Assembly (NCBI GenBank): GCA_009103225.1
Contig: RHPI01003389.1
Coordinates: 956,864 to 1,020,863, forward strand
Length of the DNA stretch: 64,000 bases
Reading direction: 5' to 3'
Origin: Chlorokybus atmophyticus
Lineage: Eukaryota > Plantae > Mesostigma and Chlorokybus algae
Made by a program: the position numbers and the translations under genes. The notes beneath the pieces are model-generated. The model ran no database searches and was not told the DNA's origin. It was given only the letters and a program-made list of their open reading frames with translations. Shown here piece by piece: positions 1-64,000 of this stretch; the stretch's first letter is position 1; every line of letters begins with the position of its first letter.

Positions 1-748
1 TGGTAGGGTGGCTGTTAGTAGTTGTCTGCTTGGTTAGCTTCTACAAGAGCTTGATCAGTATAGTAGTAGTAGTAGTAGCTTGTAGGTTTTATGTGATAGC
101 ATTACGTACTGTATGTAATAATAACAACATTATTTTATTTATTTTTATTGCATTCCTACAAGTGCTGCTTGTGTGGTGGCCAAATCATTGTATGCTGCGC
201 GAAATTGTTTGGATTGATTATAGCATGTGGTATCATACAAGTTGTACGGGAGCAATATTCATTAGCATATATTGATAGGGATTCTGGATAAGGATTGCTG
301 TCGACCAACGGCGCATTGATTTTGTATGTATTCCACATTGATATCATATATATCAATATTGTTAAATGCTGTTAATATGACCGCATGAAATTGGTACAAA
401 CTTAATAATCGATTCAACATAAATGTCACATTGATTAACGCTAATCCTGTGTTGAATGAACGTACCCTTACGTTGGTGACGAGGGTCGTCACCCTTATTG
501 TTACGTTAATTAGAGTGAAGTAAATAGTCATAGACTATTAAATATAAACGATGATGTGATTGTTGAGTATGTAATATGATTTAATTGATATTGCTTTGCC
601 ATTCTTTATGATCATGACCGAAACATGTACATCAGTATTCATACATCCATTGTATGATGTGCCAGCATTGGCACACAATAGATGCACTCCTTATCGTTCA
701 TAACTCTCAACACTGGCACTTAATGTTTATGTGCCAACTCTTAAACGA

Positions 749-1844
749 TGTGACGGTGCTCGTGCCTTGTCACCAATGAGTTGGTCCAATCAACAACCCT
801 CTCACCAAGGCACGATATTCACAACGGAACCTTGCCCCCTCTGCCAAGCACACACGCGCGCCCCGCCACTCGCGTATGCACGCGCACGCGCTCGAAGCTA
901 CACACCGACTTGTGTAGCGCCTTGGATCGTCACACAAGCAAGCACACACCAGTGGACACACGCTAGCAACCCCTGCTAACCACCACTAGGCTTGCACACA
1001 AGAATTTAGGAAGCTAAAGGTTGTATGGCACATTGTAGAATGTCGCTTTTATACCTACCAGTCTGCACATGCTACTGTCTAGACGATTCCTGTACTACAC
1101 AAAACTAGATGCTAAGATGGTATTGCAGAACCTTGTACAGTCTAACCTCGATAAGTGCATACCATCAGGAACGGGCTTATGTATGCACTTATCGCGTTTA
1201 TGCATCCTCGTTAAGTGCATAAATTATGCACCCGCTTTAAGTGCATATATTATGCACTTAGGCTTGGCATAAGTGCATAATCTATGCACTTATTGAGTAA
1301 ACCTAATCCTGAGTTACGTTGTAACGTGTACGACCGTAACTATAATACACTATAATTATACTTTGTCTGTAACTTAAGCGTAATTTAGCTTAATAAGTGC
1401 ATAGACACACCAAAGGTTAGGCATTTCAAGGTATGCACTTATTGATAAATGCATATGCTCTTAACGCACAGGTCCTCCCCCTGAAGACGTCGGTGATGGC
1501 CGAATTTATGCACTAAACGCGGATATGCACTAATCGAATATGCACTTATCGAGGATAGACTGTAGTATACTTCTGTACCTTTCTTACGAACCAAAGATCT
1601 CCTGGTAGGTGCTCATATGGTCAAGTTATATTATTTGGCGCCAGGCCCTTCCAACAATCTGGTCGAGCCCTTCTCGACTGGCCCTCCGTTTTCTGGCACC
1701 TTCCGGACTGGTCTTGGGGCCCCTGTCGATGTCCGCGGCAGACTCGTAACTGGCCGATATCTACCATAAGTCATGAAAACGTGGTGCTCGATAAATGGGC
1801 CAAAAAAGGTCCTAAATTCATGAAACTTGGCCTCGCTTGTTACC
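749..1844 (-). repeat. 3' LTR of the gypsy element, interrupted by a MITE
   Basis: Starts TGTGACGG and aligns with 27830-28488 once 1138-1564 is removed. Flanked on the internal side by the polypurine tract (plus-strand CCTCCTCCCCCCT, about 1843-1856). Confidence 0.9.
1138..1562. mobile_element. 425-bp Tc1/mariner (pogo-like) MITE
   Basis: TIRs CAGTCTAACCTCGATAAGTGCATA / TATGCACTTATCGAGGATAGACTG. TA duplicated on both sides. Absent from the sister LTR. Internal TAAGTGCATA repeats. Confidence 0.92.
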
Positions 1845-1859
1845 CTCCTCCCCCCTAGG

Positions 1860-4572
1860 TGAGCTTCGTCCTCGAAGCTCTCAAGGATTCTTTGGTTGTT
1901 GTTGTAAGAACTGTTGCAGGGTATGTTGTGCATTTACCAAGTGCTCTTCCGGTTCCCAAGTGGCTTCATGCATCGGGTAGCCTTTCCACTTCACCAACTA
2001 TTTGCGCACGTTGCGCACCATCTTCTCACCCAATAGGTCCTCCACTTCGTATTTCACATAATCTTCCGTAGCAAACTCAGACGGTGGACGTAATGGTGGG
2101 TCTCCTCGATATAAATTCAGCAGGGATATGTGAAAGACAGAGTGGATGTGCATAGAGTCGGGCAATTGCAACTTGTACGCCACGTCCGAAATCACTTTGA
2201 TAACTTGCAATGGCCCAAGCCAGCGCTTAATTAACTTGCGCACTCCAGCACGCACCTGTAAGTCCTTGCAGAAAGCAATACCATGTCGCCTTCTCGAAGT
2301 GTGACATGTCGACGATGCGCGTTTGCGTACTGTTTTTGCCTATTTGGTGCCACCAATAGCGCCTCTCTCGCTTGTTGATGTCCGCATACATTGTAAAAAA
2401 ATCGCTTACTGCTTCCACATCAACGGCACTTTATCGCGGGGTCCACGCCGTCAGCGGTGTCAGCGGGTGTTGGCTGTAGTTCATGAGAAAGGGTGTGACA
2501 CCCGTGCTTGCATTGGTGTGGTTGTTGATGACAAATTCCACCACTTCCAGCAATTCCGCCTGATTGTCTTGCCGTGCATTCACGTAGCAGCGCAACATAA
2601 CTTCAATCACACGGTTGGCTCGCTCCATTTGGCCATCAGTTTGCGGGTGGAAAGCCTTGCTAAACTTTAAGGTAGTAGTATCCAGTGCACTATGCAGCGC
2701 CTCCCAAAACTTACTTGTGAAGCGAGGATCATGATCGCTCACAATACTTCGTGGTAGTCCCTGGGAACGAAAGACATGCTTCATGAACAAGCTTGCTGCC
2801 TCTGTGGCTGTGCAAGACTCACAACACGGTGCCAAGCATACCATTTTGCTGGTTTTGTCTACGAACACGAGTATTGCCTCGTACCCTTCTGTTGTCTTTA
2901 GCAGCCCCGGTATAAAGTCCATAGTAACTTGCTCCCGCTTGAACAATGGCACGGGAAGGAGGTTGTAGCAACCCACCTGGCTTGTGGTTGCTTGCTTTCA
3001 CCCTTTGACATGTGTCGCGCAACGCCACATAGACGCGTACACCACGATGCATCTCCCGCCAGTAAAAGCGTTGTTTCAAGCTTGTCAACGTCCTCTCCAC
3101 TCCTTGGTGGCCAGCAATGGGTATGTCATAAGCTTGCTTTGAAAGTTGAATGCGCATATGTGCAACATTGGGGATGTACAAGCGGCCATGATGCCATAGT
3201 AGGCCGTCTTGCTTTGTCCAATGTCCACTTGTGTCCGTTGCTGTGCTCTCCATGTCTCGCAAGATTCTCCTACCTTCTGTGTCTTCGCAAAGCACTTGTC
3301 GATCTGGTCGGCCCACTCCGGTTGCACTTGAGCGAGTGCTTCAATCGCATTCAATCGGTTTAGCGCGTCGGCCACACTATTAGACGTATCGGGCTTGTAC
3401 TTGATCTCAAAATCAAAAAGTTGAAAGACTCTCCGACCACCGCGCTTGTCTCCGGCTCAGATGTGGTTGTGTCTGTAAGCACCTTAATGGGGAATGGTCC
3501 ATCTCCAGCACGAACCTTTTGCCCTTAAAAAAGCATCGCCATTGCCACAGCGCCATCACTTGCGCCAATAGCTCCTTCTCGTGCACAGGGTAGTTCAGCT
3601 CTGCTCCACTCAATTTCTTGGTAAAAAACGCGAAGTTGAAGACCCATGCCTTGGTCTTGCTGTAACACAGCTCCCACAGCTGTGTCGGATGCGTCACAAG
3701 CTAAAATGAAGGGTTTGTCCATGTCGGGGTGAGCCAAGATGGGTGCCTCTGTCCACGCCTTCTTCAACGCAGCAAATGCGTGCTCTTCTTTTGTAGACCA
3801 GCTCCAAAACTTCCCTTTCTTTAGTAGGGTGGTCAAAGGGGCCGCAATGCGTGAAAATCCCATGATAAACTTGCGATAGTACCCCGCAAGGCCCAAGAAC
3901 GACATTATCTCCTTCACGTTGGTCGGGGCAGACCATTCGTGCACCACTTGCACTTTGTTGGGTCGGGCTTGATCTCTTCGTGTGACACAATGTGACCCAG
4001 GTACTCCACCTCGCGTAGCAGAAACTTGCACTTCTGTAGCTGAGCATACAGCTCGTGCTCGCGTAAACGCTGCAACACACACCGTAGAAGACTCACATGC
4101 TCGTCTTCGAGTACACAAGAGTGTCGTCGAGGTACACGAGGACTCCCTTACCTAGCAAGTCAGCAAAAACGCTGTTCATCAACGTCTGAAATGTCGCTGG
4201 CGCGCTCGTAAGCCCAATCGACATCACTAACCACTCATAATGTCCATAGCGTGTGTTGAACGCTGTCTTCTCCACGTCTTCAGGTGCGATGCGGATCTGA
4301 TAATAACCTCCAGCAAGATCAAGTGTGGTAAAGTACTGCGCACCTTGTAGCTGCTCCAGCAACTCGTCAATACGCAGTAGTGGAAAGCAGTTCTTCTTTG
4401 TAATGGTGTTGAGCGCTCGGTAGTAGTCAATGCACATACGCAGGCTCCCGTTCTTCTTTCGCGCGAACAGTATAAGTGCACCATAAGGTGACTTACTTGG
4501 CCGGATGTAACCTCTCTTGAAAAGATCCGCTATCTGCTTCTTGGCCTCCTCCAGCTCCAGAGGTGACAACAT
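1860..4572 (-). pseudogene. Gypsy pol remnant: RT, RNase H, integrase, chromodomain
   Basis: RT (YIRPSKSPYGA, LRMCIDY, VYLDD), RNase H (FILACDAS, YPVHEKELLA), integrase (HPQTDGQMER), GPY/F motif (RWLGPLQV) and chromodomain (LVKWKGY...ATWEPEEHL). Many frameshifts. Confidence 0.93.
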
Positions 4573-5690
4573 AATTCATATGATATATCATACAATTGCA
4601 ATATTTTTCCCGTGCCGGCCGATTGAATATCGGCAACGGCCGTGCACCTGAGGATACTTATTTAGACTGTCATGGCTCAGTCCACCTGAAATCTCGACAC
4701 ATGTGCCTGAGTATAACGGCCGTTCCCGGCCGTTTACGCAAATGGACTGACTTGGACGGTCAGGTACCTGTCAGTTACATATCCGTTAGGCAAAAGGGAC
4801 TTAACCTAACCAACCGGTACCTGTTGGTTAGGTACAGTTAGTGTACCGATGACTGTACACTAACTCAGTATGACCAACAGGTACCTCATGGTACCTTTTC
4901 CCTATCGACCGTTATTGATAGGTACGTCTGAAGGTATCTATTACTACCGTTCAGGTCATGATTAGATACTCAAATGCATGACAAGCAAGACGGCAACTGA
5001 AATAAAAAACTATCATATATATTGCAAGTTATAAAAGTACTACAATGTATGTACAATCTGAACTACCTATTGTGAGCTCCTACTACTATTACTACTACCC
5101 TAGTCCAAGGCCTTAAAAGAAACCGGCGCTCCTGCACCGCGCTCCACCTCCGCCGTCGCTCCTTATCCACCGCCGCTCCTGCAAAGGACAAAGCAATTAC
5201 TTAAGCGGCGTCAAAAGCAACATACACAACCTTCACACTCGCATGCTGTCGCTTACCATACCGCCGCCGCCGCCGCTGCCTTGCCTAGCTTGGCCTGGCC
5301 TGGCCTGGCTTGGCCTGGTCTGGCCTGGTTTGGCCTGGCTTGGCCTAGTTTGGTCTGGCCAGGGCCGCCCTGAGATAAGAACGGCAATTAGCTTGCATGC
5401 GCATAATAACGTCAGCATACAAGCTTACTTCCTGTAGGCCGTCGCCGTCGCCGCCGCCGCCGCCCAGCGCTCACCTGTTCAACACTTCAAGCCCTTGGGC
5501 AGCCCAAGTCATTCAAACGCTCAACGGTACAATGGCATCGTCATACTATTCAGATGGTACAATTATGTCATTATAGCAATGGAAATTTTGTGCCATCAAT
5601 ATGGTACGATAATTGCATTGTACTACCGTCCCGACTTATCGGCATTACTTGCCGACATATAGGCACGGGCGGTAACTTGCTAGCGTAAAC
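4571..5690 (+). mobile_element. Divergent non-coding fragment related to the left end of the large TIR transposon
   Basis: About 4595-4690 resembles 7556-7650 (TGCAATATTTTTCCC.TGCCGGCCGA...GGCAACGGCCGTGCACCTGAGGA). Interrupts gypsy pol just upstream of RT. Its boundaries are ambiguous. Confidence 0.6.
5285..5362. repeat. (GGCCT/GGCTT)n pentanucleotide microsatellite
   Basis: Direct reading of the sequence. Confidence 0.85.
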
Positions 5691-6329
5691 CGTCGCAATA
5701 TGTTTTCCCTGCCGGCCGACTAAAAATTTGGCAACGGCCGTGCACCTGAGGATATTAATTTAGATTGTCGTGGCTCAGTCCACCTGTAATCTTAATACAG
5801 GGACCTAATAGTAACTTCCGTTACTATCAGGCCCTTTTTGTTACAATCTAGTCTTTAACAGTTGACTATGCCTAATTAACAGGCGCCTGTCAGTTACCTA
5901 TCAGGCCTTAGCAGGTGACTATGCCTACTTAACAGCGGAAAGGTCACTTGATAGGGACTAACAGTAACTGGTTTGCCATAGTAGGTAGGCCGCGCATACT
6001 TTTTGATGGTCAGGGTACGACTGACGGTTGGCCGTCATTGTATGTGACCAAAATGTGACTTATTCGCTATACAGATAGGTCGCCATCGCGCAAACGGGAC
6101 GACCGACAATCGGCTGTCACCTTAAAGCGCGGTGTTGCCGTCACAGGCAGGCCGCCGTCGATTGTACCTATCGGCCGATCGCTTGCCGTTGGTATATGTT
6201 GCTTAGTAGTAACGACCGTCCAAAAAAGTCCCTTTATGGACCAATACGTTACGTCAGGTGGGATCAGGCAGGGTCAGGCACCCGTCAGTCCCTTAGTCCC
6301 TTGTCAGTGACCGTGTAAAATTTATGACG
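5691..6329 (+). mobile_element. 639-bp MITE with the termini of the large Plavaka-type element
   Basis: Left end CGTCGCAATATGTTTT is identical to 7556, and about 230 bp match 7556-7790. Right end AAAATTTATGACG with a subterminal GTCAGTCCCT tract like 26885-26939. Flanked by AC on both sides. Confidence 0.8.
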
Positions 6330-7555
6330 ACGATAAAGGCCTATAGGGTGGCTTGTGCACGCTTTTGATCAACTCCACACGGTGATCAACGCTCCGTGAG
6401 GGTGGCAGACCAGCTGGAAGTCCGTCCGCCGTGATATCTTAGTGTTCCTAAACAAGTTTGCGCACCTCGGGGTCCATCGTGGCTGTCTCGCTGCAGTCAC
6501 TCAGCTTCGGTGCTGACTTTGCTGTACTCTGACGCACCACACACAACCATGCAGCCTTCGCTTTTTGTGGGGATAGCAGCTTCCTCAATTGCACATAGGA
6601 GACTTGAGCAAAGAGCTACTTCCAACTGATTGCGCGTGCGGGGCCTTTCCGGTGCTTGTATCCCCTTGCAGGTGCTCAACACACGTGCGCATACTTGCCT
6701 TAGCGAAGTCGCACGCAGCTATGACAAAGCCCTTCTTGCTTTCCTCGCAAGTGGTTTTCCACTTCGATGGAGCACGCGTGTAGACCTAAAATGGACTCTT
6801 CATCGTTTCCGTTGATGGTGAGCACACGCTTCTTCCAATCGATAGATGGGTTATGTTGCCACAGCCACAGTAGTCCATAAATTTCATCAAACCGGTTCCG
6901 TAGGGTGATGCAGCAGAAACGCATATTCTCCTTCAACTTCCCCATGTGAACACACAACTCCTCGATTAAGAACGCAGCAACGGTACCTCCAGAGGGTGGT
7001 TCCCCATCAGCGAGTTTTACGTTTCCTCCTCGTAATGGTGAGAGCCAACCGTAGCGCCGTGCAACCTCCTCACTCATGAAGTTGCTATTTGCTCCACTAT
7101 CAACCATAAGGTTGCAACTCCCTCCATTGTCCTCGATCATCGCAAATGCGTGCTTGAAGCTTAACGTACTTTGTTGTCTCCTCGCTTGCATAACTTACCA
7201 CCATGGGCCTGTTCAAAGCCACCTCCATTTTCATTCTTCCTTGGTTGCGATGTCACAATCTTCATTTCTGCGTGAGGATCCCCCTCATCCCCAGCAGTAG
7301 CCTCCTTACCTACTGGGGGAGTCGTTTCCCTGATCCTCCACGCCATCTTCCTCCATTGCGTTGATGCGTCGTGCGCGATATGTGTTGCCAGCTGATGCAG
7401 ACGTTTGCGTGCGCCGCTTCGAGCAATTGAACGCTAAATGTTCTATCAAACCGCACACGTAACACTTGCGCACGCTGCTACCTGCCTCACCACGTCCACC
7501 GTGCTTCGCCACGCCGTTACGCGTGTATACGGCACCCACCTCCATTGGTGATGGT
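6330..7555 (-). pseudogene. Gypsy gag zinc knuckle, aspartic protease and spacer remnant
   Basis: PSPMEVG motif, CCHC knuckle CYVCGLIEHLAFNC, protease LMVDSGANSNF and IYGLLWLWQHNPSIDW. Confidence 0.88.
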
Positions 7556-7739
7556 CGTCGCAATATGTTTTCCCTGCCGGCCGACAAAATATTGGCAACG
7601 GCCGTGCACCTGAGGACACTAATCTAGACTGTCGTGGCTCAGTCCACCTATAATCTTAATACAGGGACCTAATAGTAACTTTCGTTACTATCAGGCCCTT
7701 TTTGTTACATTTTAGTCTTCAACGGTTGACTATGCCTAA

Positions 7740-8030
7740 TTAACAGGCGCCCGTTAATTACCTATCAGGCCTTTACAAGTGACTTTGTATAATTTACAGG
7801 CACCTGTTAATTACACATCATGCCTTACTAGGTGACTACAACTAATCAACAGGCACCTGTAAGTTATACATCAGGCCTTAACAGGTGACTACACCTAATT
7901 AGCAGGCACTTGCAAATTACACATCAGTCTTACTTTTGTGACTCAGCCTATGTGACAGGCACCTGCAGGTTACACACCAGTCCAGCGCAGGCGACTAAGC
8001 CTAATTCACAAGCACCAACTAGGTAATTAT
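7740..8030 (+). repeat. Subterminal tandem repeat, about 53-bp period, 5-6 degenerate units
   Basis: CAGGCACCTGT..TTACACATCAGGCCTTA..GGTGACT units start at 7744, 7797, 7850, about 7903 and about 7956. Mirrored at about 59900-60200. Confidence 0.85.
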
Positions 8031-8348
8031 CGACAAAATAAGGCATTCTTTAACAACTGAAGGTGATTGATGCCTAACTGTCGTCATATGTATTTGCATA
8101 GCTTGACTACACGCGACTGTCACTGACTGCTAGCATTGTTATGTGCCTGTGCTGTGTACATGTACCTGAAATGTGTACAATGTCTCTCAGTCACGTGCCA
8201 AGGCTTGTAGCTCGATTATGTGACTTGAATGCTGTTCTGTCGTATATCATAGGGATGCAAGTATTGACATGCATGGGCATAATGACGATCGAGTGAGCTG
8301 GTTTAAGATGCACAACACTCAGTCACAAGAGCCTTGTAGCTATGTACA

Positions 8349-10202
8349 CTACCAGCTAAACGGACTACCAACTGCGCTACAGCTCCTCTCCATCATCGCT
8401 TTGCTCGTCATCATGGAACAAAGCACCACGCGCGGGGCCTGTGGAGGAGACGCCGGAGCTTGCTCTTCCTCCTTAAACGGTTGTGCCAGCCAATTAAATG
8501 CCGCTTCTGCCTCAGCGAGCGGGTCACGAGCTGCTGTCTCTTGCGGCCGGCGCCGATTGGGATCTTTCAGGTATTCAACACAAAATGCAGTGCGGCGTTT
8601 CACAAGGGTGAATGGCTGGAGGGCTGCGTACCGTTGCCTCATCTCCCGCTTCATTGACATGATTATGGTGTTGATTTCGCTGAGGTACTCTTCATGTGTG
8701 TCTATGCTGGCAGCTAGGAGAGGGTCTCCATCCTTGCCCTTTAAGATGCGCTCCACCTGCGTAGTTTACAGGCATGTCTTAGTGGCATCGAAAGCCACTA
8801 TTCACTGCAACGCGCCTGCAAGCCTGTAGTTTGGGGCTACAGCATTCCTGAATGCTAATGACGGTATTCAGAGTGCTCACCGTAAGCAACAGGTATGCAA
8901 GGTGGTTAACTGTCAGCTGCCGGCGACCAGGTGTAGTGACGGCGTAAGACCAGCATTGCACGATCATTTGCCAGATTATGGGATTGCCCCATGCATGGAT
9001 GTATCTCCTCCGCTCCGGGTCTGTAGTGTCGGTCACCTCAAATCTCCGCCATGACTTGCCTGCGACAGTCATACCAACAAGGCATTAGCCACGATATGGA
9101 TAAATCAAGTTGAGCCTGCACCAGGCTAAAATAGTGCCATTGACTTACTTTGGAGCGCGTTGCGCATCTGGGCTTTTTGGGTCTCGAGGTCCATTAGGGC
9201 GTCGATGTGCCTGATTGAATCGGTTACAATAGGCGAGATGAGTACGTGTGTATGGAGGCTGAGTAAGAAGGCAGTCTTGCATAGCAGACATGGTGGTGAG
9301 GGACCCAACTGACTTGCGCTTGTTGCTGTTAAATAGTGTTCACTTGTGCTCCTTCTCGAGGACATGCTTGATGTTGGTGACGTTCTCAGACCGGACCTGC
9401 GTAGCTTTCTTCAAGGCGACACTCCAGTGGAAGGGGCACTTCTTGGGAGTCCAATACACCTCATAGAAGTTGGCCGCATCGGCCTCGTCGTCATGGTCGA
9501 AGCCAACTACCTATCACGGGCTGGTTGGTCAGTGTCACGGTGCAGTGCGGTCATGAAGCATTCACAGCACCTGACACATGATGTTACGAATAGTGTCCTT
9601 CTTGGGATAAACGTGGCTCTTTACCCAGTGGCCGTTTATGATTTCAACGACGGCATCTCGCAAATGCTGTCCACAGAAGAACAATCCGTTACACACATAC
9701 ACACAGTGTCACAGTGTCACACAGTGCTTACCTCGTTGCCAATCTTCCACTTGCTTGGGGAAGGGTTGCTGACGGCCGAGGTTGCCACGTCACGACCAAA
9801 TGCGTTTGGGTTGGGGGTTTCAATCGACCCTCTGCAAGCACAACCACATGAGTCATGCTGCAAGCCATGAAAGATGCAACCCTCACAGTTGCACAAGAAG
9901 AACAATGTGCACAGTGTGTCCAGAACGCATGCAGTGAGTCACTGTGCTAGTCATGAAAGAAGCAAGCATCCAACTTATAAGTCGAGCAAGAAGCAACGTG
10001 CACAGTGCATCAAGAACGCATGCAGTCTAGCTTGCCCTTGCGACTGCGGTGTCAGGTGGAGTTGTTGTGATGTGCTGGGCGTTAGCGCGGGGTCTTGCTG
10101 CGATTGGTTGGCGACGGTTGCCTAGTTGAACACTGGGGGCAATGTGGACAACTGGCGCCGACCTCCACGACGAGGTGCACCTACGGATGGACCACGAGGC
10201 AT
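8349..10202 (-). pseudogene. Spliced cargo gene of unknown function, with stops and frameshifts
   Basis: ATG at 10202 (MPRGPSVG...). GT-AG-bounded exons encode protein-like text (HLRDAVVEIINGHWVKSHVYP, FYEVYWTPKKCPFHW, ERILKGKDGDPLL). No recognisable family. Confidence 0.5.
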
Positions 10203-10389
10203 CTCTTCAATTGATAGTCGGGTGCCGCCTGTTTAGTTGATAGTGGCGCTGCCGCCTCCAACGCTGCCGCCGCCGGTTGGCCCGCCCGAATCTACGAGGC
10301 GCGAAAACGAAAATAAAATAAGGCGGTTTTGAACGTCTAGAGTCCCGCACTAGAGTCGCACTTGTAGTGCGTTCTTGCTCCTATGGTTG

Positions 10390-10540
10390 ATGGTACGAAT
10401 TATGCATTCGTGCCATCCATGCTTCGTACAACCATTGGTAATCACGGTTGTGTCGTAACATTTATGGTACGACAGAGGCATCTCTTGTCCAACCCGAGCC
10501 ATTGCCGTACAATGGCTCTGTCGTACCATCCATGGTACGA
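10390..10540. promoter_or_regulatory. Cluster of four ATGGTACGA motifs in a divergent intergenic region
   Basis: Exact 9-mers at 10390, 10464, 10521 (reverse complement) and 10532, plus CCGTACAA at 10505. Confidence 0.55.
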
Positions 10541-10639
10541 AAGAGGCATTGCTCGATCAGCCCTAATGGGAGTTAGCGTGCACTTACCCAAACACGCTTC
10601 ATTAAAGGCCGGATGATGGCACGCAAGGGCACCAGGTCG

Positions 10640-13600
10640 ATGACGGGTCGAATGTCAGGCTTGATGGGCCTGGGTTCGACTATGAGGCGGAGGACCAGGA
10701 GTCGAAGCCGGCGGCGGCGGCGGCGGCGGCGTGGCACATCTTGCGAGAAGTTGTGGTCGTAAGAGTTCAAGCAGCGAAGCCAACTACTACCGGTCGCCAC
10801 GTCATGGATCATGGCAGGCGTCAGCAATGGGGCTGTCCAACATGCATCACGAACATTGGACAAACCAGCAGGCAAGCCATTAATGACCATCTTCACACAG
10901 AGAGCTGCTTGGTGGCTCGCTTTCTGCAACAAGGAGTGGATCAGGAGCTGCAGTCCTTGGAGCCCCTTGTCAGAACCGTGCGGACCCAATTGCGGCTGTG
11001 GGAACAAGCACAAAGCAATGCAGAAGTACGCTCAACAATCACATGCATTTCCTTGCAAGAGCAATTTGTTTTTCAGCGCACTCCATGTGATATATGTAGC
11101 GTGGCTGCAGGCCTCCACTATTCACCCATACCCACCCTACAGTCAAGCCGACATTGCGGAAGCCAGAGCAGATAGACAGAGCTGGGCGGCGGTATGTTGT
11201 TGCCACTCTCGCTGTGCATGTTGACTGCATGCACCTCCAATGCATGCCTACCTTTACATGCTAGGATGTGCGTGAGCATGCGAAATCGCGCGCGCGTGCC
11301 GAACGAAGTAGGCCGGGTTTGAGCACAGGAGAGCGTGGCCATTCGTCCGGCATTCAACCAATCGTGCATCAACAAGCAATGACGCAGTCCATGCAATCAT
11401 TCGTGCATGAACCATTAATGCCGCAGGTGATTGTTCAAAGCAACCAACTGATAACGGTGTGACGCAGTTGACTATTGCAATTGCAGTGTCGCAAGCATGC
11501 AGCTAACCCACATGTGATTGGTTAACAGCACCACAGTGCACTAGGTCCTGTTGGAGCTCATATGCAAGCCTGGATTCAATCCCATCAACTGGTCCTTCAA
11601 TCCCACTTGCTGATGGGCGCGGCGGCAATGCAGCATCAGTTTAACATGCATGTTGGCCTATTGAATCCCGACATGTCCAATGGGGCAGTGGCGCATGATG
11701 TGCCCATGGCTCGCAAGCTCCGTGACGAGTCTGCGATCGAGGGTGGCGGGGAGAGTGCACCCAATACCATCTTGTCAGCCCCCATGGCTTCCCCTGCTCC
11801 ATGCAGCCCACGGGCCATTGAGGTAAGTCGCTGTCTTTTATGCTCGTGCCTTGGTAACAATGCGTCAGGCACTGCATAAGCTTATATTTCCTTTGCAACA
11901 TTGTGAGCCATCTTATCCTGGGTCCTGTATACAGCCCCCCCCTTGCTGCATGCACAAGTGGTCTCACCTGCAGCTCCTGCTCCCCTCGCAGCCAGAGCGC
12001 AACCACCTTCCGCGGCACCAGTCCTTCATGCACTGCCATCTCCTCCACGAGCAGCACCGGTGATTGCGGGGCAACAATCCTTCTTGCCGCCACCGGCGAG
12101 ACCACAGCACAATGCAACAACCGATGTGGCTTCTGCACCTACCTTACCCCACCCGCTGCAAGTTGAAGCCGGCAGTCTGCCCCAAACTCAGGTACTTTAT
12201 CAGTCACTGTGACTCTTGCCGTCCACACGCATACGGCCATCAATCATGCTAGGTGGCCAGCTCGCCTCATGGGACCACTTCAATGCGCCAACGGATGGTA
12301 ATTGCTTCTACCATTGTGTATTTCGCGCCAGGCCATCCATAGCGCAAAGTGTCCTGGATGATCACAAGTGCCCCAGCTCGAGCAGATTTTGGGCCATGCT
12401 GGACACCATGGACGACGACGGCAGGGGGCACACTCTCCGCAAAATCACCGCCAAGGCTGTCGATGCAGGCGTGGCGAGCAGAATCTTAGACTTCTGCAGA
12501 GCCACTGGTGCCGCGGGAGAGATGGCACAATATTACGACAAATTGCCTGCGACCATGTTGGCTGATATCATTTGCAACATTGACCTAGCCATGGCCAAGG
12601 TGCGACAGATCGTGCGGAGAAAAGATGTGTACGTCGAGCACCTGCAGATGACCATGTTTGCCAACAAGCTGGGCTTGTTGATTGGCTGCGTGACCGTTCA
12701 GCGCGAGCATGGGGAGTGGGTGCCACGGCCCGGCAGCGCAGTTTGGGTTGGAACTACAGAAGCCCCCAACTCAGTCCTGGTGGTGGGCAACACTGCTCCT
12801 AATGAGCTAGAAGCACACTTTTGGCTCCTCAAGCCTGCAAGCACCGAACAGTGGTCGTGGCCTATGCATGAAGTGCCACCGGAGGTAATACACCTGATCG
12901 GAGAGTGGCGGAATGGCGTTGCCAATTCCCCGCTACCACCGGCTGTGACTTAGAGTGCTGCGCCAATGCCTCAGGCCTCGCATTCGTGTGCTAGGCAAGA
13001 AGTAGCCGAGTGTTCTGCACATCCTGCCTCCCCTCAACCACAGCCACATGCTCGCAATTCAGCACCTCCCTTCCTGCCGCGGAGACTCACTTGCCACCGC
13101 ACTCTGACCATCCGGAGGCATTTCCATCAAGAAGCAGCTGTAGCTCGCCCTCTCCCTCTAAGCTTGCCACATTGATCCCAGCCTGTCTTGTTGGTAAAGA
13201 GATTGATAGAGGTGTCCTGAAAGCTGCGCTGAAAGACAAAAGCTTCATGCTCGACCTCATGAAGCAACATGAGGTTGTGGAGGAACGGGAGGCAACCAAC
13301 AAGCGCAAGGCTATGGAGCAAGAAGATAACGCCTTATCTCCTCTGAGTGACAGTGCCACGGAGAGCGCCTGCCAAGATGTGCAGGTTGACAAGAAAAAGA
13401 AGAAGAAGGTTGTTGGAACAAAAGACGCTGACAGGACCAAAAAAGGAAAGGTGAGGCATCGTTACAACGTTAGAAGAAGCACAGCGCCTTGAAGCCTCAC
13501 TGGGGCTGACTGTGTGTCCTAAGTAGGCACAGGCGGCTTTACAGCGTCAAGTGGCTGCTCAGCATCGTCCAGAGAGACAGCCGGTGCGGCACGAGCTGCC

Positions 13601-14561
13601 CAAGCTCAAAGCACCGACGCGCAGACGCTTTGAGGGGCTGACTCGTAGTGCAAAGAAGTTGATCGCCCTACAATACGCCCAAGACGCGCTGCATCACCGC
13701 ATGCGGCATGCCTCGAGGTGGGTGACGAAAGTATGCAATAAGTGGGAGCAAACGCGGAGAGTGCGGTCTAAACAGACCTCTGGGGATTGGCCGTGGTTGG
13801 AACCCATACACAATATGGCCATCCATAGTACGTTGTTGCCCCTCGCCGTCCTCGATATGATGGTGTTGCTGCCGCAGCAACCCGGCAATGTGCAAGAGCT
13901 ATCTGCGGAGCAGAACTTCGACCTGCTGCAGCAGATGTACCTGTCGATATCGACTGATGCGGGTCGAGATGTGTGCCACTACCTGAGCAAACATACTGGG
14001 TGGCAAGTAAAACCATTCGAGCTGTACTTGGCATGCTTTGGTTGGCAGTGGCTGTATGTCATACGGCACGTCGAGCTTATTCTGTGGAAGCTCGAAGAAA
14101 ATGACGATGCGGGGGAGTACACGAGTGACGACAGCCATGTCGAGGGCCTGGATGAACGCATGCTGGACGAGACCGCCAAGACCAGCAGGTGGTGTATGGC
14201 GGCAGATGGGCAACAGGTGATCAAGCAGGCAGTGGAGCGTTATGCCGCGCCATTCAGGTGGGAGTCGCTACGCTTGCAACGCGATAACAGAGTTTGGTGG
14301 CAGAGGCAGCTTGCACACCCGCGTGCACCATGTGTGCTAATTTGTCGCATTGAAGAGCCCCCCCCCCCCCCCCCCCCCCNGGAGACGCCCTGTTGCAAGA
14401 AAGCGATGTGCCATGTCTGCATCATAGCACATCAGAAGACTGTGGCAAATAAATCAAAGAATCTATAAGCATGTCCCTTTTGCAAGCAACCTCACCCGTT
14501 TTGGTCGCCACGCCTGATGCAAGACGCCAACGTGTCGGCGGTGATTTGGCCCCCGCCTTGA
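10640..14561 (+). CDS. Multi-exon cargo gene: N-terminal C2HC zinc finger, Pro/Ala-rich linker, OTU deubiquitinase, C-terminal RING-like finger (this copy has premature stops)
   Basis: CPTC...HLHTESC at the N-terminus. OTU Cys box DGNCFYHC (Cys 12303-12305) and His box EAHFWLL (His 12816-12818). Phase-0 GT-AG introns 12885-12994 and 13451-13526 join the OTU exon in frame to the RING exon (CVLIC...PCCKKAMCHVC...CPFC). Stops at 12210 and 14466. The 5' exon structure is uncertain. Confidence 0.7.
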
Positions 14562-14951
14562 TGCCAGTTGCATGTATTGTAGTTTTGTGTTGGCTTCCTG
14601 TGAACCATGTAGATACATGTATGGTTGCAGCATGGTGCATGGTGCACCAGAGATCTGCTGTTGTCAGAAGCATTGGATGTACATGTGTATGATGACTGCC
14701 CGGCGCATGAGTCAGTGCATGGCTTGCATACCTCGCTGGTTTAGAGCGTGGTTGACAGCAACAAACTCGGACAACGCTCTGGGTTCCATGGCATGATAGC
14801 ACAGTATTACTCTACGATCGTGGTAGTATGCGAGTATCCTTGTACTGTAGTATCATTAACAGATGGAGTACCATTCATGTTGATGCAGTATCATGCATGG
14901 TACTGCAATAGCGTATAAGGTACAGTCGTGCTTCACTTGAAGTTTGACCCA

Positions 14952-14999
14952 TTTAGGGTTCGTAAGATGGCAACCCTAAATTGATGCCCATACCCTAAA
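14952..14999. promoter_or_regulatory. Three telo-box-like (AACCCTAAA/TTTAGGGTT) motifs upstream of the Cys-rich/MTase genes
   Basis: At 14952, 14972 and 14992. Conserved in copy 2 at about 59158-59205. Confidence 0.4.
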
Positions 15000-15042
15000 G
15001 TCTCGCTCAGTTTGTGGGCAGCCGTGCCGATTCCTATTTTGC

Positions 15043-15618
15043 ATGATGTCGGCGGCAGCAGTTGAATCCCCCTCACCTAGGAGACCATGCTTGGTGTGCC
15101 CACAATGCAATGCGTACGTATGTGCCAATGGCCGTAGGCAGCAAATGCGAGCACACTTAACCGAATGCCAGCGAGTGCAGACAGTGTGCCACGGTTTTAG
15201 TGCTGCTTGCTGGCATTACACCACACACAATGTCGACGTGTTTGGCTGCCGCCTCGGCCAAGATCTGTGCAAGGAACCCGAGTTTTTCCATTGCGTGCAG
15301 TGCGTGTGCAAATCGTGCTCGCGCTCATGCTTCGAGTGGCGAGGGGAACCCATGCGCTTCTTCACATGGACAACACCGGAACATGTGGTTAGTGGACAGG
15401 TGGTAGATGCTGTGGAGGTAATTTGGCAGAGTGGACCGCGACGTATCACTGCATGTTATGTTGGGCGTATGCTTATATCATGCATGTTGAAGCTGTTGTC
15501 GCATTCGAAGCAGTCTTCCACGGTGTGGGCGTGGGCAGTTCCATCCCCTGGCCGCTGTAGAGGAGGCAGACCATCAACCGTTCGACAGCGCACTGCATTG
15601 GCTGCGGAACGCAGTTAA
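15043..15618 (+). CDS. Cys-rich zinc-binding protein, 191 aa
   Basis: CPQC...HLTEC finger plus a second Cys cluster (CVQCVCKSCSRSC). The ORF is intact and the same length in the copy at 58539-59114. Confidence 0.6.
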   Translation: MMSAAAVESPSPRRPCLVCPQCNAYVCANGRRQQMRAHLTECQRVQTVCHGFSAACWHYTTHNVDVFGCRLGQDLCKEPEFFHCVQCVCKSCSRSCFEWRGEPMRFFTWTTPEHVVSGQVVDAVEVIWQSGPRRITACYVGRMLISCMLKLLSHSKQSSTVWAWAVPSPGRCRGGRPSTVRQRTALAAERS

Positions 15619-15619
15619 G

Positions 15620-16753
15620 TTGGGATGCGAGCAGCTGATTGGTGTGAGTGTCATGGTGCATGGGCCGCTGGATGGGGAATGGTATGCGGGCGTTGTGGAA
15701 TCATTGAAGCAAGCGTTAGGTCAGCATCACTTCGTGGCGTGCGAGATTGAGGACGCATCATATATGCATGGAGCAATGGAAAATGTCTTTGCAGGGCAGC
15801 ACCGTATAGTATTCGATGATGGTGATCGACCACAAACCATCAACTTCAAAGGGCACAACGTATTCGCGTACACATCAGTTGACGGGGCACGCCATGTTCT
15901 GCGCGTCGGAGGGGAGAACGTCAGTCGCACAGTAAGCCCGGAAGGCATCATTGTTAGTCCCTGGCCAGCACCACGGCTAGCCTTGACCACATACACGCCA
16001 TCTGACAACATGCTTGGACGCACACGCAGACCAAGGGCACTCGACCTATTCTGCGGCGGTGGCAGTGCCAGTGGCGGTCTATACCACGCAGGCTTTGACG
16101 TGACCGGGATGGACATAAGTCCCTCCTCTGAGTACCCGCTGCCCTTCATACACCGCGATGTGTGCACCCTGAGTGCAGGAGAGCTGAGCGAGGACGAGCT
16201 CATCTGAGCCAGTCCACCATGCCAGGCCTGTTCAGGTGCTATCCCGGCACCTCAACGGGCGGCACATGGCACATCCTGGAGACATCAGGTATGATACCGC
16301 TCGTCCAACGTCTGCTGCTTGCAAGCCAGGTCAAGTTTGTGATTGAGAATGTGCTAGGAGCAGCTTCCTCATTCAGACCCAATCTGTCCCTTTGTGGCAC
16401 GATGTTTGGCCTATCAACTTTCCGACACCGTCTGTTTGAGACACAGACAGTGGTAGCTACCCCACCAGCACGCTGCTCGCACGCGGGCAAGGCAGTTGGA
16501 CTGCTATCGTCGCACCTGTTCGCTAGCGCGAAGAAGACAATCGTGACATCAAATGCGCTACAGCAGATGTACCCGGTTTATGGCCTTCCAAGCACCAGGG
16601 GCGGCATTGCTGCGTGGCAAACAGCGCTGGGAGTGCCATGGACGGCCGTTTCCATAGCGAATGCAGTTCCTCCCGCAATGGCGGAGTGCATAGGGCGTCT
16701 CATGCTTGAAACAATGGATATGCGCTGTGACTACCCTCCTGTGTTATGGAACT
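15620..16753 (+). pseudogene. Tudor domain fused to a C5-cytosine DNA methyltransferase (copy 1, disrupted)
   Basis: Tudor (LIGVSVMVH.PLDGEWYAGVVES...GQHRIVFDDGD after removing intron 15720-15794). MTase motif I LDLFCGGG, motif IV ASPPCQ, motif VI FVIENV, LCGTMFGL..RHRLFE, and motif X ANAVPP. TGG to TGA at 16205, a 1-bp frameshift near 16290, and the last codons displaced to 21664-21674 by the Copia. Confidence 0.88.
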
Positions 16754-17219
16754 TGTTGAAGGACTAGCATGCACATGTAGCTGAGGCAAGCATGGATACA
16801 CACGGACAGAGCTACCGCCACCAGAGCATACACAAGTCACATCACATTCATCTATTACAAGTTGTCCGCTGGTTCTTATACCAGCCAGTTACACACACGT
16901 CTACGTTTGCAAGCACTGCGTAAGCTATACTCAGCCTTTTGACGCGCTCTAAGCTGCGTTGTCTTTCTCACAACCAGAGCTTTCCAACAAGCTCTTACAC
17001 GCCAAATATGAGTAAGTATACGCGGAGATACAAAGCAGTTAGTAAGGCTCCAGTCTGGAGTCCGGAGTCTGGTCCGACGATGCCATCTTGCTAAGTCCGG
17101 ACCTAGTGCTCGTCCTTACGACCTTCTACTCCTGTGTGGAGGGTCGATGCTGATCGTATGTAGGAATACTCTCAACACTCCCACGCGAGCAGCTTGACCT
17201 CCAACGCTTGCTCCTGTAG

Positions 17220-20200
17220 TCAAACACAGATGCCAAGTCCTGCACAACAAGTCTTGAACTTGAGTGGTGACAATGGCTTTGTCATGAAGTCCGCCAGCAT
17301 GCCCTCAGTGTTGCAGTACTGGAACTCCACCTCCTTCCTTGTGACTCTGTCACGCACAAAGTGATGCATGACATCAATGTGCTTCGTCCTTGCCGAGGCG
17401 ATAGGGTGCTTCAACAACTTGATGGCTCCTTGGTTGTCACAGTTGATGACGATGCACGCCATGGGGTGCTCCAAGTCTGCCATGAGCTTGCGAAGCCAGA
17501 GTGCCTCCTTCACTGCTGCTGCCGCTGCCATGTACTCAGCCTCTGATGTAGATGCTGCTGTTGTTGGCTGCAGCCTGCTGTTCCAGCTCACCACGCCTCC
17601 GTTCAGCTTGAAGACGTAGCCTGTAGTGGACCTCCTGCTGTTGAGGTCACCAGCAAAGTCCGAGTCGCAGTAGCCCTCCAACTCAGTGCTCCCGCTCCCA
17701 AACTTGATGCCAACTGTTGCGCTCCCAGCAACATAGCGTAGTACTCCCTTTGCTGCTCTCCAGTGCTCCATGCTCGGTGCAGACATGTAGCGAGCAAGTA
17801 CTCCCACAGCATGTGCAACATCGGGACGTGTGCACACTGCCAGATAGAGCATGCTGCCTACCAGCTCACCATATGGATACTGAGCCTTGTCGAGTACCTC
17901 CTCATCCTTTGCCTTGATGAGGGCAGTGCCAAGTGCCAACGGTGTGGTCTTGGTCTTCGCTTCAGTGAGCCCAAACTTGGTGACGAGTCTTCTCACCATC
18001 TGCTCCTGACTGATCTTGATTGTGCGAGCCGCCCTGTCGCGCTCAATCACCATGCCAAGGAACCACTTGGCCTCTCCAAGATCACGAACTGAGAATGCTT
18101 GCTGTAGAGCAAGTTTCGTCTCCTGCAGGTGGTGCACCTGCCTGGCGGTGATGATGATATCATCAACATACACGAGCAGCCAGACCTTGTTGTCTGCATG
18201 GATGAAGAGCCCAGGGTCTGCAGAGGATGCGGTGAAGCCAAGTGCCTCCAGCTCCTTGGTGAGCTTGATGTGCCACATACGCGGTGCCTGTCGCAGCCCG
18301 TACAGTGCCTTGATCAGCTTGCACGCTGTGCCTCTCTCCCCTTCTTCATATCCAGGTGGTTGCTCGATGAAGATCTCCTCCTCCAGCTCTCCGTAGAGGA
18401 AGGCAGTCTTCACATCCAGGTGATGCAGCTCTAGGTCTTCAGCAGCAACCATAGCTAGCAGTGCACGGAAGGTGGTATGCTTACTTGCAGGTGCAAACAC
18501 TTCGTTGAAGTCCACACCTTCCTGCTGCAAGAAGCCCTTTGCCACCAGTCTTGCCTTGTAGCGCTCAATGTTGCCCTGACCATCACGCTTCACCTTGAAG
18601 ACCCATTTCACTGGAATGGTCTTCACTCCTTGCGGTAACTGCTCCAGTGACCAAGTGTTGTTGGCATGGAGTGACGCAATCTCCTCGTCCATAGCACGCT
18701 GCCATTGCTCCGCATCTGGTGCTAACAATGCCTCCTCGTAGGTGCTTGGCTCCTCATTCTGCACACTGGCGACGTGTGCCTTGTGTAGGAAGTCAGGTGC
18801 CTTTCTCTCCCTCACTGGGTATCTCCGAGCTGCGTGCTCCTGCTGCAGGTGCGACTGCTTGTCTGCTACAGTGGAGTCCTGCTCACCCTTATCGTCGATG
18901 ATGGCCTTGCCTGTAGCCTCCACTGTTTCAGGATGCTCCGGCTGTGCTTCATCTTCAGGAAAGAAGCCTGCTTCTGGTTGTGATAATCCCTCGTGGAAAA
19001 CCACCTCTCTGCTCACGATGATCTTCTGAGTGTCCTCGAGCAAGATCCTGTAAGCCTTGGAACCCGGTTCATAGCCAACGAAGATGCCCTTCTTGCTGAC
19101 CGGCTCCAGCTTGTGCCTGAGCTGTTTAGGCACTAGTGCATATGCCGTGCATCCAAACACACGCATACCACTCACATCTGGTGTGGCTCCATAGAAGTGC
19201 TCCCACGGAGTCTTCTGCTCTGAGCTCACCGGAGACCTGTTGCGGATGTAGTTGGCAGTGAGTACCGCCTCCTTCCACAAACTGTCTTCCATCTTTGTGT
19301 CGTTGAGCATGGCTCGAACACGCTCCAAGAGTGTCCTGTTGAGGCGTTCAGCTGCTCCATTCTGCTGCGGGGTGTAGGGTGCCGTTGTCTCGTGGCGTAT
19401 GCCCTTGCTGGCGAAGAACTCCTTCAACTCCTTGTTGATGTACTCCCCTCCTCGATCACTCCTCATTGCCTTCATCTTGTTGCCAGACTGGGTCTCCAAC
19501 AAGGCCACAACTGTGCGCACAGCTCCAGCAACTTCTGACTTGAGCGTCAATGGAAAGATGATGGACAGCTTGCTGTAGTCGTCGAGGAATGTAGCAAAGT
19601 ACCTGGCCCCTCCCTTCGCCACAATGCGCATAGGGCCACAGACATCCATGTGCACAAGCTCGCAAGGATGCTGACTGCTAGAAGAGGATGATGGGAATGG
19701 CATAGCATGCTGCTTTGCAACCAGGCATGGTTCACAAAGTGCACCTGATGCATTCTTGAGTTCTTCTGTGCTGAGATGGATGCCCTTGACCATCTTCTCA
19801 GCGACAAGGCGAGTGAGGTTGACGTAGCTGAGATGCCCGAACCTTCGATGCCACAATGTTGGCGACTCCTTGTCCTTCACCACCATGGCTTGAATGTCTC
19901 TGTCTTGAGGCTGCTCCACGTGGTAGAGCCCTCCCGGATCAGCGATTCCAACCATGTGCACGACCCCATCAAGGATGACTGAGCAGCCACCCTTCCGAAA
20001 TAGGATCTCCGCGCCTAAGCGCTCCGCAACCCTCACAGAGAATAGACTCGCAATAGCCTTAGGAACATGCAGGACGTTGCGTAACAACACCTCGCGTAGT
20101 GTGTTACCAACCTTGCACTGGAGTCGTACGTTGCCAACTCCCTCAGCCACCAGTACTTCGCCACCGAAGCCCGCCACCTTGATTGTGGACGTCAGCTTCC

Positions 20201-21161
20201 TGTAGCCCTCCATCACCTCCTTGTTTGGTGTGAGATGACGATCGCAGCCAGAGTCCACCACCCAGAAAGCTGTGCCCGCCCTCGAACTGGATGCAGTGAA
20301 GGCGACATGTTTCTCCTTGTGTTGGTGCTCGTTGCCGCTGTTGCTGGTGCTTGCTCTAGGTTGCCCCTGTTGTTTCTTCCTACAGTCCTTCACAATGTGC
20401 CCCTTCCAACCACACCAGTGGCATGTGAGGTCTTTGTGACGAGGATTGCCTGGCTTGTTGCCCTTGTACTTCTCTTCATGGTTGCTCTTCTTTGCGTGCT
20501 TGCCGGTGTAGAAGGCGACGGCATCCGCTTGCTCGTCCTTCTTCACAACCCTCTGCTCCACGGTGAGCAGCTTCGGTAGCACATCGTCCAACGTCAACTC
20601 CGATGATGACGTCTCCAGCAGGGTTGCGACGACCTCGTACTCTGCTGGTAGCCCTGCAACAATGGCCAGCACTACCTCCGTCTCCCCCATGTTGTGGCCG
20701 ACGTTGATGAGGTCCGCCCACAGCTCTCTCGCGCGCGCAACATACTTTGTGATGGGTTCTGCTGCCTCCTTCCTGAGTGCGCTGAGCTGCTTGCGTAGAT
20801 GCAACTTTCTGGCATTGTTCTTGGCTCTGAAAACGGCTGATAGCTTTTCCCAAGCTTGTCTACCATCTTCACATGCAGTGAGCATGGGAAAGTGATGCGG
20901 TTTGCTGTTCAACACAAGCAAAGAGTGTGCTTCTGCTGAATGCTCTGACCACACAGTGTTCGCTCCTGGTGTTGGTGGTGGTGCCTTTGGATCAACGTAC
21001 TTCCACACCTTCTTGTGGATGAGCAAGGCCTTCATCTCCACGCACCATGTGTTGTAGTTGTCGGTGTCCAGCTTTGCAATCTGCCCCTTGTCGTAGGTCG
21101 CCTCCATTTCTGTCGAGCCTGCCTTTCTTGCAGTTGACACCCAAGGCTCTGCTACCAACAA
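17220..21161 (-). CDS. Copia Gag-Pol polyprotein (Gag, CCHC, PR, IN, RT, RNase H), 1313 aa
   Basis: CHWCGWKGHIVKDC, WVVDSGCDRH, LVHMDVCGP, PQQNGAAER, YKARLVAKG, LLVYVDD, YCDSDFAG, RTKHIDV. The true start is probably the later Met (MEATYDK). Confidence 0.97.
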   Translation of the reverse strand: MLVAEPWVSTARKAGSTEMEATYDKGQIAKLDTDNYNTWCVEMKALLIHKKVWKYVDPKAPPPTPGANTVWSEHSAEAHSLLVLNSKPHHFPMLTACEDGRQAWEKLSAVFRAKNNARKLHLRKQLSALRKEAAEPITKYVARARELWADLINVGHNMGETEVVLAIVAGLPAEYEVVATLLETSSSELTLDDVLPKLLTVEQRVVKKDEQADAVAFYTGKHAKKSNHEEKYKGNKPGNPRHKDLTCHWCGWKGHIVKDCRKKQQGQPRASTSNSGNEHQHKEKHVAFTASSSRAGTAFWVVDSGCDRHLTPNKEVMEGYRKLTSTIKVAGFGGEVLVAEGVGNVRLQCKVGNTLREVLLRNVLHVPKAIASLFSVRVAERLGAEILFRKGGCSVILDGVVHMVGIADPGGLYHVEQPQDRDIQAMVVKDKESPTLWHRRFGHLSYVNLTRLVAEKMVKGIHLSTEELKNASGALCEPCLVAKQHAMPFPSSSSSSQHPCELVHMDVCGPMRIVAKGGARYFATFLDDYSKLSIIFPLTLKSEVAGAVRTVVALLETQSGNKMKAMRSDRGGEYINKELKEFFASKGIRHETTAPYTPQQNGAAERLNRTLLERVRAMLNDTKMEDSLWKEAVLTANYIRNRSPVSSEQKTPWEHFYGATPDVSGMRVFGCTAYALVPKQLRHKLEPVSKKGIFVGYEPGSKAYRILLEDTQKIIVSREVVFHEGLSQPEAGFFPEDEAQPEHPETVEATGKAIIDDKGEQDSTVADKQSHLQQEHAARRYPVRERKAPDFLHKAHVASVQNEEPSTYEEALLAPDAEQWQRAMDEEIASLHANNTWSLEQLPQGVKTIPVKWVFKVKRDGQGNIERYKARLVAKGFLQQEGVDFNEVFAPASKHTTFRALLAMVAAEDLELHHLDVKTAFLYGELEEEIFIEQPPGYEEGERGTACKLIKALYGLRQAPRMWHIKLTKELEALGFTASSADPGLFIHADNKVWLLVYVDDIIITARQVHHLQETKLALQQAFSVRDLGEAKWFLGMVIERDRAARTIKISQEQMVRRLVTKFGLTEAKTKTTPLALGTALIKAKDEEVLDKAQYPYGELVGSMLYLAVCTRPDVAHAVGVLARYMSAPSMEHWRAAKGVLRYVAGSATVGIKFGSGSTELEGYCDSDFAGDLNSRRSTTGYVFKLNGGVVSWNSRLQPTTAASTSEAEYMAAAAAVKEALWLRKLMADLEHPMACIVINCDNQGAIKLLKHPIASARTKHIDVMHHFVRDRVTRKEVEFQYCNTEGMLADFMTKPLSPLKFKTCCAGLGICV

Positions 21162-21221
21162 GCTACCGTAGTGTAGAACTACTATGCACTCAAGCTAGTC
21201 TCACACTCCTCAAGCGTAGTG

Positions 21222-21234
21222 TGGGCCCATAACC
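21222..21234 (-). other. Primer binding site GGTTATGGGCCCA (half-tRNAiMet type)
   Basis: Abuts the 5' LTR and is complementary to the anticodon arm of initiator tRNA-Met. The same PBS precedes the LTRs at 50181 and 56113. Confidence 0.85.
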
Positions 21235-21877
21235 TGTTGAAGGACTAGCATGCACATGTAGCTGAGGCAAGCATGGATACACACGGACAGAGCTACCGCC
21301 ACCAGAGCATACACAAGTCACATCACATTCATCTATTACAAGTTGTCCGCTGGTTCTTATACCAGCCAGTTACACACACGTCTACGTTTGCAAGCACTGC
21401 GTAAGCTATACTCAGCCTTTTGACGCGCTCTAAGCTGCGTTGTCTTTCTCACAACCAGAGCTTTCCAACAAGCTCTTACACGCCAAATATGAGTAAGTAT
21501 ACGCGGAGATACAAAGCAGTTAGTAAGGCTCCAGTCTGGAGTCCGGAGTCTGGTCCGACGATGCCATCTTGCTAAGTCCGGACCTAGTGCTCGTCCTTAC
21601 GACCTTCTACTCCTGTGTGGAGGGTCGATGCTGATCGTATGTAGGAATACTCTCAACAGAACTATGAGGCTTGAGTGTGGTGCATTGTATTAATGCTTAA
21701 TGCCACACGGCGGACTGATTGTTGAATGTTGCATGGCACATTCAATTGTGGTGACAGTTGTGCAGTGACGGCTGCCCGGTATTGTACACGTCCACATGCA
21801 AAAGTCTTAGCATACGATTAGCAATGCCTAACCGACTGATATGCTCCAAACTCAGAGTAGTGAGACAAGTACATGTG

Positions 21878-24800
21878 TCACATGGAAGTGCAGTGAACGT
21901 TCACCCAATACTTGCCCTCTTGTACACGGGCGCTGTCCTTGTCAAACATGGGGAGCAGCTGGACAATGCCTTTTACTTGCTCCAGAGTCACGACATCGAG
22001 ATGTGGACCGCCTCGACACTTTTCCCATTCCATAGCGATGCACTTTGTGTCGCTCGTCACATCCAGCTTCGTGTACCAGCGGACAAACATGACCTCCTTC
22101 CAAACACGCTCGCCGCTACCACCCCACACCACCACGCGCAAAAAAAGGAGTGCCTGAGCCCACCGCGTCACTTTCATACCGTCCTCATCACCTTCCAACT
22201 CAGGTGTAGAGAACCAAGGCCGCCCATGGAACATCCCAGTTGCGCGCGCCATGCTGACTCTTGATGTCATGTACACCGCTGCGCCTCCATTCACCACGCG
22301 AACAGCACGCCACCCGTCGGGCAACTCCAGTTGTTCCCTCCTCAACCAGCTGTCCAGGGTGGCAGGCAGCTTGTCGGCAAATGGAGTCTTCAAGGCGACT
22401 TGGCGGCTATGCGCAGATCCGCTCCGATACAGGCTGGACTCCCTCCTTGTCAGCACATCCATCCGTAGCAACTTGTCCGTCTTCTTCATGACATTACAGC
22501 ACTGCTGCCGCGCCTGCGCCATGACCGAGCGCATCTCGGGATCCACCATGCCATCCTCTCTCACATATTCCGCACAGCTCCATGCCTTCAGGATATGTGC
22601 TTGGTAGTCCCGGTTGTTGCCACCACGCGCCCACCGTTTGATATTTTGGGCGTGCGTCTGCTCCATGCGGTTGGCGCTGAACCAATCTGGGTGTCCACTG
22701 CTGACAATTGCCGGCCCAAAATGAGTGAGCTGATGCATCTTCTCGATCTTCCAACCTGACTTCTGTGCAGAATATGACGACAGTAGCGGATGCAACACTG
22801 CAGCTTTAATGGCAGCCAGCTCGTTGTCGGCTGTGGTCAGGGTCTCTCTTTTGTGTTCATGCGCCTTGAGCAACATCTTGTTCCACTGGGCAAGCGATGC
22901 GGCAGCAATAGTGAAGAAATCGTTGCCCTCACTGTCGAGCAGCAAACCGTCTGCGAGGACCGGCAGCAGCTGCAGCACCGCAACTTTCTCCACCACCTGA
23001 AAGGAGTGGTTGGACAGGAAGAAATCTACTGTGCTTGTGGGTGCCTTGAAGTGCAAAACCCGCAGAGTTGCCTTGCATGTATTCAGCCTGTGCACATCTG
23101 CTTGTGAGCACGTGTCGTTGGCTTTTGTGTTCAACACAAAAGCAACACTAAAGCCGTGCCTGGCCTGCAGAATTTGTCTCGTGGATGGACGCATTCGTTC
23201 CTTCACGGCGTCATACACAGCAGCAAGCAGGTGGTCAATGATGCCTCCCAGCACATGCATAGCGTCAGGGGTAAGACGAGAGTAGCAGTCAGCTCCCGGC
23301 ACCCGCGACTGTCGCCAACCCCACAGAGCATTCTGTCGCCAAACCACATTAGCTGGTTTCACGGAAAGCCATTCGTCTTCACGAATGCCGATAAGTTGAC
23401 CATTACCTCCTCGACATGCATGGAGTGCTGCTCTTTGAAAGCCTTGGCTGTCTGGCGTGCATTCCTAACACCGCTATGCAGGTCCGCCCGCAGCTGACGT
23501 ATTGCTGGTGTGTAGAAGGCCTCTGTTCTCAATTCCCGGTCCTCATCCATCTTCAACAGATTTGATTTGGTGACAAGACAAACATCGCAAGAATGTCATG
23601 ATTGGTTGCCCGACACAGTGCGTGCGAGTGTGGCAGTCTCCTACAACACGACAAACTCAAATGTTCTATTGACAACATCCTCCATGACCTGTTTGCTGGC
23701 AGGCTGCATCCGGTTACAACCATGCATGCCCACTACCTGCAAATCGCTGATATAGTTGGCAAGCGCGGGAAACACACGACGCTCGATGCCATTCGGGTCG
23801 ATGAGCTGCGAACCTTCTCAACTCGCCCGCTTCACATCCCCTAACACTACATTCAAAGCGTCATGAAAAATTTCACGTTTTCGAATGGAGAACGATTTCT
23901 AACCCTGCGCCCCGGTGGGATGCTCGGCCACTGCGTGAACCACCGGCAGAAGCGCTATCATAACAACCCCTATGTTGCTAGCATACATGTCCCAACTGTA
24001 GTTGGCAAGCGATGGCATCAAAAGGTAGCCAGAGCGCTTGCCCGCGCTGTCCAGCGTGGTCTTGTCACTGTACAGAATGGCAGGCGCCAAGTAGGACGCT
24101 TCCCCCACCTCTCTCCTCAAATCCATCTCCACATCCTTCCACCAATCGCCCGTGGAAGGATGGCCAAAGCTGTGCTCGTCACCACTGTAGATTGAAGCCA
24201 TTGGCGGCATGTGGATTGCCATACAACCGCGCGAGCCATACCTACTCCGACTAAGAGCATTACTTACTATGCTGGCCTCAGAATAGATACTGCATCGATA
24301 CTGCATTATGTACTGCATGTCACAGACCTTGGCCGGCATATATGTGACGCTGATGTCCTGATCCTCAGGGTCTCCAGGCTTGCGCAGATCAGCCGTCACG
24401 TAGTTCTGATACGGCAGCACACTCGCATGTGCATATGTGACATGGCTCTGATGGTTGAAGCACATGCACCGCACACCGTGAACACACCTCAGACTGAGAG
24501 AAATCAATTGTGGTCCGGAGGTAGCTGGCCACATGCACACCGGTCTCCCACTGGAGCTCTTCCGTCAGGAAGTGTGCATTTCGGATGCACTTGATGATCC
24601 GCCCCATGTCGGAGGCCGACAAGCCTTGGCCGTTGTTGCACTGCACGAATACCACTGCAAGAGCATGCTCCGAGCCATACCACCTGGATTCCAACACGTG
24701 CGAAGGGCTGCCTCCACTTCCATGTTGGCGTGCCACAGGTTTCTCAGGCACACGCACACATCGAAAGCCCTCGTTCACTTCCTCCTCCTCCTGTTGCTGC

Positions 24801-25009
24801 TGTGCGTGTATCTCCTGGAGGAATCCTTCAGCATCAAGCATGTGCGCCTCGATCGAACTCCCCGGTTGAACATGACCCGCATCGTACCGTAATGGACGCT
24901 GGTCGACATACAGCTTGATCTGCTTGCACACCCTGCTGCTAATAATGTGCATGCAGACCGAGCTGCGTGTGGCGAAGCGCCTGTGGCAATACGAACAAAG
25001 GACTCCCAT
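21878..25009 (-). CDS. Plavaka-type (CMC/CACTA-related) DDE transposase, spliced and partly decayed
   Basis: N-terminal CSYC...H....C finger. FGHPSTGDWW...PAILYSDKTTLDSAGKRSGY (first Asp), NYISDLQ (second Asp), PDAMHVLGG, and KMHQLTHF...G....SANRMEQTHAQNIK (catalytic Glu region). Confidence 0.8.
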
Positions 25010-25172
25010 ATCTCACTACTAACGTCGACACAGGTGTCGCCAATGTAACCTGCATCATATCCAGCAACACGCACACCCGCCGCCGCCGCCGCCGCCGCCA
25101 CCGCCACCGCCACCGCCACCGCTACCCTTGCATGCCAGAGGTGGGAAACTTGGCCGCCATTCACTGGCTCCG

Positions 25173-25224
25173 TCGTACCATTATTATGGTACGATCAAGC
25201 CATTGCACGTCCAGGGTGAGTCTC

Positions 25225-25267
<43 letters not shown>

Positions 25268-25360
25268 TGATTGAACCGTTTCAATGGTACGAAGATGCCT
25301 TTGCCAAAAGGTACCATTGAAATGGTATCTTTGTACAGTGGCAATGGCAGTTCGTACCAT
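25173..25360. promoter_or_regulatory. Second cluster of four ATGGTACGA motifs around a (TA)n tract, between divergent genes
   Basis: Exact 9-mers at 25173 (reverse complement), 25186, 25284 and 25352 (reverse complement). (TA)n at about 25228-25265. Confidence 0.55.
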
Positions 25361-25439
25361 TGACAACTCTGGCATGTCAGTCCCCCTGCGCATGAAAACA
25401 CCATTGATAGCTCCGCCAAGCTATGCCCTTATAGGGGCG

Positions 25440-26375
25440 TGATGCCGAGGGTATGTGGCGTTTGGAGGATCGTTGGCGGCGCTGCCAGGGGCGTAGTGGG
25501 CATTGTGGTCGAGGTCCGAGATGAATTCCATGTTCGCACAGGCCGGGCAGGGTGCCGGAGGGGTGTCCTCGGTGTCAAACCCCACCATGCCTACCAAGGG
25601 CACAGCCAATGACGACAGTGGCTCGGGCAATATCTTACACGGCTCCCCCTTCGAGTGGGCAAAGGCACACCACAATACTGCCTCTAAAAAAATCCGACCC
25701 ACCAGCAGCTGCGACCATGGCGACATGATTGAAGGGACCAAACAAGACTGGCATAACCAAGGTGGGTTACGATGCACTGTCAATGCCATATGCTAGGGTT
25801 CTTTTATCTTGCACATGCACAGCCTCAAATATCTTGCAATTGACATACACTGTCAATACCACATACACACCCTCATGCACAACCTCCAGTGTCATGGACA
25901 TGAACAGCATGACCAATCTCGCAAATGCACAGCCTATTTCTACTTGCAAGAGCTCACAAGTCGCAAAAGAGAAGCTGCGCAGTACCACGAACGGGTAATC
26001 CATGACCTAGTTTAATGTTCCCAGCGGTATTTAAGCAGTATGCTTGCAGATTGCCATGTTGGTCAGAGTGAACCGAGAGCAGCGCGGCAGACTGACTGTC
26101 TGCCTGGCGGAGTGCAACAAAGCGAAAGACGAGGTAAGCATGTGTATGCTGATGGGCTAGTCCTCTGGCAGAACGCCACTCTTACAGCATTACCAAATGC
26201 AGGTGGTCACTCTCAAAGCGACCATCAAGCGCATGCGCGTGCACGGCGAGGCGCTAACATTTATGCTGAAGGACGAAGTAGCCACTGTACTGTCAGCGAG
26301 CGCGGCAGCAGATGAAGATGACTCCGGCGTTGAAGCAGAAGACTTGTCGGAGGAGGAACAGGAGGAGGGGGTTTG
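25440..26375 (+). CDS. Spliced cargo gene of unknown function with an acidic C-terminus
   Basis: Exon-like ORF 25503-25790 and a last exon reading ...DEDDSGVEAEDLSEEEQEEGV*. The exon structure is uncertain. Confidence 0.4.
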
Positions 26376-26939
26376 AGGAGGAGTTCTGAGGCAGGCACCA
26401 CGGGTTGATAAGTTGCGCATGAGTCCAACAGCTATATTCAATGTTATAGGGTAGTTTCATGCGCAAGTCGGCTGCTCAGTTGCAAGTGGACATACTCTCA
26501 CCACTGCCGGTACATTGTATATATCGTGGGCTTATAGGTGCAAGACCAAACAATCAGTCCAAGGTTTGTACAAGCTGCATGGCATGTTAGTGTTGGCTTA
26601 CGGCAAGAATTGCCAACTTTTGTCAAACGGCAAGGGTCACATATTAACAGCAGTGTAACGGCAAACAAACTGCCGGCTATTGCTGTCAGCTGTCCGTAAC
26701 TACCGGCTAATGGCCATCTGTGCACATTGACTAAAGGGTAACTGGTTGACAACTCTCGGCCGGTTAATGCCACTGACAACCACTTTCGGCCCGCGGCCGT
26801 CTGCGTCAGTCCACTTAAGCCAACGGCAAACCCAACAGTAAAAAAGTAATATTTCAGGCAGCGACAGGCAGGCTCAGGCAGGCTCAGGCACCAGTCAGTC
26901 CCTCAGTCCTTAGTCAGTCATCGTGAAAAATTTGCGATG

Positions 26940-27786
26940 GTTTAGAACCAGTTTCACCTTCCTTTGCAACTTGTGAACTTGGTTCCCTTCGTGTCCATGC
27001 ATGTTGAAAGCTTCCCCTAGGCTGATCACCACGCTCTTGCTTGCTCCCACGCCTCTAGTCAGCGTTTGTCGCAGAAGACTTAAGTACAACGCGTCAAGAC
27101 GCTCCGCGATGCGTATAGCTTGCGCTAAAGTTTTAGGATCTCGTAGCTCCACTTCTTGCGTCCCAAAGGTTTTAAACCATGCGTGTACCTGTCCAACTGC
27201 TCTTCTTTGGTCATATTGGGTAAGGACATCACAAAACGCTGAAACGTAGCCGTGTACGCAGTCACTGACCCCGTTTGCAGAAGGGCTGCAATTTTATCGC
27301 GTGCGGCCTTCGCACTCTCCACGGGAACAAACGGATGCCTGATCTCCAGAGCCAACTCTTCCATGGTGGTCAATGGTAGCGCCAACCCACTTGCGACACG
27401 CGTACAACAATGTCTTCACCATACAAGTGCTGCACCTTCAAGCAATGTCGCTGCAACGTCCACGTGCAGATGCGTGGGCACCTCTATGAGCTTCAACCAA
27501 AACGATACTTGCAAAACCATTGGCCTACTGCATCTCCATCACGTTGACCCTTGAATGGCTTGGGCTTTGGCACCTTCACATGCACGCGCGACCTTTATGC
27601 CAAGGGAACTTGTATACGCGCCATCGCATGCTCATACGCCTCGCGTTGTGCTTGTGCCGCCGCTTGAGTGTGATGAAGCTCTTCCTTCAATGCTAAGATG
27701 GCAGCTTGAAGCTCTTCCATCCGAGCGTCCTCCATCTCCACTAACACACTACACTCCACTTCCGAATGAAAAGTGTAATCGCCCAC
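26940..27786 (-). pseudogene. Gypsy gag, N-terminal part
   Basis: LLQTGSVTAYTATFQRF...QLDRYTHGLKP and LAQAIRIAERLD are retrotransposon gag motifs. Joins in frame to 7555. Confidence 0.88.
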
Positions 27787-27815
27787 ACACTTCCTCTCTC
27801 ACCTTCGTATTCCGT

Positions 27816-27827
27816 GCTCCGATACCA
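27816..27827 (-). other. Gypsy PBS TGGTATCGGAGC (3' end of tRNA-iMet)
   Basis: Lies 2 nt inside the 5' LTR, with one mismatch to the canonical TGGTATCAGAGC. Confidence 0.85.
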
Positions 27828-27829
27828 TC

Positions 27830-28488
27830 TGTGACGGTGCTCGTGCCTTGTCATCTGTGAGTTGGTCCAATCAACAACCCTCTCACCAAGGCACGGTATT
27901 CACACCGAAACCTTGCCCCCTCTGCCAAGCACACACGCGTGCCCCGCCACTCGCGTACGCACGCGCACGCGCTTGAAGCTACACACCGACTTGTGTAGCA
28001 CCTTGGATCGTCACGCAAGCAAGCACACACCAGTGGACACACATTAGCAACCCCTGCTAACTACCACTAGGCTTGCACACAAGAATTTGGGAAGCCAAAG
28101 GTTGTATGGCACATTGTAGAATGTCGCTTTTATACCTACCAGTCTGCACATGCTACTGTCTAGACGATTCCTGTACTACAAAAAACCAGATGCTAAGATG
28201 GTATTGCAGAACCTTGTAGTATACTTCTGTACCTTTCTTACGCACCAAAGATCTCCTGGTAGGTGCTCATATGGTCAAGTTATATTACTTGGCGCCAGGC
28301 CCTTCCAAAAATCTGGTCGAGCCCTTCTCGACTGGCCCTCCGTTTTCTGGCACCTTCCGGACTGGTCTTGGGGCCCCTATCGATATCCGCGGCAGACTCA
28401 TAACTCGCCGATATCTACCATAAGCCATGAAAACGTGGTGCTCGATAAATGGGCAAAAAAGGGTCCTAAAATAACCTCGACTGTTACA
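27830..28488 (-). repeat. 5' LTR of the gypsy element
   Basis: TG...CA termini (TGTGACGG ... TGTTACA) and alignment with 749-1844. Confidence 0.9.
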
Positions 28489-30366
28489 CACGATTGCAGA
28501 ATGCCAAGCATGGTATTAATCAGTTTGCGTGCTAGTAATGGTTTCATAAGCAGCGCGTCAGCATTGGCACAAGCCGCTTGTGCCACCTACCGGTAGGTAA
28601 ATTAGCGGCCAATACTAGCACAACCGGTTTTGTGCCAGTTTTAGGGATTTTCGGGTCTAACCCCAAAAGGCAGGTGCTATTACTGGCACGAGCTGCAGGC
28701 GCCATGTGGTACATCAATAGCAATATACGTTAATGCCGACTTGTTGACGACATTTGCATTAAAGTGTCGGGCTGAGGAGAGTCGAGGGTTACAATGTCTC
28801 AAACAGCTGCAGAGAAGGACATGCTCACTAGACATGCTACTACGCAGCATGCTGTAGCATGTTAACAAAAGCAAAAGCTAATTCAGCTCTTATGGTGCGA
28901 AGCCCCACTGGAGCTTGCCAACTACTGCGTACGATGGACATGAGGAGATGATCTCCGCCATAGTGTACATGCTGTGATGTAAAACATACACGTCAGCGAG
29001 TCACAACGATAGGTAGCGCTGTTTTCACGGTTCTTCGCATGAGTGAAAAACGTACTACATTATTGAGTGAGGTGAATGAGCAAGCAACACGTGGATACTA
29101 TGCCCTGGCTGATGCCAATAAGCACACCGCAACCAAGCTCACAACAATGACAACCACAGTGCACAAGAACATGCACAGGCTGTCACACAGTGAGAGAATT
29201 CTTGGTAACCGGGACGGCGTGTTCGTAGTTCAAGTCGCATCACAAGCTCTTAGCTTTCTCACTCTAATTGTCACCAGCTAATCTAGTGAACATTGTGACT
29301 ACTGAAACAAGTAAAATCATGACTGTTTGGAAGATAAGACGACGGTCCTATCAAGGCTAATTTCAAGGAACCCCCACTCGATACAGAACAAAACCTATGA
29401 CCAAACTCACAATTGAACAGCTACGTGTGGTGCCTATGTAGGCTATGGTCATGAGCTAGTCTAGAGTCATGACCTAACTATTGGTCAGTGACGCGCGCGG
29501 GTCTTCATGCGGATAGACCGGGCAAGGGCCTGAATGTAGGCATATTTAATGCATGAAGGCTGACATGCGAGGACAATGAAGGCTAACATGCAAGGACAAT
29601 GGGCATAACAAAGGGAAGGAGCTTTACTCATTTTATGGCATTTATTAATTATATGGCATGCAACATGTCACAGAAAGGGGGGGGGGGCTCAACTCAATGC
29701 ATTCGCGATTGCATATGTGCGGGAAATGAGCAGGTGCTCGTGCAACACATATTGCTTGGTATTCTTTGCTGCAGGCCGGTGAGTCGCTCGTAAAGTTGTG
29801 TAACTACTTATGATTTAAACCTGGCACAAATTAGTGTAAGGGCTTGTTGCAACACATCTTGTCGTCTACTTCGTCATAACAATTACTTATGTTAGTCATT
29901 CACTTACGGCCAATTACAATGCGAGATGGCCTAGCGTAGCCACAATTATTTCGTGGATGTGCGCTCAACGTGATTGAACAATAAATGATACAATTATTCG
30001 CTTAACTCAAAGTTGATGCAATGACGCCCGCTTTAATATATACCACAATACCATGACTACTACCACAACTCATTATGGAAATGAAGGACTGACACGCCAA
30101 GAACAGAAACGGATGGAAGGCACGCATTTGATAGCAGCTAATAGCATCCTCAAGGAGAGGATCATGCCGAGTTCTACTAAGTGGCATTAGACCTTGGGCC
30201 TGGTGTGATTGCCTTGCTTCGCTGACTGTACACTGTACACTGTAAAGCAAAGACCGTCATAAGAAGTGCCAGCTGGCAGGCTGACTAGGGTTAGAACGCG
30301 GCGGCGGCGGCGGTGGCGTCGTCGTCGCCGGCAGTGGGGTTGACGTGCAAGTGGCAGGCTTCCGAC

Positions 30367-32190
30367 ATGGCGTCTGCGGGCTGTTCTGGTCGGGTGCTGA
30401 TTGCCGGTGCTCTGCTGCAGCTGCTTGTTGCGGCACATGTGGCTGCCGCGGCTGCCGTCGTGCCACCTGCCAAGGCCGGTGCGACAGGGGCGCCTACCGT
30501 CAGGGCGGCTGTCTTGGTGAGTGTCACCTTTGTCAAGGTTGCTCAGCTTCGTTTACAGATTCGAATTGACACGACAGCATGTTGGTCTACCAACGTGCTG
30601 TGCTTTAGTCCGTGGGACAATACGGTGACAAAACTGTGCGTCGACACGGGTTGATCGGCAGCGCCTAACGCGTTTTCAAAGCACTGTAGCATGCTTGTAT
30701 GTTCTGCACAGGTCAGCAGTGTGCTGGATCTCGTTGCTGTTGAAGTCTGTGTTTCATTCTTGCTGACTGAATGCTCTGTGTCGGTGGCTGCACCCAGCAG
30801 GGCGTCGTAGATCGGATCAGCAAGCAGCAGGGGCTCCGTCGTGAAGATCTGGACATCAGCAGCATCAGCACAGACGTCCAGGTATACTCGCAATGAACTC
30901 CACAACATTGTGATCGTCTCTTGGTACTGGAGAGAATATGCATGCTGCATGACAGTTAGCGATCGGTCAACGTGGCTGTCATTGATCTGTCACTTCAAGT
31001 GGCATATAGGTGACGCTTACCTAGGGATCAGAGTGTGTCAACTTACATGCAGCTGGTCAACAGCGTGTTGCACAGCATGGCCTGTTGTTGTGTTTTGTGC
31101 ATGCCGCCAAGTGCCATTTTCTCTCTCCTGGCAGGTAGGGCACGCAACGGTGGCGGATTTTACTGTTGAAGCAGGCGGTCGCGTTCAAGACTACAGCATC
31201 GCAAGCGATCTCATCTGGGAGGATGCACCGTTACCATCATTGGCAGCAGCCGAGTCTGGCGTAGAGCAGTCGAGCAAAGAACAGTTGGGCTTGTGGGCAC
31301 CTCAAGGCATTCGCTCTTTACTCGGCACGCTCACCATCGCGGGTCCAGTAGAGCTGGTTCTTGACCGGATGAAGGTGCTGCGCCTCTCCATGCCTCATGA
31401 TGTGGATGCCGGAGAGTTGAGGAGGATTCAGGTGGCAGATGGAGCTGTTGTAAACATAGTTGGCGCACGGGAAGTTGCTCTGCGCTGGCCTGTTGAGCTC
31501 GGCCGCGCGCTAAGCAAGCAGTCATCAGCTTCAGGCCCCAACCAGAACAGTCTGCTGGCTGCTTTGGAGCACGCGAGGCAGCGAGCCGTGGCAGGCAAAG
31601 GGTTTCCAGTGTCGCTGTATGTGACGGACCCTTCTGCACTTGTCTCTGTACCATATGTTGGGCGTCTCAAAGTCCGGAGATTGTCTCCCGGCGCCATTGA
31701 GATTCAGCCAACAAGTGTCTCAGCGCCCAGTGCCAGTCCCCGGCATCCGCTGCTCTGGCCCTTGGCCGGGCTCAATGTCACTGCAATCCGCCTATCGGCC
31801 ATTGAGAAGGTCTTGAAAGACTCTTTGCAGCTTCAACCCAAAGACAACGTGCGGGTGCTGAAGGCCACAGCTTCACCGGTTGTCCTCGTGAAGCTGCAAT
31901 TTGAGCTGGAAAAGCAGCAGCTTGCAGATGAGACTGCAGACGTGCAGTTGTCGTTGGGTTTTGAGCTTGAGGGCCCAACCAAAGTCAAGCGCGAAGCAGC
32001 GGTGGAAAGGTGGGAAGCTCTGGTCCGCTGGGATGAAAAAACTGGCGCTCAGGTGGTGAGTGCACAGCAAAGGCAGCCGGAGCCCGTGGCGGTCTCGCTG
32101 TCGCCCAGCTTGTTGGTTAACAACCACACAGGCCCGCATGATTATGTCTTGTTCCCCGGCAACAACTTGGGGTTGACTATGATTACTTAG
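30367..32190 (+). CDS. TIN1: Secretory-pathway protein resembling plant TUNICAMYCIN INDUCED 1 (spliced)
   Basis: Hydrophobic signal peptide in the first exon. AGPVELVL...LSMPHDVDAGELRRIQVADGAVVNIVGAREVALRWPVEL and LKVRRLSPGAIE resemble the plant TIN1 core as recalled. Confidence 0.7.
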
Positions 32191-32959
32191 TCCATTAGGA
32201 CACCTCATAGACCTCCTCGCTCTAGTTTTGTGTGTGGTTATGTGCATACTAACTGTATGATTGCAGATACGTAGAGTGAATCGTGTCGCGGATGTAGCTA
32301 TTGCAATAAAGGTTGCATGTCATTGCAAGTAGTATGGCAGTTGTGTATTGTGATTGGTGCTATGGCAGTGCCAGTGCGGCTGGCTGCATGCTGTTCTGCG
32401 CATGTGGAGTGTCGGTTACGTGACAGAGAGCAGTTCGCGCAGTGTAGCAGCATGATACATTCCTGTATAGTAGAGTTTTGTATTGCATCCAGTTCAAGGT
32501 CTTTGTCATGGTGGCCGACGCCGGAGGTGTCCTGGTCGCATGCGTGCAAGTTCGTGCACAACGCGTGCCATCGAAGGAGCAGTACATCTGCTAACAAATT
32601 GTTAGTGGGTAGCGGCAGCAGTGGTGTAGCTAGGTAACCCGGTGTACATGATGAAATGATATGTGTTGGCGCGTGCAAGAGCATGTGGATTGCGTGCACT
32701 GTAGATGGGCACTGGTTCGTCACATTGTTTGTAAACTGGCCTACACGTGTGCACACACACAGTCATCACTTGCATTTCCTGTACACAATGACAATGGCAA
32801 TGCAGGCACAGATATCTGCTCAGGCACAAGGACACAAATGTGCGATGCATTTATTGCATGTGTGCAATAGCACATTTGATTTTTGTACAGCTCTGCGCTG
32901 CACATGCATGAGGCTCTGCTTGTACAGAAAATGCGCAAGGGAATTGCCCATGTAGATGT

Positions 32960-33199
32960 GCACTGGCAGTTTGGTCTGATGTACACACGGGCGTGCACAG
33001 ATGTGTGCAATTGAACATGGTGCAGCACCAAGCATCCATAGTCTATGCTTTACCAACATCGCGTAGTACTTGAATGGCGGCACTGGCAGTTTGGTCTGAT
33101 GTACACACGGGTGTGCACAGATGTGTGCAATTGAACATGGTGCAGCACCAAGCATCCATAGTCTATGATTTACCAACATCGCGCAGTACTCGAATGGCG
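32960..33199. repeat. Two tandem copies of a 120-bp unit
   Basis: GCACTGGCAGTTTGGTCTGATGTACACACGGG... begins at 32960 and 33080. Confidence 0.9.
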
Positions 33200-33482
33200 G
33201 CAACCAGCCACCATCAACCAGAGGATTCAATTCACAAGCAAACAACTAGCCAACTCAAATTACAGATATAGGTACACTACACAACACGATTGAAGAGCCA
33301 CAGCAGCCACTACTGTGGCAACACCGATGCCAACCACATGGCGTGCGCTGAAGCAACAGCCGTCACACAGACCACGATGAATATATCATTGCATCTTGGC
33401 TTCACCCTGCACGCAATCCAGCAATCCATGAGTTACATACAAAGTGCATACGACCACACGAAAGGTCACGCACACCAATCAC

Positions 33483-35159
33483 TCATAGGGGTGAACAGCC
33501 AGCTACAGAAACAGTAGAAAATTGAGTAACTCTTGCGTTACAAACCTGCCAAACTCCATCCCAGGGACTGCCAGCAGGGGCTTCAGCGGGACCGTTCTCC
33601 AAAAGTGGAGGCGACCCGCTCGCTCCTGCCAGCACAGCTTTTTGCATTGCTTTTCGCCTCGCCCTGAAGCCGAGCAGTCTCAGCACGAAGCGAGCCAGCT
33701 CGCCGTACAACACGCCCGCGCGGTCTGCCAGCTGGAGCAGCGCGCTGATGAAGAAGTGCAGCGCGTGCGTGTTCTCATCGACCAGCATGGATATGCGCCC
33801 GAAAAAGGACATCACCGCGTGCATCGACCTCAACACGGACGCCCAAGCACTTGGCGGCCCCTGCATAAACACACAAAGAGAACCATCAGTTGCTGCACAC
33901 ACAACCAATATGCTGACACAACACAATACAACAAACCTGATTGGCTGGGTGATTGGGGTCATTTGGATCTATTGGCTCGCCATTTGGGCCCAGCACAGGT
34001 TGGCCCATGCCGTACGCACCACCTCCCATGCCATAACCCCCACCCATGCCTCCATACATGCCTTGCCTGCCGTACATGGAGCCCCCATAGCCTCCATATG
34101 AACCCATGCTGCCATACGAATTCATGCCACCGTAGCTTGAGCCGTATCCCATCCCGCCACCTCCATACATGCTCGAACCCATGCCGTAACTGGACCCCAC
34201 CCCTCCATACATGCTCGAACCCATGCTCGAACCGTAGCCCCCACCACCATACCCGCCATACGTGCTCCCGCCATACGGCCGGTTGTAACCACCAACACTG
34301 TTGTATGCATTCCCACCATACGCATTCCTATTCACACCTGATAGAACAGCACGAAGTACGTCTGAGCGACTGTTTACTGCCTGTCAACACATGCAAGCAT
34401 CCAACGCCATGCATCGGTTGGCTTGTGTACCATAGGGCTGTTGTGTTGTTGTGCGCATGTTTGTGATGGCGCTCGTGCTGGCCTCTCCACTTGATCTTGC
34501 CTCCCATGGCCGTGCGCCTGGGGTGGAAGAGGGAGGCAGTGTGGACAACTGTGAAGGCGCCGCGGAAGATGACGGATCCAATCCCGCACCCAGCCGCTCC
34601 CACGGCTTCGGCGCTACATGCAATATGCATTTCAGACCATTGCGCGTGTGAAAAGCAGCAACTCGAAAATTGCACTACTAACATTGCACAACTGAATGAC
34701 AAGAAATGTGCAACACGCTAAGTCAACTGGCCGGCAGATGACTTGGAAAACAGAATGAGTCATGGTGATGTTAGGCTGAGAAACTAGCACTTGCTGTCAA
34801 AAGCCCTGTTCAGTTGCTCAACAACCGTGCGTAACAAGACAGACATGTAAGGTCGTTATGTAGAGATCGTTCTTGTGCAACAATCCATCTACTGACAAAA
34901 CTCTACTGGTGCCTAAAACGAGTAACAGCCCGCAAGCTGAACCGACTGCAGAGTAGTGAACTGTGCTGAAGACTAACAGCCAAACAGTTCGTCAAGAGCT
35001 AGAGACAGATGGAAGCTGGAGAATGGCTCTCTGCAGTGTTTACTCAAGGTTGCTTGGGGGCCAAGTCCCTCAGCCCTGCTCACCTGAACCGGGAGGCGAT
35101 GTGCTTGCACCGGCCGCCCTCGCACGCTCCCACGGCTTGGCAGGCGGCGGCCGCGACAT
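33483..35159 (-). CDS. PEX13: Peroxin 13 (plant type), at least 4 exons
   Basis: Exons 35159-35084, 34613-34431, 34337-33937 and 33860-about 33546 join in frame. Repeated PKPWE motifs, Gly/Tyr/Met-rich middle, and FFGRISMLVDENTHALHFFISALLQLADRAGVLYGELARFVLRLLG. The 3' end is uncertain. Confidence 0.92.
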
Positions 35160-35439
35160 CGCGCAGCTTCCAACACCTACCACGCTCCTTGTCCTCTGCA
35201 CAACCCTTGCCTCGCCCTCCGCCTCCTCTTACGCCGCCGCCTCCTTCGCCGCCGTTGCCACGTGGCAATCTGTCAGCACATCTGGTTGAGTTACACAAAC
35301 CCTAGCACATTGCAGATTACGCTCTCAAGTCAAGACACGTATCGAGACACGATTGGCAGCAGCCGTATTTGGGCTCTGCTCACATGACTTGCAAACACTT
35401 GACCAAAAATAGCCCAGAAGGCTGAACGCTTGCGCCAGC

Positions 35440-37792
35440 ATGGCGGCGGCGGCGGCGGTGTCCATGACGGTGCCATCTTCAACGTCATATCCGTACTCAT
35501 CCATTGCCGCAGCCGTTGTCCTGCCGCGGAAGCTCGGCCGCGGGAGGGCTTTAACCCCGGCCTCCTCCCTGGCAGTATGTGCCCGCGCATGCCCACTTGT
35601 CCTTCTCCTTGCCCATGTCCATGTCCATGTCCAGGTCAATGTCCTTGTACATGTATTTGACCTCATCTTCCTCTTCTAGCTCGTCACCGCCGACCCCGAG
35701 GCTCTGGACCCCAAGGACGACGTCTCCAAGGCCAAGTCCAGCGTGGACGGGGTGCTGGACGAGGTGCCTGCGATGGCGAGGCGGGTGCAGAGGGCGGCGG
35801 CGGCGACGACGCTGGCAAAGCTGAGCAAGCAGAGGGCCTCACTGGACAAGGAGAACGCCGCACTCAACGATCTCCCGGCAAAGGACGAGGCGGAAAGGAG
35901 ACAGGCAAACGCCCAAGCACTGCAAGTGAGTGATGAGAGTGAGAGTGAGATCGAGAGTGAGAGTGAGAGAGTGAGTGAGAGTGAGAGTGAGAGTCTTTTC
36001 CATCCCATGCCTTGGTGTGGATTTTGTTGTGTCTATTGGGACTTGTGTGCTGGGTGACACATGTGGGTGTGTGCTCTTGTGTGATTGTGTGTTGTCCTAG
36101 GAGAATGAGGGTGAGATGAAGCAAGCTGAGGCAGCGTGCGCGGCGCTTGTGGATGCGTTCACCAAAGACCCGAGCTCGCTGTCGCCGGGAGTTGCTGCAC
36201 TCTTCCAAGCCCTTGATGAATCAGGCAAGTAGTGTTGTACTATTGTCGTCATTGTGTATAAGTCTCACGTGTTTAGTCAACCTATTGTTGTGGTGTGTGC
36301 TCCAGGGTGCACGACATTTGTTGTGGACGCCTGCTGCCACCCTGCTGAGGCAGTCTACTCGCAGCGAGTGAGTAGAGAAAGATGCTTGATACTGATGCAA
36401 CGCAGTTCCAACACAGTCAATGTTGTGTGCATGTTTGTGCGTGTGCTTTGGCTTGTTGCTTATTGTTCGTCTCTTTGCAGCCGACAGAGTACCCATGGAT
36501 GGAGAAGGCCGAGGCACTTCTAGCGCTCTTTCTGAAACACCTTGACAGGTTTGTGTAACACTCCCATGAGCACAACAAACACACATCAGCCCGTATAACC
36601 ACTTCACAATGTATCTGTCACACACATACATACACTTGCAGAGAGAGGGGTGCAGAGGCGTCAACAAAGGTGCGCATCATCTCGCGAGTCATGCCGCCCG
36701 TCTCACTCGAAGCCGAGGCCATCGCCGCACAAGTGAGTAGTAATTGTGTTGTCCACACACACGTGTGTAACAGTCTCAGACCCCAACAATATGTCATGTA
36801 TAGGTGGAGGCGGGGGTGGAGAGGTCGCTGGCGGCGTTGGGTGACTTGAGCTCGCTGGACGGCGTGTTGCTTCATTGGCACGACTATGATGAGGACAATG
36901 GCGGGTATTTGCGTGCACTGGGTGTGCTCAAACGCCTATGCGCCGAAGGCAAGGTAGGGGAGGAGAGAGAAAGTGAGCGTGCGCGTGCATGTGTGTGCGT
37001 GCCTGTGCTTGTTGGTGTGCGTGTGACAAGGACACATGTTACGCACAGGTCAAGGAGTTTGGGCTTGTTGGGTGCGGGTCAGGCCACTTGCATCGGGCTC
37101 TGGATGCAGGGATTCCCATCTCCATCGTGCAGGTGAGAGAGTGCAGTGCCGAAGGCCGTGTTGCTTGAGCCACCACCACGTCACGCTGAGAGAGGTTTGC
37201 GTGCGTGTCTTGGAAAGGTACGGTTCTCCCTGCTTGAGCAAGACGCCAAGCGCAACGGGCTGCTGGCGCTGTGCGCAAAACGCGGCATCCGCGTGTTCTG
37301 CCAAGACGCGGATGGCGCGGGCCTGCTGTCCGAAGCCTACTTGGGCAAGGTGAAACAACAATACTACCCCATGCGGCAACGTTGCCCATGAATCAGACAG
37401 CCCAACGTACTGTCCTCACACAGGTGTTGCCTGGCATGGAGGGAGGCCGCACGTTGGACCTTGCTAATCCAGAGGACGTGGCGGTGTCCAGTGTGCTGCG
37501 CAGCGTGGAGCGCGAGGGCGGGGCGGAGGTCTTCCAGGCTCTACTGGCGGTGCTGAATCGCTTGGCCAGCAGCCAGGGAGTGACCATCGCCGATGTGGCG
37601 CTCGCGTGGGTTCGCGCCCACCCCGCCTGCCATCCCATGCAAATGGCTGGTCTCGGCCTCGCGAGCAGCAGTAAAGACAGTGGCAGCTCAGCAGACAAGT
37701 CAGGCGGTGCGGTGTTGAGCGTGCAGCTATGCGAAGTGGACATGAAAGCTATTGATGATGTGTCAACAGGGGAACAATCAGGAAGGTCGTAG
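35440..37792 (+). CDS. Aldo-keto reductase-like protein with a probable plastid transit peptide (multi-exon)
   Basis: Ser/Ala-rich N-terminus. VERSLAALGDLSSLDGVLLHWHDY...ALGVLKRLCAEGKVKEFGL and QGVTIADVALAWV are AKR-fold motifs. GT-AG exons; catalytic residues look divergent. Confidence 0.7.
35935..35995. repeat. (GAGAGT)n microsatellite in an intron
   Basis: Direct reading of the sequence. Confidence 0.8.
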
Positions 37793-38220
37793 TTCATGCC
37801 AAGCAACACAGCGATTAGGGCTGTCTTTGTAAATAACAAACCAAGGGCCTGCTGGAACACAAGTGACTTGCACGAGGGTGAGTGTGTCTCAATTGCTTTG
37901 CTGCCTGACGCTAACAGACAGTGTGGCTGACCACCGCATGTGGCTGGACACATAGAGTGAGAGCGTGTGTCATGCATTGCATGGCATAATGTCACATCAA
38001 TGCCTTTGCCTATCCACCTGTGCACGTGCAGTGAAAAACCAACGGACAGTACTACATTTACATTCAACGTCACACCTATAGCATGGCCAAGCCTGCGCAC
38101 AGCTGCTCACCAATGCAGCAGCAGCTGTGGTACAGTATACTACACATATTACTACAATTTACTGTGCCACTAGCGATACACAAGAAAAGGACCCCATTGC
38201 GAGATTACCCGACACCCGCC

Positions 38221-41200
38221 TCACTGTCCATACGCATTGTATGCAACCCAGTCGAAGGCAATCGGCCCGAGCAGATGGCGCGGCAAACCCCACGAATCCA
38301 CCAGTGTCAGCGCGTGCGGGCGAACCTGTGTGGCAAAATGGATCGGAGTTAGACTGCTGGTGCATGCGCATTGGAATGCATAACTCAGGAAGTGTGGGGC
38401 TTGGCCCAAATGTACCTGCTTGCAGAGGGCTGCAACTTGCTGGTGCACTTGCTGTGATTGCTTGGGCGAGATGTAGCCATAACGCAGCAGCGTGGGCTCT
38501 TCGTCCATGACCGCAAGCGCGTGCAGGGAGCGCAACAGCTCAAGCGCGTCACGGATAGGCCCAGTTTGCTTGTCAATTGCTTTCTGCAATGGAGTAACAG
38601 AATGATTACCAACTGCGCTGAACATCAACTCTAGGTCAAGAACTTGGGTACTGAGTACCTGCATGGCCTCCAGAACAGTGCGCTCGCCATATGCTCGGCC
38701 CAAAGAGGTGGACAGCTGGTATGCCTCGTTGAAGGCGTCAAAGATGTTCATACCATCACCGACAAGCTGCTGGATGCGCACGGCCAGGCGATCGAGCTGA
38801 TCGCGCTCCCAAAGTGCAAACACCGCATGCTGGAATGCGTATGACTGCACATCTGCATCTTGACCTGGCGCGGCCGGAGGTGGTGGCAGCTTGACACCTT
38901 TGCGTAGAGCTGAGGCATGGTCTTGCAACAAGGACTTGGACACCTGCAAATGAAAGAAAGAAATTGGTTACCAGCACATGCAGTGCGAACACAGTAGAGG
39001 CCACAACACATACCTGCTGCATGAGAACATTGTTGTCGCCCTCAAAGGACAGCATGATCTCGTGCTCGCTCTTCAACGGGCCGATGCGGTTATCTGTCTT
39101 GTACCCCTGCCCACCGCAGGCCTCGCGGCACTCCTGCAGCGTGCGCGACATGTTCCACGTCATGAGGGCCTTGTACGCAGACGAGTTCACGTGAATGATC
39201 TTGGCGTCTGCTGCAGTGCGGCTGACGAAAGCCAGCTTGAGCTCATTCGCTGCAAAGTTGAGAGCATAGACGCGGGCCAGCAGCGGCAGCAGACGGCGCT
39301 GATGGCTCGGGTAGTCCAGGATGGGCATCTCAGGATCGTCGGGGGAAGGCGAGAACGCCCTCCTGCCCAACGCATAGCGGAGTGTTGTGGCCAGGCCAAT
39401 CTTTGAGACGCCATTGGACTGGATGGCAATGGCTACACGGCCGCCAGTCAGAGGTGCCATGAGGGCTGCAAAGCGCTGGTCAGCGTCCTTGATACGTGAC
39501 ACGTAGCGGCCTTCAGGTGTGACATCGGCAACCGCGTTGAGCAACTCCTCACGCTTGACACGGACATGGTCAAACCAGATGCGGCCATTGTCGACACCGT
39601 TCAGGCCCAACTTGTGCCCACAGTCTGCAATGCGAATGCCGCGGCAGTTGCGGCCATTGTCATCTCGCAGTCTCACCACGAAAGCGTGGACACCCTTGTT
39701 TTCACCTTCCATGTCCAGCTGCGCAAATGCAATCGTGTGTGTGGCGCTCTGTGCAGCACCACCGATCCAGTACTTCTGGGCTGAGTCGCACGGTGTGTGT
39801 ATCACAAACTCTTGGGATGCTGAGTCATAGATCGCTGTGGTCTCAATACCGCGCACATTTGAGCCATGCCCCAACTCCGTGAGCGCAAAACAACCCTGCA
39901 TAACCATATCAAAGTCAACAGTGGACCAAAGCTCTAGACATTCGTCATGCAAAGCCAAGCTGCACTGGTAAGCTACTCAGTTGCGCAGGACATGTTAAAG
40001 CACAATGCAAAATGGCTTCACCAAGCCCTTTTACAACTCAACTTCCCGTCAGCGATTTCTCTCCCTCCCCCCCCCCTCCACTAACATCCCCCTCTCCCCC
40101 TACCGTCTAACAGGTTGACAGGACACAACTCCAGAACACAATGTCAGTGCATGCCTATCGCAAACCCACCAAACCCAAACAGCTCACCTTGATGTCAAGG
40201 CGTTCAGTCTTGCCAATATACTTCTCATGGTGTCGCTGCGTGCCGAGGTACAAAATTGAGCCACCAAACAGCTGGAAGTGGACTCCAGTCTTGACAGCCT
40301 GGGAGTGGTCAAAAAGGGACACGGCTTCCGATACAGCCAGCATGCGCAAGTTCACTGCAGGGTCTGTAGTCAAGCAGCCTTGATACCAGCCATTGGCAAT
40401 CATATACTCTATGCGCCTCATGGTCGCAGCTCGTTGCTCCTGCAACCACAAATGAGTAAAAGGGGTTAAGGCCATGTTTACTCAGAGTGATAGACGATGA
40501 CCATTCCACAGGCATCCACAGGCACATCAGGCATGACTCCAAAAACTCCAAACTCGCTAACATCACGCGACAAGCGCAACTCGCTCAACAGGACTACCAG
40601 CTGATAAGTTCATGCGTTTTCTTGTTCATTAAGCAAAAAACCGAAAACTTATCTGACCTGCATGGTGGTATTGTAGTCCATCTGCGAGAACCCCTTGGGA
40701 CCTCGGAAGATGTCTTCGGTTGCAAAGATTTGGAAGACTTCGTCTCGCACATCTAGGTGGTGCATGTCCAGCAGACGTCGCATTTCACCCGCATTGAAGG
40801 TCGCAGCACCTGCACGAAGCAACGCAACTTGTGCGTCTTGCTTGAAATAATCAACCTGACAGACAAACGGCAATCTTTGCCGAGCAGTGTCCGCTCTGTG
40901 ATCGATCACAGTGTCGTGCATGAGACTGCTAGTGTTGCAAAGCACTTGTAACGGGCAAAAGGGAACCGAGAAGAAACTTCGAGAACAGCTGCTGTTGTGT
41001 ATGAATGCCACATGCTAGCAGCCCAGTGCATGCAAGACTGCCTTGTCACGATGTTGAGCAGAAGCCAATTTGATATTACTTGCTTCAGATTGGTTGTTTC
41101 GCGATGCAAAAATAACTAATCTGAGCTCGACATAAATCATGCCCACCACCCATAAGACAACCTTGGACATTCAAGGTTATCCGTCGTCAAGGCAACAGCA

Positions 41201-41420
41201 CTGCGTTGTGTTCTATACAACGCTCAGGCAACCAGCCAACAACCACTCGTCGTCTTAACGCCATTCGCACGTCCAAATGCTTACCTTCAAGGCTTTCTGG
41301 AGGAAGGTAAGCCAGGCATTCGCTCCTCTCCAGAGCGCCGCCCGCCGACGCGGCAGGCGAGGGGTAATTCGCCACATGCCGAGCGAGCACCTCCGCCCGG
41401 CGGGCGGCACGGCCAGCCAT
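38221..41420 (-). CDS. ACX3: Peroxisomal acyl-CoA oxidase, ACX3-like (multi-exon)
   Basis: N-terminal RAEVLARHV (PTS2-like), [72 protein letters not shown]-like segment and [11 protein letters not shown]. Confidence 0.93.
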
Positions 41421-41993
41421 CTGCAACAACACCCGGTGCACAACCTCTATTACGAATCAAGCGAAACCTTTTTTCAACAACGCACACAACGACAACCACC
41501 CTCCCGCTGCTGTCGCCACCGCCGCCGCTGCCTGGCTGAAGATAGACACAACGCCAAGGAATTGAGCGGTTAGTTACGCGGTCACATGGTCCAAGCCTAA
41601 CCGGAATCTACCTAGCCCCGCAGTGCACTTCGCAGCTTGCATAGGTGAAGAACCTAACCGAAGTGAAGGACTTGACCAACGAGGCTGGCGTCAGTCTTGT
41701 GCTGATCCGTCACGACTCGAAACTCGCTTTTGCTGTCGTCATCGACCACGGATAAGTTCAAACATAGGCGATCCGACGGACAGGCCGTGTTCCCGCCACA
41801 TCTGATGGTGAGGGTTGCATGCTTCGACGTCCGACGTGGCGGCATGCGCGTGGCCTCATTATGGTGGCCACGACACACAGGCTGTTGGTTAGGGTGGGCC
41901 TTATTGAATAACGGAGCCTTAACGGGGGGAGACTGTACACATTCGTGTTTTTACAAACCTCTGTATGAAGTTGCTGCATGTCTGCACCACCCG

Positions 41994-42066
41994 TCCTGCG
42001 TAGTCTAGTTGGTTAGGATACTCGGCTCTCACCCGAGAGACCCGGGTTCAAGTCCCGGCGCAGGAA
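41994..42066 (+). tRNA. trnE-CUC: tRNA-Glu (CTC)
   Basis: Acceptor stem TCCTGCG/CGCAGGA, anticodon arm CTCGG-CTCTCAC-CCGAG, T-loop GGTTCAAGTCC, and downstream T-runs. Confidence 0.96.
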
Positions 42067-43499
42067 AACTCACGTTTTGCGTTTTTGCTTTGCAAGCAGC
42101 CCCAGCATGGACACATGACCGCTCTGCAGACTCGGCCGAGACGCTGCCGCGCGCCGTGGCCAGCCAGGCCTCCTCCTCCGCAGGGCAGCCAAGGCGGAAG
42201 ACAACCTCCTCGCCGTGTCAAAGAGTCTACCCCACCAGGCAGAGCACAAACCATGAGTTGGTCATGTGTGTTGATACCGCGCTCTTCATATAAAAATTAC
42301 ATATAATACACAACATGCTACTCATATACGAGTACATACGGGTGAGCAACGTCCTCTTCATGGCTACATTAAAGCCAAATAGCCATAGCATCGAGAATAA
42401 CGGATGTTTCAATAACTGCTATGTAATCGTAGCGATCACTTAATCGTGTAACTTTACTATGAAGCACTTCGTCTTAAGACGTACCTACAATGCCTCGACT
42501 ATCTGCAATTATCTCACACAATCCCATACGGAGAATGCACATGCTTGTTACGAAAGTGGTTACCCATTCAGATATATTGATTGTGTCATGTGATCGCAAA
42601 CAACCTGTTTACATATCGCAATGGGTATTGCTGAGCATTGCTAATTACTAGCGTTGAAAAGCTTAACTGTACTGGCTGTAGTGCAGATTCACACTTCATG
42701 GTGCGGTTAAAATATTAATGATAACTTGACGCGTAAACATTACGCTTTATACGCTACATGCAATAAGTGCAACGTATGCTGTTGATGCTAGTCTCAGCAA
42801 GCCCAGCTTTACCAGCAGAATTTGTTCGACTGTTGACCATGTTTGATGACGCAGTAACTAGAGCGTGTAATCAATTAGCGTTAATTGGTAGAGTGGATCA
42901 GTTACAACGAGGGTAAGCAGTGGCGGCATGTCTCTGGGGTATGGGGCCTGTCCCGACCTCGTACCACCAAAAATGCGGCCATTTTACCACTAACTGTGCT
43001 GCAATTGCACCGAATTGCTAGCTATTTTGGGTCGCCGTTGGCAAGCAGTTGCCGCCGAGATAGTTCTCCGCATTTTTTGTGCATCTTTGCAATGATTGGC
43101 CAATACGCTGCCTTTTTTAGAAACGGTTGCTGTCACCGTTGCGATCCCATTTAATTAAATTCATGAGTGACCAAATGGTGGCCTAAAGATGCGATTATTC
43201 GTTTAATTGAATCTTAACGTTAAGGTAATTCAGGTTAGCATTGTTTTACTGGCTGTAACCTTGGCATTACTTACTGAATATCTTAGCACGTACCGTGGCA
43301 TGAACGTTACGTTATATACTACGTGTTGTAACACTTAACTGCAGGTTGCTAGCCATATTGCACCATATCGCAGCATATGTGCTTTATATTGCGACACATT
43401 GGAAATATTATGCATGTGAACTCTGCTTCCGAAGCTTGAGTCAATCTGGAGTCAATGCACGCCCCAATTGCTAGATTGTGCCGAGATGGTTCTTTTAGA

Positions 43500-46400
43500 T
43501 GGCGACAAATGCCAGGGCAGTTGATGTGTTCCAGTCGGTAATGTTCCGTCATCCGCTATGACTCACGAGCAACACTACGATTTGTCTCGGCATTGCGAAT
43601 TGTGGAACGACTGCGATGATATGCTCTCCTCTTGGCAAGATGCACAACATATTGTTGTCACATGAATGCAATGTTGTTCTTTGTGCGGGCATGTACAGTT
43701 TTACTCTCCTGCTGCTACTTATCGTCCAAGGTATCGACAATCAGTACCCACTGTTGCACCATATGATTTGGCTAATGTCTTCATGTCCCCTTAAACCAAG
43801 TGTGATAGTAATTACTACCAATGCCATCGATGTAGTCATGGGTCGAAGCGTTCCAGTTACATTGTGTTACACAGCGCATTGTACATTCGCAAGTTGTTGG
43901 AGGCACATCTCATGGTAATGCACATGTTGTCCCTTGTCAACACGTCAATGGTGCTTCACATCTTATATAACTCGTATAGTTTCACTTCTGGCCAAGTTCA
44001 GTAGTTGGACATGATTAACGGTCCGTTTATCACTAGGGATGATTTTACACAGCAGAGCCAACATGCCACCTTGTTGCTGAAGTTGTTGAGGGCTATTATC
44101 GTCCAACACTCTCGCTTAATAATACCAGACCTTAGCAGAACAACCATTTGGTTTGATGGCATTCCCACTGTTGGTTCATCTACTACTCGTAGCAATGTGT
44201 CTCGTGCATAGCATTGTAATCCTTTGAACATTGCTGGTGGATCAGCATACACATACGTTTTAACTACTTTGTTGCTATTTCCTTCGCGCAGCACAGTTGA
44301 AGTCACAGTGGACACCATGTTGCGCGTTGGACATATGTCGCTGCGTGAGCCTTGTGTTCCTCTTTTGATACACATGGATACAGGTGGTGCGTACAACATT
44401 CCTAGTTTAACTGTTGAGTCTGCTCTGTTTCCCATGTTGTTTTCACACAATCGTGGGTTCTTTGATGGTAACGCGTACAGCAAACTGTCAGATTATGTCA
44501 AGTTCCGTATCACACAATCGTTCTCAGTTTTCACATTGTACAAGCCTTATTATTATTTGCTGTTGATGTACTAGATTCGTCAATTGCTTCCCACAATCAG
44601 AAAGTGCCGCGACATTGTTGTGGACGCTAATATTGAAAAGTTCCTCAAACAACGACCTACTGCCACAATCAACGATGCCATCAAAAACGCTGCAACATTT
44701 CGTGTCCCTGGTGACATCATTGGATCTCCGAGTTGGCATCGACAAAAGTTGAGTGAGCTGCTGTGTTTGGGCATTGGGGTATGCCTCATCTCTGTGTCAC
44801 CATGATTGCAGATGAAGTGTCCAATACCAAATTCCCTAAGATCATTATTGATTTGCAGAATGTTCTCCACAACGTCTCCACGCAACTCAGTTGGCGCGAT
44901 GCCCCTGTGGAGTGCTCACGTTTGTTTCATCATCGGTTCAGCACCTTCTTTGAAGAATACATCATGCAAAAGGATATTCTGAAACGTGTAATGCACTATG
45001 TTATCAGGTATGAAACACAACACCGTGGATCTTTGCATGCACATGTTATGTTGTGGTTACACCCCGATGATGTTAAACGAGTTGGCAATGAAATCACTGC
45101 GTTTATCCCCGGAGATTTTGATTTGCAAATCAGCAAATGGTTGTACCAACTGATTCCAAACTGCGAGTTCCTTATAAATATGTTATACGCAAGCAAATGC
45201 ACAAGTGTTCTGATGTTGGCATTGGCTGCAGAGTATTTAACAACAAATGCGACATGGGCTTTCCATATCTTGTACAACCAGATTGTCGACCTGAGATCCA
45301 CACAAAAATGCGCAGGTACGACTATTACAGACCACGCACTTGTGACCGCAATGTTGTTCCCACACATTTAGTGCTTTTATTGTTGTGGGTTGCTCATTGT
45401 AATGTGTTCCAAGTCAATGACAGTCATTGGAGCAAGTATTTGGTGAAGTACACAACCAAAATGAAACCTTGTGGCACTGTTGATGATACATTTGACGCCA
45501 ATGCACTCGGTTTGCAAGGATTGACTGTTAACGAATAGCGTATATTGAACACAATGTACTTGTCCAAACCCATTGCTCCAGCTGAAGCTACTTTGATATG
45601 TTTGGATATTCCCTTCATGCTAATGTCGTCCAATGTAAAATATGTTGACACGCGTTTGCCTAACAATCGTTCCTGCATAGTGAACAGTCGTGCACAGACA
45701 GTGATTGTGCATCCCATTCATCGTATTTGTGTCAGGCCTGACGAGGTGGAAAGAGTAACAATGTACAACTACTTTCGACAGTACATGCACCGAGATGGAG
45801 ACACTATTCCACATGACACTGTGCGTACTTTAAGAGACAGATTGAATACATTCGTTTATGAGTTAGCTGTCCCACGCATCAACAGATTCAACGGATCACC
45901 ATCCCGTACACAGCATTGAGAGGTTTTGTTTCAATTGACTTGTTCAGCGGGTTACTTTTCGTTCTGAAGTTAATGTTATTTTTTTGAACAACCAATCACG
46001 CACTTACTTACTATGAAGAATGTGTGTTGCGGGGTTTCATTAAAAACACAAACCGCAATTTGTTGACACATGTCACGCGCTATGCCGAACGTCATTTATA
46101 CAATGATGTTAAGATTCACCATATGATGAACGCCATGATGCCGACCACTGATAATGCTATCGATGCCTTGTCTATGGCTGCAGCTGGTCCGACAGACAAC
46201 GAAATTGCACTAAAACCTATTACGCAGTATTCAACAGCAACATCATCCAATCCTGCATCTCCAGCTTCAACTGTGACAACGAACTCAGATGTATCACCTC
46301 CTATGTTTCAAGGTATATTGAAAGTTGAGGAGTTTGCGTTTGCGAACAATTTGTCTTTGACCAGCCAGCAAGAACGCACTGCAAATAGTATCATTGCAGC

Positions 46401-47600
46401 CCCGGTTGGTCTACATGTGATATCTGGTTGTCCAAGAGCAAGCAAAACATTTTTGACCACATTCATCACTCACAAGTTGCGCGTTGCTGGGATACCTGTT
46501 TTACTCAGTGCTACAACTGGCGCTGCGGCTGAGCTCATTAGCTTCAACTGCACATTGCAACTTCGCAATACCTATCAACGGTTAGCAACTCCGGTTTTTA
46601 ACTGCTATGGATGATGCTTACAAACTGTTATGTCACTGTCGAATGTTTATTATTGACGAGTTTTTCATGATGACATCGCGGTTTATTGACTTGGTGTTGC
46701 TGCGCTTACAACAAGTCCATGGATTGGAATTTCTACACACAATTGGCGTTGTATTGGTTAGTGACCACAAGCAACTGCCAGCAGCAGTTTGTGGACACAA
46801 AGTCCAAGATACATCGCAGGTTTGCCACAAATACCATATTACTGCATCACAGAGGTGGCCATTACGTAGGCAACATGTTCTTTCTGTTTCAGTGCGTCAC
46901 GCTTCAGACCTTCTGTTTGCTCAATTCATGATTCGGATGCGATCTGGCATACCGAGTTTAACAAGAATCGCACATGCGTTTGGTTGCTATCTGGTCACTT
47001 CGGTGTACTTACAGCAGTTAACAAGTGATGCAACCATATTGTGTTAACATGTACAAGACACACTGGCTTTCAACATGATTGTGAAACAACGTTTTGCAGC
47101 AAATGCCATTGTGCCAATACAAATTACTTCTAATGCAGTGAATGTGCCCGAATTGTACAACTGAATTCACACGCCCAAGTTCAACTTATTACCTTCAGTC
47201 GCCAAGGGAGCAAAGGTGTTATTTTTGGAAAACGTTTCATTGCAGGATGGTGTAGCCAATGGGTCTTTGGGAACAGTGACGCAGTTCAGCTACTACAAAG
47301 GTAAAGTGAGTAGTATATAAGTTACATTTGATCACTTGGCAGAATCCATGTGGATGCGCCGAACAATACAGCAAACAACAACATTTCAAGGCAAAACGTA
47401 CTACAAAGCTGTGTTTCCTTTGCAGCTAGCGTGCGCAATAACGTTGCACAAGTCTAAAAGTGCAACGCTACAATCAACCACTGTGGTCCACATGCAGGAA
47501 GCTTTTGCTCTTGGATTGTAGTATGTAGCGTTGTAACGTGTGACAAACAGGGCCTATTTACGGTTGACGCATTTGCTGCGCCCTGAAGATGACGCCCGTT
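43500..47600 (+). mobile_element. Degenerate Helitron Rep-PIF1 helicase coding region
   Basis: ESALFPMLFSHNRG, GSPSWHRQKL, HUH motif YETQHRGSLHAHVMLW, YLVKYTTK. Helicase motifs ISGCPRASKT, SATTGAAA, IIDEF, DHKQLP, FPLQLACAITLHKS, YVAL. Many stops; termini not located. Confidence 0.9.
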
Positions 47601-48021
47601 CCTGGAGATTGACGTTGATAACCGGTAAGTCCGGTAAGTGTTGCGCAATGGTGTGACATTTGTTGTGCATTATATTGGCGATGTTGTACGATGTTGCACA
47701 ATGTTGTTTAATATCAATGCATATTGCATGATATTTGAGCATGTACGAACGATGTTGCACAACATTGCATTATATGGTTCTATGTTTGACGACATTTGAC
47801 CATATCGCGTAACATGAACTGCATTTCATGACCACACTGTACACATCATACGGTTTGTTGACATGGCAAATTTAGTTGATTGCCGTATCACCCATCATCC
47901 AACCAAACTTTGTATGTAATCATCTCCTCAATCCCATCATCTCTTCTCACCAATCGCATCGCGGCATGGCTTAGCACGTGGTGCTCTGCCGATGCAGACC
48001 CTTTTCCTTGCCACGCAAATA

Positions 48022-50425
48022 TGTTGAGATGCGTTGACAAACCTACACATGCACATGTGTGCACGCCACCCAACACCAACGCCAAGAGGCTGCAACAACA
48101 AGACTAAGACTAAGACCATCTATTGCCATCATGTCCGCGGGTTTTATACCCGCCAGAAATACACCTGTCTACTCTAGAAGCCACCACGTTTGCTACACTT
48201 ATTTGAATGCTGCGTTCTAAGAGGCATCTTGTAGCTACTTTCAAGGGCTATCTACTAAGCTCTAGAACGTTCAAATCGGTGCAGTAATCACCGAGTTATG
48301 ACGATTCTTGTGCAGGTCTGGAAGTCGCCAGACTCCGGACTCGAGTCCGCGCCTGGAACTCTCGACTCGAGTCCTCGCCTAGAGCGTTCTCGCGGCCATT
48401 CCTATTCAAAGGGCAAGCTGACCGTTCGCCTGGATGTAGGAATATCTTCAACACTCCCACGCGGGCAGCTTGGCCTTCAACACTTCTCCCGTTTTAAACT
48501 CATGCATCGCTAGCTCTCATGCTAGCCTTGCCTCTCTTCTTGTGTACGATTGCGACGAAGCCTTTGACCTTGTCTTCCTCCAGCTCCTCCATGCTTCCCA
48601 TGAGCGCCTGGAACCGGTTCTCCTTTAAAGATGTGTCCTCCACAGCAACTTGAGCTTTTGAGACGTCCTCTCGCATCTTGCTCCCATGCTGCACTTGCTC
48701 CTTGTCGCCCTGTGCCTGCTGCACCTGTCCTCGTGAGACAGCAACTCTAGCTCTAGTGGTAGCCCTTGGCTCTTCCTTAGCCACCTTGCTCTCCACCACT
48801 TGCTTGTAACTCTTTACAGCTCCCACGAGCTCCGAGCTTGTCCGCTTCCTAGCAACCTTCAGTGCCTCCTTGTTGCTCAAACCTTGTGGTGTCTTGCAAT
48901 CTTTCTCAACCACCCTTGTCTTTGCGACAACCTTGTGTGCGATGTCCTCCTCTTCAACGTGGTAGAGCCCACCCTTGTTGATGCCTACCACATGTGTGAC
49001 GTCCCCAAGAACTATCCTACCCTTGTCCGCATCAAACACAGCCCTAGCAGCAACCCTTGTGGCTACACGTACTGAGAGCAAGCTAGCAGATGCACCTGGC
49101 ACATACAGTACATCTTAAAGCACAATGTTTCTCACGGCACTACCAACTTTGCACCTCAAGTTGACGTTGCCCTTTGCAACAGCATTCAGCATCTTCATGT
49201 TGCCAAAGTCCACCGTGACAGGCTCAGTCAAAGGAGTGAGGTTGGCGAGCTTGCTCCTATCGCTTGTGAGATGCCTGTTCGCTCCCGTGTCCAGCACCCA
49301 CCCAGGATACTCCGCTCCCTCATTCGATGCATGGAAAGCAACCGCTCGATGCTCACCATCAGCCTTCTTTAACTTGGGACACTTCATCTTGATGTGACCA
49401 CGCTCCCCGCAGTGCCAACACTCCACGTTGATGCCTCGAACGCCCTTCCTCACATGATGCTTCGATGATGATGTGAATGCCATAGTGCCTCCAAGTGCTC
49501 CTTCTCCATCATCATCCTTCTTCCTCAAGCGCTGCTTCTCTTTAAGAAGCCTAGGTGTCACTCCATATAGCGACAAGTCCTCTGTCCCGGACTCCAAGAT
49601 AGTGACCACCACTCTATACTCCTTAGGCAATCCCAAAAGCACAGCCCACACTACCTCAACTTCCTTGACTTCATGGCCGACGCCCACCAAGTCCTTCCAC
49701 AACGCCTTTGCTCGCGCAATGAACTTGACAATAGGCTCTCCGCTTTCCTTCCGCAACGAGTTGAGCTCTTGCCACAACTGCAACCTCCTTGCCATGTTGC
49801 GCGCCTTGAAGTGGCTCTCCAACTTCGTTCAAAACTCCCTTGCACTTTTGCACTCCTTCACCAGCACTAGGTGATGATCCGCCATGTGCAAGCCAATCAG
49901 CGACAGTGCCTTCTTCCCTTGCGCGATCCAAATACTCGCCTCGCCTACAGGGACTGTCTCCGCCAGGTCTACATACTTCCACAACTCCTTGTGGGCCAGT
50001 AGCAGCTCCATTTTCACGCTCCATATGTTGTAGTTGTCAACGTCTAGTGGTCAATCGTGAACTTGATGCCGTCCATGCTTGTGACCTCCGTTGCCTCTTG
50101 CAACCTACCCATTAAGCAAGCACCTACTCACACGATAACAACTCACAACACCCTACACAAGCATGTGTGGGCCCATAACCTATTGAGATGCGTTGACAAA
50201 CCTACACATGCACATGTGTGCACGCCACCCAACACTAATGCCAAGAGGCTGCATCAACAAGACTAAGACTAAGACCATCTATTGCCATCATGTCCGCGGG
50301 TTTTATACCCGCCAAGAATACACCTGTCTACTCTAAAAGCCACCACGTTCCCTACACTTATTTGAATGCTGCGTTTTAAAAAGCATCTTGTAGCTACTCT
50401 CAAGGGCCATCTACTAAGCTCTAGA
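48022..50425 (-). mobile_element. Non-autonomous Copia (family B): gag and protease only
   Basis: 432-bp LTR at 48022-48453 and a second LTR from 50181, truncated at about 50425. Same PBS and PPT as family A. gag (CWHCGERGHIKMKC) and PR (WVLDTGANRH) present; no IN, RT or RH. Possible TSD AAATA (48017-48021, 50426-50430). Confidence 0.88.
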
Positions 50426-50559
50426 AAATATACTTTGGCAGTATATCTAACGCTGCTATATATGTAGATACCAGATAGACTTTAAGTCGCAGGGCACTGT
50501 GCATACATGCCTGTCGCATCACCTGCCTCAGACCCCTGCCCATTGCACCTGGTTGATAG

Positions 50560-51617
50560 CATGGACTTTGACGGGAACGACCTGTTCGAGAGGCTCCACG
50601 CTCAAACTTATAATAACGAACCTGGCTCTAAGCGTCCACGTACCAGTAGCTCTGGAGGTGATGCGCTTGGTCGTCCGCTGACAGCAAAGCAACTGGTAGC
50701 ATGTGACTCAGCAGGTATCACTCCTGACAAGCTGGAGGGACTATTCACCAAGTTAGAGGCCAATAAATTGATTCGCCCTGCCAAGGAGAGAGCTCAAGAG
50801 TTTCGCATTAACCATGGAGACTTTATTGCAACTGGTGAGAGGCGGTTAATGTATACTTACACACTGTGGTGCATGTGTTAACTGATGCATGTATGTGCAG
50901 GAACATGCATCTACTACCTCAGAAAGCTCGGCATCGACATTTCTGATGACCTGAAGCGCCAAGTAGCTTACAAGCTGTGGGACACTCTGATGCGCAAGGA
51001 CAACCCAGATTTCCCTGATAATGCAGAGCCAATTTACGCTAATCAGGTATGTATCAATGTGACACTTGATCATTGGCCAAAGCACCTTTAGTTAATAGAT
51101 GTTTAACAGGTGTTCGAGCTGGTGCACGTTCGCAAAGTTGGCAACGGGGAGACAGCGCGTTTTGTGTCGCAAGGAAAGGCAGAAAAAGTCATTGAGCAGA
51201 TCAATAAAGCAGACCCAAGGGAAGCTCCAGTAGCAAATGCTGATGCCAATGAGGTGTGTTGTTATCCAAGTTGATGATTGGATTACTGTGCTTGCCAGGA
51301 TTGGTCGCCATGATATGAGTGTGCTATGGTTGCGTAGCAGAAGTTCCAACAACAGTGGACACATCAAGCCAGCACCCATGCAATCACTCCATCTTTTGTT
51401 ACACTTCTGTTTTTTCATTCTCTCCCTTGCTTCTTATCCTTTGCCCGTTGTCTTGTTTTCTTGCTTCTACATCTGCTACGCATGTATGTCAACATTGTTC
51501 AACATCAATCTCGGATGTATATTGCAGCATTCATAGTAACATTTATTTTTGCAGGCAAACGATGAGGTACAAATGATCCTGCGATCCTCCGGCAAGAAAC
51601 AGCATCAATCAAGCCAA
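50560..51617 (+). CDS. Spliced gene of unknown function, interrupted by a Copia
   Basis: GT-AG exons (MDFDGNDLFERL..., YYLRKLGIDISDDLKRQVAYKLWD..., VFELVHVRKVG...). The reading frame continues into the reverse complement of 63131 downward when the TSD is rejoined. Confidence 0.5.
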
Positions 51618-54600
51618 TGTTGAAGGACTAGCATGCACATGTGGTTGAGGCAAGCATGGACACACAGAGACAGAGTTACCGCCACCAGAGCATACACAAG
51701 TCACATCACATTCAACTATTACAAGTTGTCCACTAGTTCTTATACCAGCCAGTTACACACACGTCTACGTTTGCAAGCACTGCATAACTATACTCAGCCT
51801 TTTTACGCGCTCTAAGCCGCGTTGTCTTGTTTACAACTAGAGCTTTCCAACAAGCTCTTACACGCCTAATATGAGTAAGTATACGCGGAGATACGAAGCA
51901 GTTAGTAAGGCACCAGTCTGGAGTCCGGAGTCTGGTCCGACGACGCCATCTTGCTAAGTCCGGACCTAATGCTCGTCCTTACGACCTTCCACTCCTGTGT
52001 GGAGGGTCGATGCTGATCGTATGTAGGAACGACTCTTAACACTCCCACGCGAGCAGCTTGACCTCCAACGCTTGCTCCTGCAGTCAAACACAGATGCCAA
52101 GTCCTGCGCAACAAGTTTTGAACTTGAGCGGTAATAATGGCTTTGTCATGAAGTCCGCCAGCATGCCCTCAGTGTTGCAGTACTGGAACCCCACCTGCTT
52201 CCTTGTGACTCTGTCACGCACAAAGTGATGCATGACATCAATGTGCTTCGTCCTTGCCGAGGCGATCGGGTGCTTCAACAACTTGATGGCTCCTTGGTTG
52301 TCACAGTTGATGACGATGCATGCCATGGGGTGCTCCAAGTTTGCCATGAGCTTGCGAAGCCAGAGTGCCTCCTTCACTGCTGCTGCCGCTGCCATGTCCT
52401 CAGCCTCTGATGTAGATGCTGCTGTTGTTGGCTGCAGCCTGCTGTTCCAGCTCACCATGCCTCCGTTCAGCTTGAAGACGTAGCCTGTAGTGGACCTCCT
52501 GCTATTGAGGTCACCGGCAAAGTCCGAGTCGCAGTAGCCCTCCAACTCAGTGCTCGCGCTCCCAAACTTGATGCCAACTGTTGCGCTCCCAGCAACATAG
52601 CGTAGTACTCCCTTTGCTGCTCTCCAGTGCTCCATGCTCGGTGCAGACATGTAGCGAGCAAGTACTCCCACAGCATGTGCAACATCGGGACGTGTGCACA
52701 CTGTCAGATAGAGCATGCTGCCTACCAGCTCACCATATGGATACTGAGCCTTGTCGAGTACCTCCTCATCCTTTGCCTTGATGAGGGCAGTGCCAAGTGC
52801 CAACGGTGTGGTCTTGATCTTCGCTTCAGTGAGCCCAAATTTGGTGACGAGTCTTCTCACCATCTGCTCCTGACCGATTTTGATTGTGCGTGCAGCCCTG
52901 TCGCGCTCAATCACCATGCCAAGGAACCACTTGGCCTCTCCAAGATCACGAACTGAGAATGCTTGCTGTAGAGCAAGTTTCATCTCCTGCAGGTGGTGCA
53001 CCTGCCTGGCGGTGATGATGATATCATCAGCATACACGAGCAGCCAAACCTTGTTGTCTGCATGGACGAAGAGCTCAGGGTCTGCAGAGGATGCGGTGAA
53101 GCCAAGTGCCTCTCGCTCCTTGGTGAGCTTGATGTGCCACATACGCGGTGCCTGTCACAGCCCGTACAGTGCCTTGATCAGCTTGCACGCTGTGCCTCTC
53201 TCCCCCTTCTTCACATCCAGGTGGTTGCTCGATGAAGATCTCCTCCTCCAGCTCTCCGTAAAGAAAGGCAGTCTTCACATCCGGTGATGCAGCTCTGAGT
53301 CTTCAGCAGCAACCATAGCTAGCAGTGCACGGAAGGTGGTATGCTTACTTGCAGGTGCAATTACTTCGTTGAAGTCCACACCTTCTTGCTACAAGAAGCC
53401 CTTTGCCACCGGTCTTGCCTTGTAGCGCTCAATGTTGCCTTGACCATCACGCTTCACCTTGAAGACCCACTTTACTGGAATGGTCTTCACTCCTTGTGGA
53501 ATCTGCTTCAGTGACCAAGTGTTGTTGGCATGGAGTGACGCAATCTCCTCGTCCATAGCACGCTGCCATTGCTCCGCATCTGGTGCTAACAATGCCTCCT
53601 CGTAGGTGCTTAGCTCCTCATTGTGCACACTGGCGACGTGTGCCTTGTGTAAGAAGTCAGGTGCCTTTCTCCCTCACTGAGTATCTCCGAGCTGCGTGCT
53701 CCTGCTGCAGGTGTGGCTCCTCCTGGCCTGCTACAGATGAGTCCTGCTCACCCTTGATGATGATGGCCTTGCCGGTAGCCTCCAATGTCTCAGCATGCTC
53801 CTCCGGCTGTGCTTCATCTTCAAGAAAACCCCTACTTCTGGTTGTGATAATCCCTCATGGAAAACCACTTCTCTGCTCACAATAATCTTCTGAGTGTCCT
53901 CGAGCAAGATCCTGTAAGCCTTGGAACCCGGTTCATAGCCAACGAAGATGCCCTTCTTGCTGACCGGCTCCAGCTTGTGCCTGAGCTGTTTAGGCACTAG
54001 TGCATATGCCGTGCATCCAAACACACGCATACCACTCACATCTGGTGTGGCTCCATAGAAGTGCTCCCACGGAGTCTTCTGCTTTGAGCTGACCGGAGAC
54101 CTGTTGCGGATGTAGTTGGCAGTGAGTACCGCCTCCTTCCACAGACTGTCTTCCATCTTGGTGTCATTGAGCATGGCTCGAACACGCTCCAAGAGTGTCC
54201 TGTTGAGGCGTTCAGCTGCTCTAGTCTGCTGCGGGGTGTAGGGTGCCGTTGTCTCGTGGTGTATGCCCTTGCTGGCAAAGAACTCCTTCAACTCCTTGTT
54301 AATGTACTACTACTCCCCTCCTCGATCACTCCTCATTGCCTTCATCTTATTGCCAGACTGGGTCTCCAACAAGGCCACAACTGTGCGCACAGCTCCAGCA
54401 ACTTCTGACTTCAGTGTCAACGGAAAGATGACGGCTAGCTTGCTGTAGTCGTCGAGGAATGTAGCAAAGTACCTGACCCCTCCCTTCGCCACAATGCGCA
54501 TAGGGCCACAGACATCCATGTGCACAAGCTCGCAAGGATGCTGACAACTAGAAGAGGATAACGGGAATGGCATAGCATGCTGCTTTGCAACCAGACATGG

Positions 54601-56200
54601 TTCATAAAGTGCACCCGATGCATTCTTGAGCTCTTTTGAGCTGAGATGGATGCCCTTGACCATCTCTTCAGCGACAAGGCGAGTGTGGTTGACGTAGCTG
54701 AGATGCCCGAACCTTCGATGCCACAATGTTGGCGACTCCCTGTCTCTCACCACCATGGCTTGAATGTCAATGTCCTGAGGGTGTTGCTCCATGTGGTAGA
54801 GCCCTCTCGGATCAGCGATTCCAACCACGTGCACGACCCCATCAAGGATGCCTGTGCAGCCACCCTTCCGAGATAGGATCTTCGCGCCTAAGCTCCGCAA
54901 CCCTCACAGAGAATAGACTCGCAATAGCCTTAGGGACATGCAGAACGTTGCGTAACAACACCTCGCGTAGTGTGTTACCAACCTTGCACTGGAGTCGTAC
55001 GTTGCCAACTCCCTCAGCCACCAGTACTTCACCACCGAAGCCCGCTACCTTGATTGTGGACGTCAGCTTCTTGTAGCCCTCCATCACCTCCGTGTGTGGT
55101 GTGAGATGACGATCGCAGCCCGAGTCCACCACCCAGAAAGCTGTGCCCGCCCTCGAACTGGATGCAGTGAAGGCGACATGTTTCTCCTTGTGTTGGTGCT
55201 CTTTGCCGCTGTTGCTGGTGCTTGCTCTAGGTTGCCCCTGTTGTTTCTTCCTACAGTCCTTCACAATGTGCCCCTTCCAACCACACAAGTGGCATGTGAG
55301 GTCTTTGTAACGAGGATTGCCTGGCTTGTTGCCCTTGTACTTCTCTTCACGGTTGCTCTTCTTTGCGTGCTTGCCGGTGTAGAAGGCGACGGCATCCGCT
55401 TGCTCGTCCTTCTTCACAACCCTCTGCTTCACGGTGAGCAGCTTTGGTAGCACATCGTCCAACGTCAACTCCGATGATGACGTCTTCAGCAGGGTTGCAA
55501 CGACCTCGTACTCTGCTGGTAGCTCTGCAACAATGGCCAGCACGACCTCCGTCTCCCCCATGTTGTGGCCGACGTTGATGAAGTCCGCCCACAGCTCTCT
55601 CGCGCGCGCAACATGCTTTGTGATGGGTTTCGCTGTCTCCATCCTGAGTGCGCTCAGCTGCTTGCGTAGTTGCAACTTTCTGGCGTTGTTCTTGGCTCTG
55701 AAAACGGCTGATAGCTCTTCCCAAGCTTGTCTACCATCTTCACATGCAGTGAGCATGGGAAAGTGATGCGGTTTGCTGCTCAACACAAGCAAAGAGTGTG
55801 CTTCTGCTGAATGCTCTAACCACACAGTGTTCGCACTTGGTGTTGGTGGTGGTGCCTTCGGATCAACGTACTTCCACACCTTCCTGTGAATGAGCAAGGC
55901 CTTCATCTCCACGCACCATGTGTTGTCGTTGTAGTTGTCGGTATGCAGCTTTGCAATCTGCCCCTTGTCGTAGATCGCCTCCATCTTTGTCATGCCTGCC
56001 TTTTTTTTTGCAGTTGACACCCAAGGCTCTGCTACCAACAAGCTACCGTAGTGTAGAACTACTATGCACACAAGCTAGTCTCACACTCCTCAAGCGTAGT
56101 GGGCCCATAACCTGTTGAAGGACTAGCATGCACATGTAGTTGAGGTAAGCATGGACACACAAAGACAGAGCTACCGCCACCAGAGCATACACAAGTCACA
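51618..56200 (-). mobile_element. Older, decayed copy of Copia family A with a split 5' LTR
   Basis: 3' LTR 51618-52041. Polyprotein broken by frameshifts (52084-56071). Only the first 88 bp of the 5' LTR remain (56113-56200). Confidence 0.95.
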
Positions 56201-57185
56201 CAATAGAGACCCTGACCACAGCCGACAACGAGCTGGCTGCCTTCAAAGCTGCAGTGTTGCATCCGCTACTGTCGTCATATTCTGCACAGAAGTCAGGTTG
56301 GAAGATCGAGAAGATGCATCAGCTTACTCATTTTGGGCCGGCAACTGTCAGCAGTGGACACCTAGATTGATTCAGCGCCAACCGTATGGAGCAGACGCAC
56401 GCCCAAAATATCAAACGGTGGGCGCGTGGTGGCAACAACCGGGACTACCAGGCACGTATTCAGAAGACATGGAGCTGTGCGGAATATGTGAGAGAGGATG
56501 GCATGGTTGTGAGTCCAGAGATGCGCTCGGTCATGGAGCATGCGCGGCAGCAGTGCTGTACTGTAATGGAAAAGACGGACAAGTTGCTACGGATGGATGT
56601 GCTGACAAGGAGGGAGTTCAACCCGTATTAAAGCGGTTCTGCGCGTAGCCGCCAATTTGCCCTGAAGACTCCATTCGCCAACAAGCTGCCTGCCACCATG
56701 GACAGCTGGTTGAGGAGGGAACAATTGGAGTTGGCCGACGGGTGGCGTGCTATTCCTGTGGTGAACAGAGGCGCAGCGGTGTACATGACATCAGGAGTCG
56801 GCATGGCGCGCGCAACCGGGATGTTCCATGGGCGGCCTTGGTTCTCTACACCTGAGTTGGAAGGTCATGAGGACGGTGTGAACGTGACGTAGTGGGCTCA
56901 GGCACTCTTTTTTAACTTCTGCGCGTGGTGGTTAGGGGTGGTAGCGGCGAGCGCGTGTGGAAGGAAGTTGTGTTTGTCCGCTGGTACACGCAGCTGGATG
57001 TGACGGGCGACACAAAGTGCATTGCTCTGGACTGGGAAAAGCGTCGAGGGGGTCCATATCAGGATGTCGTGACTCTGGAGCGAGTTTAAGTCATTGTCCA
57101 GCTGCTCCCTATGGTTGACAAGGACAGCGCCTGTGTACAAGAAAGCAAATATTGGGTGAACGTTCACTGCACTGCCACATGACAT
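56201..57185 (+). pseudogene. C-terminal remnant of the Plavaka-type transposase
   Basis: Matches 21880-22850 (MEQTHAQNIKRWARGGNNRDYQ) with stops. Confidence 0.88.
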
Positions 57186-57385
57186 ATGTACTTATCTCAC
57201 TACTCTGAGTTTGAAGCATATCAGTCAGTTAGGCATTGCTAATCGTATGCTAAGACTTTTGCATGTGGACGTGTACAAGACCGGGCAGCTGTCACTTCAC
57301 AACTGTCACCACAATTGAATGTTGAATACAACATTCAACAATTAGTCAGCTGTGTGCCATGAAGCATCAATACAGTGCACCACAC

Positions 57386-58576
57386 TCAAGCCACATAGTT
57401 CCATGACACAGGAGGGTAGTCACAGCGCATATCCATTGTTTCAAGCATGAGACGCCCTATGCACTCCGCCATTGCGGGAGGAATTGCATTTGCTATGGTA
57501 ACGGCCGAGGTCATCCATGGCACTCCCAGCGCTGTTTGCCATACAACAATGCCGCCCCTAGTGCTTGAAAGGCAATAGACCGGGTACATTTGCTGTGGCG
57601 CGTTTAATGTCACGATTGTCTTTTTAGCGCTAGCGGACAAGTGCGGCAATAGCAGTCCAACTGCATTGCCCACGTGTGAGCAGCGTGGTGGTCGGGTAGC
57701 TACCACTGGCTGTGTCTCAAACAGACGGTGTTGGAAAATTGATAGGCCAAACATTGTGCCACAAAGGGACGGATTGGGTCTGAATGAGGAAGCTGCTCCT
57801 GGCACAGTCTCAATCACAAACTTGACCTGGCTTGCAAGCAGCAGATGTCGGACAAGCAATATCATCTCCTGGTGTCTCCGGGATGTGCCATGTGCCGCCC
57901 ATTGAGGTGCCAGGATAGCACCTAAATAGGCCTGGCATGGTGGACTGGCCCATATGAGCTCGTACTCGCTCAGCTCTCCTGCACTCAGGGTGCATACATT
58001 GCGGTGTATGAAGGGCAGCGGGTACTCAGAGGAGGGACTTATGCCCATCCCGGTCACGTCAAAGCCTGCGTGATATAGACCGACACTGGCACCGCCACCG
58101 CCGCGAGAGAATAGGTTGAGTGCCCTTGGTCTGCGTGTGCATCCAAGCTTGTTGTCAAATCGCGTGTATGTGGTCAAGGTTGGCCGTGGTGCTGGCCAGG
58201 GACTAACAATGATGCCGTCCGGGCTTACTTTGCGACTGACGTTCTTTCCTCCGACACAGATGTTGACGTGCCCCGTCAACTGATGTGTACGCGAATACGT
58301 TGTGCCCTTTTCAGTTAATGGTCGGTGGTTGATCACCGTTATCAAATACTATACGGTGCTGCCATGCAAAGCCATTCTCATTGCACCATGCATATGTGAT
58401 GCGTCCTCAATCTCGCATGCCAAGAATCGATGCTGACCTGACGCTTGCTTGAATAGTTCCACAACGCCCGCATACCATTCCCCATTCAGCGGCCAATGCA
58501 CCATGACACTCACACCAATCAGCTGCTCGCATCTCAACTTAATTGCGTTCCGCAGCCGATTCAATGCGCTGTCCAA
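57386..58576 (-). CDS. Tudor-C5 DNA methyltransferase, copy 2 (MTase domain open, some motifs altered)
   Basis: Tudor VHWPLNGEWYAGVVE. Continuous 319-aa ORF with WASPPCQ, RHRLF-like FQHRLFE and IANAIPP, ending WNYVA*. Motif I reads LFSRGGGG, ENV has become ETV, and the intron acceptor is mutated. Confidence 0.82.
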
Positions 58577-59114
58577 CGGTTGATGGTCTGCCTCCTCTAC
58601 AGCAGCCAGGGGATGGAACTGCCCACGCCCACACCGTGGAAGACTGCTTCGAATGCGACAACAGCTTCAACATGCATGAAATAAGCATACGCCCAACATA
58701 ACATGCAGTGATACGTCGCGGTCCACTCTGCCGAATTACCTCCACAGCATCCACCACCTGTCCACTAACCACATGTCCCGGTGTTGTCCATGTGAAGAAG
58801 CGCATGGGTTCCCCTCGCCACTCGATGCATGAGCGCGAGCACGATTTGCACACGCACTGCACGCAATGGAAAAACTCGGGTTCCTTGCACAGCACTTGGC
58901 CGAGGCGGCAGCCAAACACGTCGACATTGTGTGTGGTGTAATGCCAGCAAGCAGCACTAAAACCGTGGCACACTGTCTGCACTCGCTGGCATTCGGTCAA
59001 GTGTGCTCGCATTTGTTGCCTACGGCCATTGGCACATACGTACGCATTGCATTGTGGGCACACCAAGCATGGTCTCCTAGGTGAGGGGGATTCAACTGCT
59101 GCCGCCGACATCAT
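58539..59114 (-). CDS. Cys-rich zinc-binding protein, copy 2
   Basis: Near-identical intact 191-aa ORF matching 15043-15618. Confidence 0.6.
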   Translation of the reverse strand: MMSAAAVESPSPRRPCLVCPQCNAYVCANGRRQQMRAHLTECQRVQTVCHGFSAACWHYTTHNVDVFGCRLGQVLCKEPEFFHCVQCVCKSCSRSCIEWRGEPMRFFTWTTPGHVVSGQVVDAVEVIRQSGPRRITACYVGRMLISCMLKLLSHSKQSSTVWAWAVPSPGCCRGGRPSTVGQRIESAAERN

Positions 59115-59597
59115 GCAAAATAGGAATCGGCACGGCTGCCCACAAACTGAGCGAGACTTTAGGGTATGGGCATCAATTTAGGGTTGCCAGCTTACGAACC
59201 CTAAATGGGTCAAACTTCAAGTGAAGCACGACTGTACCAAGAACGCTATTGCAAACCCATGCATGGTACTACATCAACATGAACGGTACTCCATCTGTTA
59301 ATGATACTACAGTACAAGGATACTTGCATACTACCACGATCGTAGAGTAATACTGTGCTGTCATGCCATGGAACCCAGAGCGCTGTCCAAGTTTGTTGCT
59401 GTCAACCACGCTTCAAACTAGCGATGTATGCAAGCCATGCACTGACTCATGCGCCGGGCAGTCATCATTTACATGTACAGCCAATGCTTCTGACAACAGC
59501 AGATCTCTGGTGCACCATGCACCATGCTGCAACTATACATGTACCTACATGGTTCACAAGAAGCCAACACAAAACTACAATACATGCACAATCAGCA

Positions 59598-59837
59598 TCA
59601 AGGCGGGGGCCAAATCACCGCCGACACGTTGGCGTCTTGCATCAGGCGTGGCGACCAAAAGGGGTGAGGTTGCTTGCAGAATGGACACGCTTGTAGATTC
59701 TTTGATTTATTTGCCACAGTCTTCTGATGTGCTATGATGCAGACATGGCACATCGCTTTCTTGCAACAGGGCGTCTCCCCATCCGCTGGGGGGGGTGGCT
59801 CTTCGATGTGACAAATAAGCACACATATCAGCAACAC
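59598..59837 (-). pseudogene. Isolated RING-like exon left after the internal deletion
   Basis: CVLIC...PCCKKAMCHVC...NLQACPFC. Has Gln where copy 1 has a stop. Confidence 0.7.
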
Positions 59838-60399
59838 ATATCAGCAATACATATGACGATAGTTAGGCATTAGTCACCTTCAGTTGTTTAAGGATGCCTC
59901 AACTTGTCGATAATTACCTAGTTGGTGCTTGTGAATTAGGCTTAGTCGCCTGCGCTGGACTGGTGTGTAACCTGCAGGTGCCTGTTACATAGGCTGAGTC
60001 ACCTAAATACGACTGATGTGTAATTTGCAAGTGCCTGCTAGTTAGGTGTAGTCACCTGTTAAGGCCTGATGTGGAATTTATAGGTGCCTGTAAGTTATAT
60101 AAAGTCACCTGTTAAGGCCTGATGTGTAACTAACAGGTGCCTGTGAATTATACAAAATCATCTGGTAGGGCCTGATACGTAACTAACAGGCGCCTGTTAA
60201 TTGGGCATAGTCAACTGTTAAAGACTAAATTGTAACAAAAAGGGCCTGATAGTAATGAAAGTTACTATTAGGTCCCTGTATCAAGATTATAGGTGGACTG
60301 AGCCACGTTAGTGTCCTCGGGTGCACGGCCGTTGCCAATATTTAGTCGGCCGGCAGGGAAAACATATTGCGACGTACTTCGCGGTGACATTAACAGTTT

Positions 60400-61966
60400 C
60401 ATTCAGTGCATGTATCCAACAAGGTTCTCGTGTGACTCCGTCTAAGCGCCGTAGGAACTTGTTTATGGCGCTTGATACTCCCATCACGTCTAATGTCACT
60501 GACGCTGAAACAGGTCATTAATGTCATCGTTGCAGAGGTTCCAACCTGATCATGTGAACTATATGAACGCAGGGGAAGCAATGTCGCGTTTGCCAACTTA
60601 CCAATTTACACTTGAGCTCATGCGTGCTGCTATCGACACTTTCGCACCAACCTGCTTCGTGAAGTACAAAACAACGCTTGTCTACACTACGAAAGTAAGG
60701 CAAATTGCACCATTGTTTACACACACCACTGATGGCATTGTTTGCAGATGTCAAACTGGTTGATGAGAACACAGCCCTTCGCGAGCGCAGCCTGAAGCAA
60801 GCAAAGCAGCTACGCTAAATTCAGACACAGCCTGATCCCCAGATCGCTGCAAAGCTGTTGAAAATGATCAGTGAATACAATTGTCTGCGTGTAGGCCATG
60901 CTGCTGCGGAACAACGCTTTGCTGACCTGGAGCGTGCTGAGCCCGCCAAAATGACAGAAAGCGTAAAAAATGCAGACGCAGCAAGCATCGTGGGTTTACG
61001 CAAGCAGCTGACAGAAACTCAGCGCAGGGCCACACAATTGCAGCAACATAATGAGCGCTATGATGCAAAATTGGCGCGTTTGCAATGCCAGATTGGAGAA
61101 GCCAACCAGACAATTACTGCACCCAAAAAAAAGGTGTGTGTGTTCCTGCACTGTTAGATTTTCAAGCAATTGACTTGCTGTTGTAGATCTCAGAGTTGAC
61201 AAGCGTCTTGCGTCTTCAAACGGTTAACTGGCAATTTCGTGAGCGTGTTGAACCCAGTAGTGTGCAGTTCAAGCTTCCAGCAGCAACTGAAAGTCACCAG
61301 AAAGGAGTTAGACAGCTTGGCAAAGTACATGTTGAAAGAGATCGTGATCGACCTTGCTGGACAGGTACTGAACAATTACATTTATTAAATGTATTAATAA
61401 ATGCAACACTTTGGTGTTCACTGGTTTGGTATCGCTCCCCAATTGCTGAGATGTTAACAGGCAGCAACATCTGTAACACTTACGCTTACACTTACACTTG
61501 CAACTGCAACACTTACCAAACACTCTGGGAGAAGCTTTGTACCTACCTTTGTACCTACCTACCTCTGCACAGTTGCCACGTTGCTGCGTGAAGCAGCAAC
61601 AACCGAAGAAATCCATCAACATGTGCGCTAGGACTACAAGGGCAAGCGCGTGGTAGACAGTGAAGATAACACATGCGGGATCTGCTGCGAACAAAAGCCA
61701 GTGGAAGCATCGCTACCAATGCCATGTTGCGGAGCTACACTGTGCCGTCAGTGCTTGAAAAGCTGCGCACAGAATCTCACCCTCAAGTTGAGTGTCCTTT
61801 CTGCCGCTGCTTTCAACTTAATTTTATGTATCGCCTACCACGTGGTGCAGCGCCCCCCAATTTCCCTGTATATGAAATGAGCAGCAGTGAAGATAATGAG
61901 GATGTCGATACACACAATACCGGTGCTGCTGGCGCTGGGCCTTCGCAGCCACCCCCGCTTGAATAA
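60400..61966 (+). pseudogene. Spliced coiled-coil plus RING finger gene
   Basis: Heptad-rich exon (LRKQLTETQRRATQLQQHNERYDAKLARLQ) and RING CGICC...PCCGATLCRQC...CPFC. In-frame TAA near 60817 and a 1-nt frameshift inside the RING. Confidence 0.6.
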
Positions 61967-63131
61967 ACCTGTATTTCATGGTACCCGTTTTGCCCTTGTA
62001 GATGCATATGTCAAGTTTGTCAATTGAACAATCTTGTGCTCTGTTAATACCTGTATGGTTATGTTGTTATGGAACATGCTTATACAACATCCACTTGCAC
62101 GCCGTACACATTGTGTTGTCACTGTGTGATATTCGCAACAGGCAACATACGGATATTTTTGATCTTTTGTGCATTCAACTAGGCTGGCAAGCAAAGTGGA
62201 CATTGCTATGAATGCACAATGCATGTGTTCAAACCATTTGCACAATTCCGACTATTGCAGCGTATGTTGTTAATGTATATATGAGTATGAGACATTGCCA
62301 CAGTGCAGTAACCATGCTGTTGCACAAGGTTTGCAGCACCCAGTTGAGTCGACTGTTTTCCATTGCCATGTGTGTCAGCGCCCCATGACATAGTGTACAG
62401 CACATGAAGGTTAAACATTGCAGGATAGTCTTTGCCAAGATCAGAGCCGCAAGGCGATCAGTGTATACACACATGCTAATGCACCGCAATTGTCTCCATC
62501 CACCTGTGCGGAAGGTGACGAATTCAGCATCTTTCACATGCATACACTCCACTGCATACACTTACACCCAACACCACAGCATACGTACATATATGAAGTT
62601 ACACCATCACAGCTACCAATATGCACCCACCTGTATCATATCGAGTTTGTGCGACACTAAAGCATGATGTCGCACAAACTGTCAAAAACACATGGTGAAC
62701 CCCACACAAACAATAGCCAATATTACGCCATTCTCATGTTTTTATTGCCAAAACCGCTACCACTACGTCGGCGCGCTCAAAACGCTTTGAACCTTGCTGG
62801 GTTGCCTTCATCCATATTGTCACCTTTGCACCTACGAGAGTCGTATTGGGCGATATACTTAGCTTCTAACCAATCTATGCGCGCCTTGCAATGTCCTAAA
62901 AACTTTCAACTACACTTGCTCTTCAAAACATTTACTGCTATCTAAGGCAGGCAACATTTTCTTAGGCGGGTGTCTACGATGTTTTCTATAAGGTCGACCT
63001 GGGTGGCTACTTTAACCGATATACTTTCTGTGCTGCCACATGCATCAACTTGTACATAAACTTCGCACCTGTGTTCATGGGTTGCGCATGATTTTTAAGG
63101 TACGTGCAGAGGCCCTGATGTTGGTGTTGGC

Positions 63132-63469
63132 TGTTGAGAGTCAATCTTACATACAATCAGCATCGACCCTCCACACAGGAGTAGAAGGTCGTAAGGACGA
63201 GCACTAGGTCCGGACTTAGCAAGATGGCGTCGTCGGACCAGACTCCGGACTCCAGACTGGTGCCTTACTAACTGCTTTGTATCTCCGCGTATACTTACTC
63301 ATATTAGGCGTGTAAGAGCTTGTTGGAAAGCTCTAGTTGTAAACAAGACAACGCGGCTTAGAGCGCGTCAAAAGGCTGAGTATAGCTTACGCAATGCTTG
63401 CAAACGTAGACGTGTGTGTAACTGGTTGGTATAAGAAGAAGCGGACAACTTGTAATAGATGAATGTGAT
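63132..63469 (+). repeat. Inverted remainder (about nt 89-424) of the Copia 5' LTR begun at 56113
   Basis: Its reverse complement continues exactly where 56200 stops. It shares variants with the 51618 LTR and is followed by TSD GCCAA. Confidence 0.93.
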
Positions 63470-63471
63470 CT

Positions 63472-64000
63472 GGGGAGTTAGCGTGCACTCTCCCAAACAC
63501 GCTTCATTGATGGCCGGATGATGGCACGCAGGGGCACCAGGTCGATGACGGGTCGAATGTCAGGCTTGATGGACCTGGGTTCGACTAGGAGGCGGAGGAC
63601 CAGGAGTCGGAGGAGGCGGCGGCGGCGGCGTGGCACATCTTGCGAGAAGTTGTGGTCGTAAGAGTTCAAGCAACGAAGCCAGCTACTACCGGTCGCCACG
63701 TCATGAATCATGGCAGGCGTCAGCAATGGGGCTGTCCAACATGCATCACCAACATTGGACAAACCAGCAGGCAAGCTATTAAAGACCATCTTCACACAAA
63801 GAGCTGCTTGGTGGCTCGCTTTCTGCAACAAGGAGTGGATCAGAAGCTGCAATCCTTGGAGCCCCTTGTCAGAACCATGCGGGACCAATTGCGGCTGTGT
63901 GGGAACAAGCACAAAGGAATGCAGAGGTACGCTCAACAGTCACATGCATTTCCTTGCAAGAGCAATTTGTTTTTTAGCGCAGTCCATGTGATATACGCAG
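63472..64000 (+). mobile_element. Third fragment of the cargo transposon (copy of 10568 to about 11095), running off the window
   Basis: Close nucleotide match beginning GGGAGTTAGCGTGCAC. Confidence 0.88.

Follow-up and report, generated by a model that had tools for sequence, protein, structure and literature searches.

We suggest that positions 7556–26939 of the window, a 64,000-nucleotide stretch of Chlorokybus atmophyticus DNA, hold an inactivated copy of a multi-copy family of ~14.5-kb autonomous Plavaka (CMC-related) transposons, which carries two accessory units and would act by the steps proposed below. We put the probability of this explanation at about 85%. The region forms a single DNA transposon, 14,475 bp long without a nested Copia retrotransposon and the Copia TSD (Table 1). 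The sequence-only reading of a Plavaka-type cut-and-paste element of ~14.5 kb is thus upheld, as the element is bounded by TIRs and TSD, encodes a Plavaka-type transposase and belongs to a multi-copy family.

Table 1. Features of the element, its relatives in the window and the nested retrotransposon (window positions).
Feature	Position	Strand	Evidence or remark
Non-autonomous 639-bp family member	5691..6329	+	left end 92% over 230 bp, right end (6252-6329) 83% over 72 bp; TSD AC
TSD, left copy, 2 bp GT	7554..7555	.	direct sequence reading; partner GT at 26940-26941
Left TIR CGTCGCAAT	7556..7564	+	boundary common to 60374 (inverted) and 5691
Tandem array in the left subterminal part, 53 bp x 4.8	7727..7980	.	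repeat detection; six units in copy 2 (59924-60241)
Left internal region with ORFs behind the earlier 'unknown genes'	8095..10389	.	missing from copy 2
ATGGTACGA inverted-repeat cluster	10390..10540	.	upstream of the OTU transcription unit
Cargo unit 1: string of ORFs, RING-like motif at end	10606..14561	+	
Probable OTU-like cysteine-protease ORF	12213..12950	+	Cys loop DGNCFYHC, His loop EAHF
Cys/His-rich RING-like C-terminus (weak)	14330..14561	+	TRIM30 RING match E 0.028; Pfam RING E 0.63
Inverted ATGGTAC/GTACCAT cores, 29 bp apart	14868..14903	.	14868-14874 and 14897-14903
Cargo unit 2: compact C5 DNA methyltransferase preceded by a Cys-rich N-terminus and a probable Tudor-like domain	15043..16754	+	
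Nested young Copia LTR retrotransposon, foreign to the element	16755..21658	-	LTRs 99.8% identical
Plavaka-type transposase gene	21878..25009	-	PF18759 match, homologs, profile colinearity; tail to tail with methylase
ATGGTACGA inverted-repeat cluster	25171..25360	.	upstream of transposase start
Right subterminal 10-bp repeats (TCAGGCAGGC x 3.7)	26854..26890	.	kept in the 5691-6329 element
Right TIR (TTTGCGATG on plus strand)	26931..26939	-	sequence read
Copy 2, inverted internal-deletion derivative	56197..60374	-	equivalents of 7556-8094 joined to 14330-22855
Third family fragment (equivalent to 10568-11094, 93.6% identical)	63473..64000	+	runs off the window

The element reads 5'-CGTCGCAA ... 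TTGCGATG-3' at its ends. The left end is sharp and is common to the inverted copy and the small 639-bp element, and the match of the right end to the latter stops exactly at 26939. The TIRs are short and imperfect, CGTCGCAAT versus CATCGCAAA, with one mismatch in ~9 bp, and the ends and the TSD are independently confirmed by the mini element. The TIRs, the 2-bp TSD (GT on either side of the big element, AC on either side of the mini element) and the subterminal repeats described earlier are all present. The TSD length of both elements falls within the published Plavaka range of 2–3 bp (PMC12730594). PlavakaB elements are described with CATCA..TGATG termini and a 2–3 bp TSD, and PlavakaA elements with TGT..ACA termini (PMC12730594); the termini 5'-CGTCG..CGATG-3' of the big element and CGTCG..TGACG of the mini element are near, not identical to, the PlavakaB consensus. 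The host of the insertion is an old Ty3/gypsy element, which was hit in its gag region. The TSD of the transposon had been thought to restore the gag frame, and with the element and one GT removed a 120-codon ORF with a CCHC zinc knuckle indeed crosses the junction; however, the conserved gag sequence upstream is in a different frame, which shows the host gag to be decayed as well and leaves the junction test indecisive.

The transposase is, by its sequence, of full-length Plavaka type. The PF18759 profile matches the exon 23902–24540 with 36.7 bits (cut-off 26.3) and E 3.7e-9, and homologs of the 528-aa C-terminal ORF carry PF18759 (E down to 1e-48) directly upstream of the matched stretch. 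The gene (25006–21926) is colinear with positions 8–849 of an 856-position full-length profile, which was built locally from 10 homologs. Its motifs correspond to those of the profile (SDKT to SDeT, ISD to aDy, PDAMH to pDilH), and the third catalytic residue is a putative assignment. We propose a transposase of ~1000 residues with an N-terminal C2H2-like finger, a catalytic core (SDKT, ISD acidic motifs, PDxxH) and a long C-terminal domain, which would act on the short CRTCGCAA inverted termini together with the subterminal repeats and leave 2-bp target duplications. On the strand opposite to the transposase two accessory transcription units would be located.

The copy at 7556–26939 is dead. 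The transposase carries three in-frame stops (23901, 23820 and 23598), the methylase a TGG>TGA change at 16205–16207 and a 1-bp deletion after 16289, and the RING-like ORF a CAA>TAA change at 14466–14468, where copy 2 has CAA. In addition, the 3' end of the methylase is interrupted by the Copia element, whose 1313-aa gag-pol is intact and matches eight Pfam domains; the Copia TSD GAACT is at 16750–16754 and 21659–21663, and the last 4 codons and stop of the methylase follow at 21664–21674. With stops or frameshifts in all three genes and the Copia insertion this copy cannot act. These lesions also account for several of the introns proposed from the letters: the break in the methylase catalytic domain is the TGG>TGA change with the 1-bp deletion, and that in the RING-like ORF is the CAA>TAA change, whereas canonical GT-AG introns are plausible only in the transposase (probably including a clean 99-nt GT..AG intron at 23739–23641) and between the Zn-rich and Tudor exons.

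The second copy had been said to have the same layout. It shares the left end and the RING/methylase/transposase part, but it is without 8095–14329, thus without the OTU region, and it ends within the transposase at a broken Copia LTR (56200). Since the internal deletion has its breakpoint within the RING-like ORF, the long form is ancestral and the OTU region is part of the element. The third fragment adjoins an inverted Copia LTR piece. Beyond the window, family copies were surveyed in DNA contigs of three sequencing runs from two studies over the stretch 10750–16749: 263 contigs in one run (X1) and 104 in another (X2), at 90–100% identity, lie on these 6 kb and every bin is covered. The family is thus multi-copy. 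All overlapping contigs of the three runs are intact at both methylase lesions, with TGG at 16205–16207 and an extra A after 16289.

One alternative is that the methylase and OTU genes are an endogenised fragment of a giant virus or other foreign origin, flanked by two Plavaka-family ends by chance in a composite or nested arrangement. We find it very improbable. It is true that the atlas clusters closest to the OTU ORF come from Nucleocytoviricota and haptophytes and that the Cys loop of this ORF is similar to that of an OTU protein from a viral contig of 114 kb. Moreover, the best methylase match (P0001) lies on a compact contig next to a PLOD-GT/2OG-oxygenase gene, a giant-virus-like arrangement. 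However, the single left end and the single right end are correctly oriented and have a 2-bp TSD that matches, copy 2 joins the left end directly to the RING/methylase/transposase part, and many variant contigs cover all bins of 10750–16749. The transposase and the cargo are preceded by the same palindromes, and no viral hallmark gene was found among the scanned ORFs of the element. A viral origin of the cargo is anyway compatible with the single-transposon explanation.

The palindromes stand before all three units. In the left cluster GTACCAT-N2-ATGGTAC is found at 10523–10538, whereas chance alone would give 0.01 such palindromes in the window. The inverted core pair between the cargo units sits ~140 bp upstream of the methylase gene, and other genomic copies have GTAGTACCATGCATGGTACTAC there (loose end at 14906). 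These GTACCAT/ATGGTAC-core repeats suggest common regulation of the units or binding by a protein encoded in the element.

The accessory unit next to the transposase is predicted to encode a Cys-rich region, a Tudor-like domain (at about 15620–15940) and a compact phage-type C5 methyltransferase. The latter has 734 homologs (E 6e-43 to 1e-26), mostly ~210-aa proteins with PF00145, one of which has small, phage-like ORFs rich in methylases as its neighbours. Motifs I, IV, VI and X are kept as FCGGG, SPPCQ, ENV and ANAVPP. Neither of the two decayed copies matched PF00145 when scanned directly against Pfam, and the membership is therefore a matter of transitive homology. From the best E-value and the compact phage-like relatives the call of a C5 cytosine methyltransferase is secure at the level of sequence, in line with its first identification. 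The proposed Tudor domain matches the Arabidopsis RDM15 Tudor structure (PDB 7de9) with E 0.0077 and has an atlas score (language-model features) of 0.85, with 9 of the 10 best matches in the Tudor/Agenet clan, but the Pfam scan of the region gave no match; its single-sequence AlphaFold model (pLDDT 46) is unusable. The Tudor of RDM15/PDS5C is a reader of H3K4me1 (PDB 7DE9; PMC8184781). It is the best solved-structure match, which includes the strands GxxVxVxxPxDxxxYxGVVES and (I/V)xxDDGD; unlike RDM15, which is not fused to a methyltransferase, the domain here has a ~25-residue insert between the matched strands. We consider it probably a candidate histone-mark reader.

The longer accessory unit would encode an OTU-like cysteine protease followed by an atypical RING-like motif. 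Compared with the window, other genomic copies have 85 additional bases at 12227/12228 and one additional base at 13064. For the OTU ORF neither a Pfam match (PF02338) nor a sequence homolog was detected, the match to a viral OTU in the PDB is weak (E 0.18) and the single-sequence AlphaFold model (pLDDT 35) is unusable. Its atlas score is 0.93, with 79 of 100 matches within the OTU set, and 10 of 17 residues of its Cys loop are identical to those of the OTU protein on the giant-virus contig. The identity as an OTU-like ubiquitin protease is thus probable, from motifs and language-model features only. Of the combined OTU and RING protein described before, this half stands as probable, while the RING part is weak and non-canonical: in place of the C3HC4 spacing C-x2-C ... 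C-x-H-x2-C-x2-C ... C-x2-C we find C-x3-C ... CC-x4-C-H-x-C ... C-x2-C, and Lys occupies the position of the His ligand. The region also contains a poly-C tract with an N at 14380. The codon GC pattern per position is coding-like at 12213–12950 and 13527–14465. Two further 'unknown' genes had been placed in the left internal region; the claim lacks support, since 8095–10389 has no Pfam match and a weak or absent codon GC pattern, and atlas recognition is low for 9337–9867.

It may also be asked whether the accessory block was captured passively, as Pack-type DNA or as a viral fragment, was never useful to the element and consists of non-functional passenger ORFs in a family that amplified regardless. 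The comparison of the two window copies of the methylase shows no sign of selection on the cargo (dN/dS 1.04), although a value of ~1 is expected anyway because both compared copies are dead. A search of RNA runs found none that holds the stretch of the element, copy 2 shows that derivatives without the OTU region do arise, and the OTU ORF has no sequence homologs. These points fit passive capture. On the other hand, the lesions are particular to the copy at 7556–26939 and other copies are intact at those sites; the cargo ORFs are full-length with coding-like codon GC per position; each cargo unit has an upstream palindrome of the transposase type; and the methylase keeps all its catalytic motifs. 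We therefore hold passive capture to be unlikely. In the explanation that we prefer, an autonomous Plavaka element with its own accessory units, the accessory proteins would be functional in the active ancestor and may act on chromatin for the benefit of the element, with a writer of 5mC aimed by a reader of histone marks, together with ubiquitin editing.

Plavaka elements had been regarded as known mainly from fungi, which is outdated. They occur across Archaeplastida, including streptophytes (PMC13519894), and giant elements of 17–19 kb with the DNA- and histone-modifying accessory genes PAG1-3 are described from the red algae Bostrychia and Chondrus (bioRxiv 10.1101/2025.02.11.637652). The red-algal elements are similar to ours in the Plavaka transposase, the very large cut-and-paste design, the several predicted DNA- or chromatin-modifying accessory genes, the internal tandem and inverted repeat arrays and the mostly degenerate copies. 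However, they belong to another host lineage and their cargo comprises an N6-adenine methylase with SET (PAG2), ParB with a 2OG-oxygenase (PAG3) and an unknown protein, whereas the cargo here is predicted to combine a C5 cytosine methylase bearing a Tudor-like domain with a unit of OTU-like and RING-like parts. The scanned ORFs of the element gave no PF01555, PF00856 or 2OG match.

Fungal PlavakaB and KDZ transposons carry TET/JBP dioxygenases, according to Iyer et al. 2014 as cited in PMC12730594. PlavakaB elements resemble ours in the transposase family, the 2–3 bp TSD and a cargo enzyme concerned with cytosine modification, and their termini are near, though not identical, to ours. Unlike the Chlorokybus cargo, which would write 5mC, the PlavakaB/KDZ cargo removes or oxidises it and, in the account cited there, is a single accessory gene with no Tudor or OTU reported. 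Mobile elements encoding their own C5 methyltransferase are known from Symbiodinium and Klebsormidium, the latter also a streptophyte alga (PMC5890265). Those are retrotransposons (LINE, DIRS, LTR) with a eukaryotic Dnmt3-type enzyme within the coding region of the element, whereas here a separate gene on a DNA transposon is predicted to encode a ~210-aa enzyme of prokaryote/phage type fused to a Tudor-like reader.

Giant Plavaka elements with cargo have thus been known before, from red algae and fungi, but for this cargo, a C5 methylase fused to a probable histone-mark reader together with a probable ubiquitin protease, our literature search found no description in any DNA transposon. Taken together, the observations allow a tentative and rather doubtful joint reading, in which an active lineage of the family in a basal streptophyte alga would encode an H3K4me1-type Tudor that aims a virus-derived C5 methyltransferase, together with a deubiquitinase, both from giant viruses or phages and all under common palindromic control, so that the transposon would deposit 5mC on chosen chromatin. 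If this is true, the self-deposited 5mC would mark the element's own copies or blunt host silencing, and the element would be the first known case of a DNA transposon writing cytosine methylation.

The methylase unit and the OTU-like/RING-like unit, together the cargo, lie inside one mobile unit, a Plavaka-type DNA transposon (copy 1), since both of its ends, a target duplication, a non-autonomous relative (the small element) and a deletion derivative (copy 2) are found. When the window is compared with itself, repeat similarity starts sharply at 7556, and the same sequence ends copy 2 at 60374 and begins the small element at 5691. The right end, 26939, had no partner in this first self-comparison of the window; a sensitive search of the window aligned its final 72 bp with 6252-6329 (83%), and the similarity ends exactly at the terminus. 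With the left-end sequence at its start and the right-end match at its close, the small element is thus a 639-bp non-autonomous family member having both ends. The termini of copy 1, 5'-CGTCGCAAT ... TTTGCGATG-3', form a 9-bp inverted repeat with one mismatch, inside which lie a left (53 bp x 4.8) and a right (10 bp x 3.7) set of subterminal repeats. The target duplications are 2 bp long, GT/GT around the large element and, independently, AC/AC around the small one. Subtraction of a nested Copia and its duplication leaves 14,475 bp. The terminal inverted repeats, 2-bp duplication, subterminal repeats and length of about 14.5 kb proposed in the sequence-only reading are therefore all upheld. 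In a 2025 survey of fungal Plavaka families, PlavakaB has 2-3 bp duplications and CATCA..TGATG termini (PMC12730594), a pattern to which the element ends come close without being identical.

Positions of features in the window
Feature	Position	Strand	Description
Large element (copy 1)	7556-26939
OTU-like/RING-like unit	10606-14561	+
Cys-rich/Tudor-like/methylase gene	15043-16754	+
Transposase	21878-25009	-
Nested Copia LTR retrotransposon	16755-21658	-	intact 1313-residue gag-pol; RVT_2 E 1e-70, with gag, integrase and other domains
Small element	5691-6329
Copy 2	60374-56197	inverted
Third family fragment	63473-64000		matches 10568-11094
Host Ty3/gypsy LTR-like repeats	749-1816 and 27830-28470		95-96% identical
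Host Ty3/gypsy protease, RNase H and integrase remnants	between 2.4 and 7.3 kb
Second Copia	51618-56200		95% identical to the nested Copia
Copia-type fragment	48024-50426		gag, zinc knuckle, Pol_BBD; between 244-bp direct repeats, 95% identical
Helitron remnant	44763-46611		Helitron_like_N E 5.5e-14, then an AAA_30 helicase piece
Acyl-CoA oxidase host gene	38224-39958	-	long exons; Pfam ACOX_C_alpha1 E 7.5e-35; no other clear host gene was recognised in the window

The transposon is inserted in an old minus-strand Ty3/gypsy element, within the gag region. In-silico removal of the transposon and one GT yields a 120-codon ORF, with PMEVGA and a CCHC knuckle, that spans the junction. The conserved upstream gag occupies a different frame from this ORF; therefore, the Ty3/gypsy host is itself frameshifted. 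The suggested restoration of the gag frame is supported by the junction-spanning ORF but not by the upstream gag, and we regard it as consistent with the data rather than decisive. Another family-related left end is present in 4596-5690 (88% over about 100 bp, with the terminal bases changed, AATTGCAAT). The next 1.1 kb or so contains ATGGTAC motifs, and no matching right end was found for this left end.

Copy 2 had been described as having the same layout as copy 1. Its left end and 53-bp array in fact run straight into position 14330, which falls within the RING-like ORF, and copy 2 continues from there through the methylase into the 3' part of the transposase. Such a junction might be explained by a nested insertion of 8095-14329 into copy 1; however, the breakpoint falls within a continuous, coding-like ORF, hence we reject the insertion and conclude that copy 2 arose from the long form by deletion. 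Deletion derivatives are common among DNA transposons. A sequencing-run search with a 6,000-nt stretch matched no RNA run, and the three runs aligned to 10750-16749 all consist of DNA contigs. At 90-100% identity, 263 contigs of run X1 and 104 of run X2 fall on this stretch and cover every bin, which indicates several to many diverged copies. The runs giving family contigs come from samples labelled as two different organisms.

Inverted repeats built on a GTACCAT/ATGGTAC core are concentrated at 10390-10540, 14868-14903 and 25171-25360, in each case upstream of one of the three units, the transposase and the two cargo units. They take the form TCGTACCAT-N2-5-ATGGTACGA, and eight of the nine exact occurrences of ATGGTACGA in the window are within the element. 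We consider that they may serve as a common site of regulation or protein binding. Because they precede all three units, the cargo appears to be tied to the transposase via shared putative control sequences. Inverted repeats of this type are also seen at 5554-5609, in a neighbouring non-autonomous element.

The minus-strand exon 23902-24540 matches the Pfam Plavaka profile PF18759 (E 3.7e-9), in agreement with the transposase type proposed earlier. The 528-residue C-terminal ORF, 21881-23464, gave no match in a word-indexed protein search, which is length-limited so that the blank says little; an exhaustive HMMER search returned 36 matches (best E 2e-14), and PF18759 lies immediately upstream of the matched stretch in 8 of 10 scanned homologs. 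A profile of ten full-length proteins, taken from homologs with this arrangement, is colinear with 25006-21926 over its positions 8-849 of 856, in frame-changing blocks. SDKT, ISD and PDAMH fall at conserved acidic positions of the profile, and canonical splice signals lie between the blocks, including one clean 99-nt GT..AG interval at 23739-23641. Three stops (23901 TAG, 23820 TGA and 23598 TGA) are located within the aligned blocks; therefore, the transposase of copy 1 is broken.

The methylase of copy 1 is also interrupted, by a TGA at 16205-16207 ahead of ASPPCQ and by a frame shift after 16289. The sequence-only reading placed an intron within the catalytic domain here. This is rejected, as every overlapping contig of the three DNA runs reads G in place of A at 16207, which makes the codon TGG, and has one more A after 16289, so that the break is specific to copy 1. 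In copy 2 the domain is uninterrupted in one 320-codon frame, which matched 734 proteins (best E 6e-43), nearly all of them compact cytosine methylases of about 210 residues with PF00145 and 35-41% identity. One homolog has small ORFs and three further methylase genes around it, an arrangement like that of phage genomes. The closest relative (Logan contig SRR9850958_131350, 1549-2583; 36% identical, E 6e-43) has PCF in place of PCQ in motif IV and is flanked by a PLOD-GT/2OG-oxygenase gene on one side and an unknown gene on the other; this tightly packed contig may come from a giant virus. Viral contigs scanned with the methylase yielded no relative. The dN/dS of the methylase between copies 1 and 2 is 1.04, as expected for two dead copies and uninformative on the active lineage. 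Methylation-deamination of copy 1 was considered and dropped: its excess of G>A and C>T changes lies mostly away from CpG sites, and CpG observed/expected is 0.75 in the element, equal to that of the whole window.

Upstream of the catalytic domain, residues in the frame of 15491 match the Tudor domain of Arabidopsis RDM15 (PDB 7de9, E 0.0077), an H3K4me1 reader (PMC8184781), and in a language-model search this stretch adjoins Tudor/Agenet clusters (score 0.85). It has no Pfam match and its AlphaFold model, made without an alignment, is unusable (pLDDT 46), hence we call the Tudor identity only probable. Between its Cys-rich first ORF (from an ATG at 15043) and its Tudor ORF, the gene changes frame in copy 2 as it does in copy 1, and the contigs of the three DNA runs list no indel there for other copies; one real intron is thus likely at this place. 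Enumeration of GT-AG pairs between the two exons gives many candidates, the best being 15418-15562.

The other cargo unit had been read as an OTU+RING protein, of which the OTU part stands as probable. ORF 12213-12950 contains an OTU Cys loop (DGNCFYHC) and His loop (EAHF), its per-position codon GC pattern is coding-like, and a feature search places 79 of 100 matches in the OTU set (score 0.93). Its only sequence matches are to Cys loops, those of nairovirus OTU domains (E 0.18) and of a protein with the OTU profile encoded by a viral contig of 114 kb; a viral-contig scan gave only two short Cys-loop matches. The ORF has no Pfam match, no homolog in the length-limited word-indexed protein search (a blank that says little), and an unusable AlphaFold model without an alignment (pLDDT 35). 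Other genomic copies are longer at two places, by 85 bases at 12227/12228, immediately ahead of the Cys loop, and by a single C at 13064; therefore, the copy 1 unit has further copy-specific lesions and the true gene model differs from the window sequence. The C-terminal Cys/His motif, complete in copy 2 and interrupted by CAA>TAA in copy 1, matches the TRIM30 RING (E 0.028). Its ligand spacing is non-canonical and the His position is Lys, thus we reduce the RING to an unverified "RING-like" motif. At 14350-14380, inside this ORF, a poly-C tract of about 22 bases ends in N, where copy 2 reads CCACCCCCCCCAGCGGATGG; this is probably an assembly or sequencing weakness. The two further genes proposed earlier are left unsupported, since neither Pfam, codon GC pattern nor feature search backs an ORF left of 10.4 kb. 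In the window the family is thus represented by a dead copy whose context fixes the element ends.

The 4.9-kb insertion that interrupts copy 1 is flanked by direct repeats of about 423-428 bp, 99.8% identical in the self-comparison. This Copia is inserted four codons ahead of the methylase stop with a 5-bp duplication, GAACT, and is very young and probably still active in the genome. The 3' LTR of the second Copia is broken at about position 92, and the rest (positions 92-428) is found inverted, 7 kb away, at 63132-63469. One of the broken pieces adjoins the counterpart of element position 22855 and its partner the counterpart of 10568, an arrangement suggestive of an inversion or rearrangement broken within the LTR, or else of a misassembly.

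To our knowledge, mobile elements carrying enzymes of DNA or chromatin marks are rare. Dnmt3 is carried by some retrotransposons, and the VANDAL anti-silencers are another known case of mobile-element genes acting on such marks. As the sequence-only reading stated for dinoflagellates and a charophyte, DNMTs are found inside retrotransposons of Symbiodinium and Klebsormidium (PMC5890265); the same paper cites DNMT-encoding DNA transposons in marine viruses. Plavaka, taken in the sequence-only reading to be known mainly from fungi, is reported across Archaeplastida including streptophyte algae (PMC13519894), and the literature also places it in a chlorophyte. Fungal Plavaka and KDZ elements carry TET/JBP, as cited in PMC12730594. 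Giant Plavaka elements of a red alga, 17-19 kb long, make up one third of a genome and have three accessory genes, encoding N6-methylase+SET, ParB+2OG-oxygenase and a protein of unknown function (bioRxiv 10.1101/2025.02.11.637652). Hence, Plavaka with chromatin-acting cargo is already known. Our literature search found no paper with a C5 methylase, Tudor fusion or OTU gene as Plavaka cargo, which agrees with the earlier view that the combination is undescribed, and the C5 methylase, Tudor-like and OTU-like cargo appears to be new.

In a cut-and-paste transposon, a fusion of 5mC writer and histone-mark reader would bring to the same transposase family the opposite activity, writing instead of erasing, and would do so in a lineage close to the base of the land-plant line. 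Intact copies would make the idea that transposons write their own methylation testable.
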